A stretch of DNA of 62,267 nucleotides from a virus. Where the stretch lies: the IMG/VR virus record IMGVR_UViG_3300022902_000004, positions 1 through 62,267 of that record. One strand, given 5' to 3'. Shown here one piece after another: positions 1 through 62,267 of the stretch. The notes below the pieces were generated by a model. That model did no database searches. It was not told the DNA's origin and worked only from the letters and a program-made list of their open reading frames with translations. The stretch's first letter is position 1; each line of letters starts with the position of its first letter. Position numbers and translations under genes: made by a program.

Positions 1-914
1 CCGTCAGTTCCTTTCGGACCGTGATCTCCCTTTTCATCCGTGTACTCGGCGATGACCTTGATGTGAATTCCCTGAATCTTGCTGTTAAGCTCGACTGGGC
101 GGAACTGACGGTCACCACGCTCGTTGGTATGGAATCGCTCGGTTGGCAATGGGAATACAACGTCTGGTCCACGCTTGTAGCGCTTGTTACCACTCTCGTC
201 GATCAAGATGCAGTACTGCAATCGCTCGAGGGTCAGTGCGTCACGGACGTACTCACCATGAGAATGCTTCAGTACCTCGATTCCTGTTGGCGGAATGTAG
301 AAGCTCACGTCGGTACCACGAATGGTTAGCAAACGCCCAACCGACAAGTCAGAAGGGGCATTTCCTGCAGAGATAAGCCCATCATCGGTGGCCTCATCGT
401 CACCGGTTTTCTGAACGGGTGTTTTAGCTGCCTGCTGGATTACTGCTGATTTCCAGTTTGCCTTTGCTGCTTTTTCATCGTAAACACGAGCTAGCAAATA
501 CTGGTTCGAACGAAGCTGGTGACCTTGGATCACCTCTCCATACTGGCGCGGCCACAGGGCAAACGAGCCTGGACCTGGTGTGTGAACTCGCTCTCCGATG
601 TGAAGACCACGAGCAACCCCTGTCGTTCCCGACTCAGGCTGCGTACCATTCTCGGCAGGATTACGCATGACGTAATAGCTTCCTGCTGGAACCACAACAT
701 TGACCTGCGCCGCTTGCTGTAGTTGCACTGTTCGAAATCGACCCGAGTCGACGTCGAAAACTACTGGTTCATCCTGGGCCTGCGCATTGACTACGGCCGG
801 ACCGCATCGAACCTTGGTGACACCACTTGTGGTATCCCGCGTGTATGCAAACTCCCCTTCTGGAAGGACCAATTCGTTTGACGTGTGACGTCGTGCTTCA
901 AATTCTTGTACCAT
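1..914 (-). CDS. Major-vault-protein-repeat-like protein, 5' part (runs off window edge)
   Basis: Hand-translated, absent from ORF track: MVQEFEARRHTSNELVLPEGEFAYTRDTTSGVTKVRCGP...LERLQYCILIDESGNKRYKRGPDVVFPLPTE; repeated 'LxxxxYxxxxDxxG...xxxGP' units resemble MVP repeats; RBS AGGAG upstream. Confidence 0.6.
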   Translation of the reverse strand, partial: MVQEFEARRHTSNELVLPEGEFAYTRDTTSGVTKVRCGPAVVNAQAQDEPVVFDVDSGRFRTVQLQQAAQVNVVVPAGSYYVMRNPAENGTQPESGTTGVARGLHIGERVHTPGPGSFALWPRQYGEVIQGHQLRSNQYLLARVYDEKAAKANWKSAVIQQAAKTPVQKTGDDEATDDGLISAGNAPSDLSVGRLLTIRGTDVSFYIPPTGIEVLKHSHGEYVRDALTLERLQYCILIDESGNKRYKRGPDVVFPLPTERFHTNERGDRQFRPVELNSKIQGIHIKVIAEYTDEKGDHGPKGTD

Positions 915-1042
915 GTATATTCACTCCTGATATTGCACTCCTCAGTGCGCCTTTGATGTAGATATAATACCCATGTGGGATGTGGTGTTCACTTTTTGTG
1001 TCACCTTTGTGAGCTTATTTTGAAGTATTTTTGGGGGAGTTT

Positions 1043-1116
1043 TGGAGCCTGTAGCAAGACTCGAACTTGCGTTACTAACCTACCAAGTTAGGGTTCTGCC
1101 GCTAAACTATACAGGC
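1043..1116 (-). tRNA. tRNA-Thr(GGU)
   Basis: Cloverleaf; CTAAC-TTGGTAG-GTTAG; CCA. Confidence 0.9.
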
Positions 1117-1118
1117 AA

Positions 1119-1194
1119 TGGAGTCCCGGGTGGGATTCGAACCCACACCCTCCTGATTCGAAGTCAGGCGCCCTTCCAGTTGAGCTTCCGAGAC
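1119..1194 (-). tRNA. tRNA-Arg(UCG)
   Basis: CCTGA-CTTCGAA-TCAGG; CCA. Confidence 0.9.
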
Positions 1195-1198
1195 GTTT

Positions 1199-1272
1199 TG
1201 GAGCAGTATTTCGAATTCGAATCGAAACTATCACACAGGCAATGTAATGTGCTACCGTTACACCAATACTGC
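1199..1272 (-). tRNA. tRNA-Gly(GCC)
   Basis: TTACA-TTGCCTG-TGTGA; U73; CCA. Confidence 0.85.
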
Positions 1273-2235
1273 ATTGTTCTTTTTGCGGCGTTGCTTATGC
1301 CTGTCTTTCATTACGCAACTTTGACCACAGTATGTATATTTTACCGGAGCGCCGCATACTTTACACTTATTAAGTATCATATTATGTGGATTTCCATCGT
1401 ATAATGATATAAAATCATTTCCATGTTTCTTTTTGACATATGCCAAATATGATTCCATATCTTTTTGATACAAAACGCGTAATGCATGCGGGAAATCTCG
1501 TTTTTTAGCTTCAAATTGTTTGTTGGAAAAACCTTTGATTTCAACATATGAACCGTCCGGCAGCAAAAAATCCGGATAATACTTTCTTTGCTTGTTAAGG
1601 TATGAATATTCAAACCCAACCATGTTTCTTTCAAATTGAATCTTGTGATCCAAATTATAGATTATCCATGCCAGCTCCCAGCTTGAGTCACACCAATAGC
1701 CTTTATACCATCCTGTCTTACTAGACTTTCCTTTACGACCATGGCCGGTTCTTGGGCCACCTCGCCTTTTCTTCTTCTTTCCTTTGAGCGACTTAGCGAG
1801 GTTTCTTCGCCACGTACCAGAATTGACCATACATTTTCTGTCACAATATGATCTTTTCCTAGACGGTACATGCGTGATTGGTTTGTTGCAAGCCTTGCAT
1901 GGCGACGTTTTCATTTTCGAGCGTGTCTTGCCCTTTAGCGTCAACGATATTTTTTTGCGCGTTGACGCAGAACGTTTTGAGCGAACCTTATTCGTAAATG
2001 TGGCAACACAAGATCTTGAACAAAATTTGTTGTTCCCAGCAAATTGCTTTTCGCAGCAAGGACATGCCTTTTTTTGGGCTTTGTTAGCGCAGGATTTTTC
2101 ATGTCGACGGAACGTCATGACAGGAACGTCTTCACCGCAAACACTACAAGACTTTTTTCTATGTGCTGATGTTATATGAGAACCTAATGATCGACCTGAT
2201 TTGAACTTCTTTTTACATATTTTGCATGTGCTCAT
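1258..2235 (-). CDS. Zn-finger + PD-(D/E)xK (TnsA-N-like) putative homing endonuclease
   Basis: CxxC repeats; DSSWELAW...YYPDF...YVEIKG; stop codon inside tRNA-Gly. Confidence 0.8.
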   Translation of the reverse strand: MSTCKICKKKFKSGRSLGSHITSAHRKKSCSVCGEDVPVMTFRRHEKSCANKAQKKACPCCEKQFAGNNKFCSRSCVATFTNKVRSKRSASTRKKISLTLKGKTRSKMKTSPCKACNKPITHVPSRKRSYCDRKCMVNSGTWRRNLAKSLKGKKKKRRGGPRTGHGRKGKSSKTGWYKGYWCDSSWELAWIIYNLDHKIQFERNMVGFEYSYLNKQRKYYPDFLLPDGSYVEIKGFSNKQFEAKKRDFPHALRVLYQKDMESYLAYVKKKHGNDFISLYDGNPHNMILNKCKVCGAPVKYTYCGQSCVMKDRHKQRRKKNNAVLV

Positions 2236-2333
2236 GCGAATAAGTATCTATGAACTCAAAACTTGCGCGTTTGTTTCCTAAATTAGGTCAGTTTCCACAT
2301 TAGGAAACATATACAATTTAGGAAACTTGTGAA

Positions 2334-2603
2334 TCAGCGATCCCCGGGGAAGGCTGATGTGCCTGGATCATATTGAGAAAATGCATATTCAACATCATCC
2401 ATGGAAAAGCCCATTGTTTCCAACTCAGCACCAAAGGCGTTGATGTTGAGTTGAAGGCTTAATCCGTTCGAATCGAGTGCAGATCGTAAGGCATACCTCA
2501 AATCAGTGACCGAGCCAGATTCGGTCATGTTTTCGCCATCGACCAAGTCATCCTCGTATTGCTCACGAATCATCTTTCTTAGTTTTTGTTCTGAAATTTT
2601 CAT
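2334..2603 (-). CDS. Leader-family small acidic protein (putative internal head protein)
   Basis: MKISEQKLRKMIRE N-terminus. Confidence 0.65.
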   Translation of the reverse strand: MKISEQKLRKMIREQYEDDLVDGENMTESGSVTDLRYALRSALDSNGLSLQLNINAFGAELETMGFSMDDVEYAFSQYDPGTSAFPGDR

Positions 2604-2635
2604 TGCGCTTTCCTCTACTTGTCTCTTTGAATCAC

Positions 2636-3442
2636 TTAAAATGCAGTACCCGGGTTATCTTTGTCACCGTTGCCGGCATATTCTCCGAAACCAGAGCCTT
2701 TCTTTTTCTTCTTCTTACCGCCATACCCAGCAGCTTTGGATTCTTCTTTCCATCTTTGTTGGCGTTTTCTCAGCGCTTCGCGGTTTGCCGGTGTGTCTTG
2801 CTTCTTTCTTGCTGCAGCTTTATCAGCTTTTTCTTTATCACTCTTCGCAAGCGCTTCAGCTGCACTGTTTCTTGGGGTGTTTTCTTTCCAAAAGTTTACA
2901 AGAGCTGCGGTTTGCTCTTTGCTGGCCTTCTTCTTTACAGGCTGACGACTGGAAGACACCTTTTTATGATTGCTAGGCACAGGTCCCCAAACATCTGGCT
3001 TCGACTCAAGTGCCATAAACACACCGCGATTTGTTTTGATGTAAGCCCAACCAATATCTTGGCTTTTTCGGCTGCCTCGCCACGCTTTTACAAATTCAAG
3101 ATCTTTGCCCTTAAGGACATTGCGAACCATTTGCCGTAGCTTTTGCTCAGTTATTCTCAGTGTATTTTCCCTCTGTTTAGCTCTTCGATTCACTTCATCC
3201 TGAAGATTGTGCCATTCGGCTTGCCAAACTTGGAATTCATGGCTTCCGGTGCGCAGATTGGTAATATCAGGAATTAGCATTCCGTCATAGTCGCGAACGT
3301 TGTTGCGTTGACTCCAATGAAAGTTTATTTTGTCTGATCGAGTATTTGCTTCCCATTGTGCAGCTCGAATGTCTTCATCACTCCACACCGATAAATCTTC
3401 GCCGTATGACGGTGCCAATGTTTTGTCTACTTTGTTCCACAT
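2636..3442 (-). CDS. Hypothetical protein with internal leader-like motif
   Basis: Contains LRITEQKLRQMVRNVL; abuts upstream gene. Confidence 0.6.
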   Translation of the reverse strand: MWNKVDKTLAPSYGEDLSVWSDEDIRAAQWEANTRSDKINFHWSQRNNVRDYDGMLIPDITNLRTGSHEFQVWQAEWHNLQDEVNRRAKQRENTLRITEQKLRQMVRNVLKGKDLEFVKAWRGSRKSQDIGWAYIKTNRGVFMALESKPDVWGPVPSNHKKVSSSRQPVKKKASKEQTAALVNFWKENTPRNSAAEALAKSDKEKADKAAARKKQDTPANREALRKRQQRWKEESKAAGYGGKKKKKKGSGFGEYAGNGDKDNPGTAF

Positions 3443-4396
3443 TTAGTGTCCTCTACTTAGCAAATCGATCATCTCGTTTGCATCATCGAAATGTAATCCT
3501 CTGTTTGGCTTGCCTGCTGACTTCATTTTGAAGTTGAAGCTGTATGCTCGGCCGTCTTTACGACCTCCCGCCCCGGCGAACCTAATTTCAACCCCTACTG
3601 CACCTGGCGTATAAAGTGGAGCGCCGGTGCTGAGCGGGTCAAATCCCGGGATGAGAGTATACAGTTCACCAGAAACGACGTCCGGTCGGCCATGCCCAAC
3701 AAAGATGTACGATGTCTCTGCACCGTTCGGGCCTTGCTTGTTCGACATGATTTGTCGCATTTTTGCAGCCGAAATCTTTGCGCCCGTCCTTGGATTTGAG
3801 ATTTGTTTCGATCCTGGAGGAAGCGGGACGCTCCCAGGAGGAACCGGGAACTCAGCCTGGCGTTTTTCGTTTTGCTCATTGCGGATGACGAGGTAAAAAT
3901 CGCGGGCCTCCTGTGAGCCTCCACGATCAGGACCCAAATCATTACCGAATGATGTCTTCAAATCCCATGGCAACTTCCTATAAGGCTCAAAAATGCCAAC
4001 CAATTTTTCAAACTTTTCACGAACCGCCGGTGATGAATTCATGAAATCAATGATCGCCACGATTTCATCTTTGATATAACTATTTGGCTGTGGCCTGCCA
4101 ATAAACACGTCGCCATTTGGATCTGACGGGTCATAAATTAATGACTGGATTTGATCCTTCCTGACAGCTCCGAGAAATGCTTCATGGTCAAGCTTGACCT
4201 CGGCCGCTACGTCGATTCCATGCGCAGTGAAACCTAGGTCTGAGATCGAGCTGTTGTTACCCGCAGCAGGTGTGACTTCAAATCCCGCGCCAGAAAGTAC
4301 TGCTGACAATGTTTCTTCATATTCGAAGCCGCGTTCTCCTGCACCTTCCCATAGAAGCCGTGAAAAGCACTCTACTAAAAAACTGTCATTGCTCAT
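3443..4396 (-). CDS. Putative PD-(D/E)xK-fold protein with E-ending leader
   Basis: GFEYE...SDLGF...AAEVK spacing; N-terminal RLLWE; ATATTTA motif ~4423-4429. Confidence 0.5.
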   Translation of the reverse strand: MSNDSFLVECFSRLLWEGAGERGFEYEETLSAVLSGAGFEVTPAAGNNSSISDLGFTAHGIDVAAEVKLDHEAFLGAVRKDQIQSLIYDPSDPNGDVFIGRPQPNSYIKDEIVAIIDFMNSSPAVREKFEKLVGIFEPYRKLPWDLKTSFGNDLGPDRGGSQEARDFYLVIRNEQNEKRQAEFPVPPGSVPLPPGSKQISNPRTGAKISAAKMRQIMSNKQGPNGAETSYIFVGHGRPDVVSGELYTLIPGFDPLSTGAPLYTPGAVGVEIRFAGAGGRKDGRAYSFNFKMKSAGKPNRGLHFDDANEMIDLLSRGH

Positions 4397-4444
4397 ATCG
4401 GCCTACCTCGTTGGCGTAAGAATAAATATCGCCGTCGGCCCGTT

Positions 4445-5104
4445 TTATGCCAATCTTTTGAAAAGTTCCATGTCATCCTTGCAATACACACGCAGTTTAT
4501 CGAGCCAGGCGCTGGCTTTTACCTTGAATGTTCGGCGTGATGAGACCTTTTTTCCCTGCGATTTGCACACAACGCCCTCGAATGTCATGCCTGGAAGGGT
4601 TGAATTCCGGATGGATTCCAACAATTCCTGTGTAATTTCACCATGATAGAGAACGCGAGCGTAATCCGTGCCTTCTGACAGTCCTGCGTCTATACACAGA
4701 CGTACGAAATCCTCTGGCCCCATAAACCCCTTCGGATGAAGATTGAAGTCAATGAGGGCCAACCTGTGCTCCTCGTACTCGTGGTGTCCTGAGAATGATT
4801 TGTCCCCGTTGAACTCGAAAAAGCACAGCATTCGCTTATACTTTCGCTTCCGAAACTCTGCGTCAAGCTTTGGGCCAACGGTGCTATTCAAAATGCCTGA
4901 AATGTCGTCGTGCTTCAGCCACGGGTTCGAGTCGTCGAGGAGCGCGTTGCGCCTGCCATACTTGTAGAACCCGCGCTTGTGATTCCACTCAACCCGGATG
5001 TTGCTTCCGTCCAGTTTGTCAAAGACATACCAGTCATTTCCTTCTGGGATTCCGGCGCCCTTGGTCAATCCATTCATAAACTTCGTCGATGGATATGTTT
5101 TCAT
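4445..5104 (-). CDS. ATP-dependent ligase-fold (RNA ligase-like) protein
   Basis: Motif I DKLDGSN, FFEF, EGVVCK, FKVK. Confidence 0.7.
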   Translation of the reverse strand: MKTYPSTKFMNGLTKGAGIPEGNDWYVFDKLDGSNIRVEWNHKRGFYKYGRRNALLDDSNPWLKHDDISGILNSTVGPKLDAEFRKRKYKRMLCFFEFNGDKSFSGHHEYEEHRLALIDFNLHPKGFMGPEDFVRLCIDAGLSEGTDYARVLYHGEITQELLESIRNSTLPGMTFEGVVCKSQGKKVSSRRTFKVKASAWLDKLRVYCKDDMELFKRLA

Positions 5105-5421
5105 TCTTCACCTCGTTTCTCGAGATCCCGCCGGGTTTTCTCTCGCACAATTGTATGACGCAGATAGTCGAACGCTTTGAAGGCCGCCTCATCGGTGCCC
5201 TCTAAGCGTTCTAGCAAAATTGCATCTCGCCATCGCAAATCTTTCTCAAGACCTGCAGCGTCTCGCAACTTGAGGAACTTCTTCCGATACGCCATGAACC
5301 CGTGGTCACTCATTTTCTGCATCGCCTCCTTCGTGAGAAGACGAATTGTGATGCCACCGGTAACCCAAAGGCGACGTTGCCCGTTTCCTTGGTCCTTTCT
5401 AATCTGTAGTGTATTTTTCAT
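5101..5421 (-). CDS. Hypothetical protein
   Basis: ORF in operon, RBS AAGGA. Confidence 0.55.
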   Translation of the reverse strand: MKNTLQIRKDQGNGQRRLWVTGGITIRLLTKEAMQKMSDHGFMAYRKKFLKLRDAAGLEKDLRWRDAILLERLEGTDEAAFKAFDYLRHTIVREKTRRDLEKRGEE

Positions 5422-5436
5422 GTTTTCCTTTATTTT

Positions 5437-5808
5437 CTATCGGTCGTCTTCACACGCCGGTTTTTCGAAGCCTCGGCCCCACCAGGTTTCTTTCTCACGG
5501 AAGACTTTGCCGCCATCGTCGGCTCGGTAAAACAACAATGTCAACCAGGAAGCCGGGCGGTCAGGGGAAAGCCACAGTTGCAACGGGTTCGTCACAATCG
5601 ATGCAATAACCTGGACCGGATATACCAGCCCGCGACTATAGAGGCCCTCCAAAAAAGACCATGCAACGCATAGAACCGCCAGCGGGATGATGCAGAAGAA
5701 TGAGATAACGTATCCCACCACCTGAAACGACTGAAACAGTCGAAACCACCAGCCCGAGTGTTTCCACTTCCAGAACCACAACTCATAACGTGTTAGCTTC
5801 TTGGTCAT
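5437..5808 (-). CDS. Hypothetical membrane protein
   Basis: Hydrophobic segment; RBS AGGAGA. Confidence 0.55.
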   Translation of the reverse strand: MTKKLTRYELWFWKWKHSGWWFRLFQSFQVVGYVISFFCIIPLAVLCVAWSFLEGLYSRGLVYPVQVIASIVTNPLQLWLSPDRPASWLTLLFYRADDGGKVFREKETWWGRGFEKPACEDDR

Positions 5809-5902
5809 GATGCTCTCCTAAAACTGGATACACCAGCCATACGTCATGGCCATGGTGATAATACAACAAGCAATCAATGCACAAGTGTCTTTGTCAAACA
5901 TG

Positions 5903-6163
5903 TTACCTCTCCACCGGTGGCCACTGATTGAACTTCAATGGGAAGTTTCGTGCAGTGTAGCATTCGTACTTCTTAGCGAAGTCTTGGATTGCGACGCTCT
6001 GCTTGTCACAACGAACATAGTCGCTGTCTTCTTCATCACGCCAGACGATTCCTTCGTCATACATGTCTTCAATGTCGGACGAAAAATCCTTCGGGTCCCA
6101 CCCGCTAATCACAGCAACCAAAAAAGTGACCTGTCGTTCTGTCAAGTTTTCAATCATGAGCAC
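5903..6163 (-). CDS. Hypothetical protein
   Basis: RBS GGAGG; promoter ~6181-6211. Confidence 0.55.
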   Translation of the reverse strand: MLMIENLTERQVTFLVAVISGWDPKDFSSDIEDMYDEGIVWRDEEDSDYVRCDKQSVAIQDFAKKYECYTARNFPLKFNQWPPVER

Positions 6164-6215
6164 CTCCGTCCTTAGGATTCTATTCTATCATAAGTGGGGT
6201 CATTTTACACGTTTC

Positions 6216-6812
6216 TTACAAAGAAAAGCGGCCATTTGTTTCTGTCGTCGTAAAATCTCTCATTTCTCTATAAAGATCCACGATATCTTTGTCGGTAAGG
6301 CCCCCAAACTCCTCGTGGGCTTCTAGGTATGTCATTTTCAACTCACTTGCTAGCGCCACAACGCTTTTTCGCATGATGAAAGCTACCTTTGGCGGTGCCG
6401 GAATCACCTTCTTCTTGACCTCCGGTGGTCGGGATGGCGCTGGTCGAGCTGGGGGTTTGATCCGCTTTGTGTTCGACTCGTTCACCCGAGCGATCGACCC
6501 GGGCTTGTATACCGCTTGTATCCGTGATGCCACCGCGATTTTCTGTTCGGCATTTTCTCGTTCCCGGTGACATTGGATGAGTTTATCAATCGCACACGGC
6601 GGCCACTTCGACACATGTTTTTGAATTGCTTTCATGTCCTGCAAATGAAACAGCATGAGCGACAACGGCTCAAAGTTTTCCCTAAGCTCCGTTCGCTCCA
6701 TCATGTCATAAACGACATATGAACAGCGATATTCATTATGTCGATCGCTAAACCATACAACCGATTTCTCGATTATTGTTGGGAAATCTTCAGCCAGGTC
6801 GGCGCGGTGCAT
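6216..6812 (-). CDS. Hypothetical protein
   Basis: ORF in operon, RBS GAGG. Confidence 0.55.
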   Translation of the reverse strand: MHRADLAEDFPTIIEKSVVWFSDRHNEYRCSYVVYDMMERTELRENFEPLSLMLFHLQDMKAIQKHVSKWPPCAIDKLIQCHRERENAEQKIAVASRIQAVYKPGSIARVNESNTKRIKPPARPAPSRPPEVKKKVIPAPPKVAFIMRKSVVALASELKMTYLEAHEEFGGLTDKDIVDLYREMRDFTTTETNGRFSL

Positions 6813-6821
6813 TGGACCTCT

Positions 6822-7139
6822 TTACTTGTCGAGTTTACGGCCAATTGTTGTCGAAGGGAACCATCGGGTTTCATAGTTGCTGTTATGCCGAGCGTAAAGC
6901 AGGCCTTCGTTTGCCCATTTCTCAACCATCCATGCAGGAACACGCTTGACTACTCGGTGGGCACCCAGCAATCCGGAACTGTACACATGAAGCCGCCCAA
7001 AATACTCGTACTTGAATGTATAAAGTAAACCGTTCTCGCGGGCAAGTGTAAACAGCGCTTTCTTTTTGAGGTACCGATAATAGAGAATGTAAATGATTGG
7101 CAGAGCTGCGAAACACATCGCGGTGAGCAAAGGTGTCAT
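6822..7139 (-). CDS. Hypothetical membrane-anchored protein
   Basis: N-terminal hydrophobic helix. Confidence 0.5.
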   Translation of the reverse strand: MTPLLTAMCFAALPIIYILYYRYLKKKALFTLARENGLLYTFKYEYFGRLHVYSSGLLGAHRVVKRVPAWMVEKWANEGLLYARHNSNYETRWFPSTTIGRKLDK

Positions 7140-7378
7140 TCAGCGGCCTCCGTCATTGCAGCCCAAAACCGCCCGAGAGTTTTTGTCCACACGCTACCAG
7201 CCGAACACTTATAGACAATAGTCACAGGACGATCATCACCAGATGACCATGTGCTAAGGTTGGCAATATGAATCACAGTGAATTGTTCATCTTTGTTGTA
7301 AGACTTCCAGCGACTTCCAATTTTGGGATAATCCCGACTTTTCAAAGGCTCTGGAAGGGTGTAAACTGTTGGTGCCAT
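7136..7378 (-). CDS. DUF1653-like small protein
   Basis: RWKSY...FTVIHIA...IVYK...VWTK pattern. Confidence 0.5.
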   Translation of the reverse strand: MAPTVYTLPEPLKSRDYPKIGSRWKSYNKDEQFTVIHIANLSTWSSGDDRPVTIVYKCSAGSVWTKTLGRFWAAMTEAAE

Positions 7379-7433
7379 CGTATACCTCGAATTTAGAGAA
7401 GTTCGTGTCTATGATTTTATTATACAGGAAGGA

Positions 7434-7955
7434 CTAGTAATTTACACTGCCAATGACGTCTATTTGTCCTTTATATTTTTCTTTGAATGAATCCTTGAGA
7501 TGACCAATCTCCTCACGCATCATCTTCCCGAAATGAAGTATCTTCAGATCAGGATGCATATCGATCAGGCCTTGAATTAGTTTCCTGGCGTACCCTTTTC
7601 CACGCTGGTCGTTTCGCACATGGACATAGTCGAGATAGATTGATTGTTTATCTCCCCAATATGACCAATCCTGAAATGCAACCATATGATCCGGGCCGCC
7701 CTTGATAAACTCATCGATCACCGGCTTTTTGAGTTTTCGCCGTTTGGCGCCTCGGCCTGTATATTTCCGCCATATTGTGTAGTCGGTGTAATATGTCGAT
7801 TGCGGCGGTGCCAGCTCGGTTGATGTGTCAATCATCGCAACCCGATTTTTGTGGGCGTAACGACCGTATAGGAGTGGTGACTTACCCAAATCGGTAAACT
7901 TGGCGTTCTCGGTTAGAATGCCTTCAATGATTATTTCAAGTTGTTCTAGATTCAT
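7434..7955 (-). CDS. GNAT-like acetyltransferase with E-ending leader
   Basis: YVHVRNDQRGKGYARKLI acetyl-CoA motif; N-terminal EGILTE. Confidence 0.65.
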   Translation of the reverse strand: MNLEQLEIIIEGILTENAKFTDLGKSPLLYGRYAHKNRVAMIDTSTELAPPQSTYYTDYTIWRKYTGRGAKRRKLKKPVIDEFIKGGPDHMVAFQDWSYWGDKQSIYLDYVHVRNDQRGKGYARKLIQGLIDMHPDLKILHFGKMMREEIGHLKDSFKEKYKGQIDVIGSVNY

Positions 7956-9346
7956 GAGCGCCTCGACCAGTGTTGTGTATGTTTTCTATGTTCCTCATAT
8001 TCACTTCGACTCGGGCCGCCCTTACTTTCCGGTGTATCGAATCTTTGTTTTTTGTATTCCATAGATAGCTCAATGTATTGCGGCCTGATGATACCTTTGT
8101 ATGCGACCGTTCCACCGCTTGAGCCTGCAATACTTTTCTTCACCATGCTGGCAATCATGTTATGAACAGCGATTTCGAAAGCAGCAAGTTCAGGGGTGTC
8201 TTCATATACATTTCTGTGCAGGCTGTCCAGCACGCTTCGCGGATGAACGTTCTGAACGAGTTGTCCTGGTTCTAAATCGGTCCCGGGTATTGAAAACTCA
8301 CGTTTTATGTGCAATCGATATGGTCGATCTAGGCTCTCATAGCCCATTTGGTCCTCATCAGGACGTAACCTTGTATAGTCCGGCACGGTAACCCTTAGCA
8401 CGACCGCCGTGGAACGATTATTGATTGCTTGTCGTGTGGCGTAGTTCTCAGCTTCGGCATGTGATAAGGCAAGGTACACATTTTCATTGGAATAACCCGG
8501 AATCAAGTCACCGTACGATTCGCCCGTAGCACCCGGGCGCAATCCTTGCTTTTGAATCTTCTTCCAGAGTGTACCGCTGGTGCCATGAAACATGACGATT
8601 GGGGTTTTACCGGTCAAAGCCCCTGCAACCTCATCAGGACGACCCAGGACGTCCCCAATTGACATGTTTCGGTACTTTTCAGAACCTACAATCTGGAAAT
8701 CTTCCGTAACATCAGGATCTTTGCCCAAAAGGTACTTCAACATTTTCTGAAGCGGGCCCAGTTTTTCATCGAATGCGACATCACCGCTAGGGATTACATA
8801 TGCTCTGCCGGTCCTAACTTTTGCAGGGCGCCTGGTAAAGGTTCCCATGTAGTCGAGATTCATATCTATGACACGTTCTGTCTTGTCAACTCTTACGATT
8901 TTGGAAGTTGAGGCATATCCAACCTTTGTTTTGAATCGTTTTAGAGTTTTTGGAATGTCTTTGTATGATTTATATTTCGCGCGGAACCCTTTTCTATAGT
9001 TGTAGAGCGTGCGCGCGGACTCAACCTTTTCTTTTTCCACTGTAAAATAGCCGGCCTTGACCAGCTTCTTGGCGAGCTTTTTCTGTGCCTTACTCAGTTC
9101 GGCAACATATTTGCCACTCAGGTTACCAACCATGGCTTCCAGTGTTTGCGGGTCTTGCCTTTCAGAGTATGGAATGTCATTGCTAGCAGGCCCACCACGA
9201 CCTTTTGAACTGGCTGCCTCCAACGAGACATTCCCATTCATCCACATTCGTGCGTAATAAACGCGCCCATCCGGGACATCACCAAGCAGTGGCATATCTT
9301 TCAGCTCAACCAGAAGGGAGCGTACATATTGGCGTAACAATTCCAT
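7952..9346 (-). CDS. Protein with ADP-ribosyltransferase/Tpt1-like domain and E-ending leader
   Basis: MFHGTS..IQKQGLRP..NVYLA..AENYA..VVLRV..YKGIIRPQYI; N-terminal MELLRQYVRSLLVE. Confidence 0.6.
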   Translation of the reverse strand: MELLRQYVRSLLVELKDMPLLGDVPDGRVYYARMWMNGNVSLEAASSKGRGGPASNDIPYSERQDPQTLEAMVGNLSGKYVAELSKAQKKLAKKLVKAGYFTVEKEKVESARTLYNYRKGFRAKYKSYKDIPKTLKRFKTKVGYASTSKIVRVDKTERVIDMNLDYMGTFTRRPAKVRTGRAYVIPSGDVAFDEKLGPLQKMLKYLLGKDPDVTEDFQIVGSEKYRNMSIGDVLGRPDEVAGALTGKTPIVMFHGTSGTLWKKIQKQGLRPGATGESYGDLIPGYSNENVYLALSHAEAENYATRQAINNRSTAVVLRVTVPDYTRLRPDEDQMGYESLDRPYRLHIKREFSIPGTDLEPGQLVQNVHPRSVLDSLHRNVYEDTPELAAFEIAVHNMIASMVKKSIAGSSGGTVAYKGIIRPQYIELSMEYKKQRFDTPESKGGPSRSEYEEHRKHTQHWSRRS

Positions 9347-9372
9347 GGTTCCTCAATTTACGCCTATAAATA

Positions 9373-9448
9373 TGGAGACGATGACTGGACTCGAACCAGT
9401 AATAGAAGATTTGCAGTCAACTGCCTTAACCAATTTAGCTACATCGTC
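9373..9448 (-). tRNA. tRNA-Cys(GCA)
   Basis: Loop CTGCAAA; U73; CCA; two U-U pairs in anticodon stem. Confidence 0.85.
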
Positions 9449-9458
9449 ATTCTAAATT

Positions 9459-10166
9459 CTAGAATATGGAATGATTATTTATCCACTTCACGAACTTTTC
9501 AAATTCAGCTTCCACAAAAGCTTTGTTTTCCTTTGCAGGATCATCAACAATGTATGCGGTGTAACCACATTGTTCAATTTCGTGAAGTTTTATTTTATCT
9601 CTTGACTGTACTTGCTTTAGATTATGCCCTTCAAATAATTTTCTGCGATGCCAAACTCCATTCCACAAAACAGCCACCTTTTGGTTTGTCAGAATTACGT
9701 CTGCATCCCACTTGTTGAAAATAGGTTCGTTACAAAGAACGCCGCGCCATCTTCGTTGGCACATTTCGGCAAACCTGATTTCATTTTTTGAGCGTTTGGT
9801 TTCTTTTTGAGATTGAACTGATTTTCGGCCAGCCTCAGACGCACTCTTTTTGTTTCGTGCATAATTCGGATTCTTTGGATTGAATTGCCAACTATACCGG
9901 CACTTTGAACCGCATGTTTTTTGATTTCGCAATGACCATGAAACACGATATGAATCAGAGCAAACAGGACAAATCTTGTCAACAAACGAAACGCCTTTCG
10001 GGTTTCGTGGATCTCTTTTTTTGCCTTTTAATTTTATGCTAATTTTTTCGTTTATATTTTTTCTGTTTTTACTTGTTGAAAAAGAATGTGCGCAGTTTGA
10101 ACTACAAAACCTACCTGATCCGTATTTTCCATTATGACGATGACAGCATTTTTCACATATATTCAT
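9459..10166 (-). CDS. Zn-finger + Vsr/DUF559-like endonuclease
   Basis: CEKC..H.GKYGSGRFC N-terminus; SKNE..WDADV..VAVLWNG.WH..D..K. Confidence 0.7.
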   Translation of the reverse strand: MNICEKCCHRHNGKYGSGRFCSSNCAHSFSTSKNRKNINEKISIKLKGKKRDPRNPKGVSFVDKICPVCSDSYRVSWSLRNQKTCGSKCRYSWQFNPKNPNYARNKKSASEAGRKSVQSQKETKRSKNEIRFAEMCQRRWRGVLCNEPIFNKWDADVILTNQKVAVLWNGVWHRRKLFEGHNLKQVQSRDKIKLHEIEQCGYTAYIVDDPAKENKAFVEAEFEKFVKWINNHSIF

Positions 10167-10225
10167 ATTTACCTCAAATATAAATATCGCGCTCCATTCG
10201 AACTGAACCGTTTTCCGCTACTATT

Positions 10226-10302
10226 TGGTACGGGTGGAGGGACTTGCACCCACTGTCTTCCAGATATAAGCTGGGAGCATTTACTGCTTATGCTACACCC
10301 GC
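10226..10302 (-). tRNA. tRNA-Ile(UAU), copy 1
   Basis: Loop CTTATAT; T-loop TGCAAGT; CCA. Confidence 0.8.
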
Positions 10303-10316
10303 GCTATATCAACCTA

Positions 10317-10568
10317 TTAGCCTTGACTTGCCGTGTCAGTTCCTGTTGCATCATCCGCGAGTGCAACGACATCATTTGGCACCACGATGTCATCAACGAC
10401 CGTAACATCCCCTGGAAGTGAAACGCTATCTGTTGATTGCGAACTCACGTCACTCACCACCTCAATCGAGCCGGCGTCTGGCGTTGGGGTTGCCACGCCT
10501 GACGAACACGCCAAAAACAAAGAAACCAGCGCCATCGAAAACATTTTGTAGTACTTATTCATATTCAT
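10317..10568 (-). CDS. Putative small lipoprotein
   Basis: Signal peptide with FLAC lipobox, acidic S/T/D tail. Confidence 0.55.
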   Translation of the reverse strand: MNMNKYYKMFSMALVSLFLACSSGVATPTPDAGSIEVVSDVSSQSTDSVSLPGDVTVVDDIVVPNDVVALADDATGTDTASQG

Positions 10569-10659
10569 CCTTTTTGTTAGGAGGAGACACAACTTGTTCC
10601 CCTCGCTATGATAGTGTATCTATTTTTGTTTGATTGTTCAGTGAATTAGAGAGAAATTG

Positions 10660-10739
10660 CGGCACCCTCGATTGGAGTCGAACCAACATGTATCCAGTTA
10701 CTCTTTCAACAGCTTAGGAGGCCGAGGAGATACGAAGGC
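10660..10739 (-). tRNA. Atypical tRNA-Arg(CCU)-like RNA without canonical D-arm
   Basis: Acceptor GCCTTCG/CGAGGGT, CGGC-CTCCTAA-GCTG, normal T-arm; D-loop-like TAACTGGATA lies 3' of anticodon arm. Confidence 0.6.
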
Positions 10740-10745
10740 AATTTT

Positions 10746-10836
10746 TGGCGGAAGATAACGGATTCGAACCGTATACCTTTCACAAGGTACCAATCGCTTA
10801 GCAGGCGATGCCAACTCCAAAGTTGGATTATCTTCC
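10746..10836 (-). tRNA. tRNA-Ser(GCU)
   Basis: ATCGC-CTGCTAA-GCGAT; long variable arm; GCCA. Confidence 0.9.
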
Positions 10837-10842
10837 GTAGTT

Positions 10843-10929
10843 TGGTGGTGGGACAAGGAATCGAACCTTGCTGCCCTTTCGGGAACGGAGTTACAGTCCA
10901 TCGCAAACACCAGTTTGACCATCCCCACC
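10843..10929 (-). tRNA. tRNA-Tyr(GUA)
   Basis: ATGGA-CTGTAAC-TCCGT; variable arm; ACCA. Confidence 0.9.
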
Positions 10930-11442
10930 AATTGTTCGTGTGAAATAAAATTGTTTCCAGTCGTCGCCTACGTAATCTTCAAAACTTATTAATTCGCTCG
11001 GTTTCACAACCCCTGAGTGTACCAAACGATGACAGTTTGGGCAAATATGTGACAAGTTTGAATGCAGGTTTAGCCCTCCTTTGCAAACTGGAATGATATG
11101 ATGTAAATCGCAACTTACGCCTTCAACAAACCAACCACACCTTGAGCATGGCAGTCCCATTCGAATCAAAATCTTCTTTGCGGTTCGTGAACTTACATTA
11201 TAAATTGTTGCAAGCGCTGCTTTTCGTGAATACACGGCATGTTTTTTGGCGACTTTACGTAGATTGCGCTCTTCTTTTGTATATCCTTTTTTAAGAGCTA
11301 AACTAACACGAGTGTTAATGTCAGAACGTTTTGCTTTTGTTGAAAAACCTCTCGCACACTTTTGATTGCAAAAACGGCCTGTGCCATACAATCCATCATG
11401 TTCTTCTTCACACATTTCACATATTTTCATAAAGTTCTCCAA
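10891..11442 (-). CDS. HNH endonuclease
   Basis: CSRCGW..DLHHIIP..GG.N..SNL..ICPNCH; stop codon in tRNA-Tyr anticodon loop. Confidence 0.85.
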   Translation of the reverse strand: MENFMKICEMCEEEHDGLYGTGRFCNQKCARGFSTKAKRSDINTRVSLALKKGYTKEERNLRKVAKKHAVYSRKAALATIYNVSSRTAKKILIRMGLPCSRCGWFVEGVSCDLHHIIPVCKGGLNLHSNLSHICPNCHRLVHSGVVKPSELISFEDYVGDDWKQFYFTRTIGGDGQTGVCDGL

Positions 11443-11534
11443 TACATATAAGTATCTTCGAACCTAAAAAATGGTCAAATCATTTACAGTTCTTGCATTG
11501 AAGCGGGGTTGGTGTTCCCCGCCTTATGAATATA

Positions 11535-11562
11535 TTATACCACAACTCTTCATTCTTTACAC
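11535..11562 (-). promoter_or_regulatory. Recurrent sigma70-like promoter GTGTAAA-N~15-TGnTATAAT (representative of about 18 copies)
   Basis: Similar copies near 6181, 14183, 21330, 28147, 30299, 30948, 32163, 35426, 39714, 42265, 43459, 45276, 46870, 47977, 50535. Confidence 0.75.
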
Positions 11563-11580
11563 CTAAATTGATGAAAACGT

Positions 11581-11901
11581 TTACCCGGCGACGAAGGCAA
11601 AATCAATCGCTTCATCAATAGCGTCATTGTCATATCCACCGGATCTGTAGTAATCAAATATGTCGGTAACAGTGACTGTGCCCTCACCTTGGAGAAACAA
11701 TTCGTAAACCACTTCTCTTAGGTCTTCATTCGTGATCGGAGGCGTATCTTCGTTTTCTGCGTACTCGGGATCATTCGCATAATCTTCGTCTGTGTACTCA
11801 TCATCCTCGTCAGGATCATACCAATCACCGTCGTCTTTCATTGCTTGGGTGTAGGTTTGCTCGCGGATGAGGGTCTGCAATTGTCGTTTAGAGATCTTCA
11901 T
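11581..11901 (-). CDS. Leader-family acidic protein
   Basis: MKISKRQLQTLIRE. Confidence 0.7.
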   Translation of the reverse strand: MKISKRQLQTLIREQTYTQAMKDDGDWYDPDEDDEYTDEDYANDPEYAENEDTPPITNEDLREVVYELFLQGEGTVTVTDIFDYYRSGGYDNDAIDEAIDFAFVAG

Positions 11902-11904
11902 GGA

Positions 11905-12171
11905 TTAGTCCCAGCTATTTCGCATCAATTGACGTCTTTCACGTGGGGCATCGTCCCAGTCACCGGAATCACCTGAGCTGTAATCGCCCGGGTCGTCATC
12001 ATCGTCATCATACAGGTCGTACCCATATGGATCCGGGTCGGCCATTGCGTGGTACTCACGGGGAGTTGCCTCTGTTGGCGGAAGCGGCTCATCCATGTAA
12101 TCACCATGTTGTTCGGCGAGCCTGACGGCTTCCTTGATGATTCTTCCCAATTGTCGTCGTGTAATTTTCAT
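11905..12171 (-). CDS. Leader-family acidic protein
   Basis: MKITRRQLGRIIKE; RBS GAGG; ATAGTTA motif upstream. Confidence 0.7.
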   Translation of the reverse strand: MKITRRQLGRIIKEAVRLAEQHGDYMDEPLPPTEATPREYHAMADPDPYGYDLYDDDDDDPGDYSSGDSGDWDDAPRERRQLMRNSWD

Positions 12172-12225
12172 TTGTACCTCTGTGTCTATAACTATCTGAC
12201 AGCATGGGAATAGCCACAATATTTT

Positions 12226-12303
12226 TGGTCCGTGTGGAGGGATTCGAACCCACGACTTCTGCGGTATGAACACAGCACTCTGGCCAGACTGAGTTACACA
12301 CGG
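12226..12303 (-). tRNA. tRNA-Met(CAU) (elongator or Ile2)
   Basis: CTGTG-TTCATAC-CGCAG; ACCA. Confidence 0.85.
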
Positions 12304-12307
12304 GACG

Positions 12308-12562
12308 TTATTTTGTATGGTATTTGATTACAGGCTCTTCGTCAGGCCAAGTACAATCAAAGTTTGGACATTGCTTTTTATATTTCGCAGAGAAGAGGTG
12401 CCCATTTGAACATTTATATGACGATGTGATTGTATTACCATCATGATGATGATAACTGCCTTGGGCATCATGGTGCGATGAAAACCACATTAATGTGCTG
12501 GTACCACCGCATGATGTCACTTTGCTTTTCAGCCCTTCGTCTTTACATTTCTGGCAAATCAT
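12308..12562 (-). CDS. Small Cys/His-rich protein
   Basis: CQKC, HHHD, CSNGH, CPNFDC. Confidence 0.55.
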   Translation of the reverse strand: MICQKCKDEGLKSKVTSCGGTSTLMWFSSHHDAQGSYHHHDGNTITSSYKCSNGHLFSAKYKKQCPNFDCTWPDEEPVIKYHTK

Positions 12563-12571
12563 TTCTTTCCT

Positions 12572-12645
12572 TAGAGCCTCTAGAGGGATTCGAACCCACA
12601 TTTTCTGATTACGACACAGAAGTACTGCCGTTATACTATAGAGGC
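12572..12645 (-). tRNA. tRNA-Thr(CGU)
   Basis: Loop GTCGTAA; CCA not encoded. Confidence 0.8.
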
Positions 12646-12834
12646 GGCTTTTAGTCTTTCAATTTCTGCATGGAGTTCCGCGACTTCAAGGTTTCTAGCC
12701 TCGAGTTGAATATTCAGGAGTACGTTTACCTGCCTGAGCTCTTCAAGCTCTCGTGCCGGTGAATACCCGATCGGTGTCGGCAGGATATTCGTTTGCGTTG
12801 TTTTAGCAAGATTCGGGTTTTTTCTATTTCTCAT
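12631..12834 (-). CDS. Small coiled-coil protein
   Basis: Overlaps endonuclease 3' end; stop codon inside tRNA-Thr. Confidence 0.4.
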   Translation of the reverse strand: MRNRKNPNLAKTTQTNILPTPIGYSPARELEELRQVNVLLNIQLEARNLEVAELHAEIERLKAASIV

Positions 12835-13621
12835 TTGCTACGCCGAAATTAGGGTTTCGACTTTCATACATTGTCTTGAAATCTTTTCCATACTTTGCGA
12901 TGACATAATCAAAAATCGGCTGCATTTCATTTCCATAAAGTACCTTGATTGGACCTTTGAACTGACTTAGCTTTGCTTTCCATTGCTCTGTCACGTATCC
13001 TTTGATTTCAACGATTTCATTGTCAACAATGAAGTCTGGTGAATACTTTCGTTTTTTACCTTCGAGCTCATATTCATATGCCTTTTTGTTTCGGGCAATC
13101 TGAATGTTATGCTCCACACAGTAAATCACATATGCTAATTCCCATGTACTATCACAAAAAATTCCTTTGTACCATCCGGAATGCCCTCTCCCTCCGCCTC
13201 GTTGGTATCCACCCCTTGGTGACGTCAGGTGCGATTTCTTGACCGCGGCTGATAATCTTGCTCGGTAACTTGGATCCTGGCATTGGCATTTTTTTGAACA
13301 GAACTTTTTGACTGATGTTACTTTCACCGTGAACGACTTATTACATGTTTTGCATTTTCGTTTCTCTCTCGCTGTTTTCAATTTGCCCTTTAGGGTCTTC
13401 GCTGTTTTCCTCTTTGAGGCTGCTGTTCTTTTCCTACCCCGCAGGTTGAATGATGCAGCGCATGATTTTCCGCAAAACTTTGCTCGCCCATAAATGGCTT
13501 TCTTGCATTTAGGGCACTTATGTTTCTGGGCCGGATTGGAGTGGCATGCCTTTTCATGTCGTGATAGACATGACACATCAATCTTTCTTGAACAATACAC
13601 ACATGGTTTTTTCGCTCTCAT
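12824..13621 (-). CDS. Zn-finger + PD-(D/E)xK putative homing endonuclease
   Basis: GWYKGIFCDSTWELAY...YSPDF..IVEIKG. Confidence 0.8.
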   Translation of the reverse strand: MRAKKPCVYCSRKIDVSCLSRHEKACHSNPAQKHKCPKCKKAIYGRAKFCGKSCAASFNLRGRKRTAASKRKTAKTLKGKLKTAREKRKCKTCNKSFTVKVTSVKKFCSKKCQCQDPSYRARLSAAVKKSHLTSPRGGYQRGGGRGHSGWYKGIFCDSTWELAYVIYCVEHNIQIARNKKAYEYELEGKKRKYSPDFIVDNEIVEIKGYVTEQWKAKLSQFKGPIKVLYGNEMQPIFDYVIAKYGKDFKTMYESRNPNFGVANEK

Positions 13622-13676
13622 GTGTATAAGTATGCTCGTAAATGTATTCTAACCTAAAAACCTTTCGTTCGATTGT

Positions 13677-13755
13677 TGGAGCCCGTGGCAGGATTCGAAC
13701 CTGCAACTGACCGACGTTCGTAGCGTCGCGCTCTAATCCGTTGAGCTACACAGGC
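13677..13755 (-). tRNA. tRNA-Arg(ACG)
   Basis: CGACG-CTACGAA-CGTCG; CCA. Confidence 0.9.
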
Positions 13756-13761
13756 ATGTTT

Positions 13762-14079
13762 TTACTTCTTTTGATGTTTCCGTGTGTGACGATCGAGTTC
13801 ATTTACTATTTTTGCACATTTCTTCGACTCATGGTTGGCAATAGTGCAGGTATCATTCATTTTTAGGCAAATCTGATAAACACGAGGGTGGTCGCGATCC
13901 CTTGCTAAAAGACACCGGGCGATTGCATCGTCACATTTTTTTAGTTCCTTCTCCGCAGTTTTTATGCATTTTTCAAGCTTTTTCGCAATACGATTTGTTT
14001 TTCGGTCAGCATGCACCGACACAGGAATGAAGGCTATCATTAGCATGATTGCTATAAATCGAGTAAGCTTGTTTTTCAT
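13762..14079 (-). CDS. Secreted Cys-rich hypothetical protein
   Basis: Signal peptide ending VHA. Confidence 0.55.
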   Translation of the reverse strand: MKNKLTRFIAIMLMIAFIPVSVHADRKTNRIAKKLEKCIKTAEKELKKCDDAIARCLLARDRDHPRVYQICLKMNDTCTIANHESKKCAKIVNELDRHTRKHQKK

Positions 14080-14094
14080 AACCTTCCTGTTTGT

Positions 14095-14171
14095 TGGCAG
14101 AGGGTGTGGGAATCGAACCCACCGCATGGAGATTTGGAGTCTCTATCGCCTGCCTTGGTACATGACCCCCT
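14095..14171 (-). tRNA. tRNA-Trp(CCA)
   Basis: Loop CTCCAAA; GCCA. Confidence 0.85.
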
Positions 14172-14217
14172 ATCGTATTCTAATTATATCACAAATTTTC
14201 GTTCTTTACACGTTGAC

Positions 14218-14535
14218 TCAGGATACATTTATCACCTCGATGGCATTCGTGAATTTCCTGCCGTGGTATTTTTCAATTTCTTCGATGAGCGTCAGCCCCT
14301 CAGTGTGCGGCCCACGATATACCTGCTCGGGAAATGCTCCGAACAAACCCTCTCCTTGCATTAGATCGAGGTTGATGATTGAAAACCCGTCGTAACCCGG
14401 ACCAGGACAGAAATGATTGTATGTTGCCATGAACTCATCTTTTTCGATGTGGCACGTACCCCAATCTTTGTCTTCCCAGGTGCTAAAGTAGAGATATTCA
14501 ATCCCATACTTGATTCTGTGTCTCGTGATTTTCAT
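14218..14535 (-). CDS. Hypothetical protein
   Basis: ORF with RBS. Confidence 0.55.
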   Translation of the reverse strand: MKITRHRIKYGIEYLYFSTWEDKDWGTCHIEKDEFMATYNHFCPGPGYDGFSIINLDLMQGEGLFGAFPEQVYRGPHTEGLTLIEEIEKYHGRKFTNAIEVINVS

Positions 14536-14544
14536 ATCAGGTTC

Positions 14545-14754
14545 CTAACTGAACTCATTCATGTAGTGGTATATCACACTATGAAACGTAATTTCGTTGT
14601 CAGCATAACGTCGCTGCCGACAAAGTGGATAATCCTCACACTCAAAATAGCCTTGCTCGCCCGAGTTTGAAAACCACGCCATCCACACGTCGGCGGCTTC
14701 CTGCGATGGGAACTTCAGCGAAACTGTCACTTCTTCTTTTGGTTCGGTCATCAT
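14545..14754 (-). CDS. Hypothetical protein
   Basis: ORF following tRNA-Leu. Confidence 0.5.
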   Translation of the reverse strand: MMTEPKEEVTVSLKFPSQEAADVWMAWFSNSGEQGYFECEDYPLCRQRRYADNEITFHSVIYHYMNEFS

Positions 14755-14763
14755 CTTCTCCGT

Positions 14764-14849
14764 TGGTACTCCCGGGGGGACTCGAACCCCCACTCCGTAA
14801 GGAACCCGGGTCTAAGCCGAGCGCGTCTGCCAATTCCAGCCACGGGAGT
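14764..14849 (-). tRNA. tRNA-Leu(UAG)
   Basis: CTCGG-CTTAGAC-CCGGG; variable arm; ACCA. Confidence 0.9.
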
Positions 14850-14911
14850 GCTGTTTATTTATCTTCCCATTTGGGTTCTAACGTCTTCTGAACGCCAAGT
14901 ACGAGGTTGTA

Positions 14912-15199
14912 CTACAACGTCGCCTCGGCGAACTCTTTTTCAATCTTGTCCATTTTCTTTCTTCGTTCTGAGTTTGCCTTGTCGAGGGCGCCCAGGACAG
15001 CGTTTTTCAGGTTTTCATCACTGTTTTCAAAATAGCCTAGGTAGCCTGTCAACTGAACATAAAAGCCTGGGCGGGCGTAATTCTCTTGCACGATGATTTG
15101 CGAACCACCGTAAAATGTTGCCCTGGCACCGTCTTCGCCGACCCACTTTACGTCGGGAAATAACTTCTCAAGTTTTGCCCGAATCTTCTTGCTTTTCAT
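14912..15199 (-). CDS. Hypothetical protein
   Basis: RBS GAGG. Confidence 0.55.
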   Translation of the reverse strand: MKSKKIRAKLEKLFPDVKWVGEDGARATFYGGSQIIVQENYARPGFYVQLTGYLGYFENSDENLKNAVLGALDKANSERRKKMDKIEKEFAEATL

Positions 15200-15214
15200 A
15201 GTGTACCTCGTATT

Positions 15215-15342
15215 TGTGAAGTGTGGGAATCGAACCCACAGGCGCTGCCGCTATTTGTTGCTAATTTTTTTATGTCGGCTTGCACGACTCTCCTACCAAG
15301 GTCAATTGGAATCGAACCAAAAACCCAGCCATTTCGCTTCAC
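15215..15342 (-). ncRNA. tRNA-like RNA with two T-arms
   Basis: GTGAAG/CTTCAC termini; TTGG-TTCGATT-CCAA and GTGGG-TTCGATT-CCCAC; no anticodon arm. Confidence 0.45.
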
Positions 15343-15344
15343 GT

Positions 15345-15420
15345 TGGACGGGGAGGTGGGACTTGAACCCACAACCTCTTCATTCAGAGTGAAGCGTTCT
15401 GCCAATTGAACTACTCCCCA
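15345..15420 (-). tRNA. tRNA-Gln(CUG)
   Basis: CTTCA-CTCTGAA-TGAAG; CCA. Confidence 0.9.
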
Positions 15421-15429
15421 GTTATTTGT

Positions 15430-15503
15430 TGGACGGGAATTCGGGGGTCGAACCCGAGTCTGAAGAACCAAAATCTTCTGTGCTGCCCTTACACGAATCG
15501 CGA
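15430..15503 (-). tRNA. tRNA-Gln(UUG) with mismatched acceptor stem
   Basis: GAAGA-TTTTGGT-TCTTC; acceptor TCGCGAT/ATTCCCG. Confidence 0.7.
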
Positions 15504-15536
15504 ACTCTTCGTGAGCGAGACACGCATACGAAGAAA

Positions 15537-15689
15537 ATTGTGCACTCGGATTTGAACCGAGAGTGTGCTACTCCATCAACCTAGGTAGCACGGATGAGTT
15601 TCGCCATGAGGTTGTTGGTGACTGACTGGCTCAGCACCTTTCATGTTGGCTAGATCTTATCCCTGTATGCCAATTCCAGCATACACAAT
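15537..15689 (-). ncRNA. tRNA-Leu-like RNA with ~70-nt extended anticodon arm
   Basis: Acceptor ATTGTGT/GCACAAT, Leu-type D-arm, long hairpin instead of anticodon loop, variable stem GTGCTAC/GTAGCAC, T-arm; no CCA. Confidence 0.6.
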
Positions 15690-15693
15690 TTCC

Positions 15694-15770
15694 TGGCCCT
15701 CCGGGACGGAATTGAACCGCCGACGCTCGGTACTTCACACCGACGCTCTACCTAACTGAGCTACCGAAGG
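15694..15770 (-). tRNA. tRNA-Phe(GAA)
   Basis: TCGGT-GTGAAGT-ACCGA; GCCA. Confidence 0.85.
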
Positions 15771-15777
15771 ATTGTTT

Positions 15778-15993
15778 CTAACTTTCTGTTTCTGCCAATT
15801 TCAGCGCCCTGGCGTCAAATGACTCTTCATAACTTGCCGAGGGATCCGAGTATTTGTCCTCTGCAAACCACTTGCATTTTACCCTAAACGATGGTGTTCC
15901 GGTCCCGGTGGGATGCTTTTCATCGATTGTCATGAGGGGTCCGCCAGATTTCAGGCTCACCACGTCTCCAACTTCTAATACTTTGTCGCTCAT
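15778..15993 (-). CDS. YodC/DUF2158-family protein
   Basis: VGDVVSLKSGGPLMTI...CKWF. Confidence 0.8.
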   Translation of the reverse strand: MSDKVLEVGDVVSLKSGGPLMTIDEKHPTGTGTPSFRVKCKWFAEDKYSDPSASYEESFDARALKLAETES

Positions 15994-15996
15994 TGT

Positions 15997-16215
15997 TTAT
16001 CCTTTCTCGTTGTACGGGTCGTTTTCCCCGATTTTTCGCAGTGTTTTTGCTGGAAACACTTTTTGATATGGTGCGCACCCTGCGAACCAGTCACAACGCA
16101 CGACCGTCATCGAGTTCGGCCGAACGGGCTGTGTTATAAGTGCAGCAGTCATTTTCGGACCTCCGGATTTTAGTTGAACAGTATCGCCCACCTTGATTTC
16201 ACTTGACTCAGTCAT
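15997..16215 (-). CDS. YodC/DUF2158-family protein (tandem paralog)
   Basis: VGDTVQLKSGGPKMT...CDWF. Confidence 0.8.
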   Translation of the reverse strand: MTESSEIKVGDTVQLKSGGPKMTAALITQPVRPNSMTVVRCDWFAGCAPYQKVFPAKTLRKIGENDPYNEKG

Positions 16216-16273
16216 TCTTTGCTCCTTGTATGCATAGATTATATTGCAAATTGCTATGGTTTACAATAATTTC

Positions 16274-16365
16274 TGGCGGAAGTGGGCGGAGTCGAACCCC
16301 CAAGGCCCCGCAAAGGGCTCGTCGCTTTTCAAGAGCGGTGCAGTCACCTGTCTGCTTGCACTTCC
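16274..16365 (-). tRNA. tRNA-Ser(UGA)
   Basis: Loop CTTGAAA; long variable arm; GCCA. Confidence 0.85.
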
Positions 16366-17090
16366 GTTGTTTCAATTTTTATGATGTCACTTTCAAATAA
16401 GACATTGAGCTTATAAGGAAAATCCCTCCACTTACATCGATCTCTTTCGGTTTCATAACCTTTTATCTCAATGAACACACCAGCTTCAGGAAGGTAAAAA
16501 TCAGGAATGTATTTTCTTGTTCTTCCATTTTCATCGACATATTCAAAACTTTTTGAGTTTCGTTGCCAATCAATTTTCTGATTGTCCAATAGCACAGCAT
16601 ACCTTTTCTCGTATGTGCTATCAAGCCAAACTCGACCGGCAATATTAGATTCGTGCCAGGAACCTTTTCCTACACCCGATCCTGTTCTATACCCACCGGC
16701 ATTGGGATTTTTCTTCATCGTTTCAGATATCTTCGCTCGTCGCAAAATTTCTGCTTCGGGAGTTGATGCCTTGCCGGTGGATTTTCCTTTGAGTGCCGCT
16801 GAAATCTTGGCTCGGGTTGAATCGGGAACCGGTAAGCCTTTGTTCCATCCTCGTCCTTTTCCTGCATGTTTTCCTCCTCGACGGTGGGCACCTGGGCCTT
16901 TGCCATCGCAGATTTCGACATGCCTTTGTCGACGTGAATGAATATGCTTAGAGCATTTTGGGCATGTCCACGACTTTCCTCTGGCGTTTTTACTGGCCCG
17001 GGTTGTCCCGATACCACGACACACTTTTTGGTGATTTGTTAGCCCTGCTTTTGATTTTAGCTGGCGATTACATTTGTTGCACGTTTTCAT
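16344..17090 (-). CDS. NUMOD3-like + PD-(D/E)xK putative homing endonuclease
   Basis: TRAKISAALKGK repeats; LDSTYE..YIPDFYL..FIEIKG; stop codon in tRNA-Ser. Confidence 0.8.
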   Translation of the reverse strand: MKTCNKCNRQLKSKAGLTNHQKVCRGIGTTRASKNARGKSWTCPKCSKHIHSRRQRHVEICDGKGPGAHRRGGKHAGKGRGWNKGLPVPDSTRAKISAALKGKSTGKASTPEAEILRRAKISETMKKNPNAGGYRTGSGVGKGSWHESNIAGRVWLDSTYEKRYAVLLDNQKIDWQRNSKSFEYVDENGRTRKYIPDFYLPEAGVFIEIKGYETERDRCKWRDFPYKLNVLFESDIIKIETTEVQADR

Positions 17091-17145
17091 GTGTATAAGT
17101 ATCTAGTCCAAGTCAAGACCTCCACCATAAACCACTCGAACAACC

Positions 17146-17613
17146 CTAAAACTTGATTTCCATTTTAGCTTTCTTGATTTTCTCTTGATATGATTTAACA
17201 CGCTTGGCAAAATGGTATTCGAGCTCAGACGCGTACCCGGTATCCCAAAGAGTTGAGCCTCCTGTCGACTCCGGATCCATCCAGAACTTCAAGCACTTCT
17301 TTTTGCTCTTTTTCATCTCGGCAACGGTACCATACCCAAGGCAAAGCTGGTCGTCAGAGAACGGGTTTTTCTGGGGGCACTGGAGATAAGCCTCCTCAAA
17401 GGCATCCCACATTTCACGGGCCTCGATGGCCTCATTTTTGGATGCTTTTGAGTCTTTGTGGTAGCGCCTATAAAGCTCATTTGCATGAGCGCTATGGGGA
17501 TCAGGATCTTGGCCCCACCCGGGCGTGAAAGGTTTCTCACCATATTTGCGACATAGCGACTCGTACTCTCTAATATCATCCGCATGTGCTGATTTACCGC
17601 AACCCATAATCAT
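17146..17613 (-). CDS. Hypothetical protein
   Basis: ORF with RBS. Confidence 0.55.
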   Translation of the reverse strand: MIMGCGKSAHADDIREYESLCRKYGEKPFTPGWGQDPDPHSAHANELYRRYHKDSKASKNEAIEAREMWDAFEEAYLQCPQKNPFSDDQLCLGYGTVAEMKKSKKKCLKFWMDPESTGGSTLWDTGYASELEYHFAKRVKSYQEKIKKAKMEIKF

Positions 17614-17641
17614 CTCCGTCTTAGTTATTCATCATCGTTTG

Positions 17642-17717
17642 TGGCGTAACATGCAGGATTCGAACCTACGATCTCGGCTTTTCGGGCCGCGCTTTAACCA
17701 GACTAAGCCAATGTTAC
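17642..17717 (-). tRNA. Atypical tRNA (GAA anticodon, 4-bp anticodon stem, C33)
   Basis: GTAACAT/ATGTTAC-GCCA; CGGC-CCGAAAA-GCCG. Confidence 0.55.
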
Positions 17718-17805
17718 TAACCCATTACAGGGTTGACCGGTGGCCACCGGCCTGAAAAACAAATGGAATCGGTCATGAATCTCATCCATTTGAATCGTTC
17801 GCTAC

Positions 17806-17889
17806 ATGATTTTGCCGGTTTCGAACCGGTCTTCGGGCTCCAATGCTGTATGCTTAGCCCGCGTGCCGCCAAATACACCTCTTATCATG
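17806..17889 (-). ncRNA. tRNA-like element with 16-nt anticodon loop
   Basis: D-arm GTGT/GCAC, stem CGGGCT/AGCCCG, T-arm CCGG-TTCGAAA-CCGG, closing CATGAT/ATCATG. Confidence 0.5.
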
Positions 17890-18142
17890 CAGTTTTCAGG
17901 AAACCGCTCTCGAATCACCCAATTTGCTTTTACCGAAATTGCCTGTCAGGCGTCACACCTGCTCTACGTTTTTATAGCTTACAACATTGTTACGCGTTCG
18001 GTTACTTGCAAATCTTCCTCTTCGTGCGCTCTTCCTTACACTGTTTTGTCTGTACGAATCACCGGTACGTTACGCCGGACTAAGAGCCTCCATGGCCCAC
18101 GTGCAATTACGATTTGTCACACTCTTTCATTCGTTTCTATGT

Positions 18143-18229
18143 TGGTCGTAAGCAGAGGATTTGAACCTCGCCATCGACCCGCCGCGACCGGCTCGGGTAT
18201 CAACTAGGTCAGAAATGCTTCACTTTACG
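18143..18229 (-). ncRNA. Degenerate tRNA-like RNA ending ACCA
   Basis: T-arm GAGG-TTCAAAT-CCTC; CGTAA/TTACG termini; no standard D or anticodon arm. Confidence 0.4.
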
Positions 18230-18267
18230 TAATGCTCCGTAAATCTGCCTTGTCACTCGCGGTTGTT

Positions 18268-18423
18268 TGGTACTGCAAAGTGTGCTGTTATGCTAAAATA
18301 GAGGCTCTTAAGTTTGCACCCCCGCTCCCATCCTTCACCACGCCAACATATGCTGTACCGGCGCCGAATGGCATTGTGTAATCATTAAGGGATGGATACT
18401 TCTAATCCTACCCGCTTTGCAGT
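18268..18423 (-). ncRNA. ~155-nt structured RNA with 9-bp terminal stem and ACCA end
   Basis: ACTGCAAAG/CTTTGCAGT-ACCA; internal CCATCC/GGATGG. Confidence 0.45.
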
Positions 18424-18426
18424 TTC

Positions 18427-18502
18427 TGGTACACGAGACGGGATTCGAACCCGCAACTTCCTGACTGAGAATCAGGTAGACTTCCAGTTGTCCTACTCGT
18501 GC
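18427..18502 (-). tRNA. tRNA-Glu(CUC)
   Basis: CCTGA-TTCTCAG-TCAGG; ACCA. Confidence 0.9.
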
Positions 18503-18508
18503 TCATTT

Positions 18509-18585
18509 TGGCGACCCCGGACGGATTTGAACCGACGATATCCTCTTCGACAGAGAGGCGCATTACCAGACTATGCTACGGAGCC
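18509..18585 (-). tRNA. tRNA-Asp(GUC)
   Basis: CCTCT-CTGTCGA-AGAGG; GCCA. Confidence 0.9.
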
Positions 18586-18590
18586 GTACG

Positions 18591-18679
18591 AAGAGTATTG
18601 AGTGAGAGGGATTTGAACCCCCGACCTCCGGCTGCATCACCGGTGTCCTATCCAGACTAAACCACCACCGCTTACTCTT
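18591..18679 (-). ncRNA. tRNA-like RNA with 6-nt anticodon loop and extended acceptor stem
   Basis: CCGGT-GATGCA-GCCGG; extension AAGAGTA/TACTCTT; no CCA. Confidence 0.5.
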
Positions 18680-18768
18680 CTAATGTTATTGTAAATGTGG
18701 GTCGTTGGCGAGTCCTCGCGACAGCTCTTTCCAGCAACTACCTCATTTTATCTTCGCATGTTTATTTA

Positions 18769-18845
18769 CGGTACACGAGACGGGACTTGAACCCGCACAA
18801 CATCGAGAGTGAAAATCTCGGAGACTACCATTATCCTACTCGTGC
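18769..18845 (-). tRNA. tRNA-Glu(UUC)
   Basis: CGAGA-TTTTCAC-TCTCG. Confidence 0.9.
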
Positions 18846-18875
18846 ATGGGCGCTCTGGGTCGTTGGCACAACATC

Positions 18876-19031
18876 CAACCCCCTTCGTCGATTTGCGGTC
18901 GACCACGCCTGAGACCTTGCGTGAGTATCATCATGTTAACGCGGCGATACCAGGCCGCTGGTTTCCTGGTTTTGATTAGGCCAGATGTCCAGGTCTGCCC
19001 GACTCAGTTAGCCTCCCGTCGAAGAGGGTTG
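18876..19031 (-). ncRNA. Putative structured ncRNA
   Basis: 12-bp terminal stem CAACCCTCTTCG/CGAAGGGGGTTG with internal hairpins; strand inferred from context. Confidence 0.35.
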
Positions 19032-19032
19032 T

Positions 19033-19308
19033 TTATGTATAGAGATCGTAGAAGTCGTCTTCAGCGTCGTAGGCTCCGCCTGAATAAACATTGACATACC
19101 AATTTCGCATCACATCTCTGTCACCGGTGATCCTAATCACTGGCCACCCGCCAGGACCGTTAACATCCACAAGCTCAAATGTCAATTCCTCAGACGTTCC
19201 TTCCAGCTCGTTTATGTCGCCGACCCAATCGACTTCGATACTCATCATTCTGCTTGAACCAATCACTTCGTTTATAAGCTTACGCAACGTACCACGTTTT
19301 ATTTTCAT
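19033..19308 (-). CDS. Leader-family protein
   Basis: MKIKRGTLRKLINE; ATATTTA ~19327-19333. Confidence 0.7.
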   Translation of the reverse strand: MKIKRGTLRKLINEVIGSSRMMSIEVDWVGDINELEGTSEELTFELVDVNGPGGWPVIRITGDRDVMRNWYVNVYSGGAYDAEDDFYDLYT

Positions 19309-19340
19309 TTCATGCCTCGTGACCTATAAATATCCGCCGA

Positions 19341-19676
19341 CTAGAATTGCCACCATCGCTTTGGCGCTTGTTCACCGAAACCTTCAATTGGCGTCAAGCG
19401 AATCCTGCTCCGTTTTGATTCACCAGGAAGTCGTTCATGAATATGATGTCCGTCCCAGCCTTTTTTCTTGAGGGCCTTAATTACACCCCAATAGAAATCA
19501 GGATGCTCGTTTTCGAGGCTGTAAACATCGACGCGGATTTCGTCCACGTCAACGCCAGCGTTTATAGCTTTTGTAAGCTCGATTTCGTAATGAGCCATCG
19601 CTGTCCTGAGTTGCCATTCGAGCAGTTCATCCGTCCTTTTTTTGGTAAAATCTCTTGGTGATGGAAACCCACTCAT
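19341..19676 (-). CDS. Hypothetical protein
   Basis: RBS AAGGAG. Confidence 0.6.
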   Translation of the reverse strand: MSGFPSPRDFTKKRTDELLEWQLRTAMAHYEIELTKAINAGVDVDEIRVDVYSLENEHPDFYWGVIKALKKKGWDGHHIHERLPGESKRSRIRLTPIEGFGEQAPKRWWQF

Positions 19677-19712
19677 TCTAACTCCTTTTGCTGTTGGTAC
19701 TTCTGGTGGGAA

Positions 19713-20561
19713 TTAGCTTATGAAATCCTTCATATATTTCTTTATAAATCTACGAAGTTGCGTGTGACTAATGCCCAATTCTGTCGCCACCGCCGACCGT
19801 GAGCCCCACTTTGTTGTGTCAGTTAGTTTTATTAACTTTTGGCGTTTTATTACTTCACTTTGATGTAATTGCGACCATGATCCTGCAACCTGCCTAATAG
19901 GCTTTGACTTTTTTTGTTTAACTGGCCTAGGTTTCTTTTGCTCATTAACCAGTTTCCCATCACGCTCGAGTATCCATCTAATGATGTGGGCACGTTTATA
20001 GTTGCCTCCACCGGAAAGGCCAACGCTTTTCAAGGCTTTTGAAATAGTTGGTTGATTTAATATCGCGTTTTTGAGTTTTTCATCGCTAACCTTTTTGGTG
20101 TTAGTTCCACGATTTCTTCCTCGCCATGTAGGCGTTTGTGAATGGCAGTTTGGGCACAGCAATCGAATGTTTTCTAATCGATTGTCGGTGTTGTCACCAC
20201 TAATGTGATCCAGCTCCAGGCTTAGCTTTCCTGACATCCATTCGTCAATTCCGCATGTTTGACATTTATATTCTGAATATCCTAATTTGACTAGAACATT
20301 CTTTACATAACCAGTTGAACATGTCGAGTTTTCTATAAAAATTTCTGTATTTGGATCCTTTAGGATTTTTCCTCGGCTCCATGCGCGTTTATTTTTTGAT
20401 GATTCAGGTAATTCTCTATACTTTGGTGTTGCCCCTGAGCAATGGCCTTTATGGGCAGACATCGCATACACGTTTTTATATGTATTTCCACAAATTGGGC
20501 AATCACATGGTATTGATTTTCTTTCCTTTCTCGTTTTTCTCATTGGCACACGCTCCAACAT
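19713..20561 (-). CDS. HNH endonuclease
   Basis: CQTCG..LELDHISGDNTDNRLENIRLLCPNCH; start re-called downstream of tRNA-Leu. Confidence 0.85.
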   Translation of the reverse strand: MLERVPMRKTRKERKSIPCDCPICGNTYKNVYAMSAHKGHCSGATPKYRELPESSKNKRAWSRGKILKDPNTEIFIENSTCSTGYVKNVLVKLGYSEYKCQTCGIDEWMSGKLSLELDHISGDNTDNRLENIRLLCPNCHSQTPTWRGRNRGTNTKKVSDEKLKNAILNQPTISKALKSVGLSGGGNYKRAHIIRWILERDGKLVNEQKKPRPVKQKKSKPIRQVAGSWSQLHQSEVIKRQKLIKLTDTTKWGSRSAVATELGISHTQLRRFIKKYMKDFIS

Positions 20562-20585
20562 ATAAGTATCGTGTTCACCAAATTT

Positions 20586-20672
20586 TAGTACCAGGGACGG
20601 GACTTGCACCCGCATGACCTAGGTCGATGGTTTTTAAGACCATTGTGTATAACTAAATTCCACCACCCTGGC
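20586..20672 (-). tRNA. tRNA-Leu(UAA)
   Basis: ATGGT-CTTAAAA-ACCAT; T-loop TGCAAGT. Confidence 0.85.
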
Positions 20673-20711
20673 AGTTCTGTGGGTTCAAAATTACCATAAT
20701 CGAACTCTATA

Positions 20712-20786
20712 AGGTGGATCCTGACGGACTCGAACCGTCATGGCCGGCATGCAACACCGGAATTCTCCCAATTGAATTAAGGACCC
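20712..20786 (-). tRNA. tRNA-Ala(UGC)
   Basis: Loop GTTGCAT; G3-U70; A73. Confidence 0.9.
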
Positions 20787-21061
20787 GAAATATGCAACGC
20801 GCCGTGCCTAGGTTGCCCATGCGAACATGACCTAAAACCCAGGTGATCTCGTTACATAAAACTATCAGCTTTCGCCGCCGCTAAGCGGGTCAAGTAAGTT
20901 GTGTAATGTGCTGTCACGCTCCGGCCGAAGTTAGACGTTGACCTAGCTGGCATATCAGTGCCAGTGTCACACATGCATTATAAATACTAGAAGAGTTTTG
21001 CATTCTCTTCCTACACAACACCGGCCTGATAATACCGGCTGCGGACCCCAAAATGGGTCCT

Positions 21062-21137
21062 TGGAGGGCAAGGCGGGATTCGAACCCGCAACCGTCTCGT
21101 TAACAGCGAGATGCTCTACCATTGTAGCTACTTACCC
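21062..21137 (-). tRNA. tRNA-Asn(GUU)
   Basis: TCTCG-CTGTTAA-CGAGA; CCA. Confidence 0.9.
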
Positions 21138-21141
21138 GTTT

Positions 21142-21202
21142 CGGCGACATGGAAGGACTTTCACCTTCTGTTCATGGCTCTATAGACCAAAACACATGTC
21201 GC
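21142..21202 (-). ncRNA. ~60-nt D-armless mini-tRNA-like RNA
   Basis: CGACATG/CATGTCG; TGGT-CTATAGA-GCCA; GAAGG-TGAAAGT-CCTTC. Confidence 0.45.
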
Positions 21203-21245
21203 TACGAGAGCAGTTTTACGTCTTGCTCAGGACAATCATCATCAC

Positions 21246-21361
21246 ATTCAATTTTCAAAGAAACCGTTTGGAGCGCTTGACTCCTTGGTTCCAAGGTTTG
21301 CACGCTGTCGTACAACTCCTTATGAATCCATTATACCACGATTTGATGCTCTTTACACTTA
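21246..21361 (-). repeat. 116-bp promoter + hairpin + boxA-like leader, copy 1
   Basis: Near-identical to 28063-28178; TTCTTTGAAAATTGAAT. Confidence 0.8.
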
Positions 21362-21370
21362 TTATGTAAA

Positions 21371-22402
21371 CTAATTTCGGGTTCCTGCCTGAAACTCTTG
21401 AATGTAGTGTGTACGGGCAGCCGAAGCCACCTTCTTCGCAACATTTTTCCACTCAAAGGTCTCAGCCTCTTCAATCTCAACTGCACATTCACGCTGGACG
21501 TCTTGACATACCCACCTGAGGTAGTCGCCGACACTTCGCATGTTTGGCTCGAGACCAAGTTCAGCCAGGTATTCGAAACCTTGCTCCAAGCGTCGGGGTG
21601 TCACAGCAAACTCGAGGAACTCCTGGACGTTGGCAAGCTCTTCTGGCGTTGCCTGTACAGTTTTCTTGCTCTTCTGAGTCTTATGCTTCTCACCTTTCGT
21701 CTTGAAGAACAGGTCGGAGTTACCAAGTTGGTCACCAAGCGGAGTCCAGACTAATCCTTCTCCCATGCCTGCCAGCCCGAACAATGCGCCCCATGGGCAC
21801 AAAACCTCAACAGCTAGCGTCTTCTTCGTTGCCTCTTCTGCTGCCTTTGTGACAGAGTCAAGATCATCGAGGTCGACTTCAAGCTCAGCAGAACCTGCCT
21901 TCAGGATGCTGTAGATACTCACATCTTCGTAGTAGTCATGAAAGTTGAAAACCTCGAGGTAACGAGACTTCTCCCCTTCAGTGACAGCAGCCGCAAAGAT
22001 GACCCACTGTTTTACTGGGAGCTGGTTGATCGCCATTCCTTTTTGAACGCCGTTGCCAATCCACTCACCAAACAATGTCAATGTTGCGTCTTCATGCAGG
22101 TTGTACGCCACCCGAAATTGCTTTTCAAGTCCTCGAATGGATACCTGTACTGCAACATGGTGGACGAATGCAGCGAAACCGTTGTTATCATTTTGAAGTG
22201 ACAACACTGTGTTACGACTCTGAGGCACTAATCCCTCTTTCGTGCACGCGACACCGGCATTTGTTCCATGGAGCTTCACAGTTCCTTTGAACTTCGTCAC
22301 ACCTCGAACTTTGTATCGCTCAGGCACCTCGGGATCCTTGTTAACCTTTCGAACGTACCGAGACACCTGATATAAGGCGTCAACATGTGTATACTTTTTC
22401 AT
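21371..22402 (-). CDS. RNA ligase, Rnl2-like
   Basis: TVKLHGTN, QSRN, FGEWIG, GEGLVW, FKTKGEKH. Confidence 0.75.
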   Translation of the reverse strand: MKKYTHVDALYQVSRYVRKVNKDPEVPERYKVRGVTKFKGTVKLHGTNAGVACTKEGLVPQSRNTVLSLQNDNNGFAAFVHHVAVQVSIRGLEKQFRVAYNLHEDATLTLFGEWIGNGVQKGMAINQLPVKQWVIFAAAVTEGEKSRYLEVFNFHDYYEDVSIYSILKAGSAELEVDLDDLDSVTKAAEEATKKTLAVEVLCPWGALFGLAGMGEGLVWTPLGDQLGNSDLFFKTKGEKHKTQKSKKTVQATPEELANVQEFLEFAVTPRRLEQGFEYLAELGLEPNMRSVGDYLRWVCQDVQRECAVEIEEAETFEWKNVAKKVASAARTHYIQEFQAGTRN

Positions 22403-22444
22403 ATTCTACTTCCTTCCGCCGTGAATTATTGTTTTCCTTTGTTA

Positions 22445-22522
22445 TGGAGCGCCCGGAGGGATTCGAACCCCCGACAAGTTGGGTAGAAACCAACTGCTCT
22501 ATCCAGACTGAGCTACGGACGC
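22445..22522 (-). tRNA. tRNA-Arg(UCU)
   Basis: GTTGG-TTTCTAC-CCAAC; CCA. Confidence 0.9.
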
Positions 22523-22528
22523 GCTGTT

Positions 22529-23041
22529 TTACCGGCGCTCGTTCATCTCATCGGGTTTGATGTATGATGATTTGCGAGCTGCCTGTTGGTTCTTTTCGTG
22601 ATGTTTTGCCCATGCGTCGAAGCGCTCAGCACTAGTGAGATGTGCAGTACGAGCATCGATTGCTTCCTTGCTATACCAATCCCGGTCTTCCGCAACTTCT
22701 CGCTCGCCAAGCAACTCATCTCGCACATCACGTAGATGTGCGAGCTCAAACCCGACATTATGTGGCGATGCGGTGATAGAAGACTCAGAAGAAATCTTGT
22801 TCCCTTCCATCACATCGCCAAACTCTTCGATAGTTCCCCAGATGTTCTTATAACTGTGGTCCTCTCCTGAGATATACTGAATATGAATCCATGGCGCATC
22901 ATACGGTTCTGGTTCCTTGAAAGAAGTGTGGTGCTGCGTGACTGATACGATGTTTGCAATCGGGATCGCCACGTTATTAACCTTGAGGGCACTTTTCGTT
23001 GAGCGCCCAAGAATAAATTGCCCTGATTTCTTCATCATCAT
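22529..23041 (-). CDS. Hypothetical protein
   Basis: RBS AAGGAG. Confidence 0.6.
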   Translation of the reverse strand: MMMKKSGQFILGRSTKSALKVNNVAIPIANIVSVTQHHTSFKEPEPYDAPWIHIQYISGEDHSYKNIWGTIEEFGDVMEGNKISSESSITASPHNVGFELAHLRDVRDELLGEREVAEDRDWYSKEAIDARTAHLTSAERFDAWAKHHEKNQQAARKSSYIKPDEMNERR

Positions 23042-23258
23042 GAGTCACTCCTTTCCTTTTTTAGAATCGCCAAAATCTTACGAACCAAATTTTCTGATGA
23101 TTTGACCGTTTCCATAAGAGCCCAGCATTTATGACAAAGGCCTGAACCTTGCATATGTGCATGATTTTTCTCACATATGCTGCAAAGCGGAGATGCCATG
23201 GTTACTCCTTATGTTGGTATAAATGATTATATCACATGTTTCTGTATGCTGCAGAAAT

Positions 23259-23978
23259 TCAATCTAGGTTTTCAAAGTTTGCGCACGAAGACTCCAAAAA
23301 TTGCTGTAAATCACCCATGCGGAATAGTTGATCTAGATCTTCTTTGAAGGCAATCCCTAACTTTACGTCAAGTTGCCCTTTGATACATTTCATTTTCTTT
23401 TTTGCTGCAGGTGAAAAGTAACCCTTTATTTCGATAAATACGTCGAAATCGTTTAGGTATATATCAGGATGATATCGTCTTGTGATACCATTCTCATATT
23501 TTAGAACATGACCTGACGACCATTGAATTAGCTTATCATTGCAAAATTCTGCGAAAGACTTTTCCCATGTTCCCCTCAAGGTAAATGTTTCGCCATTTAG
23601 ATTTGCTACGTTGAAATATTTTACATGTTGAAAACTTCCAAACCCGGGCTCATTCATTTTATCGGATTGAATTTTGCTTAGTTTTTCTTTTGTTTCTCTT
23701 GAAAGTTTTCTGTTCTGTTTTTGTAACCTTCCTGACAAAAATCCTTTCTTTCTTTTTTCATTCGCCCCAAGCTTGATTGCTTTTATTTCTTCAGGTGACT
23801 TATTTCTAAGCCAGTTTTTCCCATAACATGGGTTTAATTTCCCTTTTCTGGCCCGAAGATAGTCTAACGACACGGCGTTTTTATTGTTTTTGCACCTTAC
23901 TTGGTGTTGACGTTGTGAATTTGCATTTTTACATTGCTTATTGCAAAACTCACACAAAAACTTTTCTTGTTTTTTCAT
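23259..23978 (-). CDS. Zn-finger + PD-(D/E)xK putative homing endonuclease
   Basis: CEFC..H..RC; RGTWE..YHPDIYL..FIEIKG. Confidence 0.8.
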   Translation of the reverse strand: MKKQEKFLCEFCNKQCKNANSQRQHQVRCKNNKNAVSLDYLRARKGKLNPCYGKNWLRNKSPEEIKAIKLGANEKRKKGFLSGRLQKQNRKLSRETKEKLSKIQSDKMNEPGFGSFQHVKYFNVANLNGETFTLRGTWEKSFAEFCNDKLIQWSSGHVLKYENGITRRYHPDIYLNDFDVFIEIKGYFSPAAKKKMKCIKGQLDVKLGIAFKEDLDQLFRMGDLQQFLESSCANFENLD

Positions 23979-24033
23979 AACGCACCTTTATGACTAAGTA
24001 TACCTAGGTTGATGCTCTAACCAAAATATTTCT

Positions 24034-24110
24034 TGGTACGGGTGGAGGGACTTGCACCCACTATCTTCCAGATATAAGCTGGGAGCATTTACTGCTTATG
24101 CTACACCCGC
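24034..24110 (-). tRNA. tRNA-Ile(UAU), copy 2
   Basis: One-nucleotide difference from 10226-10302. Confidence 0.8.
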
Positions 24111-24116
24111 AAACAA

Positions 24117-24193
24117 TGGTAGCCGACCCGGGATTCGAACCCGGAACCTCGTGACCCTAAATCACGTGCCTCTGCCAGTTGGACCAGCCGGCC
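24117..24193 (-). tRNA. tRNA-Leu(UAG) with short variable loop
   Basis: CGTGA-TTTAGGG-TCACG; 5-nt variable loop; ACCA. Confidence 0.75.
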
Positions 24194-24220
24194 ATTTGTT
24201 GTGCAGCTTGTGCTGCGTGT

Positions 24221-24298
24221 TGGTAGCGGAGGATGGATTTGAACCAACGACCTCTTGGGTATGAACCAAGCGAGCTGACCGGACTGCTCTACTCCGCA
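24221..24298 (-). tRNA. tRNA-Met(CAU), initiator-like
   Basis: Loop TTCATAC; 1:72 mismatch; GAGC/GCTC D-stem. Confidence 0.85.
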
Positions 24299-24311
24299 AT
24301 AGTTTGTTTTT

Positions 24312-24782
24312 TTAGAACCCGAATTCGTCTGATGAATTGGTATTCTCAGTATTTTCGATTGCATCCGATGTAATCACATCAGGATACACATCAAGCGCCT
24401 TTGACGTTGCTTCCTGCCTTGAGCCAAATGGGCCATCAACGCTGTTCATTCCTCCAAAGTCTGAGACCATTTCGAAAAACCAGCCCGTAGGAATCGTCAC
24501 AGGACCTTTTTTGTAGTGCTTCGAACCGTCGTATGCCTTTTGAGCCATTTCCGGCGTCACATTGAAAACCCAAAGGTTGTCATCAAACGGCGTCGGGGCA
24601 TCATCACGATCTCGATCATCATAGATCGTTCCAACATGGTAATACTCAGAAACGACGTCGACACCATATTCGTCATATTCAACACTATTTGAAAGGTACC
24701 GCATCTGACGACGTGTCAGTCCTTGCTTTTGTCCAAGCTGCTCTTGGATTATCGCGCGCAATTTTTTCTTGTTAATTCTCAT
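24312..24782 (-). CDS. Leader-family protein
   Basis: MRINKKKLRAIIQE; ATATTTA ~24803-24809. Confidence 0.65.
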   Translation of the reverse strand: MRINKKKLRAIIQEQLGQKQGLTRRQMRYLSNSVEYDEYGVDVVSEYYHVGTIYDDRDRDDAPTPFDDNLWVFNVTPEMAQKAYDGSKHYKKGPVTIPTGWFFEMVSDFGGMNSVDGPFGSRQEATSKALDVYPDVITSDAIENTENTNSSDEFGF

Positions 24783-24852
24783 GGTGTCTCCCGGGCTCAT
24801 ACTAAATATCGGCCCAAACGACCTTACACTTCTATTATACCACGATTGCAAT

Positions 24853-25164
24853 CTATTTACACGTTGCTAACGCTGATTTGATCGCGGCGATGTCCCGAGT
24901 CGCATTTTCAATGATTGACTCATTCGTTTTTCTGTAAATGCCTGACACATATGTTTCCCAATCTTCTGGGCTCATTGTCGTGTCTTGCGCCAATTCAGGT
25001 GACCATCCCGTCGGTAAACGGTGACCATCCAGTGTTATGAATTTCAATGGACCCGATGCCGGCCAGCTTTTCAGGAACACTGTTGGCGAGACGCCTAGGC
25101 GATCGATATCGACCCCGGTGTTCTTTGAAATTTCAGTCAACACAAAATGTTTTTCTACGGCCAT
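24853..25164 (-). CDS. Hypothetical protein
   Basis: RBS AGGAG. Confidence 0.55.
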   Translation of the reverse strand: MAVEKHFVLTEISKNTGVDIDRLGVSPTVFLKSWPASGPLKFITLDGHRLPTGWSPELAQDTTMSPEDWETYVSGIYRKTNESIIENATRDIAAIKSALATCK

Positions 25165-25183
25165 AATCTTCTCCTGTTATTTA

Positions 25184-25270
25184 GGGTCGCCAAGCTCGGA
25201 GTCGAACCGAGACGCTCATTGAAAAGCCCAGCCCCTCAAGCTGGTGGATATGCCATTCTCCTATTAGGCG
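25184..25270 (-). tRNA. tRNA-Leu(GAG)
   Basis: CCAGC-TTGAGGG-GCTGG; acceptor mismatches. Confidence 0.75.
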
Positions 25271-25278
25271 ATGTCTAA

Positions 25279-25441
25279 TCCGGGAAGCAGGATTCGAACC
25301 TGCGAACGGCTTCGCAGCGGCAGGTAATTAGTCTGCTTGCTAATCCGTCACTGATAGCATATGATTGCCCGACGTCAATTATATTGTATAGCAAAAAGTA
25401 TGTTATCTATCAGTTGCCTTAAGCCTCTCAGCCATTCCCGG
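25279..25441 (-). ncRNA. Class II tRNA-like RNA with ~49-nt anticodon insertion and enlarged variable arm
   Basis: CCGGGAA/TTCCCGG; ACTGATAG/CTATCAGT enclosing insert; perfect T-arm. Confidence 0.65.
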
Positions 25442-25498
25442 TCGGAATTGAACTGGCATTTTGGTTCATGCCGGTGATCAATCCCGCGTTTTGTTTAG

Positions 25499-25586
25499 AA
25501 CGGAAAGTGGGATTCGAACCCACGGGGTAGCTAGTATCCCACGATTGTTCATAAATCGTTGCCTTAAGCCTCTCAGCCATTTCCGT
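25499..25586 (-). ncRNA. Class II tRNA-like RNA with 6-bp anticodon stem (paralog of 25279-25441)
   Basis: Identical D-arm TGGCTGAGAGGCTTAAGGCAAC; ACGATT-TATGAAC-AATCGT. Confidence 0.6.
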
Positions 25587-25595
25587 GTTTTGTTG

Positions 25596-25670
25596 TGGTA
25601 CGCCCGGGTGGAGTTGAACCACCGCCTAATCCTTATCAGAGATTTGTACTCACCATTATACTACGGGCGT
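25596..25670 (-). tRNA. tRNA-Ile(GAU)
   Basis: AATCT-CTGATAA-GGATT; ACCA. Confidence 0.9.
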
Positions 25671-26305
25671 GCATCGTAAAGATCAATGTAGTCTTTACTG
25701 TAGTTTTGTGTGACATAATTTATGTATTGCGACATTTCTTTTTTGTACAAGACAGTAATTTCATGTGGAAATGCCTTCAGTTTTTCTTCAAATTGCTTTG
25801 TTTTGTAACCTTTGATTTCTATGTAATGATTATCAATTTTGAAGTCAGGATAGTACTTTCGTGTGAAACCTTTATACTGATACTCAAACCCAGATAAGTT
25901 TCTTTCGAAAGCAATTCCTTTATCAATATGAAAAATGACCCAGGCAAGCTCCCAGCTTGAATCGCACCAATAGCCTTTGTACCATCCGGATTTTCCAACG
26001 CCGGCGCCTTTTCTTGGCCCGCCCGTTTTTCCTTTTAATGAAGTACTAATGTTTTTGCGCCAATTTGAATGTTCTTTGTAATGCTGTCGACAATAACCGG
26101 TCATCGTTTGATGATGAAGTTTTTTATTGCATATCAAGCAATTGCGAATCTTATCCTTGTTGAAGTTGTATGGTCGTCCATCAGGGCCCAAAAAGTTTTT
26201 ATACTGCGCCAAATGTGTTGCTCGACAAGAGTCAGAGCAATATACCGCTGTATCGTATCTTGGGACAAACTTTTTTCCGCAACATTTGCATATATTTTCA
26301 TTCAT
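25661..26305 (-). CDS. Zn-finger + PD-(D/E)xK putative homing endonuclease
   Basis: GWYKGYWCDSSWELAW..YYPDF..YIEIKG, close paralog of 1258-2235; stop codon in tRNA-Ile. Confidence 0.8.
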   Translation of the reverse strand: MNENICKCCGKKFVPRYDTAVYCSDSCRATHLAQYKNFLGPDGRPYNFNKDKIRNCLICNKKLHHQTMTGYCRQHYKEHSNWRKNISTSLKGKTGGPRKGAGVGKSGWYKGYWCDSSWELAWVIFHIDKGIAFERNLSGFEYQYKGFTRKYYPDFKIDNHYIEIKGYKTKQFEEKLKAFPHEITVLYKKEMSQYINYVTQNYSKDYIDLYDARP

Positions 26306-26350
26306 GTTTATAACTATCTGCAAATTCTAAAAGCCATATCAGGCGGAGTA

Positions 26351-26457
26351 AATTAGGTGTGTGAGGGTGCGAGCCTCAGGGCGGCGTATACTTCCTTGTT
26401 CAATACCATATCGATGGTTGGACTCGAACCAACATCCCCACTTATGCACATCTAATT
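26351..26457 (-). ncRNA. Circularly permuted tRNA-like / YrlA-like RNA
   Basis: Terminal stem AATTAG/CTAATT enclosing T-arm, short hairpin, then D-like arm. Confidence 0.45.
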
Positions 26458-26533
26458 GGCTTACAAGGCGGGATTTGAACCCGCGACACCGAAGACCGTC
26501 GCCCTCAGCTCTACCTGACTGATTTACATGTAA
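26457..26533 (-). ncRNA. tRNA-like RNA with non-standard anticodon loop
   Basis: GAGGGC-GACG-GTCTTC arm; normal T-arm; GCCA. Confidence 0.5.
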
Positions 26534-26643
26534 GCAAGCAGTTTTCTGTCAAAATGCTTAGGACTCATCAACCTGTAGACCACCACGTTACCGATGGACC
26601 TGACGCTCGCAGCGCGCCTGTTGCACTTTGCAACTTCCTACAA

Positions 26644-26721
26644 TGGTCTGCGCGGTCGGATTCGAACCGACGACCACTCGAATCCAAATCGAGTATTCTG
26701 ACCAGGCTGAACTACGCACAG
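26644..26721 (-). tRNA. tRNA-Pro(UGG)
   Basis: CTCGA-TTTGGAT-TCGAG; ACCA. Confidence 0.9.
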
Positions 26722-26761
26722 ATATTGAGCAGTTTATTTGACCATACTCAGGTCTCTTTAC

Positions 26762-26837
26762 GGGTCTGGGTAACAGGATTCGAACCTGCATCTCCGTGCC
26801 CCAAACACGGTGCTAGACCAACCTCAGCTATACCCAG
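26762..26837 (-). tRNA. tRNA-Pro(UGG)
   Basis: CCGTG-TTTGGGG-CACGG. Confidence 0.85.
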
Positions 26838-27063
26838 GCAAGACCAGCGCCCCATCCACGCGCTGACCGACGATTTTCATTTATTTGGTAGGGTAACCAG
26901 ACTCTTTGCCCAAATGAAATCTTTCCATTATTGAAGAACCCGCCCCATCATTCGCGGTCCTTACTCTCACAACATATGATTCTTCTCTTTCATCGTATTA
27001 TTTTTGCATCGCTGAAGAATTATTGTGCCTTACCATTGCTCATGGGCTCATCACCCCTGGCGA

Positions 27064-27717
27064 TTATTTGAACTTCATCTTTCTTCCTTTTTTCCAACCT
27101 TTGTTGAGGAATGAATCAAGTTCGTTTTTGTCGATTTTCATGGACCTCTTTTCTTTTAGATTGTAAATCCAAACTTTTCCGTATTGGGAGTTTCCTTTTC
27201 CCCGTTGATGAACCGCATTTGCGGCACCAATCTTTTTCTTTGTTGCTTCTTTGTGCTTTCTTCCTGTCCAATCAAAAGGTTTTAGTTTTCCTTCTTTATG
27301 GAGCCGTTTGAAGCTCTCAGAGCAACTTTGTTTCTTACGAGCAACCCATTCTGGATTTGACCAATTTGCCTCGTTCATGGCAATGGCTGCTTTTTTGTTC
27401 TTTTCTTTTCGGGTTAGCTCGTTGTTGTTGATGCGTTCCCACCCATCACCATGGCCGCCGAGAGACAAGTTGTATACGTCCTCCCGCAAAAGAAACGATT
27501 CATTAACGACTTCCTTTTCCTTTTCATACATTTCTGCAGAGTTCTTTAGAAAGTGAACATACTCCTTTGTGAAGTTTTCGATACCATGTTTTTCGATGGC
27601 CCTAGAAATCAACACGCCAGAACCCATATAATGGTCATTAAGATTTTTCGTCTTATGACAACCAATGTATATTTTGCCGTTCGTCCTATTCGTTATTTTG
27701 TAAATCGTGTAGTACAT
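27064..27717 (-). CDS. GIY-YIG homing endonuclease (Seg-like, NUMOD3)
   Basis: TIYKITN..KIYIG..YMGSG; HKEATKKKIG. Confidence 0.9.
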   Translation of the reverse strand: MYYTIYKITNRTNGKIYIGCHKTKNLNDHYMGSGVLISRAIEKHGIENFTKEYVHFLKNSAEMYEKEKEVVNESFLLREDVYNLSLGGHGDGWERINNNELTRKEKNKKAAIAMNEANWSNPEWVARKKQSCSESFKRLHKEGKLKPFDWTGRKHKEATKKKIGAANAVHQRGKGNSQYGKVWIYNLKEKRSMKIDKNELDSFLNKGWKKGRKMKFK

Positions 27718-27787
27718 TTTATGTTTTCTATCTTGTATAATGATAAATAGGTTCGAATCCCAGTTACCACAAAATAAAAATTCGAAG

Positions 27788-27863
27788 AGCGAGTAGCGGG
27801 ATTCGAACCCAGCACGATGATCTGATTGGAAATCAGATGGCCTACCTCATGGCCCTTACCCGC
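27788..27863 (-). tRNA. tRNA-Gly(UCC)
   Basis: TCTGA-TTTCCAA-TCAGA; U73. Confidence 0.85.
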
Positions 27864-27874
27864 ATGTTCTTGAA

Positions 27875-27979
27875 AATGACCGGCACATATTTACTAGCTT
27901 TTAGGTACCTAAGTCGCGTTCAACTGTGAGTTATAGTATCTTCTATTTTATACTATTGATTTATTCAGTGCCGATCATT
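27875..27979 (-). ncRNA. Putative ~105-nt structured RNA between tRNAs
   Basis: 12-bp terminal stem AATGATCGGCAC/GTGCCGGTCATT. Confidence 0.35.
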
Positions 27980-28055
27980 GGTGCGCTCGGTAGGCATCGA
28001 ACCTACGCATCTCCTGGTTAAGAGCCAGGTGCTGTCCCTCTCTAGCTTCGAGCGC
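27979..28055 (-). tRNA. tRNA-Lys(CUU)
   Basis: CCTGG-CTCTTAA-CCAGG; ACCA. Confidence 0.9.
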
Positions 28056-28062
28056 ATCTACT

Positions 28063-28178
28063 ATTCAATTGTCAAAGAAACCGTTTGGAGCGCTTGACCC
28101 CTTGGTTCCAAGGTCTGCACATTATCGTGCAACCCCTTATGAATCCATTATACCATGATTTTACGTTCTTTACACTTA
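28063..28178 (-). repeat. 116-bp promoter + hairpin + boxA-like leader, copy 2
   Basis: TTCTTTGACAATTGAAT immediately before tRNA-Lys(CUU). Confidence 0.8.
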
Positions 28179-28430
28179 GTTTGCGCACTTATGCAAACAA
28201 ACTTTAGGAACTTTATTGTCTCGGTTTGAGAACTTTATTGTCTTGGCTTTTCTTTGACGTGCACGCCCCAGTCCAAATCGCCTGGGATCGTGCCGTGATC
28301 CTTTTTGCACGCGTCAAACATAAGTTTCATGGCTTTAACTGCATCAGCAATTTTTGTAGCCTGACCGTTATGGTTCCATGACTTGTTTAACTTCGATGCG
28401 ATTTTCCACGTAAACATTCTTCTCTCCTAA

Positions 28431-28652
28431 GTCGTCCGGGGCTCCCATCTCATCAAGGTCCCGATGCTGGTGATCAAACCAGCATCTGACGCTGAGCTTA
28501 AAGGCCTTTGTCATGAGGTGGGTAGCCTATTGTCTATCCGCATCTGGGGCGGAACTCAACAACGTTTTGTTTCTCGTTATGGAAGGAAGTCCCAGGCGAC
28601 TTATTTCAGTCATATCTGGGCTTTTTATAGCACCCGGGTCCTCTCGGACAAC
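28431..28652 (-). ncRNA. Putative ~220-nt multi-stem ncRNA
   Basis: GTTGTCCG/CGGACGAC termini; CCCACCTCAT/ATGAGATGGG; GATGCTGG/CCAGCATC. Confidence 0.4.
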
Positions 28653-28673
28653 GCAAGCTTCCTCGTTTTGTTT

Positions 28674-28748
28674 TGGTACCCGGTGAGGGATTCGAACCCC
28701 CGACATTTGGTATGTAACACCAACGTTCTACCGCTGAACTAACCGAGC
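28674..28748 (-). tRNA. tRNA-Val(UAC)
   Basis: TTGGT-GTTACAT-ACCAA; ACCA. Confidence 0.9.
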
Positions 28749-28755
28749 GATCAGA

Positions 28756-28826
28756 ATGAAGCATCAGGACTTGAACCTGAGTCTCTGGGTGTATGTGCCC
28801 AGCGCGTGACCACTAGCTATACTTCA
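28756..28826 (-). ncRNA. tRNA-like RNA with 8-nt anticodon loop
   Basis: CTGGG-CACATACA-CCCAG; TGAAGTA/TGCTTCA; T-arm. Confidence 0.5.
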
Positions 28827-28935
28827 CTCTTTATTCTTGTTACGTAAAGAACCTGCATGCTTCGAAACTAGCAGACGACCTTGCTTATGTGTTAGCTCAC
28901 ACCTGGTTTTAGCATTGATGTGATGCAAGATATTG

Positions 28936-29024
28936 CGGAGCTGGGGACAGGATTCGAACCTGCGTTGTGGTTGCCCAACCGGATTACAAATCCGGTGCCT
29001 TCGACCATCTCGGCTCACCCCAGC
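28936..29024 (-). tRNA. tRNA-Thr(UGU) with long variable arm
   Basis: CCGGA-TTTGTAA-TCCGG; TTG-GGCAACCA-CAA extra arm. Confidence 0.8.
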
Positions 29025-29637
29025 GTCGTTTTTTCGTTACGAGCAACCTGTGTGCTCTAAAATAATTTCCTCCTTTTGGAGTAAGTCCCAGTGATAAGAG
29101 TGCTTGTCGGACAGTCGAATGTGATTCTAACGCAACAAGAAACTCTGCGTCAGTCGTTCGTTTTCGTATGCCATCCTTTCTTTTATTTCGACCTCGCCAT
29201 GTCTCGGTTAGAGCATGACAATTTGGACACAGAAGTTCCAAGTTTTCTCTATCATTATTTTGGTTGTTTCCATCAATATGTTCAATTTCTAATGGAATCA
29301 ACTCATCTTGCCATTTTTTGTTTTTGCAACGACGACAAGCATGCGCTTGCTCATCGAATATTCGCATACGCTGGCGCTTGGGTGGTAAACTATCGAAAGG
29401 TAGGTCGACATAATGTGCTATCCTATTTTCTCGATTTGTTTTTCCGCCTTTCACTGCACCTGCGCGTTGCGCATTAGTAGACGTGGTTCGCACCCGTCCT
29501 GTAAGCGATTGAGAAACCTTTTTATTGATTTCCTCCCTACTTTGTTTTGTTGAAAAACCTCTTGCGCACTTGGCACCACAGAATCGTCCGCTGCCATATT
29601 CACCTATATGCGTATCATTACAATTTTCACAATTCAT
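28984..29637 (-). CDS. HNH endonuclease
   Basis: LEIEHIDGNNQNNDRENLELLCPNCH; stop codon in tRNA-Thr anticodon loop. Confidence 0.85.
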   Translation of the reverse strand: MNCENCNDTHIGEYGSGRFCGAKCARGFSTKQSREEINKKVSQSLTGRVRTTSTNAQRAGAVKGGKTNRENRIAHYVDLPFDSLPPKRQRMRIFDEQAHACRRCKNKKWQDELIPLEIEHIDGNNQNNDRENLELLCPNCHALTETWRGRNKRKDGIRKRTTDAEFLVALESHSTVRQALLSLGLTPKGGNYFRAHRLLVTKKRRWGEPRWSKAPDL

Positions 29638-29687
29638 TTGAACCTCTTGTACCTAAATATGGGTACGTTCCAAGTTCAAATAAAAAT

Positions 29688-29821
29688 TGGTGGGTCCACC
29701 AGGACTCGAACCTGGAACCAACTCATTAATCTCGGAAAATCAGGTTCTGCCCCTTTTCCTGTTTTCACAGGTATCTATTTTTTCCCAAAGTGAGCTGCGC
29801 TACCAACTGCGCCATGGACCC
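29688..29821 (-). tRNA. tRNA-Lys(UUU) interrupted by 58-nt anticodon insertion (29729-29786)
   Basis: Removing the insert gives GCTCA-CTTTTAA-TGAGT; intact acceptor, D and T arms; ACCA. Confidence 0.8.
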
Positions 29822-30032
29822 ATTTTTGTTGTTATACGATTCGAACGGCAAACTTGGGTGCTGCCGATAGAATCACGTATTTTTGTTTCTTTCCGATTTT
29901 GACAGCGTAATGTTTCCACACCTGTCGCGAAGAATCGGCAGTCAAAAGATTGTACCATGTGAAGCCAGCGCTGTCGCCGGCGGTCAATGTATTTTTGATC
30001 GAAACCATGATGTTCTCCAATCGATGTGAAGC

Positions 30033-30254
30033 TTAGCCTCGAGGAATGATGTCCCACAAGCTGCGGACCACAGTTCCAGCATCGGTCAATTTGACCGTCA
30101 CTTCAAACCTGGGCAAGCCGACCACCTTAGTGACCACACCTGTTTTACCAGAGTTTCGAAGCTGGACTTTGTCGCCAATCTCGGGCCAGTATTTTTCGCC
30201 AGCTTTCCGAGCTTTCCGGTCAGGCTGGTGGCTTTTCAGTTTTGCCTTTTTCAT
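30033..30254 (-). CDS. Small SH3/KOW-like protein
   Basis: IGDKVQLR..GKTGVV. Confidence 0.5.
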   Translation of the reverse strand: MKKAKLKSHQPDRKARKAGEKYWPEIGDKVQLRNSGKTGVVTKVVGLPRFEVTVKLTDAGTVVRSLWDIIPRG

Positions 30255-30334
30255 TCCTGGCTCCTGTTTTGCAGGCCGGCATCCCCGGCGACATATACAT
30301 TATACCATGAAATGAGACGTTTTACACGAAGCTG

Positions 30335-30685
30335 TTAGCTATTGACGTAAACAACTCGTGCCGCGTCATCAATCAAATCAGAAACCGCAGGCTTCACATT
30401 CCACTCAGGGGCTTCCAGTTTCATTAGAGGCACGTGATGGGCTTCGAAACGTCGCAAGTCTTTGATTACATCTGGCCAAAAGCGGTGCTCGCCTTCATCT
30501 TTGTTTGACGTGAAAAAATAAAACTTGTGGCGACCACCGGCAGCACCACTTTTTTTAGTACCTACGAATGTCAGTACATGTGTATGGTCGATAATCTGGC
30601 GTCCTGGAAATCTCGTGTCGGCTGACTGCCCTCGGCCGAATCCAAAAACGTATTGTTCGCCTTGCGTTAATTGACTTACTCGCAT
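30335..30685 (-). CDS. Hypothetical protein
   Basis: RBS and ATATTTA upstream. Confidence 0.55.
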   Translation of the reverse strand: MRVSQLTQGEQYVFGFGRGQSADTRFPGRQIIDHTHVLTFVGTKKSGAAGGRHKFYFFTSNKDEGEHRFWPDVIKDLRRFEAHHVPLMKLEAPEWNVKPAVSDLIDDAARVVYVNS

Positions 30686-30730
30686 GTTGTGTTCCTTTGT
30701 TCCTATAAATATAGGCGACTTTCTATTTGT

Positions 30731-30807
30731 GGGGGTGGAAACTGAGATTTGAACTCAGGTCTCCGGATTCACAGTCCAGCATCTTAACCAATTAGACGAT
30801 AACCACC
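30731..30807 (-). tRNA. tRNA-His(GUG)
   Basis: CTGGA-CTGTGAA-TCCGG; genomic G-1 and C73. Confidence 0.85.
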
Positions 30808-31328
30808 ACTGATTCGTCAAGGGCCCCATCCTTACCCCTGTCATCGCCGCACCCCTGACTGTCGATTCATGGTACAGCTCCTATATTTTCTCTCTTATTC
30901 GATTGTCAATGCAGGTTGGTGCGCTTGGCTCCGTACCTTGTGAATCAATTATACCATGATTCTTCGCTCTTTACACTCAAAATCTCACTTTATTTGGTGT
31001 ATTCGATTTTTATTTCTAACCATTCGTTTCGTAACCATTTTCTTGTGTTGTCCATCAAAACGTATGAGGATAGTGCCCCGTAATTGTCCCGGGTTTGCAG
31101 GACGAGACCTAGCGAGCCTGTGTTCGTGTTGGCCACGATCGACCCGATTTCATAATACTCAGTCGTCATCGTTCCTTCCTCAAAAACAAATCAGGGTATG
31201 GGCCGGCGTAGCAAAACCTGCGACTGTCTTCCAACGTATACACCAAGTCAACATGCCCATCAGGATCCAGCATGATTTCCACAACAAGGCCGATATTTCC
31301 TGAGGCGTCTATTACAAGATCGCCAACA

Positions 31329-31553
31329 TCATAGTTTTCCATGCCTAACACTTCCTTTGTGCTCTATAAAGCGTGTGTCCGGATACCAACCTTTGACGCC
31401 GTCAATCAAGACCTCGACCTGGGCGTACCCGCCTGGGTCATCGATGTCGACAACCAGCCCGATTTGTTTTGTCACCTTGCAAATCACGATGGCGCCGATT
31501 GCGTAATCGGGTTCCTTCCACTTTAGTGGGTCGCGAGGTTTGCTATTTTCCAT
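31329..31553 (-). CDS. Small SH3/KOW-like protein
   Basis: IGAIV..QIGLVVDI; similar to neighbour 31166-31351. Confidence 0.5.
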   Translation of the reverse strand: MENSKPRDPLKWKEPDYAIGAIVICKVTKQIGLVVDIDDPGGYAQVEVLIDGVKGWYPDTRFIEHKGSVRHGKL

Positions 31554-31870
31554 TCCTCGATTTTCCTCCCGAGCACGAGATGGGCGTCCATCATGTTTGC
31601 AATGTATTCTGGAGTTGCGTCTTGCAGGCGTAAACCCTTTTCTTGTCGTCTTACAACACCATCATCAGCTGTTGCAACCATCCAGCCAGGACCTGGAACA
31701 GGATTGCCTCTGTCTTCCATCTGTTTGTGCCAGCTCCTGGTATCAGGAATCGTGACCTTTTCAATAAGAAGCCCTGGTTGCTTGTGGAAAATGTGTTTTC
31801 CTGTCTTAGTTTTTGTGCTGCGCTTTTTGCTAATCAGCACAACCAAATCGCCTACCTTGTAATGGCTCAT
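31523..31870 (-). CDS. Hypothetical protein
   Basis: YKVGDLV; operon. Confidence 0.55.
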   Translation of the reverse strand: MSHYKVGDLVVLISKKRSTKTKTGKHIFHKQPGLLIEKVTIPDTRSWHKQMEDRGNPVPGPGWMVATADDGVVRRQEKGLRLQDATPEYIANMMDAHLVLGRKIEEWKIANLATH

Positions 31871-32142
31871 TCCTCACCTCGAAGTGCTTTTGCAGAAGGA
31901 CTCTCAAACTCGGCCTCGATTTCTCGCTCAGCTTCTCGGAGTGACCTGTCATATTCGGTTCCTGATTTATCCACAAACTTTGCATATCTGGCCAGCTCAA
32001 TCGCCAGCTTCATCGCATTTTTTGCCTTCATATGAAATGGAATGCCCCCTGGGCGAGCCTGTGTTTTGACCTTAAGGATCACAGATTCATCCTGAGATGT
32101 CACGTCAAGCGACCATTGAGGCCCAAAATCAATAAATGCCAT
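31867..32142 (-). CDS. Hypothetical protein
   Basis: Downstream of promoter ~32163-32192. Confidence 0.55.
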   Translation of the reverse strand: MAFIDFGPQWSLDVTSQDESVILKVKTQARPGGIPFHMKAKNAMKLAIELARYAKFVDKSGTEYDRSLREAEREIEAEFESPSAKALRGEE

Positions 32143-32777
32143 TGTATCTCTCCAGTGTATTCATTCTATCATGATTTGATGTATTTTACACGATGCGTGC
32201 ACGTTACTGGAATATTCTTTCTGGCAATCCGTCGAGAGCCTTTTTAGCAGCCCACATATCCTCGCCGTACATTTGAATGATGTAATGTGGGGCAGACTCA
32301 ATCGACTCGTCAACCATCACCCATTCACACCCATTTAGAACCGCCACCGGAACTTTGTTACCTCGGTAGAGTAAGTCTAAACTGCCTGTTCGTTCAACCC
32401 ATCCTCGCTTTGTGCTAACGATTGGGTATTCTGTGCTGATATATTCTCTTGGGCATGCCACCAGGTAAGTTTGGTCATCGCTGACACATCCTGTCATTGC
32501 GATTATCATTACGAAGATGGCAAGTAGACGTTTCACAAATCGCGTTGGCGTCGTCGAGCGTCTTCTTTTCGTCGGTCGACCAAACTGTCCTGGGCGTTTG
32601 CAACATCTCGCAAGAGCTTCCTGAATTTCGGGCTGATACCACGTTTCTCCAGGAATCTTGCGGTGACCCATTTTAGGTCCGCATCAGCCGAGATAAGCTT
32701 GGTGATTATTTTGTTCATGTTTGCCATTGTATTCCACCTGCTCAGTGAATGATGTGCTATGACACATCGGGTTACAA

Positions 32778-33167
32778 TTAATCGTAGTACGAGAAACTAC
32801 GGGGTGCACGACGGCGAGCACGTTTGGCCTTTGATGCTCCGCCGCTGACTAGTACTGCCAGTACTTGCTCGACTGACGTGCCATATTGAGCTGCAAATTC
32901 ATCGTCAAGCGATGTGACAATATTGCCAAGCTGGCTATCACGGTCTGTAAGCTTGAGCCATGGCTGCCCCTTGTGGGTTCTGGGCTGGTATTGAATATAC
33001 GGAATGTCTTCCGGTAATACCTGCATCGTAAATGCCTTTGAGAGGGCTGTCAGCTCATTTTTATTCGGGCTGAGTGCCGTGGCACTATCTCCCGCATCAG
33101 AGCCAAAATCGTATCTACGACCAGACTGTTCAACCAACTGCCTAATTTGTTTTCGCGTGATCTTCAT
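32778..33167 (-). CDS. Leader-family protein, paralog of C-terminal domain of 48045-48728
   Basis: MKITRKQIRQLVE; shared L.DR..QLGN...GT.VE.VLA.LV..GA. Confidence 0.7.
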   Translation of the reverse strand: MKITRKQIRQLVEQSGRRYDFGSDAGDSATALSPNKNELTALSKAFTMQVLPEDIPYIQYQPRTHKGQPWLKLTDRDSQLGNIVTSLDDEFAAQYGTSVEQVLAVLVSGGASKAKRARRRAPRSFSYYD

Positions 33168-33238
33168 AGTCCCTCCTGCGGATTATGTTACTTTGTTCGT
33201 GACGTGCAAACCATTTGCTGTCACTTATTTATTTTTCT

Positions 33239-33589
33239 TCATTCAAACATGTCACTTGAGAAAAAGCGTAGAACCAATGGTTCCTCTGATGCATAATCAA
33301 ATTGGACTGGCATCATAAATATTTCCTCACTAATGACAAATGTATTTGTTACGTCGCCCTCACCTTTCATGAGCTCGAGCACACATTTCACTTTTTGACC
33401 GTGTAACTTCATGTATTTTTTAATGTCGTCCTTCAACGGGACATACATTTCAAAACTAACATGCCCAACCATTGGGTTGGCACCAACCCTGCGAATCAGT
33501 GACGCATCAATTAGTGTTTCAGATGCGTCGTCGCTTAGTACGTTGAGTCGAAACTGAAACTCTTTTTTCGCTTCAAACTGCGTTGTCAT
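33239..33589 (-). CDS. Possible divergent tail-tube-like protein
   Basis: FEAKKEFQF..FEMYVP..LEL..G.V..DYASEEP resembles gp19-like pattern; weak. Confidence 0.35.
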   Translation of the reverse strand: MTTQFEAKKEFQFRLNVLSDDASETLIDASLIRRVGANPMVGHVSFEMYVPLKDDIKKYMKLHGQKVKCVLELMKGEGDVTNTFVISEEIFMMPVQFDYASEEPLVLRFFSSDMFE

Positions 33590-33605
33590 TTATTCCTCTT
33601 ATCTG

Positions 33606-33672
33606 TGGATGGGTGTCCAGGAGTCGAACCTGGCACGCTGGCTACGTGTTTCATCCAATAGAAACACACCCA
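33606..33672 (-). ncRNA. 67-nt compact tRNA-like RNA (GCC loop, UCCA end)
   Basis: TGGGTGT/ACACCCA; GTTTC/GAAAC; ACG-TAGCCAG-CGT; no variable loop. Confidence 0.55.
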
Positions 33673-33777
33673 TGCTTTTCTCTAAATTCAATTGTCAAAG
33701 TCGTTACGGGCGCGAAGCTCGTGTGTATAAATAGCATCATAACACGATTTTTGACAATTTACACTAATCTTTTTCAC

Positions 33778-34143
33778 TTATTTCTTTTCGCAGCCGAAAA
33801 CTGCACACTCCGTTCGGACAACCATACGGCTTACTGACGCGGTAATCACCTCAACATTTTCCGACGTCACAGCCGTGGTGACAGCTCGGTGAAGTGCCAC
33901 ATCACGGATGTCCTCTGCTCGAGGAAGACTGGCTACTGCAGAGAGCAGGCACCCGACAATAACTGATCCCTTGATCCATCTTGTATATTTTGTGCGTTCT
34001 TCAGCCCTGGTATCTTTGTTCCCCAGCACAATCAAAAGTGCGAAAAACGTAACGAAACAGGCAGTAGTGCCCAAAGCGGCACCCAGATGCACATTCTCCA
34101 TCCACGCCCAGAAAAAATTCTCGTCCAAAATATTCATACTCAT
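33778..34143 (-). CDS. Hypothetical membrane protein
   Basis: Two hydrophobic helices. Confidence 0.55.
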   Translation of the reverse strand: MSMNILDENFFWAWMENVHLGAALGTTACFVTFFALLIVLGNKDTRAEERTKYTRWIKGSVIVGCLLSAVASLPRAEDIRDVALHRAVTTAVTSENVEVITASVSRMVVRTECAVFGCEKK

Positions 34144-34832
34144 TCTCCCTTCGCCAAGTATGCCAGCTTCAAAAAGTCTGGTGCATCCCGGCATTCTGCA
34201 TATTCCTGATTCATTTCACGAATACAATTCATCCTACGCTCATCATCCAACCATGGCGTTTCATGGCACAGCCTAAGGATTTCTTCGTTGATGCTGTCGA
34301 AGGCTCGCTTCCGGAGCCATTTGGCGTGATTTGTTAGGTTGTTTACCAGAAGACGGTTTTCCAAAACAATCTTGCGGGCTTGCTTGAGTCCTTCGGCATC
34401 AAACCCAACCGTGTAATCACACTTCACCAGCCGACAGCGCATGGCACCGTACTTGTTCTGGGAATCATCGATGATGATGTAGGGAGATCCAATCTTGTCA
34501 TTGTCCTCTAGCCATCGGCGACATGGGTCGCCACCACCGGAGCAACAATCTGTCTGAAAGATGTCAATCGTGTGGGCATGACGGGAGCCCGCCGCCGCTA
34601 GAACTTCGCGCATCCTTTCAATTGTTCGACCATTCCATGCCGTGTTGAACACGATGACAGGATTGTGTGACCGAATGACCGTTGGTGCTGCAAAAACAGA
34701 AGCTGGTCGTCCAATGAAATCAAACAGGTTGTCGAGGTGCGCGACGTTCTCAGGAAGCATATGATCCTGGGTGTGGGTGTTGGCAACGCCATCGACATCG
34801 AGGAAGACGAACATGTCAGGCTTGTTATTCAT
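34140..34832 (-). CDS. HAD-family phosphatase (RNA-repair type)
   Basis: VFLDVDGV, IVFNTAW, YIIIDD. Confidence 0.75.
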   Translation of the reverse strand: MNNKPDMFVFLDVDGVANTHTQDHMLPENVAHLDNLFDFIGRPASVFAAPTVIRSHNPVIVFNTAWNGRTIERMREVLAAAGSRHAHTIDIFQTDCCSGGGDPCRRWLEDNDKIGSPYIIIDDSQNKYGAMRCRLVKCDYTVGFDAEGLKQARKIVLENRLLVNNLTNHAKWLRKRAFDSINEEILRLCHETPWLDDERRMNCIREMNQEYAECRDAPDFLKLAYLAKGE

Positions 34833-35726
34833 GGGTTCGGGTTCCTCGGGTGCTGCCCAAGTGGGGTGTCCTGCGAAACCGGCTCGATGTTGTTAAGGTG
34901 GTATCTCACAGTCCTGGCCTTTTGTATCGGTAGGGGACGACTTGGGTATTCCATCGTTTCACGCAGTTCAATATCAAACGTAAGCATGCCGTCTGGGTGC
35001 TGATTCACCTTGGTCACGATGCCAACATGGGCACCGCATGCGAGACCAATTTGATTGCCTTTCAGTCTAACCTTGTCGCCGACCGCAGGCCCGAGCGTGG
35101 TATATTCATGGATCCATTGCAGTGTTTCAGTCTTAGTCATCGGTGAGCACCTCTGGGAATTCCAGCATTTCAAGGTCGACGCCCTTCGCCACCTTGTCAA
35201 CAAACTGCCGGGTGCGCTTTGCCTCAATGATCGCATCAAGGAGATCCTGTAAGCAGTAGATCTTATTTCGATCACTTGGAGACAGAGCCTTGAATTCAGC
35301 TGTGTTGGCGTACAGGTATAAGCGTTGATCCTCATGCTCAATCTCTTCTAGGCTCTTTTTCATAATATCGTCGACAGTCATGTGATACCTCTGGTTTGGG
35401 TCACCACCATCCTGGCAACATATCCATTATACCATGCTTTTACGATGTTTACACATGAACGATGAGCATTCATGTGAATCTGGCACACATTATCGTGCTT
35501 TATTTCTAGCGTCTTCAAGCCGGGCCATGACTTCCATTTCTAAGTCGGGCCAGTCGTCATCAAATGGCATCGGCACCAGATTTCCAATTTCTTGCGAAAT
35601 AACCTGTGAAAGGCTATGCTCGTCCCAACTTGCCCATCCCGGCATAATAAGGACCTCATCAACAACCATCGCCGCCTCATCACCTGCAGGATCAGTTGTT
35701 ACATCGTTTTGTGATTTACGCAATAT

Positions 35727-36482
35727 TCATGTCCACTGCTTTGGGTCAACTTCATCTCCAAGTTCGTCGTATATCGGGAGCCCGAACCCTGCAAGCATCG
35801 CTAATTTTTTGTCGACTGCTTTCGCCTGCGCCGGAATATAGCTGTCCTTGAAAAATGCGGGATTGAGACGAATTGCGACGGGTGTCCAGTTGGCAATGAT
35901 TCCTTCATTGGTTGCCCAAGAATCTGTAGCACCTTTGAATGATCCTTTGTCCAAAATGGTATTCATGTGCGAGCGGTCGTTCGACATTCTGCCACGCTTC
36001 GGGACGCCCGAGCTTTTATATTTTGCCCTGAGTTTTGGTGGCAGGTTGCTATATCCCGTGTACAAGTCGTCCATGTCATTTGATGCATACGTCGTGCGGC
36101 CCTTGATTTCGACACCAACTGTGCCCCAAGAACTCGATACGATCTCGCCTGGCGCGTAAAGGACGGCGGAAATCTCATCCTTGTGCCGACCTGGCGCTGC
36201 CACTCTGCCGACTGAGGTTTCGTTAACTCGCCGATATGAGAACCAATGAACCTTCGTTAATGAGTCGAAAAACGCATGGTCAGCTTCTTCTTTCCAAATT
36301 GTTTTTAGCGCCCGGGCATGCCGTTTCGGTTCGGCATCCTCAGGTCTATGAAATGTTGATGTCTCTTCGGTGTCGTTTGGGCCGTATGATGGCTCTCTGT
36401 GATTGTGCTCACCAGATCTGCTGACAAATGTTGCGTAATCTTCTTTTAGAAATTCGGCAATGAGCTCTCGTAATAGTTTCAT
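35727..36482 (-). CDS. Tandem paralog 3, ART-like domain with E-ending leader
   Basis: WKEEADH..KVHW..DEIS..NDM..SGVPKR..NEG; MKLLRELIAEFLKE. Confidence 0.65.
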   Translation of the reverse strand: MKLLRELIAEFLKEDYATFVSRSGEHNHREPSYGPNDTEETSTFHRPEDAEPKRHARALKTIWKEEADHAFFDSLTKVHWFSYRRVNETSVGRVAAPGRHKDEISAVLYAPGEIVSSSWGTVGVEIKGRTTYASNDMDDLYTGYSNLPPKLRAKYKSSGVPKRGRMSNDRSHMNTILDKGSFKGATDSWATNEGIIANWTPVAIRLNPAFFKDSYIPAQAKAVDKKLAMLAGFGLPIYDELGDEVDPKQWT

Positions 36483-37231
36483 AAGTTACCCACCGCGTGC
36501 CTTAGCACCTTCACATCATCGTATGACTTGATTTGCGTGTCGTTTTTATCGTAAACAGGTAGTCTCAGCTCATTCGCCACGCTTATTAATTGCGACCACC
36601 ATGCTTCATGCATCCACACCGCGCCTTCCATAAATCTAATTGCCACAACATACCAATTAGCTACTAATCCTTCATTTGTTTTCCATTGACTTTTCGTGTA
36701 TGAGCCGGCATCAAGTATATAGCCGGCGGATGTCTTTTTGTTGAAAACAAGCGGCCGCTTGGGCACACCAGAATTTTTGAATTTGTTTCTTATTTCCTGT
36801 GGCAAATTGCTATAGCCTGTATAGAGCGAATTCATATCATTCGCAGCAAGCGTGACATGTCCTTCGACTTGCAAACCGACATTGCCCCAATCATCATCAG
36901 GCGATTCTGTTTCATCGTACAGAATAACTGATATTTCATCTTTGTTTTGCCGACCTGTAACACGCCTGATTATTTTTTCGTGGTTCCTTGTTGGTGAAAT
37001 CCAGTGGATTTTTGTCAGCGAGTCAAAAAATGAATGGTCGGCCTCTTCTTTCCAGGTTGTCTTTATTTGCCTGGCCATATTCTTTTTACTTTTTTCGTCG
37101 GGCTTATCAAATGTCGAATAAGGGGTTAGCGTCGATGAATGTGATGAATACTTCATTCCATCAGTTCGTTGTTGGAACCCTGCTGCATCCTCCATGAGTA
37201 CTTCTCTAACAACATCATCGATTAAACTCAT
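36479..37231 (-). CDS. Tandem paralog 2, ART-like domain with E-ending leader
   Basis: Same motifs; MSLIDDVVREVLME. Confidence 0.65.
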   Translation of the reverse strand: MSLIDDVVREVLMEDAAGFQQRTDGMKYSSHSSTLTPYSTFDKPDEKSKKNMARQIKTTWKEEADHSFFDSLTKIHWISPTRNHEKIIRRVTGRQNKDEISVILYDETESPDDDWGNVGLQVEGHVTLAANDMNSLYTGYSNLPQEIRNKFKNSGVPKRPLVFNKKTSAGYILDAGSYTKSQWKTNEGLVANWYVVAIRFMEGAVWMHEAWWSQLISVANELRLPVYDKNDTQIKSYDDVKVLRHAVGNL

Positions 37232-37232
37232 T

Positions 37233-38489
37233 CTACACTTCCCACTGCGGCGGTTCAGCCTCTGTCACAATGTCGCCGTTGGGCGCATAAACCTTTAGCC
37301 CAACTTCTTCACAAAAGTCTAGAAGATGTTGCTGTACAGCTTCTGCAGCATCGAAAAAATCGACTGATATACGAATAGATACTAATTCCCAATTGGCAAT
37401 GATCCCTTCATTTCTTGATGTGTTTTTGAATGACCTTGCATCCAAAATATACTTTTCCATGGAATACTTGCTGGCCTTTGACGGCCTTTTTGGCACCCCT
37501 GAGCTTTTAAAAGAAGCCCTTACCGACTTTTTCAAATTGCCATACCCGGTAAACAACGAGTCCATGTCATTAGACGCGAGCGTAGTGCGCCCCTGTATTT
37601 GAAGACCTACAGGTCCCCATTTTGAATGTATGTTTCGAGTAGGTGAATACAGCGCCACTGATATTTCGTCTTTGTTCCTGCCGTTATTCATCGCTCGGTC
37701 GATTATGTGCATGGGCGATTTTGCTCGGTCTGTATCAAGCCAGTGAACCTTAATCAATGATGCGAAGAATGCATGATCGGCTTCTTCTTTCCAGACTGTT
37801 TTTATGTGGCGACTTTTCTTTTTTCTATCGGCATCATCGGGAGTTTCAAATGTCGTAAATTCACCGAAATTCTCCCGACTTTGATAGTAATTGTCGTCGA
37901 CTGTGCGCTTGATGAACGTTCGCAAATCTTCTTTCAGCGAAGGCTTCGCGGCGGCATTCTTCACTTTTGCAATCAATTCAGGCGTGAACCCGAAGAACAA
38001 ATCTGCTGCCTCAAACTGTTTCACTGTGAACCAGCGCTCACCTTTGGTTTCATGTTCAAACCCAGCGGCTGGTGCAGGATCCCATTCATCTTTTTCGGTT
38101 TTTGCCACCGTGGCGACGAATGTTTTATATTTGAAACCTCTGTCCTCATATAGATACGTGTCAATCACACGACTTTTTGGGACAGAACCACATTCTTCAC
38201 GAACTTCTTCAATAGCTTGCTTATAAAACCGCTTGCTGTCATCTGCAAGAACATGTTCTTTCGGGATGGGTACGGGCCATTTCTGTTCTCGCTGGCCTTC
38301 AACGTGGATACCACCTCCAGGGAAACCCCACTGGCCAGCGCCTCCCATAACATCATCAGCTCTATGTTGCAAGAATACGGTGCCGTCTTCTTGGCACACA
38401 AAAACAACGCCAGCACCTGCGATTCCCCAATATTGTTGTTGGGTTTCTTCTAGCAGGAGGCTGCGAACATATCGACGTAATGGATTCAT
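37233..38489 (-). CDS. Nudix hydrolase fused to tandem paralog 1 domain
   Basis: WGFPGGG..AIEEVREECG Nudix box; MNPLRRYVRSLLLEE; ATATTTA 38495-38501. Confidence 0.7.
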   Translation of the reverse strand: MNPLRRYVRSLLLEETQQQYWGIAGAGVVFVCQEDGTVFLQHRADDVMGGAGQWGFPGGGIHVEGQREQKWPVPIPKEHVLADDSKRFYKQAIEEVREECGSVPKSRVIDTYLYEDRGFKYKTFVATVAKTEKDEWDPAPAAGFEHETKGERWFTVKQFEAADLFFGFTPELIAKVKNAAAKPSLKEDLRTFIKRTVDDNYYQSRENFGEFTTFETPDDADRKKKSRHIKTVWKEEADHAFFASLIKVHWLDTDRAKSPMHIIDRAMNNGRNKDEISVALYSPTRNIHSKWGPVGLQIQGRTTLASNDMDSLFTGYGNLKKSVRASFKSSGVPKRPSKASKYSMEKYILDARSFKNTSRNEGIIANWELVSIRISVDFFDAAEAVQQHLLDFCEEVGLKVYAPNGDIVTEAEPPQWEV

Positions 38490-38530
38490 ATGACTAAATA
38501 TTGAAAGCGCTGTCATTTACTTATATTATT

Positions 38531-38620
38531 TGGTACCACCGGTGGGAGTCGAACCCACACGCCCAGTTAAGGACACCAGATTTTGAGTCTGGCATGTCTC
38601 ACCAATTCCATCACGGTGGC
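38531..38620 (-). tRNA. tRNA-Leu(CAA)
   Basis: CCAGA-CTCAAAA-TCTGG; variable arm; ACCA. Confidence 0.9.
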
Positions 38621-38627
38621 ATTTTGT

Positions 38628-38960
38628 TTAGTCGCCGTAATAGCGACCTGGGACACCATAGTAACTCGCCATGGCACTGTTAAACTTGGCTTGAGCGTCA
38701 AGATATGCTTGCGGACCAACAACGTCCCAAGACGTGCTACGTGGATCAGTAACAGGAGCCAACCGAGCATCAGGCCATTTCGTCATAAACTCCTGGCGCC
38801 AACTGTCAAGGTGCTCAGCAGACTTGACTGTCTGTGACGCGTGATGGCCAAGGAGTGGCAACATCATCTCTTGACCGGTGAACTCCATGGCTTCGATTGG
38901 GGTTCCGCCCTCAATCTGCTCACGGATAAGTTTTCTTAGTTGTGATTTTGTAACTTTCAT
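38628..38960 (-). CDS. Leader-family protein
   Basis: MKVTKSQLRKLIRE. Confidence 0.7.
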   Translation of the reverse strand: MKVTKSQLRKLIREQIEGGTPIEAMEFTGQEMMLPLLGHHASQTVKSAEHLDSWRQEFMTKWPDARLAPVTDPRSTSWDVVGPQAYLDAQAKFNSAMASYYGVPGRYYGD

Positions 38961-39951
38961 CGAACTATCCTTTCTTTTTGTTTCGTAGCCTTTCTAGCTT
39001 TTTCTTGATTTGTTGAACTTTTCGTGCCTGTATCATCGCAATGCTGTCCCTGAGCATGCCGTTCTCTTGTTGCAGTTTTTTGATTGAAAAATCCTTGTTG
39101 TGACAATCAATACAAAACGCCCGGCGCCAAAGAAGACAAACAAACAAGCCAGCGATAAACCCTACGAACGATGCGATGGTGACACTTACAAACATTTTTC
39201 ACCTTTGGTTCTCCCATGGCTCTAAATATTGGTAAGCCAACTTTCTAACTAGGTTTCGACAACTCCCAACCTTGCGACCTTCCTGTCCAAACGTTCGGTG
39301 GAATGTAACTCAGTTGGCCGAGTGCCCACAAATTCACGAGCTGCTTCGACACAATGTTGTCGATGGTCGCAGGTTGATCCGGACTGGACGCAGCAATCAT
39401 GGCCAGCATTGGACGTGGCATTGCGGTGTTATTCGCGAATGCCATCTCACCGATGGCCTCTTTAGCACCTGCAGCCATCTTTTCAGCCTCATCGGCCTCA
39501 TCGTCATAGCAAAACACGTTGGCAACCATATTAGTAACTTCCATTGTCTTTACACTTCCCTCGGCATGCCTTCTTAGCAGCCGCTTTTTTGCGATTTCCG
39601 AATGCGCCAGCTCGACGCTGGTGAGCATCTACAGCATGCGGGTTCCGTGGAAGGCGCAATTCAACTTTTTGTTTCTTTCGGTTCTTCATGTCTCTTTCCC
39701 CCTGCCTGTAAATATTATACCACAGTGTGATACGTTTTACACGTGCAGGAAAAAATAGTTATTCGTCTCCGCGGATTATCATCCCGCCGTTCTCTAAAAG
39801 GCCATTCACTGCGAGTTTCGTCAGCCAAAAAAGATCGCCCTCGTTGAAAAACCGAAACATATTGCGGCGTTCTTCGATACAAACCAATGACCTCGACTGT
39901 CCGGATTCATCAGGAGCAAGAACCAAGGCATCATTGACCTGCAATACAAGC

Positions 39952-40200
39952 TCAGGCAGCATCATCTTCGGCCGCCTTCACCAGGCAATCAGGGCATGTT
40001 AGTTTCGCAGATCCGGGTGAGACTTTCACACTCCACTCATCCAATTGTTCTGGGTGCTCCCGGGGATTGAACTCAGCCCCACACTCGACACAACCGTTGG
40101 GCATGGCATCCATCAATTGCTTGATTTCCTTTGCAGCCTTGTTGGCGTTTTTCCGTTTGCGCTTGTCTTGGTTGCGCTTGACCTGTCGAGCAAAGCTCAT
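39952..40200 (-). CDS. Small zinc-ribbon protein
   Basis: CVEC..CPDC; RBS AAGGAG. Confidence 0.6.
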   Translation of the reverse strand: MSFARQVKRNQDKRKRKNANKAAKEIKQLMDAMPNGCVECGAEFNPREHPEQLDEWSVKVSPGSAKLTCPDCLVKAAEDDAA

Positions 40201-40299
40201 TTGTACTCCTTTAGGGTATCTAGGTTGACCCGTATACGTCCGAAATCCTATGTGAGTGGATTACTCCACCCATGGCAAACGAATGCCCATGTGACCATT

Positions 40300-41142
40300 C
40301 TATTCAACCAACTGCAATTGTTCAACAACCGGCTTTTCGGCATCAAAAACAACAGCCACACGATTTGTCACCGTCGTCAGCTTAGGCATACTCACATTAG
40401 CAATCCTGTGTCGCGTCACCTTTCCCTCAAGGAATGTGGCACGACCGTCCCCATCTTTGCACTTCGCCAAGATTTTTGCAATCGCGGCGTCACTGAGTTC
40501 CGCTTCATACGTCTCACGCTGAACATACGTTCCTCGCTTCCAGGCAACCTTCAAATCATTCCAGTTTACCTGGTGGTAGCCCATCAAGAGATCCTGCACC
40601 TGGCTCACGTTTTTGCCCTGAAGCTCCTTGTGGCTGAAGTAGTGGTTCGCCAGCATGCTTACGCTGTTCCTGGCTGCATCAAGCTCGCGCCAGATTAGCA
40701 CGTTGACGGCTTCATCCTTGCTTGGAACCTGAAATGCCCGGCAGTCGAACATTGCAATCGTTCCCGGATCTCTCTGCAACGCAGTCTCGCGGCAGTCATT
40801 GAAATAGCCTGTCGCCATCGACGCCAGAATCGATGTCATCTTTTGCACACGCCCATTGAGATAGATTTCTGATTTCGGCTTGTCCTGCAGGTAAATCAGG
40901 GTGATTTCATCAGACTGCGTGTAGCCAATCCTTGCGCCTGTCTGCTCAACAAGGTAATGCGTTGTTAACACCATCAAGTCGGTGAAACCCGCATCGAACG
41001 GCTTCTCCATGTTCTTGGTGAACTTGCTGAATCGCTTGCCATCCAGTCGAACCACCACCGGGATTCCCGGGATGAATGACCTCTTGGTCTCACGGGCCTC
41101 ATAACCCTTGATTCGATCTCCTAGTCCTGTTCCCTTACTCAT
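40300..41142 (-). CDS. thg1: Thg1-like protein (tRNA-His guanylyltransferase / 3'-5' polymerase)
   Basis: VVRLDGKRFSKFT, YTQSDEI, FDCR, WRELDA.RNS, KRG. Confidence 0.9.
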   Translation of the reverse strand: MSKGTGLGDRIKGYEARETKRSFIPGIPVVVRLDGKRFSKFTKNMEKPFDAGFTDLMVLTTHYLVEQTGARIGYTQSDEITLIYLQDKPKSEIYLNGRVQKMTSILASMATGYFNDCRETALQRDPGTIAMFDCRAFQVPSKDEAVNVLIWRELDAARNSVSMLANHYFSHKELQGKNVSQVQDLLMGYHQVNWNDLKVAWKRGTYVQRETYEAELSDAAIAKILAKCKDGDGRATFLEGKVTRHRIANVSMPKLTTVTNRVAVVFDAEKPVVEQLQLVE

Positions 41143-41429
41143 TTCGTCTCCTTTTTTAGTTTGCTCTTGCCCAAGTCGGATAGAAATCCGCGGACAATAT
41201 GTTTCTTGCGGTTTTTTGTGAAGGCCGTCGGCCGAGAGCGTCGCTTGTTTCCACGTCGTTCCTGGATGATTTTCTCGGCTCGACGCATCAGTTTTCGCCA
41301 TTTTCGCTTTGCAGCCCTGGCATCCTCAGGGGACATTTTCGCCAGTTCTTCTTTGATGTCACAATCAGGAAAAAGAACACCGGACTCAAGAGCTCCCATG
41401 CGCTCAAAAAATTGTCGATCAATTTTCAT
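41139..41429 (-). CDS. Hypothetical basic protein
   Basis: Overlaps thg1 start. Confidence 0.5.
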   Translation of the reverse strand: MKIDRQFFERMGALESGVLFPDCDIKEELAKMSPEDARAAKRKWRKLMRRAEKIIQERRGNKRRSRPTAFTKNRKKHIVRGFLSDLGKSKLKKETK

Positions 41430-41446
41430 TTTTCAGTCCTGTACAG

Positions 41447-41453
41447 ATATTTA
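41447..41453 (+). promoter_or_regulatory. ATAYTTA promoter-like motif (representative)
   Basis: 5 nt before ATG of a plus-strand gene; same motif on minus strand before more than 15 genes. Confidence 0.6.
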
Positions 41454-41458
41454 GATTC

Positions 41459-41851
41459 ATGCTACAACCACCACAAGCACATGAAGGCTTCGTTCCTGCT
41501 TACCAACGATCAGCGTTGCCATATGTAACGTCGTCGATTCTGGCATCATCTGGTTCAATTCACTCATACACATTTGATTATGTCACCAGGTTTTTTACTG
41601 TGAAAAACACAGGTGGAACTGACGGTGACACAATCAATGTGGCATTTACTAGCAACGGTTTTGAATCAGGCAATTCGTTTCGTCTCGTTCGTGGTGAGTC
41701 GTTCGACGAAGAAATTCGCTGCGTGAAATTGTTTGTGTCATGTTCCGCCGGTTCGTTAGTAAACTATGAACTCATTGCTGGTTTGACAAACATACCTTTC
41801 AAAAACTTCAACGTCCTCACAGGCTCTAATGGCTGGAAGGGCGTAGGCTAG
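41459..41851 (+). CDS. Hypothetical beta-rich protein (possibly virion-associated)
   Basis: Fills gap between minus-strand genes; own ATATTTA motif. Confidence 0.65.
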   Translation: MLQPPQAHEGFVPAYQRSALPYVTSSILASSGSIHSYTFDYVTRFFTVKNTGGTDGDTINVAFTSNGFESGNSFRLVRGESFDEEIRCVKLFVSCSAGSLVNYELIAGLTNIPFKNFNVLTGSNGWKGVG

Positions 41852-42243
41852 TCCTGCCAGCGGTCAATCATTCGCTGGATGGCGAATTCAGGAACATTGT
41901 GGGTATTCCGCTCGACAGCAACCTTGACATCGATCAACGGTAATACCTCGAACTGGACATCATATCCAAACTCGGCAGCCCGAGTCACGTATTCCTTATA
42001 GTCACGGTGTCGAACGTTGGTGTTGTCAACGATCACAGGCGAGAGCTCTTTCTCAAGAGAGTCCTCAAAGTTTGAAAGGTTCAACGAGTGATTCCGACCG
42101 AGCAGCTTCGGATTGAACTTGTACTCACCATCGACCATGAACAGGTCATCGGTCGAATGAATGATGCCCTCAGCAACAAGCTCACGAGCACGAGTCGACT
42201 TGCCTGAACCTGGGATTCCCCTCATAATAATGACACGCTTCAT
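41848..42243 (-). CDS. P-loop kinase, polynucleotide-kinase-like (AAA_33)
   Basis: MRGIPGSGKST, VIVDNTN, RNTHNVP. Confidence 0.85.
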   Translation of the reverse strand: MKRVIIMRGIPGSGKSTRARELVAEGIIHSTDDLFMVDGEYKFNPKLLGRNHSLNLSNFEDSLEKELSPVIVDNTNVRHRDYKEYVTRAAEFGYDVQFEVLPLIDVKVAVERNTHNVPEFAIQRMIDRWQD

Positions 42244-42265
42244 ACTCCCCTCCATTATGCTTCAA

Positions 42266-43417
42266 TTATATCATACGTGACGTCGTTTTACACGACCTCT
42301 TATGCTTTTCAAGCTCAGACGACACGATGTCGACAGACAAATCGTCCAACCATCGCATGTCAACCCGCTTGGGCAACGACGAATCTACTGCCAAACCGGA
42401 CAATGCATCCTTTTCGTCACGGAATTTCGACATCAACTCGTCAAACTTGACCTCACCGTTGCGGATGGCAAGAACATACGGGTTCGGGTCGTAAACGTGC
42501 AAATCGCCAGACTCGAAGATTGTGCGACAAGCGATGGTGAGACGCCACAAATGTGCAGCATGTTTCACATCGTACCCGATCTTCTTCTCCATCCCAGCCC
42601 GCTTCTTATTGCGACCCTTCTTCCAGGCATTGAACGATTTCCACTTGTCACGAGCCATATCGTACTGACGCTGCTTCTGAACGAAATCGATGAAGTTGGT
42701 TTCGTACCCCAGCAAATTGCATGCTGCAGTGAATTTCTCGTCAGTTCCTACGCCGACCTCAGCCAATTGCTTGTAAAGCTGGTCGTTGATAAAGATCTTC
42801 GTTGCCTCATCCACATCCTTGAAGTCGATGCACCAATGGTCAACCTGCTTCTTGGCAGCCCTGATGGCAGCCATGATTTGATCCTTTGGGTATGCATGTT
42901 GTGCTGGAAGACCAAACTCTTCTCGAGTCGGTTCGTGCTCCAATGGGTTCAGCAGCCACTTTCGATGTGTTTCGATGCGGTGTGCCTGAGATGTTGCATA
43001 CCCGATGAATGTGTGGAGGCACTTCTTCGTCAAAAAACGGTGCCGAACATTGCGGAGGTGGCGGCCAGCTGCTGTCGCGTAGATTACGTCTTCATCACGG
43101 GTAAACAGCACATCGAGGATGTTCGGGTTTGCACCGGCGGCCAAGGCCAAGAACTTCCTTACCTCGAAAACCGTCCCCTCCATCCCATGAAGCGAGGCGA
43201 CTTCTTTCAACGCAGGCGTCAGGTCGCCCCAAAACGATTCCTCGACAAGCAGTGCTTCCTGAACCTGCTCGATTGTTTTGGTGCCCATGTAGTATTCTTT
43301 TGGTGGAACCATAACACCCTTCACATCAAGATCTGACGTGGGCGTTTCCATTCCATACGCTCGGGATCCTGCTACCGTGAGGAGGATCGCATGCTTACGC
43401 AAATCGAAGTTTGTCAT
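42266..43417 (-). CDS. Pol-beta-superfamily nucleotidyltransferase
   Basis: GSRAYG..SDLDVKG, NPN, YDVKHAAHLWRL. Confidence 0.85.
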   Translation of the reverse strand: MTNFDLRKHAILLTVAGSRAYGMETPTSDLDVKGVMVPPKEYYMGTKTIEQVQEALLVEESFWGDLTPALKEVASLHGMEGTVFEVRKFLALAAGANPNILDVLFTRDEDVIYATAAGRHLRNVRHRFLTKKCLHTFIGYATSQAHRIETHRKWLLNPLEHEPTREEFGLPAQHAYPKDQIMAAIRAAKKQVDHWCIDFKDVDEATKIFINDQLYKQLAEVGVGTDEKFTAACNLLGYETNFIDFVQKQRQYDMARDKWKSFNAWKKGRNKKRAGMEKKIGYDVKHAAHLWRLTIACRTIFESGDLHVYDPNPYVLAIRNGEVKFDELMSKFRDEKDALSGLAVDSSLPKRVDMRWLDDLSVDIVSSELEKHKRSCKTTSRMI

Positions 43418-43481
43418 TTTTGACCTCTGTTCCTGTCACCGTTCCTGGCAACATGTCTATTGTATCACGCTTTTTTGATTC

Positions 43482-43979
43482 TTACACAGATCTGGCGAGG
43501 GTGTCAGCTCGTTTTAGCAACGTTGGCATTCGAAATGGACCGGCCATCGAGGCAACCAGTTCGGCAGCTTCTTCATTGTCAAACATGTTACCCGTTGATG
43601 TGATGTATATCGGTCGTGCATCACCCCTAGAGAGCGCAAAACCGTCGTCGTTTATGAACCTTGACTTTGCAACCCCAACAACCTCTGCCATTCCTGAGTG
43701 TGCATCGTAAAGATACCGGCCGAGTCCTGGCTTTTCACCAAGATCGACATATCCATCAATGACAATAACCTCTGGACAAAATCCAAATGCATCAATCACT
43801 TTTTCAATACATGGAAGTTCGCGCTTGTAGAACTCACCTGGAACATATTCACCGTACTCTGACGATTCCAGTCGACAGGTCACTTCCTGTTTCGCGACTT
43901 CGGAGTCCCAATTCTCAAACAGAACCCCTGCCACGATGGCATAGTCATCATAATACTGAACGTCTACTGCTAAAATCAT
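43482..43979 (-). CDS. nfi: Endonuclease V
   Basis: AVDVQY, YVPGEFYKRELP, IDGY, GVAKS, PTLLKRAD. Confidence 0.9.
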   Translation of the reverse strand: MILAVDVQYYDDYAIVAGVLFENWDSEVAKQEVTCRLESSEYGEYVPGEFYKRELPCIEKVIDAFGFCPEVIVIDGYVDLGEKPGLGRYLYDAHSGMAEVVGVAKSRFINDDGFALSRGDARPIYITSTGNMFDNEEAAELVASMAGPFRMPTLLKRADTLARSV

Positions 43980-44533
43980 GTTCGTTTGTCTCCAAAAACA
44001 ATCTCTTCAAAGGAGACCGGCCGAAATCCTCGTACGTCTTGACCAACATTGTAAATGTCGATGGGGGCGATAAATTCAGGCTCATTACGTCGTTTTGTCT
44101 TGTAGGCCGGAACCACTGTCCCCTTCTTCATGACTGTCCACTTATCGTGAACATGACCACAGAACGCGTAATCTTCGCCACCCAGGGCATGAATTGGATT
44201 ATGGACCAGTTCAATCGAACCATGCGGTGTTACTGTCACTATACGTTGGTGAACCTCGTGAAATACGTCAGCGAGCCCGGCAGTATAGTCGTGATTCCCC
44301 TGAATCAGGATGATTCGCCCATTCAGTTGCTTGACATACTCCGGGAGGTGCCGGCGGTTTCCCATGGCGACATCACCAAGATGGAATACGTCGTCATCAG
44401 GTCGCACGACCGCGTTCCAATTTGCAATCATCGATTCATTCATTTGATCGATATTGTAATACGGCCGATTGCAATACTTGATGATGTTCTTATGCGAAAA
44501 ATGTGTGTCGCTTGTATACCATGTTTTCTTCAT
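43976..44533 (-). CDS. Calcineurin-like metallophosphoesterase
   Basis: SDTHF, HLGD, GNHD, GHVH. Confidence 0.9.
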   Translation of the reverse strand: MKKTWYTSDTHFSHKNIIKYCNRPYYNIDQMNESMIANWNAVVRPDDDVFHLGDVAMGNRRHLPEYVKQLNGRIILIQGNHDYTAGLADVFHEVHQRIVTVTPHGSIELVHNPIHALGGEDYAFCGHVHDKWTVMKKGTVVPAYKTKRRNEPEFIAPIDIYNVGQDVRGFRPVSFEEIVFGDKRT

Positions 44534-44859
44534 ACTCTACTTTCCTAGTTTCTTCTTTTCTTTAGCGGCCTCACGGGCGATGAACCGATTAACCTTGCTT
44601 TGCTGAGCCGCAGTGGGAACCGGAATGATTGCCGTGAACAGGGCCATTCGAAGACCGCTGAACTCACCGAGGCTTGCAAACGTGAAACATGGCAGCTCAC
44701 TGTTCAGGTTGATTGCCGTGATTTTTCCCGTGGCGACTTCGCCGTTCGGGTACATATGGCACCAGACTTTTTGACCGACTTTCCAGCCTTCATACTCCTG
44801 AGGACCTTTCGGTGTGTCAATCTTCAGCTTTTTCTTGTTGGTTTTCATCGTGGTCCCCT

Positions 44860-45231
44860 TTATTCGCAAGCCTGCCATTTTTCAACGAACTGCACGAGCT
44901 TTAACAACTCAGCACATTCGGCGATACCAATCTCGGGTAGTTCCATCAAGAACTTCAACTTCAGGCCTTCCATGTCGACCTCGATTGCGTCGCTTTCGTC
45001 GCCCACTGTCTCAATGAGGAAAGACTTGACCCTAAAAAGCTGGGTTGGTTTGAGTGTATAACCCGAACTCGTTTGACCCATACGGTCTTCGATGATCATT
45101 TTTGCCTCACGAAGACCGTATGGGTGGTGAGTCCTCAGAACCTTGATTGCACCAATCTTTTTTGATGCAGCAAGCTGCGCATCGATGTCACGTAGGACTT
45201 TGTGGGGAACTCGAATAGTCGTAAGCATCAC
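44860..45231 (-). CDS. Ribosomal protein L7/L12 C-terminal-like domain protein
   Basis: KIGAIKVLR...GLREAKMIIE. Confidence 0.55.
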   Translation of the reverse strand: MMLTTIRVPHKVLRDIDAQLAASKKIGAIKVLRTHHPYGLREAKMIIEDRMGQTSSGYTLKPTQLFRVKSFLIETVGDESDAIEVDMEGLKLKFLMELPEIGIAECAELLKLVQFVEKWQACE

Positions 45232-45306
45232 AATCCTTGTTTATGTTCCGGCAGAGTAGCCACCGGAACATAAACATTATACCACGTTTAGAGGCCTTTT
45301 ACACGT

Positions 45307-46500
45307 TTAGTTTGTCTGTGACTTGTAGTAAGCCCGACAAACATTCCGGAAGTTGTTGATTCCACCCTCAGAAGGGGCATACAAATCATATAGCGACCAC
45401 CAACCGGCTTTGGCGCCAGTGTCCTGGCCTTCCTTCAGTTTCGCCAGGACTTCGTCAACCATCTCGTAAGCGGTTGTACGAATCTCCTCTGGGAGTGTAA
45501 TCAACATGTAATCAAGGCGGTCATTCTTGATGCAGTTCATCAGGTATTTGTAGCTCAGCTTCGACTTGACCATCTCGCCGATGTAGCTGATGTATTTGAA
45601 CTTGACACGGCGGCCTTCGCCATTACCGTTTGGAATCACGGCAACCCAGCCTTCCTGGTTTACGACGGATCGGTCGTTGATCTCGTCATGAAGTGTCTGG
45701 AGTGTCATGAACACAACGTCGACTGGTAGAATCACCTCAGGCAAGGCTTCGCAAATCGCATCACGGACCTCCGGGGTTGCCGGATTACCATCAGCATCAT
45801 ATGCCTCAAGCAGGAAAATCTGCTTTGCACCGGCATAATCGACATGGACAGTCGTCATCGGGTGAACGAACTCGCAAACCAACGACATCAAATCGAAACC
45901 CTTGTTTGCACATGTCACCCATGCTTCCTTGAAGTCATCCAACTCCATCAACTCGAGAGCACCGACAGCAGACGGGGTTCCCAGGCGACCACGAGTGGTG
46001 GTGCACAGCTTTCCGTCATGAATGAAGTACTCGATCATGTGACCGTCTTCCTTACGAGTGCAACGCAACTTGGTGTCACCCGACATCGAAGCCAGATTCT
46101 CCATGGAAGTCTCCGGGAGCTCACCCTGGTTGAAGAACTTCTCGAAGCCACGGGAGACGAGTGTCACACCCTCAACCTGGCCCGCAGTCTCATACGAGTA
46201 AACGACGCCACGAAGCAATCGCAACTCAGCGGACCAACCGTCAACCACCTCATGAAGGAGGTTGTGAGCAGTGGGGCTATAGTTGAGCAGAACAAGCTGG
46301 CGCTTCTCATCAATATCAAACCCGAGCAGCTTGCCTGCCTGGATACCCCACTTCGCATCGACACCGAGAAGCTCGCACAACTCATCGTCATGCTCACGCT
46401 TCACCTTGGCCCACAGATTCAGCTTATCATTCCGGTTCTTCATATGACCGGTCAGAAAGGCTACGAGACGAGGAAGCTTCATGGTAAATTCGGAATTCAT
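45307..46500 (-). CDS. RNA ligase, Rnl1-like (divergent)
   Basis: FEKFFN..E, KEDG, EGWV, VKFK. Confidence 0.75.
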   Translation of the reverse strand: MNSEFTMKLPRLVAFLTGHMKNRNDKLNLWAKVKREHDDELCELLGVDAKWGIQAGKLLGFDIDEKRQLVLLNYSPTAHNLLHEVVDGWSAELRLLRGVVYSYETAGQVEGVTLVSRGFEKFFNQGELPETSMENLASMSGDTKLRCTRKEDGHMIEYFIHDGKLCTTTRGRLGTPSAVGALELMELDDFKEAWVTCANKGFDLMSLVCEFVHPMTTVHVDYAGAKQIFLLEAYDADGNPATPEVRDAICEALPEVILPVDVVFMTLQTLHDEINDRSVVNQEGWVAVIPNGNGEGRRVKFKYISYIGEMVKSKLSYKYLMNCIKNDRLDYMLITLPEEIRTTAYEMVDEVLAKLKEGQDTGAKAGWWSLYDLYAPSEGGINNFRNVCRAYYKSQTN

Positions 46501-46900
46501 TTTATATCCTTTGCATTTAGAAACAGATTAGAAACATTTCGACTTTAGAACTTGTGCCCACCGACACCTTTGGTCTTCAACCACGCTTGGATTGCGACGA
46601 TATGATTACCGGCACGACCATTGAACTGCTGCTCCAGAACGTCGGAGTTAACCCATTTGTGGGAACCAATATTTGCAGCCAAGAATCCACCTTGTCCAGG
46701 AGGGTTGAGCCACACGATCATCTGCTCGTCGTTATAGACGGACATGGAATCCTCGATGTCGGTAATCCCCAGGCGATATTGGAACCCGTTCCCGGGTGTG
46801 TAGTTTTCAAACTTCATTGCACTCTCCTGACGTTCAATCCCTGCTCGGGTTGCCCCCGAGCACATACCCATTATACCACGATTTTCGGACTCTTACACGT

Positions 46901-47941
46901 TTATGGTTTAACCAATTTCCAAATTGAATCAACAAACGTCGATGGCTTGCCGTCCAGAAGGCTAAACAGTGGTCCCGGCTGCATCAGATTAAACTTGCTC
47001 ATTTTGATGATTACCATCGCCTGGTCCTTTCGTGACTCAGTCTTATGCAACTCAAGATGCTTGAAAAGGCGTTGATACCGAACCACCTCGCGCTCAAACT
47101 CGCGCTGTTGACGCTGGACCTGAGCTTTCAAATCGTCGAACAACTCATCAGGAAGCTCAGCGATCATTGCCTCGACGTTCTCGCCTGACGACAATGCTTC
47201 CCAGATACGTCGTGGTGACATATCGTGAACGAGACGATGCAGTTTTATGTACTCATCAAGCTTCACCTTAACCCGCGGGCCGTCTTCAAACATGATGACA
47301 TAGCCTTCGAAGTTGGACGTATCGCGTGGAAGATCTTTCAAGTCCTCTACAGTGAACACTTCTGGAGTCCGAAAAGGCAGCTCAGGAAAATCGGTTGCCT
47401 CATACTCAAGCCCTGACTCGGTGCAGATCGCGCCAATCAAAACGAGCTCCTCAACGTCGCCATAGTTTACGACGATCCTGTTGTCAGGGTAAATGATTTC
47501 GAAGAGGTACGTGATATGCCCGTGCATCTTTGGGACGGCATCTTTGTACTTCGTTCGAAGCATCTCGGTTGCCTTGATTGCCTGCTCTGACTCAAACGAC
47601 CCACGGGTAGAAATTGCCAGCCCGTCAGGAGTCGAGTATGAAATCCCGAGTGACCCATCCATTTTTTCAAATGCTTTGAATCGATCGCCGATTGGGAGAT
47701 CTGGCAAGGCAGGAGACTCATGCTCGCCAATGTTGAAAAACTTCTTGAATGGTCGTGCAACCACACGTCCGGTACCGTCAACAATCAGCCCACGGCAGGC
47801 CATCGTTGCCTCGTTCCATCGGCGCTCATACTGAACAGGCGGTGCATAATTCAGAACAAACAAATCGTATTTTGGGTGTGGACGACGGGTAATATATCCT
47901 GCGTCGATCTCAGACTGAATCAGTGGGTCCAACAAATCCAT
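46901..47941 (-). CDS. RNA ligase, T4 RnlA/Rnl1 family
   Basis: CRGLI..RPFKKFFN, EKMDGSLG, TRGSF, EGYV, VKVKLDEY. Confidence 0.9.
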   Translation of the reverse strand: MDLLDPLIQSEIDAGYITRRPHPKYDLFVLNYAPPVQYERRWNEATMACRGLIVDGTGRVVARPFKKFFNIGEHESPALPDLPIGDRFKAFEKMDGSLGISYSTPDGLAISTRGSFESEQAIKATEMLRTKYKDAVPKMHGHITYLFEIIYPDNRIVVNYGDVEELVLIGAICTESGLEYEATDFPELPFRTPEVFTVEDLKDLPRDTSNFEGYVIMFEDGPRVKVKLDEYIKLHRLVHDMSPRRIWEALSSGENVEAMIAELPDELFDDLKAQVQRQQREFEREVVRYQRLFKHLELHKTESRKDQAMVIIKMSKFNLMQPGPLFSLLDGKPSTFVDSIWKLVKP

Positions 47942-48044
47942 GCTACCTCCCGGTCACCTTGGCAACCAACATGTCTATTATACCATGTGAGGAGGCGTTT
48001 TACACATGAACGATGAACATTCATATGAAATCGGACACACGAGA

Positions 48045-48728
48045 TTAGTCGTAAGCTGAGCCATATTGTCGTCTTGGTAACTTACGACGCTTTGTTTGCG
48101 TTGCGCCGTTTTTGACCAGGAATGCTAGCACATCTTCGACTGTCGTGCCATCGAGTTCAGCATTTTCCTTATCTAGAATAGCTTCCATGTTGCCGAGTTG
48201 CCCTTCACGGTCCTTCAACCGGAGGTACGTGCCCCACTTCTTTGTTTTGTGAATCTGGTAATCAATAAATTCGACGTCTCGGTGAAGAACAGGTGCTTCA
48301 GCAAACGCATATGACAATGCCGCTCGTTCAGGCTTGTTTGGTTCTGTATCATGGGACGTGCTGTCTTTAGCAGTCTGGTCTTTTTCCCACGCCCGCTCGA
48401 GATTGTCAAGGAATTTCCATATCTTTTTTTCATTCCAATTGGGCGGATAAACCACGTCTGTCGTCAAGTTGCCGCCGCCTGGATCATCATATTCAGTCTG
48501 GACCTCTTTAATCCAAAATGTGATTTCATCAAGATCCAAGTATAAATCTGGCGTATTGACTTGGGGATCTGCCAAGGCACCGGCTACATCGTTTGCCAAA
48601 GCGTAATTGGCAATCCTGTTGAACAATTTTGCCTCTGGTTCGTCCGGGTTGTCGATGATTTTCAGCATGCCGTCATCAGGCAAAGATTCGCGGATCAACT
48701 TCGTCAGCTTTCGTTTCGTGATTTTCAT
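48045..48728 (-). CDS. Leader-family protein
   Basis: MKITKRKLTKLIRE. Confidence 0.7.
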   Translation of the reverse strand: MKITKRKLTKLIRESLPDDGMLKIIDNPDEPEAKLFNRIANYALANDVAGALADPQVNTPDLYLDLDEITFWIKEVQTEYDDPGGGNLTTDVVYPPNWNEKKIWKFLDNLERAWEKDQTAKDSTSHDTEPNKPERAALSYAFAEAPVLHRDVEFIDYQIHKTKKWGTYLRLKDREGQLGNMEAILDKENAELDGTTVEDVLAFLVKNGATQTKRRKLPRRQYGSAYD

Positions 48729-48741
48729 TGCTAGCCTTCAG

Positions 48742-49020
48742 TTATACTTCGTCAATCAGATCTTCAGTCTTCATGACGAGGGTGCGAATGTGCGCCCATA
48801 CTGATTCGGAGTAACCCCCACCGGAGTGGATATACTCCTCGGCCATTGCCAAATTCTTTCTGGCTTCTTCCAGCATTTCGGCAAGTTCAGTCTCACGGAT
48901 GCCTTGATTGGGACCAGCACCACGATCCCATTCTTGGCTGCCCAAATCGGGACCGCCCCAATCCGGACCAGCAATTCCCTGCTCTACCAATTGTCTCAGT
49001 TTTCGTTTTGTGATTTTCAT
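48742..49020 (-). CDS. Leader-family protein
   Basis: MKITKRKLRQLVE; ATACTTA ~49042-49048. Confidence 0.7.
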   Translation of the reverse strand: MKITKRKLRQLVEQGIAGPDWGGPDLGSQEWDRGAGPNQGIRETELAEMLEEARKNLAMAEEYIHSGGGYSESVWAHIRTLVMKTEDLIDEV

Positions 49021-49050
49021 TATACACCCTGTTTCATGGACTAAGTATCG

Positions 49051-49389
49051 CTACTTGACGATAATCGTTTCAATATGTGCACCACGAGCTCGACGAATGC
49101 AATCCCATGTTTCACGGCAGTTATCAATTGGAAATGCGACACAAAGGTCAGCTCCCGAATCAACCATCTCTTGGTTTCTGACCGCTGTGGCCTTAGTCCC
49201 ATGGAGCGTAATTTCGGTCGGCCACTCTTCAATTTCAAGCCTGAGCTCATCGGCAATCTTTGGAACAAAATAACTTGAACCTGATACCACACCGCAAACG
49301 ATTGTCGTGCCCAATGGCAGCTTGACCAACTCGTCCCTAATCTTCTCTATATCTAGCCATTCAATAGAACCAGCCACGATAACTCTCAT
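49051..49389 (-). CDS. SLOG/DUF2493-family protein
   Basis: MRVIVAGS..RNQEMV..VAFP..T.DCIRRA. Confidence 0.75.
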   Translation of the reverse strand: MRVIVAGSIEWLDIEKIRDELVKLPLGTTIVCGVVSGSSYFVPKIADELRLEIEEWPTEITLHGTKATAVRNQEMVDSGADLCVAFPIDNCRETWDCIRRARGAHIETIIVK

Positions 49390-50057
49390 TTCTTCAATCC
49401 ATTTATGTTGAAAATCGCTGTAATTGCTTCTGCGATTTTTTCCGCGACCTGCATATGCTCAAGCTGGGTGCCGCTTCCCTCACCTCTGACCTCGAGGTAG
49501 TGAATCCACGATCTGACTGAGCCTTTCATGAACAGTCGTGATTTTGTTAGTCCTTCCGGAAGTAACTTTCTTGCAACTTCCTTTGCGATGCCTGCGTCGA
49601 TTGCCCACTCGTATGCCTTCAGCGCTTCGCCGGCCACGTATTTTTGGCGGACATCCCACTGAGCTGACAACACCGGATCATCCGTCGCAACAGAATTCTG
49701 CCTGTTTTTCGTGTCCTGCAATCGAGGCTCGCAGAATTCAAATGTCTCGTTCCCGAATTCTGCAACGTTTGCATAGCGCTGGCTAAACTCTTGGAAACTG
49801 AATGACCTATGACGTAACATCTGTCGAGCGATGTCCCGGGTGGTTTCAATTTCCAACGTGATGTCGGCCATTTCAAAAGGTGACCAATGACGGTGTGCCA
49901 TCAGGAACTTGATTAGCTTCCGCGATGTTTTCACGTTCATTTGATTGGCCGGATTGGAAACCCGGGCACAATATGCAATTAGTCCTTCAACCCCATCGAT
50001 TCCGACTTCTTTCAGGCCATCCACAACCTGCGTATACGAAACTAACTTGACGTTCAT
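49386..50057 (-). CDS. thyX: Flavin-dependent thymidylate synthase
   Basis: HWSPFE, RHRSFSFQEFSQRY, KEVAR. Confidence 0.95.
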   Translation of the reverse strand: MNVKLVSYTQVVDGLKEVGIDGVEGLIAYCARVSNPANQMNVKTSRKLIKFLMAHRHWSPFEMADITLEIETTRDIARQMLRHRSFSFQEFSQRYANVAEFGNETFEFCEPRLQDTKNRQNSVATDDPVLSAQWDVRQKYVAGEALKAYEWAIDAGIAKEVARKLLPEGLTKSRLFMKGSVRSWIHYLEVRGEGSGTQLEHMQVAEKIAEAITAIFNINGLKK

Positions 50058-50064
50058 TCAAATC

Positions 50065-50514
50065 CTAGCGAGCGTTGGCTCGTTTTTCTGTGTCTAATAC
50101 AAACTGCACGACTGACTGTAACCTACCTGGCATCAGCGCTGCGAGTTTTGACATTGGAACCCACCTGAACTCATCGTTCTCGGGTTTCCCAAGTTTTTCG
50201 CTGATTGGCAGGAATGGAGTTGTTCGTGATTGGCGCACGCCGATGAAGTATACAGCGGTCTTCTTACGAGAGCCTTTGCCATATACAATTGGTTCAGAGT
50301 GCTCATCTTCGTATGCAGTAATGTCAGTTGGCGAGACCAGTGATGTCTCCTCTTCGAGTTCTCGTAGGGCTGCTTCAAATCGAGTCTCGCCAGGATCAAG
50401 CTTTCCTTTCGGGAAATCCCAATTGGCATACGCTCGAACACACAAAACGGTTGGCTCTGGTGAGTTCCAATCAATCACGGCAACGCCGGCACTTTGCAAC
50501 ATAGTTTTCTCCAT
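50065..50514 (-). CDS. Nudix hydrolase (Ap4A-hydrolase-like)
   Basis: WDFPKGKLDPGE..AALRELEEETS. Confidence 0.9.
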   Translation of the reverse strand: MEKTMLQSAGVAVIDWNSPEPTVLCVRAYANWDFPKGKLDPGETRFEAALRELEEETSLVSPTDITAYEDEHSEPIVYGKGSRKKTAVYFIGVRQSRTTPFLPISEKLGKPENDEFRWVPMSKLAALMPGRLQSVVQFVLDTEKRANAR

Positions 50515-50574
50515 TCGTCCTTATCAACAATTCCATTATATCAGGAATGTCATAATTTTACACGATATGTTCGA

Positions 50575-50763
50575 CTATGCTTGAGGTCGTTTCCACTTCA
50601 CTGCCAAATCGGCGAAGCCTTGCACACCAACGTATGCCAATGCCAACGCAACCCATTGCTCCCCATTGATCTTATCACCGATCAGTAACCCTGTTGATGT
50701 CAGCCAAACGAGAAGTTTCCTGCTCATAAGTTTGCTCATATGCTGGTCTAAGAATGCTTTCAT
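50575..50763 (-). CDS. Small two-TM membrane protein (holin-like)
   Basis: SRKLLV..two hydrophobic helices; ATATTTA upstream. Confidence 0.45.
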   Translation of the reverse strand: MKAFLDQHMSKLMSRKLLVWLTSTGLLIGDKINGEQWVALALAYVGVQGFADLAVKWKRPQA

Positions 50764-50789
50764 TTTTGTCTCCGTATCAAGACTAAATA

Positions 50790-51179
50790 TCAACGAAATA
50801 ATTCTATGATGAGTTCTTGGACCAAATGAAACGATTCAATGACCAACTTGTCACCAATGTCGATTCCTAAACTATCACACGTGCCTGATGGGAGCTCCAG
50901 GACATGGGCTGTGTTTTGTGAACATGTGCTACGACCGGTCAGGGGTTCCATCTTGTCGATCTTTACGACCTGCCGCTTGTCATCGAAGTATAGGATGTCC
51001 AGCGGGATCTTCGTGTTTTTCATGTGGAACGATGCAGGCCGGTTGTCCATCACGAACAACATTCCGTCGGTTCCAATCGCATCCCGGTTCATCAACCCGA
51101 GAGCCCTGGTGTCATCCCTGTCAGCGAGTTCAACAGAAAATGAGTTGTTCCCGACCGAAATTGAGTGTTCAGTCGCCAT
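50790..51179 (-). CDS. DUF192-family protein
   Basis: VELAD..RALGLMNR..GMLF..MKNT.IPLDI..VLEL. Confidence 0.85.
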   Translation of the reverse strand: MATEHSISVGNNSFSVELADRDDTRALGLMNRDAIGTDGMLFVMDNRPASFHMKNTKIPLDILYFDDKRQVVKIDKMEPLTGRSTCSQNTAHVLELPSGTCDSLGIDIGDKLVIESFHLVQELIIELFR

Positions 51180-51350
51180 CTGGATCTTGTCCGGTCCGGA
51201 GGCGGTGAATAACCGCTTCGACGACCAACTTGAGCGCCGCCATGTTCTTGGCTTCTTCAATCGCCATGCCGACCTCTAGATCATTCATCATTTCTGGTGG
51301 GACTTCTGTATTTTGTGCTGAGGTCGTTGTAAATAATTCTTCGTGTTTCA

Positions 51351-51698
51351 TTATAATCCTGTACTTGTTTCAAGGTCCCACGGCCCAAAATGTTTGAACT
51401 CTGACATTTTTCTTGCCGCTTCATCATACGTGTATTCATAGAAATTGTTGATTTCTCCGATTTGTCCGATTCTGTAGTATAGTCGAGCAGGTAGTATTGT
51501 ATTTCCGCCGTTTGATTTGTCAATCACAAGATCCTGGAGTGTATCGATCACAAATGCATGCCCAAAATTTGTTCCATCCAAAGCACCTTGACCGGCGACC
51601 TCAGCATGGACAAGAATATACCGATCTTCCTCTTCGGTAAATGATTTTCCCATGATGAACCTACCAGCCGCCGCATAACAATCACCTAACGCTTCCAT
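51351..51698 (-). CDS. Hypothetical protein
   Basis: GDCY..VHA..GHAF..ID (possible papain-like C/H/D); ATATTTA upstream. Confidence 0.5.
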   Translation of the reverse strand: MEALGDCYAAAGRFIMGKSFTEEEDRYILVHAEVAGQGALDGTNFGHAFVIDTLQDLVIDKSNGGNTILPARLYYRIGQIGEINNFYEYTYDEAARKMSEFKHFGPWDLETSTGL

Positions 51699-51765
51699 AT
51701 CTACCTCGTATTGACTATAAATATAGGCCAGTCCGCCCGTGTTGCATTCCTTTGTGAAATATACA

Positions 51766-52308
51766 TTACCCCCAAGTATGCACTGCCCAACCGCCACAGA
51801 CGAACACGTGCCATACCATGTGCATCCATGGGCGCTCACCCAAGAAATAAAACGGTAAGCCCATGGCATAAATGACCAAACCAACAAAAAACGACACATC
51901 GACACCATCGAAAAAGACGAATGCGAGTACTCCGCCCATGATGCTAAGTGTCACCAATGTCACATCTGTGAACCGTTCTGGCACGTAAAAGAAAATCGTT
52001 GGAATTGAAAGCGTAATCGCCGCAAGGAAGAACAACCCACCAGGAATCGGTGGTAGATACTCAAGCAAAGTTGCGGGAATGAGCCAGAAAATCGACGTAA
52101 TGTCGAGTTGCTGCCTTGCTGCCTTGAGAAGCAGGTCATCGTTTGTTGAATGATACAGAAATGAGAAAAAGAATGTGCATGCCGAGAACAGAAAGAATGG
52201 AACCCTAGCAACCGGGGCATTGAATGTATAAGAAAAAGCAATGATGCATGGAAGCAGATGTGTGAGAGCATTGATTCTCTCTTCTACAATTGGTCTGTTC
52301 TTTAGCAC
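51766..52308 (-). CDS. Hemolysin III/PAQR-family membrane protein
   Basis: EERINALTH, SFLYH, LD..SIF, HMVWHVFV. Confidence 0.8.
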   Translation of the reverse strand: MLKNRPIVEERINALTHLLPCIIAFSYTFNAPVARVPFFLFSACTFFFSFLYHSTNDDLLLKAARQQLDITSIFWLIPATLLEYLPPIPGGLFFLAAITLSIPTIFFYVPERFTDVTLVTLSIMGGVLAFVFFDGVDVSFFVGLVIYAMGLPFYFLGERPWMHMVWHVFVCGGWAVHTWG

Positions 52309-52794
52309 CTGACCCGCCTAGCTTGATTCGTGTGTTTCCCAGCCGGCTTCACGATTCCAAAAATCAAATGTGGGAACTGTTTTGCCAAGGACATATAGTG
52401 CAAACAAGCTTTGCGATTCCATTTTTTGTTTTATGGTGCCGTGGGAATGCGTTTGTTTGAACGTCCTGATTGCAACATCGGGGAACTCACGATCGAAATC
52501 AAGGAATCCATATAGCATTTCGTTCAGGTTCTGATCAGTCACTTCCTCGATCTCAACCGGTCCTACATTTGGTGGTGCTATGACCCCAGACGACTCTGAG
52601 AACTCGACTTTCATAGGTCATCCCATGGCTGGGGTTTGCTAGGGCCAACCTTCCATTCGAAAAACCTTCCAATAAGATCGAAGAAGAACGTCGGGAACAT
52701 GATTGGCAAAATGACAGCGAGCATCCCAAGGATGAACAGTATTCCTAGCGCCGCCATCAAGATTTTCATTATCACCTCTACAATAAATATTAGG

Positions 52795-53445
52795 TCAATC
52801 GGCACTCGACTCAAAGGCTGCAGATAAAATCTCATCCGCTGGTGGGATGTCCATCGCACAGTCAAAATTCTCAATCAACTCTCTGTTATTTTCGATTTCT
52901 TCCTCGAGGTGCCTCGGGAATCGCCACATGAAATAATATGCCCCTGATGTGAACTTGCTTATGATCCATTCGAGCCGAGAATATTCTCCTGTTTGGCGCA
53001 CACGAACCATGTCGGTCATCATGTATCCGCGGAGTTCCCAGAATGCTCTGAATGGTGCTGGCCAAGGTCCCAGGAATACCAGGAACAGCAAACCCCATGG
53101 GCCAACAATGAATGAAGACAACGCGAACAAGGCGAGCCATTGCGGAAACAGGTAGCTCAACATAAATGTCAGTTTTCCAACTCGCTGGCTGTCATCGACA
53201 TGGACTAGCTCATGGCACAAGACCGCTGCAGCCGAATTTTCGTTTTTCTTCATCCATTTTCTTGACGGGAAATACACAGTGTCGCCAATCACGGTTGTGT
53301 AGTTTGTCATAAACTTTGGATTGAAGAACAGTGCCACACCAAGAAATCGCATAAACGGACTTTCGTCTTTGAATTTGAACTTGATGTGGTACCGCTCCCT
53401 AGCAAACTTGCTGATACCATCATATGATATTTTGTTCGATGTCAT
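52795..53445 (-). CDS. HExxH putative zinc metallopeptidase
   Basis: LCHELVH..WELRGY. Confidence 0.6.
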   Translation of the reverse strand: MTSNKISYDGISKFARERYHIKFKFKDESPFMRFLGVALFFNPKFMTNYTTVIGDTVYFPSRKWMKKNENSAAAVLCHELVHVDDSQRVGKLTFMLSYLFPQWLALFALSSFIVGPWGLLFLVFLGPWPAPFRAFWELRGYMMTDMVRVRQTGEYSRLEWIISKFTSGAYYFMWRFPRHLEEEIENNRELIENFDCAMDIPPADEILSAAFESSAD

Positions 53446-53472
53446 ATCAACCTCCGAACGCTAACTATCATG

Positions 53473-53925
53473 CTACCAGCGCTTCCGCAACTGCATATCC
53501 GTCTCATGGAGCGGAGTATCAGCTTTTCTGGCATTACATGGTTCGCAGCTCAATACGAGGTTCTCCCATGTTCCCGGGCCGTTTTTCGACTTTGGAATCA
53601 CGTGATCTCGAGTGGACGCGTGGTAAGGAATGTGGTCACCGCAGTATTGGCACTCACCCTTGTCACGGATGTACAAGTTTCGACGTGTTGGCTTCTTTGG
53701 CTTACGGCGACCTTTGATCGCACCAACGAAAACGCCCTTCACAAATCGAACTGTGACAGGAAATGGGATCGGTCCATCAACGTGACCAATTGTCACCGAT
53801 GGGTGGGTCTCAACAACCTCAACTCGACCCTTACAAATATCACCCATGGCTTCCTGCCAGGAGGTTGTGTAAAGTGGCTCGTAACCTGTGCTCAACACAT
53901 GTACATTTGGAATTATATTTATCAT
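53473..53925 (-). CDS. HNH endonuclease (McrA-like)
   Basis: RD..CQYCG..TRDHVIP.S..WENLV.SC..CN. Confidence 0.9.
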   Translation of the reverse strand: MINIIPNVHVLSTGYEPLYTTSWQEAMGDICKGRVEVVETHPSVTIGHVDGPIPFPVTVRFVKGVFVGAIKGRRKPKKPTRRNLYIRDKGECQYCGDHIPYHASTRDHVIPKSKNGPGTWENLVLSCEPCNARKADTPLHETDMQLRKRW

Positions 53926-54015
53926 ATTCGCTTCTCCCTACTTTATAAATACCACAATCATCCTTTTCGATTATAATCAAAACGAACATTTTGTTCAAAA
54001 ACTAAAGGAACACAC

Positions 54016-54360
54016 ATGAAAATTGGACTCGTAATGCTACTTTTTCTGGCGATGCATGCATTTGCTTGGTTCGGTGCAAACTCGCAACATGTATGGCGAG
54101 ACCAACCTAGTGCCATGATAACAGCACTTATGTTTGGAGTGCCGGTAGCACTAACTGCCTTCCTGGCGACGAAATATGGCTACGAATTTTTTGATAGCCT
54201 TTGGTCGGTAAGAATGGTTGCCCAAGGAGCATTTTACGTCTGCTTTCCAACTTTGACATGGATTTTCCTGGATGAGTCGCCGTTTACGACGAAGACGATT
54301 ATTTCAATCCTCTTGTCAGCCCTCATCGTCTTCGTCCAGTTTTTCTGGAAAGACGCTTAG
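54016..54360 (+). CDS. Four-TM membrane protein (DMT/SMR-like)
   Basis: Four hydrophobic helices; RBS AAGGA. Confidence 0.6.
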   Translation: MKIGLVMLLFLAMHAFAWFGANSQHVWRDQPSAMITALMFGVPVALTAFLATKYGYEFFDSLWSVRMVAQGAFYVCFPTLTWIFLDESPFTTKTIISILLSALIVFVQFFWKDA

Positions 54361-55001
54361 TAGCTGGCGCCAATTGTAACTGAGCCGCCTTTCGATGCGG
54401 CTGATTCAAATGGATCTTCTTGCCATGATGCGCCGTCATAGTAACCACGAAATGAGACGTTGTACTCAGCCCAGTCTTTAACTGCGCTCGCCTTTACTCG
54501 TCGACCTGAACTGAGCACTGTGTTTTCTCGCCTATTGCCGAACCCATAACCTGGTATACCTGAAAACGCCTCGATGTCAATGATTCCGTCTTGAATCGTT
54601 GCCCAAATGCCGACCCTTGCTCGATCTTCAAAGTCGTTGTCAGGCTCGAAATCAACATTCCTGTAGTCACCACCAGCGCTGTAAGCCCCACCAGATACCC
54701 GGCCCTTGCGTCGAACATGGACATATCGCTCACCAAATAACGTGACCCTCCATTCCATTCCGCCGCCATCTTTTCTGCCCCTAACACTGAAGTCGTACAT
54801 TGTTTCTCTGGACGGGTCAAGTGAGTCGAATAATTTAGCAACACGCTTCACCTCAGATGGGCACTGAGCAATATCAGACCGGACGCCGTCGATGAAAACA
54901 ATAGGCGCGCTTCCCTTAAAGCGGACTGTTTTTGCGCCGGCATTCTTGCCTGCTGTTACTTCTTTGATTAGTTTTCTGAGGTTTCTTTTCTTGATTCGCA
55001 T
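54357..55001 (-). CDS. Leader-family protein
   Basis: MRIKKRNLRKLIKE; ATATTTA ~55024-55030. Confidence 0.7.
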   Translation of the reverse strand: MRIKKRNLRKLIKEVTAGKNAGAKTVRFKGSAPIVFIDGVRSDIAQCPSEVKRVAKLFDSLDPSRETMYDFSVRGRKDGGGMEWRVTLFGERYVHVRRKGRVSGGAYSAGGDYRNVDFEPDNDFEDRARVGIWATIQDGIIDIEAFSGIPGYGFGNRRENTVLSSGRRVKASAVKDWAEYNVSFRGYYDGASWQEDPFESAASKGGSVTIGASY

Positions 55002-55022
55002 GTGATTCCTGTCGTTGTATTC

Positions 55023-55304
55023 CTAAATATCTTGCAGTTCAACGAATTGTGCCAGTCCGGTTTCAATATACACTTTTTTCTTGGCGCGGCTCAGTTTCTT
55101 GAACCGGTACTCGAGTTTCAAGGCAGTGGATCTTGTGCCGACCTCAAGCGATGCCACTATCTCGACAGGCAGGCGTGCTCTGGTATATTTGGCGCCTTTA
55201 CCTGAGTTGTGTACGGTCAAACGTCGGTCGAGGTTGTTGGTGATTCCCGTGTAGAATGACGCATCGCAGCACCTCAACACATACAATGACCATGGCTTTA
55301 CCAA
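55023..55304 (-). CDS. GIY-YIG nuclease (YhbQ/UPF0213-like)
   Basis: YVLRC.D.SFYTGIT..RR..HNSGKGAKYTR. Confidence 0.9.
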   Translation of the reverse strand: MVKPWSLYVLRCCDASFYTGITNNLDRRLTVHNSGKGAKYTRARLPVEIVASLEVGTRSTALKLEYRFKKLSRAKKKVYIETGLAQFVELQDI

Positions 55305-55801
55305 GATTGAACCTTCTTTTCAACGAATAACTCAGTTGTACGAACCGCGTATACCTTACCGTCTGGGTTTCGAATGTATGCGACGGCAATCGAAGGAGGA
55401 ACCCCTCCAAGCATTAGGGCGCCGCGTTGTTGCTGGTACTTGATTTCCTCAACAACTCCATGCATGTTGGCATTCAAAAATGCCCGAACGTAATCCCCTT
55501 TTCTGATTTGTGCCATTATGCTTCTCCTATATCTGCCATTACCATTTTTTGGGTGCGATTGATTGCATCACCAATTTCATTCTTCAGTAACTCTTGATGA
55601 TTCTCGACCTCAGATGCTTTCAACTCTTCAAGCATTGCCCACAGCGTCTGATTTTCGTCGTCTGTCGCTTGGATTACCTTCACGGCTGTTCGCAAAGCCC
55701 TTCGCATCGATTTCACATCGCCTTTTCTTGAGGCTGCTTGGAGTTCTCTAATTTTTAGTTTTGACATATTATAATGATATGTGTGGGATGGCGAACGTAA
55801 A

Positions 55802-56911
55802 TTACCCGTAGGAGTTGAATGCCTGGTTTCCTGCCTGATCGGCAACATCATCCCAGGATATGTCACCGTTTTTCCATGAAGTGTATAGCTCAAACGCAGC
55901 TTCAGTACCACCCGGATACAATTCACCGAGTACCTCGTTTTCAAGGGTGTCTAAAAATGCATTGAACCCACCGCCAATATCAGGCTCTTGTCCAAAATTC
56001 ATGTATAGGTCTTTCCTTGAAAATGCCTCGTTGATCACCCTCTGCAACTTTTTCTTTGTAATCTTCATAATCTTCTGTCTCCGTGATTCGTAAATCTCAT
56101 GGTGCTTGAACCTCAATAAGTATTTCCTGATTTTCTTTATGAGTTTCGCCGTAAAATCGCTCTCCGGATTTTCATTGAAGAATTCCTCAAAGTTCGACCC
56201 GAAATTGACATGCGGATCAAACTTGAATGCGCCACCTGATGAGAACGTGTTGAGGTATTTCAGCGAACGCTCGACGCCAAGTTCCGCAGCCATCCTCTCA
56301 GCAAACTCATGGCCGAATGCATCGAGCTCGATATGAGAACCTAGATATGCTGATCGAGGAGAATCATGACCAGGAATCAATCCCCAATCAATGAATTTCT
56401 GTTTTGCGTTGGCTTTTGAAATGCCCATACGACTGGCAACTTTGTTGTATTGCTCATCATGGACAAGTTCATGGCGGATTGTAGTCGAGATATCGTTGGC
56501 TATTTTTTTGGGTTTTGTGAGCTTTGAATCAAAATCAAATGTGGATTCGACAGCATACAAGATAAGCAGCATTTCCTGCTTTTTTGTCAAATCGGCAGCA
56601 GCTGACACAACAAATGTGTCCGGATCCTCATTCGACTGTCGTCTTTCTCGCCCAGGAGGCAAATCTTCAGCGTCGAGTGTTACAACAACAATCTTTACTG
56701 GTGCTCCAACATCACTAAAATATTTTTGGAGAGTATCCTGGAGTTTTCGTGAGGCGTCTGTCTGAAAATAGCCCGACCCATATGCCCGAGAGTTTCGCAA
56801 TTCCGTATCGACATTATCCTGCTCCCAAAACCTTGATGTCTCGATAACGGACTCAAGATCGTGGTAAAAAGGTGCCGGAATTGGAAGTTTGTGTGAAACT
56901 TGCTCACGCAT
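55802..56911 (-). CDS. HExxH protein with internal leader motif
   Basis: RHELVH..ELDAF; MKITKKKLQRVINE at ~56068. Confidence 0.65.
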   Translation of the reverse strand: MREQVSHKLPIPAPFYHDLESVIETSRFWEQDNVDTELRNSRAYGSGYFQTDASRKLQDTLQKYFSDVGAPVKIVVVTLDAEDLPPGRERRQSNEDPDTFVVSAAADLTKKQEMLLILYAVESTFDFDSKLTKPKKIANDISTTIRHELVHDEQYNKVASRMGISKANAKQKFIDWGLIPGHDSPRSAYLGSHIELDAFGHEFAERMAAELGVERSLKYLNTFSSGGAFKFDPHVNFGSNFEEFFNENPESDFTAKLIKKIRKYLLRFKHHEIYESRRQKIMKITKKKLQRVINEAFSRKDLYMNFGQEPDIGGGFNAFLDTLENEVLGELYPGGTEAAFELYTSWKNGDISWDDVADQAGNQAFNSYG

Positions 56912-56912
56912 T

Positions 56913-57617
56913 TTAGTCTCCGTATGGGCTGTCTGTGATGTCCATTACATCCGCAACATCCACCACACCTTCCATTGTCTCTAGTGCTTCGGTGAAAATC
57001 GAGAATATGTCGGTTCCAATTTGTGCCGACTCAGCAGCCTTGATTCCGCCTAGGATACCTTCGCCGGCCGCGATGAGCTTGTCGCTGTGCTTCAATGCAT
57101 CATAAAGACCGATGCCGGTAAGGGTAGCCGCCGTGCCGAGCAAAACACCAAACATAACGTTCGCAACCAATGCTTGTTTTTCCTTTTTGACACCCATTTT
57201 GCCGGCGAGTTTCTCAAGTGATCCGATGTAGAAGTGATGAATTGAATGCGAAATATCGAAGAACGTTTGCCCTTCTTTTTCTGGGTCAACATTTGCACCG
57301 AGTTTCTTCAAAATCTTGGCGATGCCTTTGGCTGTGTAACCCAGAAGCTTTGCGATTCCTGCAGCAGACACAAGACCACCGAAAATTGTGGCACCAACGC
57401 TCTCATCCAAGTCGTCGTGAGGTTCGTCTTCAATCTTGTTCACACCGGCAGCCATTTTTTGGGCGAGGTTTTTGAACTCTCTTTCTGCCTGCGCTACCGC
57501 CGAATCATCCTTGGCTTCTGCCAATCGCTGACGGACAGCCGCAACTCGGAGCTGCGACCTAATCTTCCATTCGATTTGTTGTTCGTTCAATATTGTCATT
57601 TGATCATCCTGTTGCAA
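56913..57617 (-). CDS. Hypothetical protein with hydrophobic helices
   Basis: RLAE and LDE candidate cleavage sites, TM-like segments. Confidence 0.6.
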   Translation of the reverse strand: MQQDDQMTILNEQQIEWKIRSQLRVAAVRQRLAEAKDDSAVAQAEREFKNLAQKMAAGVNKIEDEPHDDLDESVGATIFGGLVSAAGIAKLLGYTAKGIAKILKKLGANVDPEKEGQTFFDISHSIHHFYIGSLEKLAGKMGVKKEKQALVANVMFGVLLGTAATLTGIGLYDALKHSDKLIAAGEGILGGIKAAESAQIGTDIFSIFTEALETMEGVVDVADVMDITDSPYGD

Positions 57618-57629
57618 AGAAAGCGGGCA

Positions 57630-58091
57630 TTATTTTTTGTGATGATCGAGATACCGGCTTACCGACCGCAGCATTTCCTGTGATTTTGCAATTTTGCGTT
57701 CGCACCACATTGGAATGCTAGGCACAGACGCAACCTGATAGCGCATCCGTTTTGCGTCGGTCATAATCTTCTTCAATGACGAGCTCGTGATTGCCTCAGT
57801 TATGGGTGACGTTCTTGTATATGGCTGCTCAGGATACAGGTTCTCAGTCTCTTCGTCTGGGGTGTACAAATTTTGAGCCCTCAAACGGTTTTGCTCGTAT
57901 TTGATATGCTGAATTACCTGTTCAGCCATATACAAGTCACACCCATGATTTATCATCAAGTCCGACTCTTCAAGCTCTAACAACTCGAGGAGCTCTTCGA
58001 CCGTGAGTGGAGCTTGGCTCAATGCCTTGACGACTGCCAACTCAACATCTTTTTTTGCCTCGGACAATATCTTTCTATTTTTTGCGCGCAT
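57630..58091 (-). CDS. Hypothetical protein
   Basis: N-terminal KILSE, internal PITE. Confidence 0.6.
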   Translation of the reverse strand: MRAKNRKILSEAKKDVELAVVKALSQAPLTVEELLELLELEESDLMINHGCDLYMAEQVIQHIKYEQNRLRAQNLYTPDEETENLYPEQPYTRTSPITEAITSSSLKKIMTDAKRMRYQVASVPSIPMWCERKIAKSQEMLRSVSRYLDHHKK

Positions 58092-58144
58092 TATTTCACC
58101 TGGTTCCTTTATACATATCGGCCTGGGCGAACTAATGCCACATG

Positions 58145-58396
58145 TTATTCGGCGTGCTCGATGCCAAACTCATTCTCAAGCATAAGCAAAACCTGATCAT
58201 AGTCGTTACTCTCTTGCGGCTTGAGCTTGGCCTTTCGTTTCGCAGATGCCAACGCGGCGCGAAACACCTTTGGCTCTACACGATCCTTGAACTCAGCCAA
58301 GACCTCTTTCTTATCCTCCCGGAGGAGAGCAATCTCGTTATCAATTGTTTGCCATCGTTCGAACAGCGTCTTTACATCTTCAGTTACCATTTTCAT
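58145..58396 (-). CDS. GapR/T4 DsbA-like DNA-binding protein
   Basis: IDNEIALLREDKKEVLAEFK..PKVFRAAL. Confidence 0.55.
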   Translation of the reverse strand: MKMVTEDVKTLFERWQTIDNEIALLREDKKEVLAEFKDRVEPKVFRAALASAKRKAKLKPQESNDYDQVLLMLENEFGIEHAE

Positions 58397-58983
58397 TCCT
58401 TTTTCTTGAGTGTGCCAAGCCTATAAAAAGTGCTATGCTTGACAAAAAATTAACCAATATCAAATTAGCCGGGTAGTCATTTACAACATTATGCACCAAC
58501 ATCACGGTATTTACCGCAATCCCTGCCACGATGACACCTTGCAATATTTTATGTAACTTCTTCAAGGTTATCTTTATGTGCAAGAACATGCAGGCTCGTA
58601 TAAACCATTACAACAAATATGTCATCAGTCCTAGATTCAATCACTGTCACCGGCGTAGGTTCGCTACATGTATACCGGCCGCCTTTACGGGAGTCGATAT
58701 AAAGACCGGGACGCATCATGAGGATGTCACCCTTTTTTAGGGGTTTTTTCGGCAGGCGAGGGCTTCGCAATGTTTTTGCGAGACTTCTTAGGTGCTGTGT
58801 ATACCTTTGTTTTGCCAGCACGATCCTTCCGTACATTTGAAAAGTGCTCATCCAGTTTTCCATCCTCAGGAAGCTCAATCGCTCTAGACTCAAAAAACTT
58901 GATTGCGTCCTTCTTGTTTGCGACGCCCTTCAAAAACGCCGCCAGCGAAACGCGCCTACGTTTCGAAAAATATTCCCACTTCA

Positions 58984-59268
58984 TTACACCTTCTCCTCAT
59001 TGATCAATGTTGCAATACTCATCTGAAAATGAGGGTTGCGAGCAATTTCCATAAGTTGCTCATCATTTACCTTGATTGAATGTGCTTCACAAAGCGGGCC
59101 TGCAATCTTCTTCATTGCAGACAGCAACACATTCCTGACATTTGACGGACCGATTTTCATGCCATTCTCAGTGCATGTCGCCGCAATCTGCCGATAGTTT
59201 TTGCTTGACGGAATCGATGAAACCGAGCTGTACCCGTTCTCAAACTTCTTCCCTTTAGGCATTACCAT
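58984..59268 (-). CDS. Hypothetical HTH-like protein
   Basis: YRQIA..SNVRN..AMKKI; follows sigma gene. Confidence 0.5.
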   Translation of the reverse strand: MVMPKGKKFENGYSSVSSIPSSKNYRQIAATCTENGMKIGPSNVRNVLLSAMKKIAGPLCEAHSIKVNDEQLMEIARNPHFQMSIATLINEEKV

Positions 59269-59974
59269 TTTCACTCTCCTTATCTTCCGTGAGACCAAAA
59301 CGCATCATGATGATGGTTCGTTCACGTGGTGTTAGCGTTGCTAACGTCTTTGCGATTGTTTGTGCCAATCGATTATTATCAATTTTGTCCTCAACACTTT
59401 CTTCCTGACTTGGCAGAACATCTTTCAACGTTCGTGCACCTGAATCATCCGAAAACATTGGTGTGTCAAAGGACCTAGGTCGAGCTGCAGACTGCCGCAG
59501 TGACCGAAGAGTTTCCACGGTGGTGCCGAATGACTCAGCAACCTCTTCGTTCGATGGCTTGCGCCCGAACTCCGATTCATACTCCTTTTCGAACACCGAG
59601 ATTTTCCATAGCTTCGAAAATGTATTCGAAGGGAGGGCAATCGGTCCTGTGTTCGACGCAACAAATTGTCGCAACGCCTGCTGGATCCACCAGAATGCGT
59701 ATGTTGAAAACTTGAAACCTCGGCGCCAGTCAAACTGGTCCACCGCTTTCGTCAATCCGATGATCGACTCCTGCACCAAATCATCAGTATCGAGACCGCG
59801 ATTGGTGTACTTCTTTACAACACTAAGTGCCAAACGTAAGTTTGCCTTGATCATTCTGTCGCGGGCTTTTTGATCGCCTTTTTCAATCCGTTTGGACAAC
59901 TCGACCTCTTCTTCACGGGTCAGAAGTGGTTCAGATGCAATGTGATTATAGATGCTGAATGACGTGTTTTTCAT
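59255..59974 (-). CDS. RNA polymerase sigma-70 family factor
   Basis: LLTREEE, ANLRL, DLVQE..GL..AV..FD..RGFKFSTYA.WWI.Q, LTPRE..RFGL. Confidence 0.95.
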   Translation of the reverse strand: MKNTSFSIYNHIASEPLLTREEEVELSKRIEKGDQKARDRMIKANLRLALSVVKKYTNRGLDTDDLVQESIIGLTKAVDQFDWRRGFKFSTYAFWWIQQALRQFVASNTGPIALPSNTFSKLWKISVFEKEYESEFGRKPSNEEVAESFGTTVETLRSLRQSAARPRSFDTPMFSDDSGARTLKDVLPSQEESVEDKIDNNRLAQTIAKTLATLTPRERTIIMMRFGLTEDKESENGNA

Positions 59975-60193
59975 AAACTTCCTTATGCTTTGTGACCGCG
60001 GTTTTGAGCCTCAGCCTGCAAATACGAAACCTCTTCTTCGGCGACCCGGGTTTTCCGGCGTGCCTTGCGAGATTTGTAGATGATCTGCTTCATCGTCCTA
60101 ATTTCCTGATGAAGCTGGTTATCGTCCATTTTTGCGATTTGCTCGTTGCTGAACAGTGTTACATCGTAGTTCATATTTTGTTCCCAAGTAGAT

Positions 60194-61807
60194 TTATACA
60201 TTATCAAAAAACGAAGCACTAGAGGTGTTCACATCCTCCATTGCTATTATACACCCAATTGACAGCAGATTACACGCGACTGACAAAGAATGTTCCACCG
60301 CAGACACAATTACTGCGTGCGGATCTAAAATTCCCAGTTCAAACATGTCACCATATTTGTCATTTTTCCCATCGTAACCGTGTGTGTCCGGGATTCTTCG
60401 TACTTTTTGTACAACCAAATCGGCGGACACCCCACAGTTTTCTGCGATTTGTCGTATTGGTGCCTCCATTGCTGTCAAGAATGCCTGTGCTCCAACACCA
60501 TATGCGCCATGTGGCTTGAAACACTTGCGACCTTGAGTTTTCTTCTTCGCTCGTGTCAAGGCGACGCCGCCGCCCGGCTGAACACCTTCTTTCAACGCAA
60601 CTCGTGAAGCATGCAATGCATCGTCAACACGATCTCGTCGCTCTTTCATTTCTGATTCCGTTGCACCGCCGACCTGAAGCACAGCAATACCGTCACTCAG
60701 TCGCCGGGCTCGTCGCTCAGCAATTTTCTTGTCGTCCAATGTGGCAGCCGGGTCATCCAAAATGCTTCGGGCATGATCCTGCTTCTCTTTCACATCATCA
60801 GTTTGCTGTGTCCCGAACAAAAGCGTTGTCCTATTCGTGATTGTAGCCTTCTTGACCTTGCCCAAGACTTCGTCGAGCTGTCCGGGTGTGAGAGTTGCAT
60901 TTGCATCCGTAACCACCTTCGCTCCAACGAGTGATGCAAGATCCTGCAAAGCCGTTACCCTTGCTGATGCAAACTCCGGGGACTTGATGACACAAACATT
61001 GAGATTGGCCTTGATACGATTCAGGACGAGAGCCTGGAGGGCTTCTCCGCCGACGGCATTGCAAACAATTAGCAATGCAGATTTCCGCTGTGCAATCCTT
61101 TCAAGCGCTGAAACAATTCCTGAGAGCGAAGTCACATCATCATTGATGATGAGGATCTCCGGTTCATCCAGCTCTGCAACCTGCTTCACAGGATCAGTCG
61201 CGAAGTATGGGCTTTCATATCCTCGGTCGAGGTATGTTCCGTCCACTACATTCAGCGTCGTCTCATATCCTTTTGCTTCCTGGACAGATACCGCGCCGTC
61301 AGCGCCAACACGAATGATTGCCTCGCTGATTAGTTTGCCTAGGTCTGCATCTCCATTGGCTGAAATGGTTGCTACCGCCGCCAGTCTGTCATTTGTGATT
61401 TTTACTTTCGTTTTTTCTAGCTCTGTAAGCACCGCTTCCGCAGCATCACGCATCCCAGCAAGGACATCCACAGTCGAGTGACCAGCAACGATGACCTTAT
61501 CACCCTGCTTGATTATCTCCTGCGACAAAATTGTGGCCGTAGTGGTTCCGTCTCCGGCCACCGCCGCCGATCGTTGTGCCGCCTCTCTAACAAGGGCTGC
61601 GCCGATGTTTTCATAGACGTCAGGCAACGAAATCGCATTGGCGACCGTAACACCATCCTTTGTCAGGTGCGGCGTTTGTCCGTCAAGACAAATTGCGACA
61701 GTCTTACCCATCGGCCCCAAAGTGATCCTTACGGCAGATGCGAGCTTTTCGACACCAATCAGCAGCTTCTCGCGAGCGTCTTGGTCAAAAATCATATCCG
61801 TTTTCAT
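60194..61807 (-). CDS. groEL: Chaperonin GroEL (phage-encoded)
   Basis: TLGP.G, TKDGVTVA, GDGTTTAT, DRGY.SPYF, GGG. Confidence 0.95.
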   Translation of the reverse strand: MKTDMIFDQDAREKLLIGVEKLASAVRITLGPMGKTVAICLDGQTPHLTKDGVTVANAISLPDVYENIGAALVREAAQRSAAVAGDGTTTATILSQEIIKQGDKVIVAGHSTVDVLAGMRDAAEAVLTELEKTKVKITNDRLAAVATISANGDADLGKLISEAIIRVGADGAVSVQEAKGYETTLNVVDGTYLDRGYESPYFATDPVKQVAELDEPEILIINDDVTSLSGIVSALERIAQRKSALLIVCNAVGGEALQALVLNRIKANLNVCVIKSPEFASARVTALQDLASLVGAKVVTDANATLTPGQLDEVLGKVKKATITNRTTLLFGTQQTDDVKEKQDHARSILDDPAATLDDKKIAERRARRLSDGIAVLQVGGATESEMKERRDRVDDALHASRVALKEGVQPGGGVALTRAKKKTQGRKCFKPHGAYGVGAQAFLTAMEAPIRQIAENCGVSADLVVQKVRRIPDTHGYDGKNDKYGDMFELGILDPHAVIVSAVEHSLSVACNLLSIGCIIAMEDVNTSSASFFDNV

Positions 61808-62034
61808 CCGAGCAGCACCCTCTTGTTTTCATTCAGCTTCAAAATCTCATTCACTTTACCCAAGATTCGGCGGGCGGATGACGTAACGTTTTCTGCAACA
61901 AGCAAATCGCCCGTGACATATGCTGTCTCTGTCTCCTTGACCAGCCCTCTCTTGCGTAGCTCTGTAATTTGAGCGAGCTTCAAATGAGTTCGCGTTGTGA
62001 CCACCTGGCCACGGGAATCTTTATCTTGCAACAT
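61804..62034 (-). CDS. Hypothetical protein
   Basis: Coupled to groEL start; GDLLVAENV. Confidence 0.5.
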   Translation of the reverse strand: MLQDKDSRGQVVTTRTHLKLAQITELRKRGLVKETETAYVTGDLLVAENVTSSARRILGKVNEILKLNENKRVLLG

Positions 62035-62267
62035 ACTTTCCTCCTGATTCTGAGAACCTTTGTTCCCATCCGGCCCACGCTTTTCCAATAATCGACTTGA
62101 ACTCCCTATTTGAGAACTCAGTGAAAAGCTGCGTTGCATCGAAATCTGATTGTTCGACATGCATCCGCTCGTCCGGAACGTCTTTTAGTTTGATGACAGC
62201 ATATGATGTATCGAATGCCTCTCGTCTACCTGGCTTCGCATCAAGATACTCATTCATAAGTGTTGGG

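Follow-up and report, generated by a model that had tools for sequence, protein, structure and literature searches.

Homing endonuclease genes with stop codons inside tRNA genes in the tRNA array of a large phage

Introduction

The closest described counterparts of the genes considered here are free-standing nucleases of phages T4 and T5. T4 SegB is a GIY-YIG nuclease whose gene shares its transcript with tRNAs; the enzyme has tRNA genes as its targets, recognises the tRNA T-arm motif, and drives the inheritance of the segment that holds the tRNAs (PMC2330249). In 2008 it was proposed that tRNA maturation cuts the segB message after its final sense codon, so that the stop codon is lost and expression is limited, and lowered expression through processing of the primary transcript was likewise suggested for the T5 F-Tfl nucleases (PMC2330249). 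The idea that tRNA processing silences a neighboring nuclease is thus not new. In RefSeq, however, the segB stop codon abuts tRNA-Arg from 5 nt upstream and does not lie inside it, as the stops described below do. The T5 genes hegC and hegD (HNH, F-Tfl) and T5.069 (T5orf172 domain) are closer in this respect: like the genes of our phage they are free-standing, lie within a tRNA array and occupy the tRNA strand, and their RefSeq coding sequences run into the following tRNA by 14, 23 and 24 nt, respectively. The stop-inside-tRNA layout is therefore already known from T5, and when the literature was searched for nuclease stops explicitly described as lying within tRNA genes, the SegB discussion was the only text found. 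T5 differs from our phage in being a 122-kb siphovirus without a member of the PD-(D/E)xK family described below, and in that one of its overlapped tRNAs is flagged as a pseudogene.

RNase P cuts at tRNA position +1, and non-stop messages are handled by trans-translation (tmRNA). The punctuation of mitochondrial transcripts offers a partial parallel, in which tRNA excision from a polycistronic transcript determines where the preceding mRNA ends; there, excision and polyadenylation complete a stop codon, whereas in the present case excision would remove one. Here we examine a sequence-only reading of one phage tRNA array, which held that nuclease genes ending inside tRNAs are silenced by tRNA maturation and locked to their tRNAs as mobile cassettes.

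Five nuclease genes of the array end inside a tRNA

The window, meaning the whole 62,267-nt stretch that was analyzed (IMG/VR record IMGVR_UViG_3300022902_000004, positions 1 to 62,267), belongs to a 318-kb phage that encodes its own tmRNA (RF00023, 92 bits). Its array of about 40 tRNA genes holds the free-standing nuclease genes; 24 kb of window sequence had no megablast match among 50,697 phage records. Junction coordinates were taken from ARAGORN and the ORF list, with Infernal/Rfam as a second tRNA caller. The features are:

1258-2235, (-): E1258, PD-(D/E)xK, homing-endonuclease-like, 325 aa, N-terminal zinc fingers; stop TAA is nt 13-15 of tRNA-Gly(GCC) (1199-1272, (-), Rfam 50.5 bits)
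9459-10166, (-): ORF of 235 aa, no nuclease domain detected; stop 10 nt before tRNA-Cys
10891-11442, (-): H10891, HNH, C-terminally truncated, Pfam HNH 32.6 bits; stop TAA is nt 37-39, in the anticodon loop, of tRNA-Tyr(GUA) (10843-10929, (-))
12574-12645, (-): tRNA-Thr(CGU), called by ARAGORN and Rfam
12631-12834, (-): ORF of 67 aa, no assigned function; stop TAA is nt 13-15 of tRNA-Thr(CGU)
12824-13621, (-): E12824, predicted PD-(D/E)xK endonuclease; overlaps the following ORF, 12631-12834, by 11 nt
16344-17090, (-): E16344, predicted PD-(D/E)xK endonuclease, PHROG endonuclease match at 3e-14; stop TGA is nt 20-22 of tRNA-Ser(UGA) (16274-16365, (-))
19713-20561, (-): predicted HNH + HTH endonuclease; no tRNA abutting
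23259-23978, (-): predicted PD-(D/E)xK + NUMOD3 endonuclease; no tRNA abutting
25596-25670, (-): tRNA-Ile(GAU), Rfam 67.8 bits
25661-26323, (-): E25661, predicted PD-(D/E)xK endonuclease; stop TAG is nt 8-10 of tRNA-Ile(GAU)
27064-27717, (-): predicted GIY-YIG + NUMOD3 endonuclease; ends 226 nt before tRNA-Pro
28937-29024, (-): tRNA-Thr(UGU), 88 nt, with a 14-nt variable arm
28984-29637, (-): H28984, predicted HNH endonuclease; stop TAA is nt 39-41, in the anticodon loop, of tRNA-Thr(UGU)
29800-30057, (-): ORF of 85 aa; ends 22 nt inside an intron-bearing tRNA-Lys(UUU) (29691-29821)

Nuclease-domain evidence was obtained for nine array ORFs, five of them PD-(D/E)xK, three HNH and one SegB-like GIY-YIG. 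The three matches to Pfam HNH PF01844 (32.6, 24.8 and 22.2 bits) all exceed the curated cut-off of 21.4. The SegB-like ORF, 27064-27717, scores 20.3 bits for GIY-YIG, just under the cut-off of 22.6, and 19 bits for NUMOD3, and is 41.8% identical to T4 segB by tblastn over aa 1-216, its full length; unlike T4 SegB, it does not abut a tRNA. With ORF 9459-10166, which shares only the N-terminal domain of the array's HNH genes, as the tenth, the earlier count of five array endonucleases in ten ending inside a tRNA holds. Searches of ORFs 9459, 17146, 22529 and 24312 against Pfam, PHROG and NCBIfam gave no match. We regard the array nucleases as free-standing homing endonuclease genes, with site-specific cleavage and biased inheritance as putative properties; when close relatives are compared, H28984, E12824 and an HNH gene before tRNA-Met are each present at a given locus in one genome and absent from it in another.

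All six stop positions that had been placed inside tRNAs were confirmed in the junction sequences. The five nuclease ORFs overlap their tRNAs by 15, 39, 22, 10 and 41 nt (Gly, Tyr, Ser, Ile and Thr). Every tRNA-abutting nuclease with a detected nuclease domain in the window overlaps its tRNA (5/5), and these five are the only ORFs longer than 150 aa in the window that cross a tRNA 5' end. A small ORF at 38567-38770 ends 54 nt inside tRNA-Leu(CAA).

Mis-called tRNA ends, or ORFs that are not real genes, could in principle produce such a pattern, and ARAGORN does call some odd tRNAs, among them 28754-28827, whose anticodon loop has 8 nt. We nevertheless consider an annotation artefact highly improbable, because the two programs agree on the tRNA 5' end at all six junctions (Infernal/Rfam independently of ARAGORN), and the overlapping nuclease ORFs, 183-325 aa long, retain their catalytic motifs and have dozens of homologs. 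Long variable arms explain why the tRNA-Tyr and tRNA-Ser(UGA) genes were matched over their full length by the tRNA-Sec model, which belongs to the same Rfam clan.

The likely start of H10891 is the ATG at 11430, judged by start context. For ORF 19713-20561 the likely start lies at about 20561-20540, downstream of a GATACTTAT motif, rather than at the ATG at 20615 inside tRNA-Leu.

The tRNA and nuclease genes of the array all lie on one strand, so that the nuclease mRNAs must run into tRNA, and we infer from this layout that nucleases and tRNAs are co-transcribed. Scans of the array for sigma-70 promoters and terminators gave signals not clearly above those in shuffled sequences.

tRNA genes as traps for stop codons

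Conserved tRNA nucleotides readily supply stop codons. The sequence U8-A9-G10 reads as TAG, and nt 13-15 as TAA or TAG; among 525 array tRNAs a stop is present at nt 8-10 in 51% and at nt 13-15 in 26%, and 62%-81% of frames entering a tRNA meet a stop inside it. Observed overlap lengths cluster accordingly at 10 nt (seven cases) and 15 nt (nine cases) out of 31.

The expectation had been that overlap, if meaningful, should be more frequent among nucleases than among non-nuclease neighbors. In independent IMG/VR loci overlap is indeed commoner among nucleases than among the remaining array ORFs (OR 2.4, p=0.12), and also when T5 is added and the window excluded (OR 3.5, p=0.016); since nucleases overlap more often, equal frequency, which would have spoken against the idea, is not what we find. 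Overlap is thus roughly 2-4 times as frequent in nucleases, a borderline difference. Among abutting nucleases in independent loci, 15/31 stop 1-14 nt before the tRNA, and 9/29 abutting non-nuclease ORFs end inside a tRNA as well. Both the HNH and the PD-(D/E)xK families show the pattern, as had been claimed, here and in many other phages.

Gain, loss and decay in close relatives

The relative L106 carries an ortholog of H10891 of 255 aa, with HNH and NUMOD3 domains, that stops 20 nt before tRNA-Tyr. Relative to this ortholog, ~88 aa at the C-terminus and the original stop are missing from the window copy; the overlap of H10891 thus results from a deletion that took out the NUMOD3 domain together with the gene's own stop codon. 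E12824, whose end likewise runs into a neighbor, in this case a protein gene, is absent from L106, and the L106 homolog of ORF 12631-12834 overlaps the tRNA by 23 nt, in a different frame from the window copy.

A second relative, L101, lacks H28984 and has a canonical 76-nt tRNA-Thr(UGU) directly after tRNA-Lys(UUU). At the equivalent spot the window has H28984 and an unalignable 88-nt tRNA-Thr(UGU), and homology restarts exactly at the 3' end of this tRNA. On this comparison H28984 arrived together with a divergent tRNA-Thr allele, the two being inherited as a unit. We also considered that the odd tRNA-Thr is a recoded tRNA-Ser; this was dropped, as similar long-arm tRNA-Thr genes occur in other phage arrays. 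Before tRNA-Met, L101 has a different HNH gene that ends at the TAG of tRNA nt 8-10 and the window has another ORF; the tRNA-Met itself is the same in both, and homology begins ~15 nt before it.

The E25661/tRNA-Ile junction is kept in its single close relative (L007/L101, 92% aa identity). The stop-inside-tRNA state is thus kept for E25661 and not for H10891. No close relative covering the E1258/tRNA-Gly or E16344/tRNA-Ser junction was found, and an RNA-ligase query returned distant relatives only, of which L102 is not syntenic.

Origin and consequences of the overlaps

We suggest that the layout is probably, in the main, the footprint of insertion at tRNA boundaries, genome compaction and C-terminal decay of the nucleases. 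Homing endonuclease genes have colonised the array and are wedged directly against tRNA 5' ends; lacking a stop codon ahead of the tRNA, the nuclease frame continues to the first stop triplet that it meets in phase within it, supplied by conserved nucleotides at nt 8-10 or 13-15, or otherwise in the D or anticodon loop. Selfish nucleases in phage tRNA arrays thus sit flush against tRNAs and borrow conserved tRNA bases as a stop, decay by deletion, and can bring a replacement tRNA allele along. The stop codons lie 3' of the RNase P site on the same strand, and from what is generally known of RNase P and of trans-translation we infer a further consequence: cleavage of a shared transcript at tRNA +1 would deprive the nuclease mRNA of its stop codon. 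A given transcript could then give rise to a mature tRNA or to an intact nuclease message but not to both, so that nuclease output should stay low.

Such a built-in silencer is plausible as an effect; that the stop is kept inside the tRNA by selection, so that RNase P maturation yields non-stop nuclease mRNA with tmRNA-tagged, degraded products and limits a potentially toxic nuclease, seems to us unlikely. The one-strand layout, which makes nuclease mRNAs enter the tRNA, overlap in 5/5 tRNA-abutting window nucleases with a domain and in 3/3 in T5, and the fact that exactly such control was put forward for segB and the T5 F-Tfl genes (PMC2330249) all argue for selection. So does the enrichment of overlap in nucleases, which selection would predict and which counts against a mere by-product, as do the conserved E25661/tRNA-Ile junction and the phage-borne tmRNA, which fits a genome that makes non-stop messages. 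Against it, the stop shifts position between orthologs, with that of the H10891 ortholog lying upstream of the tRNA, and one overlap was made by a domain-removing deletion; about half of the abutting nucleases in independent loci stop short of the tRNA, nearly a third of abutting non-nuclease ORFs overlap too, and the tRNA-encoded residues of the nucleases are tails without conservation. Moreover, RNase P cleavage would also leave the 3' end unprotected in ORFs that end just before a tRNA, and the functional difference may therefore be small.

A somewhat better prospect, though still a doubtful one, is that the nuclease targets the resident tRNA gene and travels with a divergent, cleavage-resistant copy; the overlap would then arise because the ORF end and the 5' half of the tRNA form one mobile unit. 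The replacement of the canonical tRNA-Thr(UGU) alongside H28984 is what this predicts, SegB recognition of a T-arm motif offers a precedent, and the PD-(D/E)xK family abuts tRNA-Ser in 11/27 junctions against a 7.8% baseline (p=3e-6). However, tRNA replacement is seen in just one comparison of nuclease-plus and nuclease-minus loci, tRNA-Met is unchanged while its upstream ORF differs, and the catalytic-domain tree is poorly resolved and clusters only weakly by tRNA identity. The claim that each nuclease is locked to a tRNA as a cassette is supported for at least one nuclease, H28984 with its tRNA-Thr. The two ideas together, a selected RNase P/tmRNA governor in large phages plus a recoded, cleavage-immune tRNA allele travelling with the nuclease, would couple tRNA supply, nuclease dosage and element spread mechanically, and we rate this conjunction the least likely of the biological readings. 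With five junctions and its own tmRNA, the phage would be a good system for testing the 2008 RNase P idea.

A PD-(D/E)xK family of tRNA arrays

The PD-(D/E)xK genes are predicted to have a restriction-endonuclease-like fold, with the motif E...PD...(D/E)xK on an alpha-beta-beta-beta-alpha-beta core. E125, P159-D160 and E169-x-K171 are invariant in 44 family sequences. The C-domain of an AF2 model of E25661 (pLDDT 85) matches (VIA) TnsA (Z 6.2), Bax1 (6.1), I-Bth0305I (5.9) and Vsr (5.2), as well as VRR-NUC and Hjc, with the whole PD-(D/E)xK set at Z 3-6.2; because these values are middling, the assignment leans on motif and fold together. A Foldseek search of the model against the PDB gave no match with E<=0.001. 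The family profile matches T7 endonuclease I at the motif (E=0.007), and there is also a Pfam T7 endonuclease I match. I-Bth0305I, from a phage intron, and the T7 endonuclease I core share the fold and an E...PD...ExK motif with the window genes, a similarity that is remote (all Z <8). Unlike I-Bth0305I, the window genes are free-standing; they have zinc-finger or NUMOD modules at the N terminus and are specialised to tRNA arrays.

The locus search for the family used a narrower alignment, A2, as the nine-sequence alignment A1 was too divergent; single-protein locus searches with E16344 and H10891 gave one distant match each. Our searches for a characterised member of the family found none. 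With at least 225 IMG/VR matches, this is a large, uncharacterised family of putative homing endonucleases that is nearly confined to the tRNA arrays of large phages, where its relatives are almost always located. Among 64 non-redundant relatives, 12 overlap a tRNA and another six stop 1-7 nt before one.

Nuclease genes that end inside tRNA genes

The sequence-only reading had placed the stop codons of six ORFs (named here by their lower coordinate) inside the tRNA gene that follows each, and all six positions are correct when compared with the ARAGORN tRNAs, the ORF list and the junction sequences. Infernal agrees with ARAGORN on the tRNA 5' ends at these junctions. The accompanying count, five of ten array endonucleases, also holds if the ten are understood as nuclease or nuclease-like genes.

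ORFs ending inside the downstream tRNA gene, with overlap measured from the tRNA 5' end to the stop
ORF 1258, minus strand, PD-(D/E)xK nuclease: tRNA-Gly, 15 nt
ORF 10891, minus strand, HNH nuclease: tRNA-Tyr, 39 nt
ORF 16344, minus strand, PD-(D/E)xK nuclease: tRNA-Ser, 22 nt
ORF 25661, minus strand, PD-(D/E)xK nuclease: tRNA-Ile, 10 nt
ORF 28984, minus strand, HNH nuclease: tRNA-Thr(UGU), 41 nt
ORF 12631, minus strand, 67 aa: tRNA-Thr(CGU), 15 nt

Among all frames longer than 150 aa that cross a tRNA 5' end, only the five overlapping nucleases are found. The ten genes comprise five PD-(D/E)xK paralogs (ORFs 1258, 12824, 16344, 23259 and 25661; 27-44% identical by tblastn), three genes above the Pfam HNH cut-off (ORFs 10891, 19713 and 28984), a GIY-YIG+NUMOD3 gene with 42% full-length identity to T4 SegB (ORF 27064), and ORF 9459, which has only its N-terminal domain in common with the HNH genes. 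ORF 12824 runs 11 nt into the protein gene that follows it. The PD-(D/E)xK paralogs have PHROG 'endonuclease' matches and share an invariant E...PD...ExK signature, at which they weakly match T7 endonuclease I (Pfam, PDB). In an AlphaFold model of ORF 25661 (pLDDT 85), the C-terminal domain matches TnsA, Bax1, the homing endonuclease I-Bth0305I and Vsr with middling scores (Z 5.2-6.2), the match list consisting consistently of restriction-endonuclease-like folds.

Recurrence in other phages

Searching IMG/VR with a PD-(D/E)xK family profile gave at least 225 matches, of which 80 were taken, representing 64 non-redundant loci. Sixty of the 64 carry at least one tRNA, with a median of 7 tRNAs in ~5 kb, and these nucleases thus constitute a tRNA-array family.

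Stop position of PD-(D/E)xK members relative to the next same-strand tRNA
Inside the tRNA: 12/64
1-7 nt before: 6/64
8-50 nt before: 6/64
Further off, or without a tRNA: 40/64

Full-length relatives of ORF 28984 likewise lie in tRNA arrays, one overlapping tRNA-Met by 10 nt, and homologs in huge phages and Lak phages are again found in such arrays. The overlap, noted originally in both HNH and PD-(D/E)xK genes, therefore extends in both families to other phages. At PD-(D/E)xK junctions (loci L007-L086), tRNA-Ser accounts for 11 of 27 abutting tRNAs, compared with 7.8% of array tRNAs (p=3e-6). The annotated phage collection contained no close relative of the window phage.

Origin of the overlaps

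Reading frames that enter a tRNA gene are readily trapped there. Across 525 array tRNAs, a stop triplet occurs at nt 8-10 (U8-A9-G10, TAG) in 51% and at nt 13-15 in 26%, and 62-81% of entering frames, depending on the frame, are halted inside the tRNA. Overlaps at 31 collected junctions measure 10 nt in seven and 15 nt in nine, with all three frames represented, and where tRNA DNA codes for part of a nuclease, that part is an unconserved tail past the catalytic domain.

Nucleases overlap tRNAs more often than their non-nuclease neighbours do, as judged from ORFs of at least 60 aa whose ends fall within -60 to +14 nt of the 5' end of a tRNA.

ORFs overlapping a tRNA / ending just before it
Independent IMG/VR loci: nucleases 16/15, others 9/20 (OR 2.4, p=0.12)
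T5 annotation: nucleases 3/0, others 1/8 (p=0.018)
IMG/VR + T5, window excluded: nucleases 19/15, others 10/28 (OR 3.5, p=0.016)
All sets, window included: nucleases 24/16, others 11/33 (OR 4.5, p=0.002)

The enrichment is real but moderate, and overlaps exist outside the nucleases, in a SpoU methylase gene and in several small ORFs. Selection for silencing would predict such an enrichment, as would nuclease genes that are recent insertions in decay; it does not tell the two apart.

Two close relatives record how individual junctions came about and show that the nuclease genes are mobile. L106 (9.8 kb) is syntenic with window 15584 to 4404 and lacks ORF 12824; its ortholog of ORF 10891 is a 255-aa HNH+NUMOD3 protein that stops 20 nt before tRNA-Tyr. 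ORF 10891 aligns to this ortholog only up to residue 171 and then enters tRNA-Tyr; a ~270-nt deletion, taking the DNA-binding module and the stop, made the overlap, which is thus a product of decay and not of design. Ahead of tRNA-Thr(CGU), the small ORF runs into the tRNA in the window as well as in L106, but in different frames (15 vs 23 nt).

In L101 (13.8 kb; ~80% identity and synteny with window 38507 to 24265), the ortholog of ORF 25661 keeps its 10-nt overlap. ORF 28984 is absent, and a canonical 76-nt tRNA-Thr(UGU) directly follows tRNA-Lys(UUU); the window has at this site the nuclease and an 88-nt, long-variable-arm tRNA-Thr(UGU), unalignable to the L101 tRNA. Since both differ from L101 and homology restarts at the tRNA 3' end, nuclease and tRNA were swapped as one unit. 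The proposal that each nuclease is locked to its tRNA as a mobile cassette fits this case, but not tRNA-Met, where the upstream ORF alone differs: an HNH gene in L101 runs through the common 15-nt leader to stop at the tRNA TAG (nt 8-10), whereas an unrelated ORF in the window stops 13 nt upstream of the tRNA.

Implications for nuclease expression

The sequence-only reading took the overlap for a built-in silencer acting through RNase P. Given what is established on RNase P and trans-translation, cleavage of a shared transcript at tRNA +1 would take off the nuclease stop, ribosomes would stall at the cut 3' end and be rescued by tmRNA, and untagged nuclease would come only from unprocessed transcripts. 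Such a consequence likely occurs to some degree. That the overlap was selected for it seems to us improbable, and the functional contrast with a stop just before a tRNA may be small, because those ORFs would also be left with an unprotected 3' end after cleavage.

This silencer interpretation is a plausible hypothesis and is already in the literature: tRNA-Arg maturation was proposed to cut the segB mRNA between the last sense codon and the stop, with lower segB expression as the suggested result, and similar control was suggested for T5 F-Tfl genes (Brok-Volchanskaya et al., 2008; PMC2330249). In the curated T5 annotation, hegD, hegC and T5.069 extend 23, 14 and 24 nt into tRNA genes, like the five window nucleases; in T4, by contrast, RefSeq puts the end of segB 5 nt ahead of the tRNA. 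The stop-inside-tRNA layout, correctly observed and well documented, is thus a further instance of a known phenomenon. Added to it here are a phage tmRNA, the exchange of a tRNA allele linked to a nuclease, and a large family of PD-(D/E)xK homing endonucleases from tRNA arrays.

Genome setting

The phage genome is a single contig of 318,267 bp. The window covers its first 62 kb and holds all 39 ARAGORN tRNAs of the genome, every one on the minus strand. The tmRNA lies outside the window, at 299618-299977 (ARAGORN; RF00023, 92 bits; locus L087 319-678), and has the tag peptide ANDNSEYSYAQAA. Rfam reveals one more tRNA, at 29691-29821: an intron-bearing tRNA-Lys(UUU), split by a ~58-nt insert (56 bits; missed by ARAGORN) and 99% identical in L101.

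tRNA/RNA-repair genes are abundant around the array and form a cluster (21371-22402, 40300-41301, 42266-43417, 45307-46500 and 46901-47941): three RNA ligases, a Thg1-like 3'-5' polymerase and the nucleotidyltransferase RlaP. A GroEL gene lies at 60194-61807.

The motif GATACTTAT precedes, by 4-20 nt, the start codons of five nuclease genes of the array, from two families, and of a distant HNH paralog (window 2247, 11455, 13633, 17102 and 20569; genome 283805; variant CATACTTAT at 13633). The minus strand has seven occurrences and the plus strand none. The motif may represent a promoter specific to nucleases or the end of a cassette. Just upstream of tRNA-Asn and tRNA-Lys lies a 116-nt repeat (90% identical; 21246-21361 and 28063-28178, also 30936-30977), present in L101 as well, which probably represents a leader or promoter repeated in front of tRNA sub-operons.

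The window tRNA-Thr(UGU) (28937-29024) has a 14-nt variable arm; in other phage arrays, too, tRNAs that are usually short (Thr, Lys, His) have versions with a long variable arm (L001/L079, L070/L075, L011, L082). A tRNA-like gene at 28754-28827, whose anticodon loop has 8 nt (ARAGORN gives 'cata' as the anticodon), corresponds in position to a gene called tRNA-Phe(GAA) in L101 (7298-7371). Two copies of tRNA-Ile(UAU-type), at 10226-10302 and 24034-24110, are 98.7% identical and separated by 14 kb of the array.

Follow-up and report, generated by a model that had tools for sequence, protein, structure and literature searches.

A tRNA array with additional tRNA-shaped elements

The window analysed here, a stretch of 62,267 nucleotides, is part of the 318,267-bp genome of a marine jumbo phage with about 39 tRNA genes. 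Among these genes lie about a dozen tRNA-shaped RNAs that are non-decoding in the normal sense and keep the acceptor/T-arm half (Table 1). A reading made without knowledge of the origin of the sequence had listed ten of them between positions 15,215 and 33,672, and all ten are present, on the minus strand and in the same orientation as the 39 tRNAs found by ARAGORN. The anomalies that it had described were likewise borne out, namely long hairpins in 15537 and 25279, a 4-bp stem in 17642, loops of 16, 6 and 8 nt in 17806, 18591 and 28756, a 6-bp stem in 25499, a tetraloop on an 11-bp hairpin in 26457, and 33606 and 21142 without an anticodon arm. Four elements (26417, 15215, 10664 and 29688) were added to this list.

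The array is dense with HNH, GIY-YIG and endonuclease-I-like genes, its gene order varies among close lineages, and each lineage, as well as the distant relative G001, has extra orphans of its own. An RNA ligase gene lies within the array and genes for Thg1, RlaP and an AAA_33 kinase lie upstream, which indicates that the phage invests heavily in repairing tRNA.

A strict T-arm motif, defined as a stem of 5 bp with a closing G-C pair and a T[TG]C[AG]ANN loop, occurs 41 times on the minus strand and not once on the plus strand of the whole genome, with only about two copies beyond the tRNA cluster at 1-38.6 kb and the tmRNA. Nine to ten of these T-arms are orphans without an ARAGORN gene (33617, 29699, 26468, 26417, 25287, 18606, 15545, 15223, 10671 and the dubious 4556). 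When an upstream 7-bp partner was sought for the 7 nt that follow the T-arm, 33610-33672, 29692-29821 and 25280-25441 displayed 7/7 Watson-Crick pairs, 15538-15688 had 7 bp with one G-U, and 26461-26533 had 6/7. The Rfam tRNA model, with a cut-off of 29 bits below which 18591 falls, matched the elements scored in Table 1 and none of the remaining ones.

The set is mixed. It comprises three near-canonical genes without U33 (17642, 25499, 28756), scaffolds of the Leu and Ser types whose arms are long or replaced, minimal forms, of which some encode a CCA, and one tRNA-Lys(UUU) with an optional insert. The CCA is both encoded and conserved in 33606, 26457, 29688 and 17642.

Table 1. Elements of the array, named by the positions used in the text.
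Name	Coordinates	Strand	Description	Basis
10664	10664-10739	-	Rearranged Arg(CCU)-like RNA, 76 nt; beyond the 15215-33672 range, same class	Orphan T-arm
15215	15216-15342	-	127-nt element, two T-arm-like motifs, 6/7 acceptor stem	T-arm motif
15537	15538-15688	-	Leu-type class II scaffold, 151 nt, no CCA	T-arm and acceptor stem
17642	17642-17717	-	tRNA-Phe(GAA)-like gene, encoded CCA	ARAGORN; Rfam 52.2 bits
17806	17804-17890	-	Cloverleaf-like domain, 16-nt loop	Fold and B2 conservation
18591	18586-18680	-	tRNA-like RNA, 6-nt anticodon loop, broken acceptor stem	Rfam 28.3 bits (18599)
21142	21144-21202	-	Minimal three-way junction	Fold z -3.7
25279	25276-25441	-	162-nt tRNA-like RNA, tandem paralog of 25499	T-arm and acceptor stem
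25499	25498-25586	-	Class II tRNA-like RNA, no CCA	ARAGORN; Rfam 39.7 bits
26417	26405-26456	-	Orphan T-arm minihelix	T-arm motif; 51/52 identical in L060
26457	26457-26533	-	tRNA-like RNA, 73 nt plus encoded G-CCA tail	Rfam 28.2 bits (26460)
28756	28754-28827	-	Cloverleaf, 8-nt anticodon loop, A33, no CCA	ARAGORN; Rfam 38.0 bits
29688	29688-29821	-	tRNA-Lys(UUU) with 58-nt insert, encoded CCA	ARAGORN, introns allowed; Rfam 56.4 bits
33606	33606-33672	-	Minimal tRNA-like RNA, 63 nt plus encoded U-CCA tail	MFE is tRNA-like fold, z -2.6

Anatomy of the elements and of their counterparts in relatives

The relatives are metagenomic contigs of two to five lineages, a shallow comparative depth; B2 is taken as the most distant one. 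Element 29688 is a genuine tRNA-Lys gene with an insert that is optional (29729-29786, within the anticodon), and the sole Lys-UUU gene of the genome. Compared with lineages B2 and D, 133 of its 134 nt are identical, including 58/58 of the insert, and the flanks are unalignable. In lineage C (L080), this gene is free of the insert and its loop reads CTTTTAA.

A perfect 7-bp acceptor stem, a hairpin of ~65 nt at the anticodon position, a variable region of ~46 nt and a T-arm make up 25279, which shares a D-arm block of 24 identical nt with its paralog 25499 and, as read from the two sequences, differs from it by two compensatory pairs each in the acceptor stem and the T-stem. Its scaffold is 94-96% identical in B2, where the inner ~45 nt of the hairpin are unrelated, and it is missing from lineage D. 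In 15537, an acceptor stem of 7 bp (extendable to 10) is combined with an arm of ~70 nt at the anticodon position, a 27-nt variable hairpin, a T-arm, and a D-arm with a 13-nt identity to tRNA-Leu 14764-14849. It is 93% identical to B2, with invariant stretches of 27 nt, and the adjoining canonical tRNA-Phe is 82% identical. Element 17806 sits inside a conserved non-coding stretch of ~700 nt (17718-18430) and is 86% identical to B2, with a compensatory C-G to U-A change in the T-stem and a conserved 16-nt loop. An overlapping plus-strand ORF at 17806-18207 shows no coding signature (8 synonymous versus 35 non-synonymous codon changes, spread evenly across codon positions).

The minimal 33606 retains an acceptor stem of 7 bp, a D-like hairpin of 5 bp with a GG-containing loop, and a T-arm; a 4-bp/5-nt mini-hairpin substitutes for the anticodon arm. 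It is flanked by two ORFs, and its CCA lies 17 nt before the next start codon. Four alleles with 92.5-98.5% identity exist among the relatives, in which 100% of the aligned stem cells are paired; all five changes in B2 fall in loops, the only stem change across alleles is U-A to U.G, and double-sided covariation is seen at 0 of 21 pairs. Element 21142 is composed of an 8-bp acceptor-like stem, a central hairpin and a 5-bp hairpin whose 7-nt loop is off the T-loop consensus, and lies downstream of a promoter/leader and 4-6 nt upstream of tRNA-Asn, at a locus that is rearranged in L049 and L075.

In 26457, the anticodon and variable region has given way to a hairpin of 11 bp that is capped by a GACG tetraloop; the element is identical to B2 at 75 of 77 positions, both changes keeping the pairing (A-U to G.U and G.U to A-U). 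Right after the CCA of 26457 comes 26417, with the homing-endonuclease ORF 25661-26323 downstream of it. Contig L061 is otherwise identical, and only this patch is swapped there for another T-arm, the stem of which is still paired. Both elements and the endonuclease gene are missing together from lineage D, and 26457 travels with a homing-endonuclease cassette that is absent from this one lineage.

U33 is nearly universal among elongator tRNAs, and its loss defines the three near-canonical genes, which coexist with canonical Phe and Ser(UGA) genes. In 17642 there is C33 and a G.A mismatch next to the 4-bp anticodon stem, and a second, canonical Phe gene is found at 15694-15770. Its B2 ortholog keeps GAA and has G33, and one pair of the anticodon stem shows the compensatory change C-G to A-U; 17642 behaves like a true tRNA-Phe isodecoder devoid only of U33. 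In 25499, which has a Ser-type D-arm, a long variable arm and A33, the body is conserved in B2 and the entire anticodon arm is replaced, such that the scaffold reads UGA in the window phage and in lineage D and UUC, again with A33, in B2. The lineage D copy retains the arm and has a mismatched acceptor stem. The B2 ortholog of 28756 shows one difference in the body and reads GAA with A33 in a 7-nt loop, whereas the lineage D homolog keeps the T-arm and the acceptor stem (with a compensatory A-U to G-C change) around a different interior.

Element 18591, around which an outer stem of 8 bp closes, probably represents a gene in decay; the B2 segment that would contain it and two neighbouring tRNAs is replaced. 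Element 15215, which has exactly the T-arm of tRNA-Trp, is probably a recombination remnant; it abuts a ribosome-binding site, and B2 has a tRNA-Arg(ACG) at the equivalent position. These two and 21142 have no homolog in the relatives' recovered contigs, which cover their genomes only partly, and they may be pseudogenes, decaying copies or recombination scars, in the case of 21142 only perhaps. In 10664, a canonical anticodon hairpin precedes a D-loop-like segment; the element is 94-96% identical to B2, and changes in its T-stem and acceptor better the pairing (G.U to G-C).

Conservation of stems and variability of the anticodon arm

Over 1675 codons compared between the window phage and B2, identity at third positions is 61%. 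Against this benchmark, the elements are 86-99% and orthologous canonical tRNAs 82-100% identical, and identity falls at or near the element edges for 29688 and 15537. In seven well-defined elements, 26 substitutions lie in loops, 8 are one-sided and preserve the pair, one is a double compensatory change, and two break a pair. Further compensatory pairs are found in the T-stem of 17806, the anticodon stem of 17642, the lineage D acceptor of 28756, the replaced T-arm of 26417 and the 25279/25499 paralogs. Genuine double-sided covariation is rare, because only two to five lineages could be compared. Furthermore, as the genomes of these phages are mosaic and rich in homing endonucleases, local gene conversion could inflate these identities.

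The 13 canonical ortholog pairs display 2 changes in 91 anticodon-loop positions as compared to 77 changes elsewhere. In contrast, the three genes without U33 carry 1/7, 3-4/8 and at least 5/7 loop changes, and the arms of 25499 and 25279 were replaced outright. The anticodon-arm equivalent is thus the fastest-changing part of the elements, the opposite of what canonical tRNAs show. Most elements are therefore under purifying selection rather than in random decay. The sequence-only reading had argued that stems are kept while the anticodon arm varies, and this holds for most elements; 18591, 21142 and 15215 have no homolog in the relatives' recovered contigs. The repertoire that it proposed is a heterogeneous set in which 17642 resembles a Phe isodecoder and 26457 rides on an endonuclease cassette. 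The absence of 26457, 26417 and 25279 from lineage D, together with the broken acceptor of 25499 there, means that those elements are dispensable.

Possible roles and known systems

What the sequences show is conservation, maintained stems, a hypervariable anticodon arm and the loss of U33. To the proposal that most of them are tRNA-derived genes that left decoding and are kept by selection as structured RNAs, we give about an even chance. Promoters on the minus strand would transcribe them jointly with the tRNAs and small ORFs of the phage. What they retain is the top half, acceptor stem and T-arm, often with a D-loop GG that would form the elbow. It is well established that RNase P, the enzymes that trim 3′ ends, the CCA-adding enzyme and those that modify the T-loop recognise this part of a tRNA, such that each element would probably be cut out and stabilised in the same manner. 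Freed from ribosomal constraint, the place of the anticodon arm may carry a lineage-specific payload, be it a short non-standard loop, a loop without U33 or a long hairpin. Our leading guess is that the elements compete with real tRNAs for tRNA-binding factors in a phage-host conflict over tRNA, for instance anticodon nucleases, other tRNA-targeting toxins, or the phage's own RNA-repair enzymes; such a decoy role is plausible. The suggestion that the loops serve as guides or antisense sequences found no support in the phage's own genome, where there are no significant targets and the longest perfect match is 14 nt, which is at chance level.

The conserved part is also exactly the minimal substrate of RNase P and RNase Z. 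The elements might hence be mere modules for cutting polycistronic tRNA-mRNA transcripts and setting mRNA ends, with the released RNAs being functionless, though we hold this to be unlikely. The location of 33606, alone between two ORFs, and of 15215 next to a ribosome-binding site would agree with such punctuation, as would the freely replaced interior of 28756 and inner hairpin of 25279, and the fact that a homing-endonuclease ORF follows 26457 and 26417 and is gained or lost along with them. However, a bare minihelix would suffice for cleavage, yet sequence conservation extends to the D-loop GG elbows and the long arms, as seen in 15537, in the loop of 17806 and in 26457 (97%). Moreover, the CCA is encoded and conserved, and real tRNAs already punctuate most of the array.

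It is more doubtful still that the elements are functionless pseudogenes or chimeric scars of duplication, homing-endonuclease gene conversion and recombination between the T-/D-arm boxes shared by neighbouring tRNA genes, given that at least eight of them are 86-99% identical where silent sites reach only 61%, that substitutions avoid stems or preserve them, and that 29688 and 15537 show a fall in identity at or close to their borders instead of an extension as conversion tracts. Turnover of this kind would nevertheless fit the crowd of endonuclease genes, the shifting gene order and the orphans private to every lineage, as well as the lineage-specific 18591, 21142 and 15215 with its Trp T-arm, the chimeric 25499 of lineage D, and the 26417 patch swap, which resembles a conversion tract. 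For 17642, 25499 and 28756 alone, one may ask whether they are isodecoders that still decode and whose changed position 33 or loop confers resistance to host anticodon nucleases, which we regard as improbable. Here, the near-universality of U33 and the canonical Phe and Ser(UGA) genes in the same genome weigh against decoding, and the switch of the 25499 scaffold between UGA and UUC, like the 8-nt loop of 28756, is incompatible with a stable decoding identity. But 17642 has GAA, an encoded CCA and compensatory changes like a real tRNA, differing only at position 33 (C versus G), the B2 ortholog of 28756 reads GAA as well, and phage tRNAs with anticodon-loop mutations are predicted to escape VapC, PrrC and colicins (PMC10264068).

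Such tRNAs, for which an escape from the anticodon nucleases of the host has been proposed (van den Berg et al. 2023, PMC10264068), resemble the three genes without U33 in that loops in an array deviate at or near nuclease cleavage sites. They differ in having a standard 7-nt loop and a stable anticodon, whereas here loops have 6, 8 or 16 nt, arms are replaced, and the anticodon depends on the lineage. tRNA pseudogenes and fragments occur in tRNA arrays and at integration sites (PMC9897764). They too are located within tRNA genes or next to them, and their broken stems recur in 18591, in 15215 and in the 25499 copy of lineage D; unlike them, most elements of the window are conserved far above the neutral level with stems kept. 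YrlA, a Y RNA-like molecule of bacteria that is phage-encoded in some cases, joins a Ro60-binding stem to a tRNA-like module that mimics T-arm, D-arm and acceptor stem and is a substrate of RNase P, CCA addition and tRNA modification (PMC4201824). The window phage genome has no Ro60/TROVE gene, and its matches to the Rfam YrlA model reach at most 21 bits against a cut-off of 69 and overlap true tRNAs. In T4, RNAC and RNAD (species 1 and 2 RNAs) are small, stable, late RNAs of unknown function within the tRNA cluster (PMC9697503); they are two as opposed to about a dozen, and alike in setting.

The closest known analogue is the set of tRNA-like stable RNAs in the tRNA region of phage T5. Its annotation (NC_005859.1) lists RNA1 and RNA2 as "tRNA-like stable RNA with unknown functions", RNA3 as "putative tRNA-like RNA", and the further stable RNAs RNAI, III, IV, 2H and X; T5 tRNA-Gln2 is flagged as a pseudogene. 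Like the elements of the window, these RNAs are scattered among tRNA genes, of which T5 has about 24, and HNH homing-endonuclease genes, and everything is encoded on a single strand. RNA1 (144 nt), conserved in 487 phage records, has the architecture of 15537, with an acceptor stem, a tRNA-Leu-type D-arm, an arm of ~60 nt at the anticodon position, a variable hairpin and a consensus T-arm. It has no sequence homology to the window elements past this D-arm, and the RNA1-family model does not single out 15537 as a member, since it gives 15537 29.6 bits and a canonical tRNA-Leu of another phage 31.7 bits. RNA2 has two T-arm motifs, as do 15215 and the 26405-26533 pair, RNA3 (73 nt) and RNAI have CCA ends, and RNAX (719 nt), which adjoins a tRNA, parallels the conserved stretch at 17718-18430. 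While the T5 RNAs were observed experimentally as stable RNAs, the elements described here are predicted from sequence; they would represent another case of a known, functionally unexplained kind of RNA, for which T5 is the precedent.

The tRNA array and its relatives

The window is the opening 62 kb of the 318,267-bp IMG/VR genome record of a jumbo phage (W; CheckV completeness 93%). ARAGORN places 39 tRNA genes for all 20 amino acids within 1-38.6 kb, every one of them on the minus strand; the Rfam tRNA count is 34-38. The array is interspersed with small ORFs and several homing-endonuclease genes (Table). The RNA ligase gene within it, taken with the Thg1, AAA_33 kinase and RlaP genes just upstream, suggests a tRNA end-repair toolkit. 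The array also holds a tRNA-Gln(UUG) gene with two acceptor-stem mismatches, which matches Rfam tRNA over positions 6-65 only (34 bits) and whose counterpart in the related lineage B2 is not homologous. A tmRNA gene with the tag peptide ANDNSEYSYAQAA (ARAGORN) lies outside the window.

The motif TGGTATAAT, of the extended -10 type, occurs in 11 exact copies, which probably serve as phage promoters. As it is found on the minus strand every time, tRNAs, ORFs and elements probably share transcription units. Two copies (21330 and 28147) are contained in a leader of ~116 nt that is present twice, at 90% identity. Scans with consensus promoters and terminators gave no excess over shuffled expectation.

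Features of the tRNA array and its surroundings. Elements are named by their handles; identity is W versus lineage B2; RF00005 scores are in bits (gathering cut-off 29).
Feature	Position	Strand	Kind or remark	Identity	RF00005
10664	10664-10739	minus		94-96%	none at E<=10
15215	15216-15342	minus	looks degenerate		none at E<=10
15537	15538-15688	minus	class II scaffold, Leu-type	93.3%	none at E<=10
17642	17642-17717	minus	near-canonical cloverleaf without U33		52.2
17806	17804-17890	minus	long or odd arm	86.4%	none at E<=10
18591	18586-18680	minus	looks degenerate		28.3 (as 18599)
21142	21144-21202	minus	minimal form		none at E<=10
25279	25276-25441	minus	class II scaffold, Ser-type	94-96% (scaffold)	none at E<=10
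25499	25498-25586	minus	near-canonical cloverleaf without U33; class II scaffold, Ser-type		39.7
26417	26405-26456	minus	minimal form	98.1%	
26457	26457-26533	minus	long or odd arm	97.4%	28.2 (as 26460)
28756	28754-28827	minus	near-canonical cloverleaf without U33	94.6%	38.0
29688	29688-29821	minus	tRNA-Lys(UUU); insert 29729-29786	99.3%; insert 58/58	56.4
33606	33606-33672	minus	minimal form	92.5%	none at E<=10
tRNA-Gln(UUG)	15430-15502	minus	two acceptor-stem mismatches		
Non-coding stretch	17718-18430	minus	contains 17806		
HNH homing endonucleases	19713-20615; 28984-29637		in tRNA array		
GIY-YIG endonuclease	27064-27717		in tRNA array		
Endonuclease-I-like genes	16344-17090; 23259-23978; 25661-26323		in tRNA array		
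RNA ligase	21371-22402		in tRNA array		
Thg1, AAA_33 kinase, RlaP nucleotidyltransferase domain genes	~40300-43417	minus	gene calls on L066; just upstream of array		
TGGTATAAT copies	11534, 21330, 24834, 28147, 30299, 30948, 35426, 39714, 45276, 46870, 47977	minus	candidate promoters		
Repeated leader	21246-21361; 28063-28178		~116 nt		
tmRNA	G000:C1:299618-299977 (whole genome)	minus	outside window		

Among GenBank phages, megablast found no close relative and blastn gave tRNA and homing-endonuclease fragments only, and IMG/VR has a single 13.8-kb contig of a relative. Relatives were recruited through the proteins adjoining the elements by exact-protein look-ups, which gave many 100%-identical (and hence uninformative) copies of W from other samples, together with contigs of several diverged lineages: B2 (L060, L061 and L075), C (L079 and L080), D (L096), L049 and L078. 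Nucleotide identity to the window is ~76-86% for B2, 84-92% for C and ~86-90% for L049. The endonuclease at 25661-26323 was of little use as a synteny anchor, being a member of a huge mobile family with 747 matches. Eight flanking genes gave the neutral yardstick: between W and B2, identity is 61% at their third codon positions, as compared to 91% at the second. Population SNPs within the W lineage (11 sites, none of them inside elements) were uninformative.

The tRNA-like top half is kept under selection, with release from decoding

The elements are predicted tRNA-shaped RNAs, most of which carry the acceptor and T-arm half of a tRNA around an altered anticodon arm. The sequence-only reading had listed ten of them, and each anomaly that it described is present in the window sequence; 26417, 15215, 10664 and 29688 can be added to the list. 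A strictly defined T-arm motif, with a T[TG]C[AG]ANN loop on a 5-bp stem that a G-C pair closes, has 41 copies on the minus strand of the whole genome and none on the plus strand, all but ~2 of them inside the tRNA cluster or the tmRNA. Of these, 9-10 fall outside ARAGORN-called genes, and for most such orphans the 7 nt 3' of the T-arm pair with an upstream 7-mer to form an acceptor stem. Unconstrained minimum free energy (MFE) folds of 33606, 21142 and 28756 likewise take tRNA-like shapes. Four elements score above the tRNA gathering cut-off, two narrowly below it, and seven have no tRNA match (Table).

None of the elements as encoded has a 7-nt loop with U33 on a 5-bp anticodon stem. U33 is absent from exactly three of the 39 ARAGORN genes, namely 17642 (C33), 25498 (element 25499; A33) and 28754 (element 28756; A33), and is present in the other 36; the orthologs of these three are likewise without it. 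The remaining elements have loops of 4, 5, 6, 8 or 16 nt, or insertions of 58-70 nt. What they keep is the tRNA top half with its elbow, made up of acceptor stem and T-arm and, in several of them, also of a D-loop with GG. This is the module that is recognised by RNase P, the 3'-end processing enzymes, the CCA-adding enzyme and the T-loop modification enzymes. In 33606, 26457, 29688 and 17642, CCA is encoded right after the discriminator, as in most canonical genes of W, and this is conserved in the relatives.

One reading of such genes is that they are tRNA pseudogenes drifting neutrally. It was rejected for 33606, 29688, 28756, 26457, 26417, the scaffold of 25279, 15537, 17806 and 10664, which are 86-99% identical between W and B2 as compared to 61% at the neutral yardstick; canonical tRNA orthologs range from 82% to 100%, with the tRNA-Phe adjoining 15537 at only 82%. 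For 29688 and 15537, identity stops at or near the element borders. Seven well-folded elements together show 26 substitutions at unpaired positions, eight one-sided changes that keep a pair, one double compensatory change and two that break a pair, such that stem changes preserve pairing in nine cases and break it in two. No homolog of 18591, 21142 or 15215 turned up in the recovered contigs of the relatives, where these loci are rearranged.

Individual stems agree with this. Compensatory changes are seen in the T-stem of 17806 (C-G to U-A) and the anticodon stem of 17642 (C-G to A-U), and the lineage D homolog of 28756 has G-C for A-U in its acceptor stem. The tandem paralogs 25279 and 25499 differ by four compensatory pairs and share an identical 24-nt D-arm block, and in the patch that is swapped at 26417 the T-stem is re-paired. 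In the four alleles of 33606, 100% of stem cells are paired; the sole stem change is U-A to U.G, and there is no two-sided covariation among these alleles.

The anticodon-arm position behaves differently. In 13 canonical ortholog pairs, the anticodon loop is changed at 2 of 91 positions, both belonging to one Glu isoacceptor switch, with 77 changes elsewhere, whereas the loops of the three genes without U33 are changed at 1 of 7, 3-4 of 8 and at least 5 of 7 positions. Thus, the pattern of canonical tRNAs, in which the loop is the most conserved part, is reversed in the non-canonical genes. The body of 28756 differs from that of its B2 ortholog at one position, but its loop has 8 nt and that of the ortholog 7 nt; in lineage D, acceptor stem and T-arm persist round a wholly different interior. 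In 25499, the body is kept and the entire anticodon arm replaced, with UUC read in B2 and UGA in both W and D. W and B2 have unrelated sequences in the inner ~45 nt of the 25279 hairpin, 15537 has a remodelled tip on its long arm, and 17642 keeps GAA with C33 in W and G33 in B2. Natural variants thus show what selection acts on: acceptor stem, T-arm and elbow are kept, while the anticodon-arm position, U33 included, is left or driven to vary.

Kinds of element and their loci

The set is heterogeneous, with five kinds of element. 29688 is a genuine tRNA-Lys(UUU), the sole copy in the genome, which ARAGORN calls only with introns allowed. The 58-nt insert in its anticodon is a presence/absence polymorphism, being identical in W, B2 and D, while lineage C (L080:3680-3740) has a tRNA-Lys(UUU) that lacks precisely these 58 nt and shows the canonical loop CTTTTAA. 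A group I intron was rejected: it would end in G, have a P1-P9 core and span no less than some 140-200 nt, whereas the insert has only 58 nt and neither possible boundary ends in G; no Rfam intron or small-ribozyme family matched it. For the 25279 hairpin, no excision boundary yields a canonical anticodon loop. Inserts of a repeated or mobile, MITE-like type were likewise rejected, as none of the inserts recurs within its genome or is present in the other lineages.

A ~700-nt non-coding stretch without a minus-strand ORF, flanked by tRNA-Glu(CUC) and the C33 tRNA-Phe, has 17806 as one of its domains and contains long runs that are 97-99% identical between W and B2. W alone has a 124-nt insertion in it with another T-arm-like hairpin, and there are two copies of the motif AGCATA(A)CAGCA (17844 and 18283). 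Its MFE is ordinary (z -0.5). A plus-strand ORF (17806-18207) that overlaps 17806 was rejected as protein-coding: of its codon changes, 8 are synonymous and 35 non-synonymous, and the three codon positions are affected evenly. The stretch may be a large non-coding RNA comparable to RNAX of phage T5.

26457, 26417 and the endonuclease gene at 25661-26323 form one block that is absent from lineage D. Two otherwise identical B2 contigs differ only in a ~45-nt orphan T-arm patch at 26417 (L060:11765-11816 versus L061:8976-9025), which lies upstream of the homing-endonuclease gene; there, the T-arm of one contig is replaced in the other by a different one, again with a pairing stem. The patch has the look of a short gene-conversion tract or an endonuclease target-site variant.

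Elements private to one lineage are also seen. In B2, an extra tRNA-like element of ~115 nt without window counterpart follows tRNA-His (L060:6565-6684), with two T-arm motifs, an acceptor stem paired at 6 of 7 positions and an encoded A-CCA; others lie in L096 (at 6985 and 7139), L049 (at 25 and 2325) and L075 (at 6663). A distant 322-kb relative (IMGVR_UViG_3300015050_001523; RNA ligase 44% identical) has ~8 orphan T-arm elements at 95-215 kb, several of which combine a 55-143-nt body with a perfect 7-bp acceptor stem, and two adjacent ones lie on the opposite strand at 127.3-127.6 kb. No sequence homology was found between these and the window elements.

Possible function and relation to known stable RNAs

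The sequence-only reading had proposed decoys for anticodon nucleases or tRNA-sensing defences, or stable carriers of antisense or guide loops. This is supported in part: a tRNA-like top half is under selection and released from decoding. The antisense part finds no targets in the phage genome, where the longest perfect complementarity is 14 nt, which is chance level.

The RNAs would be excised and stabilised like tRNAs, and our leading guess is that they might then compete with real tRNAs for tRNA-binding factors; we are led to it by the tRNA-repair genes in which the genome invests, by the clustering of changes at and around position 33 and by the class II scaffolds. A more specific and rather doubtful version is that W carries an evolving repertoire of non-decoding tRNA mimics for counter-defence at the RNA level. 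The conserved top halves would look like tRNAs to host immunity that targets tRNA, and the fast-changing payloads at the anticodon arm (class II scaffolds of Leu or Ser type, and a series of tRNA-Phe(GAA)-like loops in which U33 is replaced by C, G or A) would make the mimics uncleavable competitors.

Several other explanations have to be set beside competition for tRNA-binding factors, and each is probably true of some members. Elements might be pure processing punctuation, with top halves that serve as processing signals, though the conserved encoded CCA speaks against this. They might be by-products of recombination, as may be considered for the patch swapped at 26417; the pair-keeping stem changes speak against it. 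The three near-canonical genes without U33 might also be isodecoders that resist nucleases and still decode. It has been proposed that phage tRNAs escape anticodon nucleases via changes in the anticodon loop (PMC10264068), and this may apply to 17642, but it does not fit elements with loops of the wrong length or with anticodons that change between lineages. If the counter-defence reading is true, the tRNA-like stable RNAs of T5 and T4, for which an explanation has long been lacking, would gain a function as well. With the present set, 'pseudo-tRNAs', a vague and often dismissed notion, become a testable hypothesis of processed non-decoding mimics in the conflict between phage and bacterial defence over tRNA.

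A further class of tRNA mimics, the YrlA/Y RNAs, is processed by RNase P and receives CCA (PMC4201824). Taking RF02553 at 69 bits or more together with a Ro60 (TROVE) gene in the genome as the mark of this class, we rejected it: the best RF02553 match has 21.3 bits and overlaps true tRNAs, and a search of the 318-kb genome for Ro60 (PF05731) gave no match, while control genomes matched. Among Rfam families, neither the elements without a tRNA score nor the region 17700-18450 had a credible match, the best being YrlA (21 bits), tmRNA (17 bits, T-arm only) and P26 (13 bits).

The closest precedent is phage T5, and RNAC and RNAD of phage T4 are a second one (PMC9697503). The T5 annotation (NC_005859.1) lists RNA1 and RNA2 as 'tRNA-like stable RNA with unknown functions' and RNA3 as 'putative tRNA-like RNA', along with five more stable RNAs, including the 719-nt RNAX, with HNH endonuclease genes intermingled. 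By annotation and folds, the T5-type RNAs and the window elements are alike in lying on the same strand among phage tRNA genes and in combining a non-decoding middle with a top half like that of a tRNA. RNA1 is predicted to fold into an acceptor stem, a tRNA-Leu-type D-arm, an arm of ~60 nt at the anticodon position, a variable hairpin and a consensus T-arm, which is also the predicted design of 15537, though only the Leu-type D-arm aligns between the two. A covariance model built from nine Demerecviridae homologs of RNA1 scored 29.6 bits at 15526-15690 (E 5e-6) and 27.6 bits for the B2 ortholog, but 31.7 bits for a canonical tRNA-Leu of the distant relative, so that we claim a shared design and tRNA-Leu ancestry only, and not family membership.

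RNA1 (NC_005859.1 30501-30644) has homologs in 487 phage records across Demerecviridae at 74-100% identity, with visible compensatory changes and an invariant apical loop, and in nearly all of these it is unannotated or lies under hypothetical CDS calls. Annotation pipelines should take note, as tRNA finders miss some such genes and mislabel others as ordinary tRNAs. The window elements differ from the T5 stable RNAs in being known from the genome of an uncultured phage, and T5 would be a tractable model. The tRNA-like stable RNAs in the tRNA regions of T5 and T4 have long been annotated without an assigned function, and a large panel is now seen in an unrelated marine jumbo phage. The set is a new, unusually large and comparatively informative example of an already known, unexplained class of phage RNAs.

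What the first reader, a model, noticed from the sequence alone, without database searches (positions are those of the whole stretch)
29688..29821. tRNA-Lys(UUU) split by a 58-nt mini-intron in the anticodon, in a phage rich in RNA ligases
Seen: an intact tRNA body (GGGTCCA/TGGACCC-ACCA) whose loop CTTT^TAA is interrupted by 58 nt (29729-29786). The insert folds back (TTTGGGAAA/TTTTCCGAG) with inner hairpin CCTG-TGAAAA-CAGG. It is the only Lys(UUU) gene in the window. Known: bacterial tRNA introns are mostly self-splicing group I (>200 nt), and tRNA-Lys(UUU) is the PrrC target that T4 Pnk/Rnl1 repair. Inference: protein-dependent tRNA splicing (a nuclease plus the phage kinase, phosphatases and ligases), or a masked tRNA matured on demand or acting as a decoy.
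Basis: partly seen in the sequence, partly recalled or inferred. Interest (0 to 1): 0.88.

Follow-up and report, generated by a model that had tools for sequence, protein, structure and literature searches.

The report
Conserved 58-nt mini-intron in phage tRNA-Lys
A marine jumbo phage carries its only tRNA-Lys(UUU) gene split inside the anticodon by an invariant 58-base insert that is far too small to be a group I intron; a related phage has a true self-splicing intron at the same spot and another has none, so this is probably an intron removed in a way not yet known for bacteria or their viruses.

Summary
On the minus strand (29821..29688) lies a perfect tRNA cloverleaf with ACCA. It is interrupted by 58 nt (29729-29786), and removing them gives the canonical loop CUUUUAA.

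It is not an artefact. Three phage lineages carry it, and so do independent assemblies from 2012, 2016 and 2020. The insert is 58/58 identical in all of them, although flanks and neighbouring tRNAs have diverged by 10-50%.

New here:
- A terminase-related phage has the same tRNA-Lys(UUU) uninterrupted.
- Another relative has it split at the same CUUU|UAA site by a 198-nt group I intron.

The 58-nt insert matches no tested type: no group I core, no terminal G, no bulge-helix-bulge, no tRNA shape, no Rfam ribozyme, no repeat. The phage lacks RtcB, EndA, RNase III and RNase Z-type genes. It does have five Rnl1/Rnl2-type ligases plus a kinase, phosphoesterases, RlaP and a Thg1-like enzyme, a kit common in jumbo phages.

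| Reading | Odds |
|---|---|
| Real intron, cut by an unidentified nuclease and sealed by a phage ligase | about 0.4 |
| Unspliced tRNA look-alike | 0.27 |
| New small ribozyme | 0.13 |
| Dead relic | 0.08 |

Splicing is not shown, because no RNA data were available. This scan has noted similar short inserts in other phage tRNAs. The closest published case is the Lak megaphage 'enigmatic introns'.

The parts
29688..29821 (-). Intron-containing tRNA-Lys(UUU) gene, 134 nt including the encoded ACCA
   Evidence: RF00005 56.4 bits. ARAGORN -i calls Lys(ttt) i(36,58). 99.3-100% identical in three lineages.
29787..29821 (-). 5' exon: acceptor strand, D arm, 5' strand of the anticodon stem and loop nucleotides C32 U33 U34 U35
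   Evidence: Sequence. Aligns with the uninterrupted tRNA-Lys of a relative.
29729..29786 (-). 58-nt insert (mini-intron). The boundary may sit one U further 5' on both sides.
   Evidence: The alignment gap is exactly 58 nt against the empty allele. 58/58 identical in L002/L016 and L011/L019. Single copy in the genome. No Rfam family matches at E<=10.
29688..29728 (-). 3' exon: U36 A37 A38, 3' strand of the anticodon stem, variable loop, T arm, acceptor strand, ACCA
29730..29732 (-). Intron nucleotides A55 G56 A57, predicted to pair with U35 U34 U33 (window 29787-29789) and so mask the anticodon
   Evidence: Constrained and free folds of the arm; pair probabilities 0.65-0.74
29734..29785 (-). 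Intron body: 6-bp closing stem GGAAAA/UUUUCC (29780-29785 with 29734-29739) around a three-way junction
   Evidence: pair probabilities 0.5-0.79
29758..29771 (-). Hairpin CCUGU-GAAA-ACAGG (GNRA tetraloop) inside the intron
   Evidence: Pair probabilities 0.98-1.0
28984..29637 (-). Free-standing HNH endonuclease gene 51 nt downstream of the tRNA. It is absent at this place in the two sister lineages.
   Evidence: Pfam HNH E 1.6e-4. In L002 and L011, tRNA-Thr follows tRNA-Lys within 3 nt.
45307..47941 (-). Two Rnl1-family RNA ligase genes (45307-46500 and 46901-47941), candidate sealing enzymes
   Evidence: PF09511 E 5.8e-11 and 2.3e-15
21371..22402 (-). Rnl2-family RNA ligase gene inside the tRNA array. 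A second lies at 4445-5104 and a third at 309.7 kb of the record.
   Evidence: PF09414
40300..44533 (-). RNA end-healing and repair cluster: Thg1-like (40300-41301), AAA_33 kinase (41848-42255), RlaP nucleotidyltransferase (42266-43417), EndoV-like (43482-43979), calcineurin-like phosphoesterase (43976-44533)
   Evidence: Pfam
34140..34832 (-). HAD phosphatase of the 'Swiss Army Knife' RNA-repair family
   Evidence: PF18143 E 1.6e-11

Best explanation
The 58 nt are a genuine intron of the phage's only tRNA-Lys(UUU) gene.

Shown:
- The transcript would hold a complete tRNA body.
- Its anticodon nucleotides U33-U35 are predicted to pair with the intron's 3' end (GAG). That helix continues into a 6-bp stem closing a small three-way junction with a GNRA hairpin.

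Inferred:
- An endonuclease not yet identified, from phage or host, cuts at the two junctions. These lie on opposite strands at the two ends of the 3-bp anticodon-intron helix.
- If needed, the ends are healed by the phage kinase and phosphoesterases, and RlaP may restore a lost nucleotide.
- The nick, which then lies inside the anticodon loop, is sealed by one of the phage's Rnl1/Rnl2-type ligases. Rnl1-family enzymes repair exactly this kind of break.
- The product is a normal tRNA-Lys with loop CUUUUAA that reads AAA, the phage's commoner lysine codon.

More speculative is what keeps the insert in place. At DNA level it may break up a homing-endonuclease target in an array full of such genes. 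At RNA level it may hide the anticodon that many host nucleases attack.
For: 1. The tRNA body is canonical, and removing exactly 58 nt restores the 7-nt loop CUUUUAA.
2. A terminase-related phage (58% identity) has the homologous gene uninterrupted. The alignment gap is exactly the insert, and stem differences between the two genes keep pairing.
3. Another related lineage (three records) has tRNA-Lys(UUU) split at the same CUUU|UAA site by a 198-nt group I intron that ends in G. It scores 49.2 bits, E 9e-12; the sibling introns in Leu(UAA) and Arg(UCU) score 62.6-70.2 bits. So an interrupted Lys gene at this site works in this clade when the insert is spliced out.
4. Strong purifying selection. 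The gene is 99.3-100% identical in three lineages. Eight other syntenic tRNAs are 59-100% identical, the tRNA-Thr next to it 59-70%, and the upstream 200 nt 50-90%. At the mildest local divergence (9.5%), the chance that 58 nt stay unchanged is about 0.003.
5. The tRNA set pairs UNN with CNN isoacceptors for Gln, Glu and Leu. For Lys only CUU is uninterrupted. AAA runs at 39.8 per 1000 codons against 31.9 for AAG.
6. A heal-and-seal kit is present.
7. Published precedent: Lak megaphage tRNAs carry 'enigmatic' introns whose sequence is identical across cohorts (PMC6784885).
Against: - No spliced RNA has been seen and no splicing nuclease identified. EndA, RtcB, RNase III and RNase Z-type families are absent from the 93%-complete record.
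- There is no bulge-helix-bulge, so the one well-understood protein route does not apply.
- The ligase and repair kit is common in jumbo phages and is normally read as repair of host-inflicted tRNA damage (PMC7824862). It is not specific evidence.
- With zero sequence variation the predicted fold cannot be tested by covariation, and its z-score is only -2.5.
- The same window holds at least eight tRNA-like elements with aberrant anticodon arms, so non-decoding tRNA look-alikes are a theme here.
- An earlier report of this scan made the same 'proteins rejoin the halves' claim for a different phage insert, and a later check priced it low.
Confidence: 0.4

Rival explanations
1. The RNA is never spliced. 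It is a tRNA-shaped RNA with a long branched anticodon arm that has another job, for example a decoy or sponge for a host tRNA-Lys-directed nuclease or another tRNA-binding defence protein, or a regulator.
For: Invariance of all 58 nt fits a specific binding surface. The flanking loop residues would be kept by descent alone. No nuclease for excision was found.
Against: The anticodon that a nuclease would recognise is predicted to be base-paired, so it is not on display. The phage would then lack the U34 lysine isoacceptor although it has every other one, and AAA is its commoner Lys codon. Relatives keep the same gene either empty or with a self-splicing intron, that is, as a working tRNA.
Confidence: 0.27
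2. The insert is a new small catalytic RNA. It cleaves itself at one or both junctions, alone or with the tRNA body as scaffold, and a ligase or the reverse reaction joins the exons.
For: Its size (58 nt) is in the range of small self-cleaving ribozymes. Every nucleotide is invariant, which is more than a simple hairpin would need. It has a three-way junction with a GNRA loop. The same site holds a ribozyme intron in relatives.
Against: No hammerhead, twister, pistol, hatchet, HDV-like, hairpin or group I model matches, even at E<=10 on 171 nt. My hand threading onto the HDV-like and hammerhead cores fails. Excision needs two cuts, and no known ribozyme of 58 nt makes two. The covariance model of the arm finds no relatives in 34 related phage records.
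Confidence: 0.13
3. The insert is the dead remnant of a larger intron, such as the group I intron seen in relatives, after an internal deletion. The gene no longer gives a tRNA.
For: A group I intron sits at the identical site in a related lineage. The own genome has no group I intron left.
Against: Local alignment of the 58 nt to the three group I introns of the relative scores at or below the shuffle mean. The insert ends in U or A, not G. A dead gene would not stay 99-100% identical in three lineages while its neighbours drift to 60-90%.
Confidence: 0.08
4. Assembly or chimera artefact.
For: None found.
Against: The same sequence appears in IMG/VR, JGI metagenome and Logan contigs from separate samples and years, with contigs bridging both junctions.
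Confidence: 0.01

Closest known systems
Group I introns in tRNA anticodon loops (cyanobacterial and plastid tRNA-Leu(UAA), proteobacterial tRNA-Ile/Arg), including the 198-nt group I intron found here in tRNA-Lys(UUU) of related phage records (L126:184-457, minus strand)
   Same: Same gene and same insertion point (CUUU|UAA) in a related phage. The 5' exon end pairs with a purine-rich intron segment, and U34 can form a U.G wobble with it. Neither intron carries an ORF.
   Different: 58 nt against a minimum of about 190 nt. There is no P3-P9 core (no RF00028 match) and no terminal G under either Lys-restoring boundary. The exon-pairing segment sits at the intron's 3' end, not just after a P1 loop. 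No sequence similarity.
'Enigmatic' introns of Lak megaphage tRNAs (Devoto et al. 2019, PMC6784885)
   Same: Short inserts without ribozyme features in the anticodon loops of huge-phage tRNA genes. Their sequence is identical across populations, and the mechanism is unknown.
   Different: The Lak example read here is 93 nt and contains a T-arm-like GGTTCGAATCC hairpin; one Lak intron is predicted to be a tRNA itself. The present insert is 58 nt with no tRNA-like fold. The host and phage lineage are unrelated (marine, 46% GC).
Archaeal and eukaryal tRNA introns cut at a bulge-helix-bulge by EndA/TSEN and sealed by RtcB or Trl1
   Same: The anticodon pairs with the intron. The two junctions lie on opposite strands across a short helix. 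The phage has stand-alone counterparts of the Trl1 activities: an Rnl1-type ligase, a kinase and phosphoesterases.
   Different: There are no 3-nt bulges 4 bp apart. The position is 35/36 (or 34/35), not 37/38. The phage has no EndA or RtcB, and its gene content points to a bacterial host (sigma-70, GroEL).
T4 Pnkp/Rnl1 repair of tRNA-Lys cleaved by PrrC
   Same: Same tRNA species and the same kind of nick, inside the anticodon loop. Homologous classes of healing and sealing enzymes are encoded nearby.
   Different: That system repairs damage and does not remove a genomically encoded insert. No PrrC-type nuclease was looked for or found here.

Membership tests
tRNA (Rfam RF00005), isoacceptor Lys(UUU) | Full cloverleaf with conserved tertiary nucleotides and a 7-nt anticodon loop with U33 and a purine at 37 | tested here: met
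   56.4 bits against a 29-bit cut-off with the insert, and Lys(ttt) after in-silico removal. Discriminator is A73 and the loop is CUUUUAA. The alternative Gln(UUG) reading needs non-Lys boundaries and does not fit G1-C72/A73 (established identity rules, my knowledge).
Group I intron | Catalytic core P3-P9, detectable by RF00028 | tested here: not met
   No match at E<=10 on the locus or at E<=0.001 in the whole record. The same model finds three introns in relatives.
Group I intron | Terminal guanosine (omega-G) at the 3' end of the intron | tested here: not met
   The insert ends in ..GAGAU or ..GAGA under the two boundaries that restore a Lys loop. The relative's intron ends in ..GGUACG.
Group I intron | U.G wobble at the 5' splice site in P1 | tested here: inconclusive
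   A U34.G56 wobble is predicted, but only the CUU|U boundary puts it at the splice site, and the pairing strand is at the 3' end of the insert.
Archaeal-type BHB intron | Two 3-nt bulges separated by a 4-bp helix, each holding a splice site | tested here: not met
   The fold has a 3-bp helix flanked by a 1x1 G.G mismatch on one side and a 1-nt/4-nt asymmetric loop on the other. In my hand threading, no register gives BHB with Lys boundaries.
Archaeal-type BHB intron | EndA-family endonuclease and RtcB ligase available | tested here: not met
   PF01974 and PF01139 are absent from the phage record while the controls ring. The host genome is unknown.
tRNA-shaped phage tRNA introns (Lak type; this scan's earlier notes) | The insert itself folds as acceptor plus T arm (T-loop GTTCRANYC), with ends where RNase P and RNase Z would cut | tested here: not met
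   No RF00005 match inside the insert at E<=10. It has no T-loop motif. A 5-nt tail follows the closing stem, so an RNase Z-type cut would leave 4 extra nt on exon 2.
Small self-cleaving ribozymes (hammerhead, twister, twister-sister, pistol, hatchet, HDV-like, hairpin) | Match to the family covariance model or conserved core | tested here: not met
   No such family at E<=10 in 171 nt.
Miniature transposable or repeat element | Several copies, terminal inverted repeats at the very ends, target-site duplication | tested here: not met
   Single copy in 318 kb. The inverted repeat is subterminal on the 3' side. Only a 1-nt ambiguity sits at the junction.

The most novel reading that the evidence does not exclude
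This is a new kind of intron for the bacterial world. It is a 58-nt, non-ribozyme insert that masks the anticodon and is excised from a phage tRNA-Lys(UUU) by a dedicated nuclease, then resealed by the phage's own RNA ligases. That would be enzymatic tRNA splicing outside archaea and eukaryotes. The insert would be kept because it shields the gene from homing endonucleases and the precursor from host anticodon nucleases.
Probability: 0.3. Interest if true: 0.88.

Novelty: new variant of a known kind. Interest (0 to 1): 0.68.

Why it matters
tRNA splicing by proteins is textbook for archaea and eukaryotes, and is considered absent from bacteria and phages, where tRNA introns are self-splicing group I ribozymes. 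Short, invariant inserts without ribozyme features in phage tRNA genes have been reported once as 'enigmatic' (Lak phages), and they keep turning up in this scan.

This case offers an unusually clean natural series in related phages: the same tRNA-Lys(UUU) gene empty, with a group I intron, and with the 58-nt insert, all at one phosphodiester. That makes the question directly testable.

tRNA-Lys(UUU) is also a favoured target of bacterial anticodon nucleases (PrrC, PARIS and others). A precursor whose anticodon is hidden until processing would therefore be a new counter-defence idea.

Tried and rejected
- **RNA evidence:** no RNA holder listed. Only DNA contigs could be laid.
- **Close relatives:** exact sub-patterns of the insert, and of the neighbouring tRNA-Lys(CUU), find only L002 in IMG/VR. 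No empty allele with the same anticodon stem exists in IMG/VR. GenBank phages have no similar locus.
- **3' exon in metagenomes:** the scan gave two insert-bearing lineages plus unrelated bacterial tRNA(CAU) genes that share the T arm and acceptor by chance or convergence.
- **Chance matches:** four GTDB hits to a 20-mer of the insert are chance. A 22-nt match in the nearest complete relative (L110) lies in coding sequence and is chance.
- **Structural relatives:** covariance model R1 of arm plus insert found nothing in 34 related records.
- **Relatives' tRNAs:** five other relatives showed only 0-9 tRNA matches each, none with an insert.
- **Rejected by test:** group I, BHB, tRNA-shaped intron, known ribozymes and repeat element (see the membership table). 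Derivation from the relative's group I intron has no sequence support.
- **Other ARAGORN intron calls in the genome:** 25279-25441, 26457-26590, 33606-35536 and 253806-254658 have poor cloverleaves and were not taken as introns.
- **Intron/T-arm pairing:** a 7-nt complementarity between the insert (GAACCUG) and the T arm (CAGGUUC) makes the free-energy minimum disrupt the T arm. It arises in 11% of shuffles, so I do not build on it.
- **Search for a nuclease:** Pfam scans of 70 window ORFs found no RNA endonuclease candidate beyond an EndoV-like gene.

Full report
**What is there**

The window is the first 62 kb of a 318,267-bp IMG/VR virus record, 93% complete by CheckV. Logan runs place it in marine and seawater metagenomes. 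All genes in this part lie on the minus strand.

Read on that strand, 29821..29688 is a 134-nt gene with these parts:
- a 7-bp acceptor stem (GGGUCCA/UGGACCC);
- a standard D arm and T arm;
- a 5-nt variable loop;
- discriminator A and an encoded CCA;
- a 5-bp anticodon stem (GCUCA/UGAGU) whose loop is split: CUUU, then 58 nt, then UAA.

Rfam's tRNA model matches end to end at 56.4 bits and treats the middle as an insertion. After in-silico removal it calls a plain 76-nt tRNA-Lys(UUU).

Because of the run of U, the insert may be GGG..GAGAU (after U35) or UGGG..GAGA (after U34). Other boundaries would give a Gln(UUG)-type loop. The G1-C72 pair, A73 and the homologues described below all argue for Lys.

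**It is real and under selection**

The same gene occurs in two other contig lineages:
- IMGVR_UViG_3300031603_000435, which is the same as Ga0307989_1001286 (L002/L016);
- Ga0098052_1004447 and Ga0208299_1058257 (L011/L019).

These contigs are syntenic tRNA arrays: His, Lys(UUU) with insert, Thr, Val, Lys(CUU), Gly, Pro, Pro, Ile and so on. They are only 70-95% identical to the window in DNA, and in places cannot be aligned.

Identity across the three lineages:

| Region | Identity |
|---|---|
| Split tRNA-Lys gene | 99.3-100% (one D-loop G/A change) |
| The 58-nt insert | 58/58 |
| Eight other syntenic tRNAs | 59-100% |
| tRNA-Thr, 3 nt downstream in the sister lineages | 59-70% |
| Upstream 200 nt | 50-90% |

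Even at the mildest local divergence (9.5%), 58 nt staying unchanged has a chance of about 0.003.

Logan contigs from three further runs (2012, 2016, 2020) bridge both junctions. They differ at nothing, or only at that D-loop site, and show no joint that would indicate an insert-free allele in these populations. So artefact and decaying pseudogene can be set aside.

With no variation, however, covariation cannot be tested.

**Anatomy of the insert**

With the cloverleaf enforced, or with the arm folded alone, the predicted structure is as follows:
- the anticodon stem;
- an asymmetric loop (C32 on one side, U58 U36 A37 A38 on the other);
- a 3-bp helix in which U33, U34 and U35 pair with A57, G56 and A55;
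- a G.G mismatch;
- a 6-bp stem GGAAAA/UUUUCC;
- a three-way junction holding a very stable hairpin CCUGU-GAAA-ACAGG (pair probabilities at least 0.98) and a weak GGG/CCU hairpin.

The anticodon is therefore masked. The two junctions sit on opposite strands at the two ends of the 3-bp helix. The energy is only moderately better than shuffles (z about -2.5).

The unconstrained minimum pairs the insert's GAACCUG with the T arm's CAGGUUC. A match of that length arises in 11% of shuffles, so I treat it as unexplained rather than as a finding.

**What it is not**

- **Not a known RNA family.** No Rfam family other than tRNA matches the locus, even at E<=10 on 171 nt: no group I intron and no hammerhead, twister, pistol, hatchet, HDV-like or hairpin ribozyme.
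- **Not group I.** It does not end in G.
- **Not bulge-helix-bulge.** No register with Lys-restoring boundaries gives two 3-nt bulges 4 bp apart.
- **Not tRNA-shaped.** It has no T-loop, and a 5-nt tail follows the closing stem. This separates it from the Lak megaphage introns (a 93-nt example with a GGTTCGAATCC hairpin) and from the 'tRNA-shaped' inserts this scan noted in other phages.
- **Not a repeat.** It is single-copy in the genome. Four 20-mer matches in GTDB genomes are chance.

**The informative relatives**

I used the phage's large terminase (L025) to fetch 80 related IMG/VR records with 51-94% identity. I then searched the larger ones.

- **Empty allele.** A record with 58% terminase identity (G009) carries a homologous, uninterrupted tRNA-Lys(UUU) (L106:1467-1540). 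The D arm and variable loop are nearly the same. The acceptor, anticodon and T stems differ but still pair, and the alignment gap is exactly the 58 nt between CTT and TTAA.
- **Group I allele.** A second lineage with 57% terminase identity (G004, G007, G010) has three group I introns in its tRNA array (RF00028 at 70.2, 62.6 and 49.2 bits). They sit in tRNA-Leu(UAA), in tRNA-Arg(UCU), and in a gene that ARAGORN mislabels 'SeC(tca)'. That third gene is a tRNA-Lys(UUU). Its 5' exon ends ..GGACTTT, the intron is 198 nt and ends ..GGTACG, its 3' exon begins TAATCCG, and the joined exons are called Lys(UUU).

So related phages show three states of one gene at one site: empty, a self-splicing intron, and the 58-nt insert.

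The 58 nt show no sequence similarity to any of the three group I introns; scores are at or below the shuffle mean. The own genome has no group I intron. A covariance model of arm plus insert finds nothing in 34 related records. The mini-insert is thus confined to one sub-lineage and is not visibly a deletion product of the group I intron.

**Context**

The record encodes about 40 tRNAs covering all amino acids. It pairs UNN with CNN isoacceptors for Gln, Glu and Leu. For Lys only CUU is uninterrupted, so the split gene is the missing U34 partner. AAA is the commoner Lys codon, at 39.8 against 31.9 per 1000.

The window also holds a large RNA-repair set:

| Gene | Window coordinates |
|---|---|
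| Rnl1-family ligases | 45307-46500, 46901-47941 |
| Rnl2-family ligases | 4445-5104, 21371-22402 (a third at 309.7 kb) |
| Thg1-like enzyme | 40300-41301 |
| AAA_33 kinase | 41848-42255 |
| RlaP nucleotidyltransferase | 42266-43417 |
| EndoV-like gene | 43482-43979 |
| Calcineurin-like phosphoesterase | 43976-44533 |
| 'Swiss Army Knife' HAD phosphatase | 34140-34832 |

This confirms 'rich in RNA ligases'. But Iyer et al. (PMC7824862) show such kits are usual in tRNA-rich jumbo phages and read them as repair of host-inflicted tRNA cuts. The kit makes sealing possible without pointing to splicing.

I found no EndA, RtcB, RNase III or RNase Z-type gene in the record. Among 70 window ORFs scanned there was no other RNA endonuclease candidate.

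The array is studded with free-standing HNH, GIY-YIG and endonuclease-I/VII-like genes. One HNH gene (28984-29637) sits 51 nt downstream of the split tRNA in this phage only.

**Most likely mechanism**

I put about 0.6 on the insert being removed from the RNA by some route. Within that, about two thirds goes to a protein route: two endonucleolytic cuts flanking the anticodon-intron helix, healing if the ends are 5'-OH and cyclic phosphate, and sealing of the resulting anticodon-loop nick by an Rnl1/Rnl2-type ligase. That gives about 0.4 for the best explanation.

- Shown: the gene, its conservation, the exact restoration of a Lys loop, the empty and group I alleles in relatives, and the presence of sealing and healing enzymes.
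- Inferred: every catalytic step, the identity of the nuclease, and any benefit from masking the anticodon or from breaking a homing-endonuclease target.

Rivals:
- an unspliced tRNA look-alike (0.27), supported by the many aberrant tRNA-like elements nearby;
- a new small ribozyme (0.13), suggested by size and total invariance but with no model match;
- a dead relic (0.08), which the conservation contradicts;
- an artefact (0.01).

**Novelty**

Short inserts without ribozyme features in phage tRNA genes are in print only as the 'enigmatic introns' of Lak megaphages (PMC6784885). My literature searches found no mechanism and no report of a 58-nt branched insert in tRNA-Lys.

This scan has noted similar short inserts on other phage DNA. 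These include 31-33-nt hairpins and tRNA-shaped inserts in tRNA-Lys. Those are unchecked notes, and one related 'protein-spliced' claim was later priced low.

I therefore rate this as a new variant of a barely described kind. Its particular value is the three-state natural series at a single site.

Noticed in passing
L126:184-457 (minus), and L126:805-1128 and 1435-1716; the same in G004 and G007: A related marine jumbo-phage lineage has ORF-less group I introns (198-237 nt) in three tRNA genes: Lys(UUU), Leu(UAA) and Arg(UCU). ARAGORN mislabels the Lys gene as SeC(tca).
   Followed up: partly
window 10671-10687, 15223-15239, 15545-15561, 18606-18622, 25287-25303, 26417-26433, 26468-26484, 33617-33633 (minus strand): Eight perfect T-arm motifs lie outside any called tRNA. 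Several have acceptor-like ends but aberrant or missing anticodon arms, for example a mini tRNA-like RNA ending at about 33606. This looks like a panel of tRNA look-alikes inside the array.
   Followed up: partly
window 28754-28827 (minus): A tRNA with an 8-nt anticodon loop, which ARAGORN calls anticodon 'cata'. The 94.5%-identical stretch of L002 is called tRNA-Phe(GAA) there.
   Followed up: no
window 28984-29637 (minus): The open frame of this HNH endonuclease gene runs into the downstream tRNA-Thr(UGU) gene (28937-29024). That tRNA is 88 nt here and only about 60% identical to the 75-76-nt tRNA-Thr of the sister lineages, which lack the HNH gene.
   Followed up: partly
window 40300-47941 (minus): A compact RNA-repair operon: Thg1-like, kinase, RlaP, EndoV-like, calcineurin-like phosphoesterase and two Rnl1-like ligases. 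An EndoV-family gene in such a cluster is unusual and could be an RNA nuclease.
   Followed up: no
window 29688-29716 (minus); L010, L012-L015, L017, L018, L020: The 29-nt variable-loop, T-arm and acceptor end of the phage tRNA-Lys is identical to that of tRNA(CAU) genes on unrelated metagenome contigs. GenBank phage tRNAs nearest to the joined exons are annotated Met or Asn at 77-79% identity. Body similarity is therefore not a guide to amino-acid identity here.
   Followed up: partly
window 29736-29742 with 29766-29772 (minus strand): The insert's GAACCUG is complementary to the T arm's CAGGUUC, so the thermodynamic ensemble of the precursor gives the T stem only about 4% probability. This could be an alternative precursor fold or chance (11% of shuffles).
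   Followed up: partly
window 10226-10302 and 24034-24110 (minus): Two tRNA-Ile(UAU) genes, an uncommon isoacceptor, alongside two CAU tRNAs.
   Followed up: no
window 7952-9346, 49386-50057, 59255-59974, 60194-61807 (minus): A PARP-like domain protein, the flavin-dependent thymidylate synthase ThyX, a sigma-70-family factor and a GroEL-type chaperonin are encoded in the same window.
   Followed up: no
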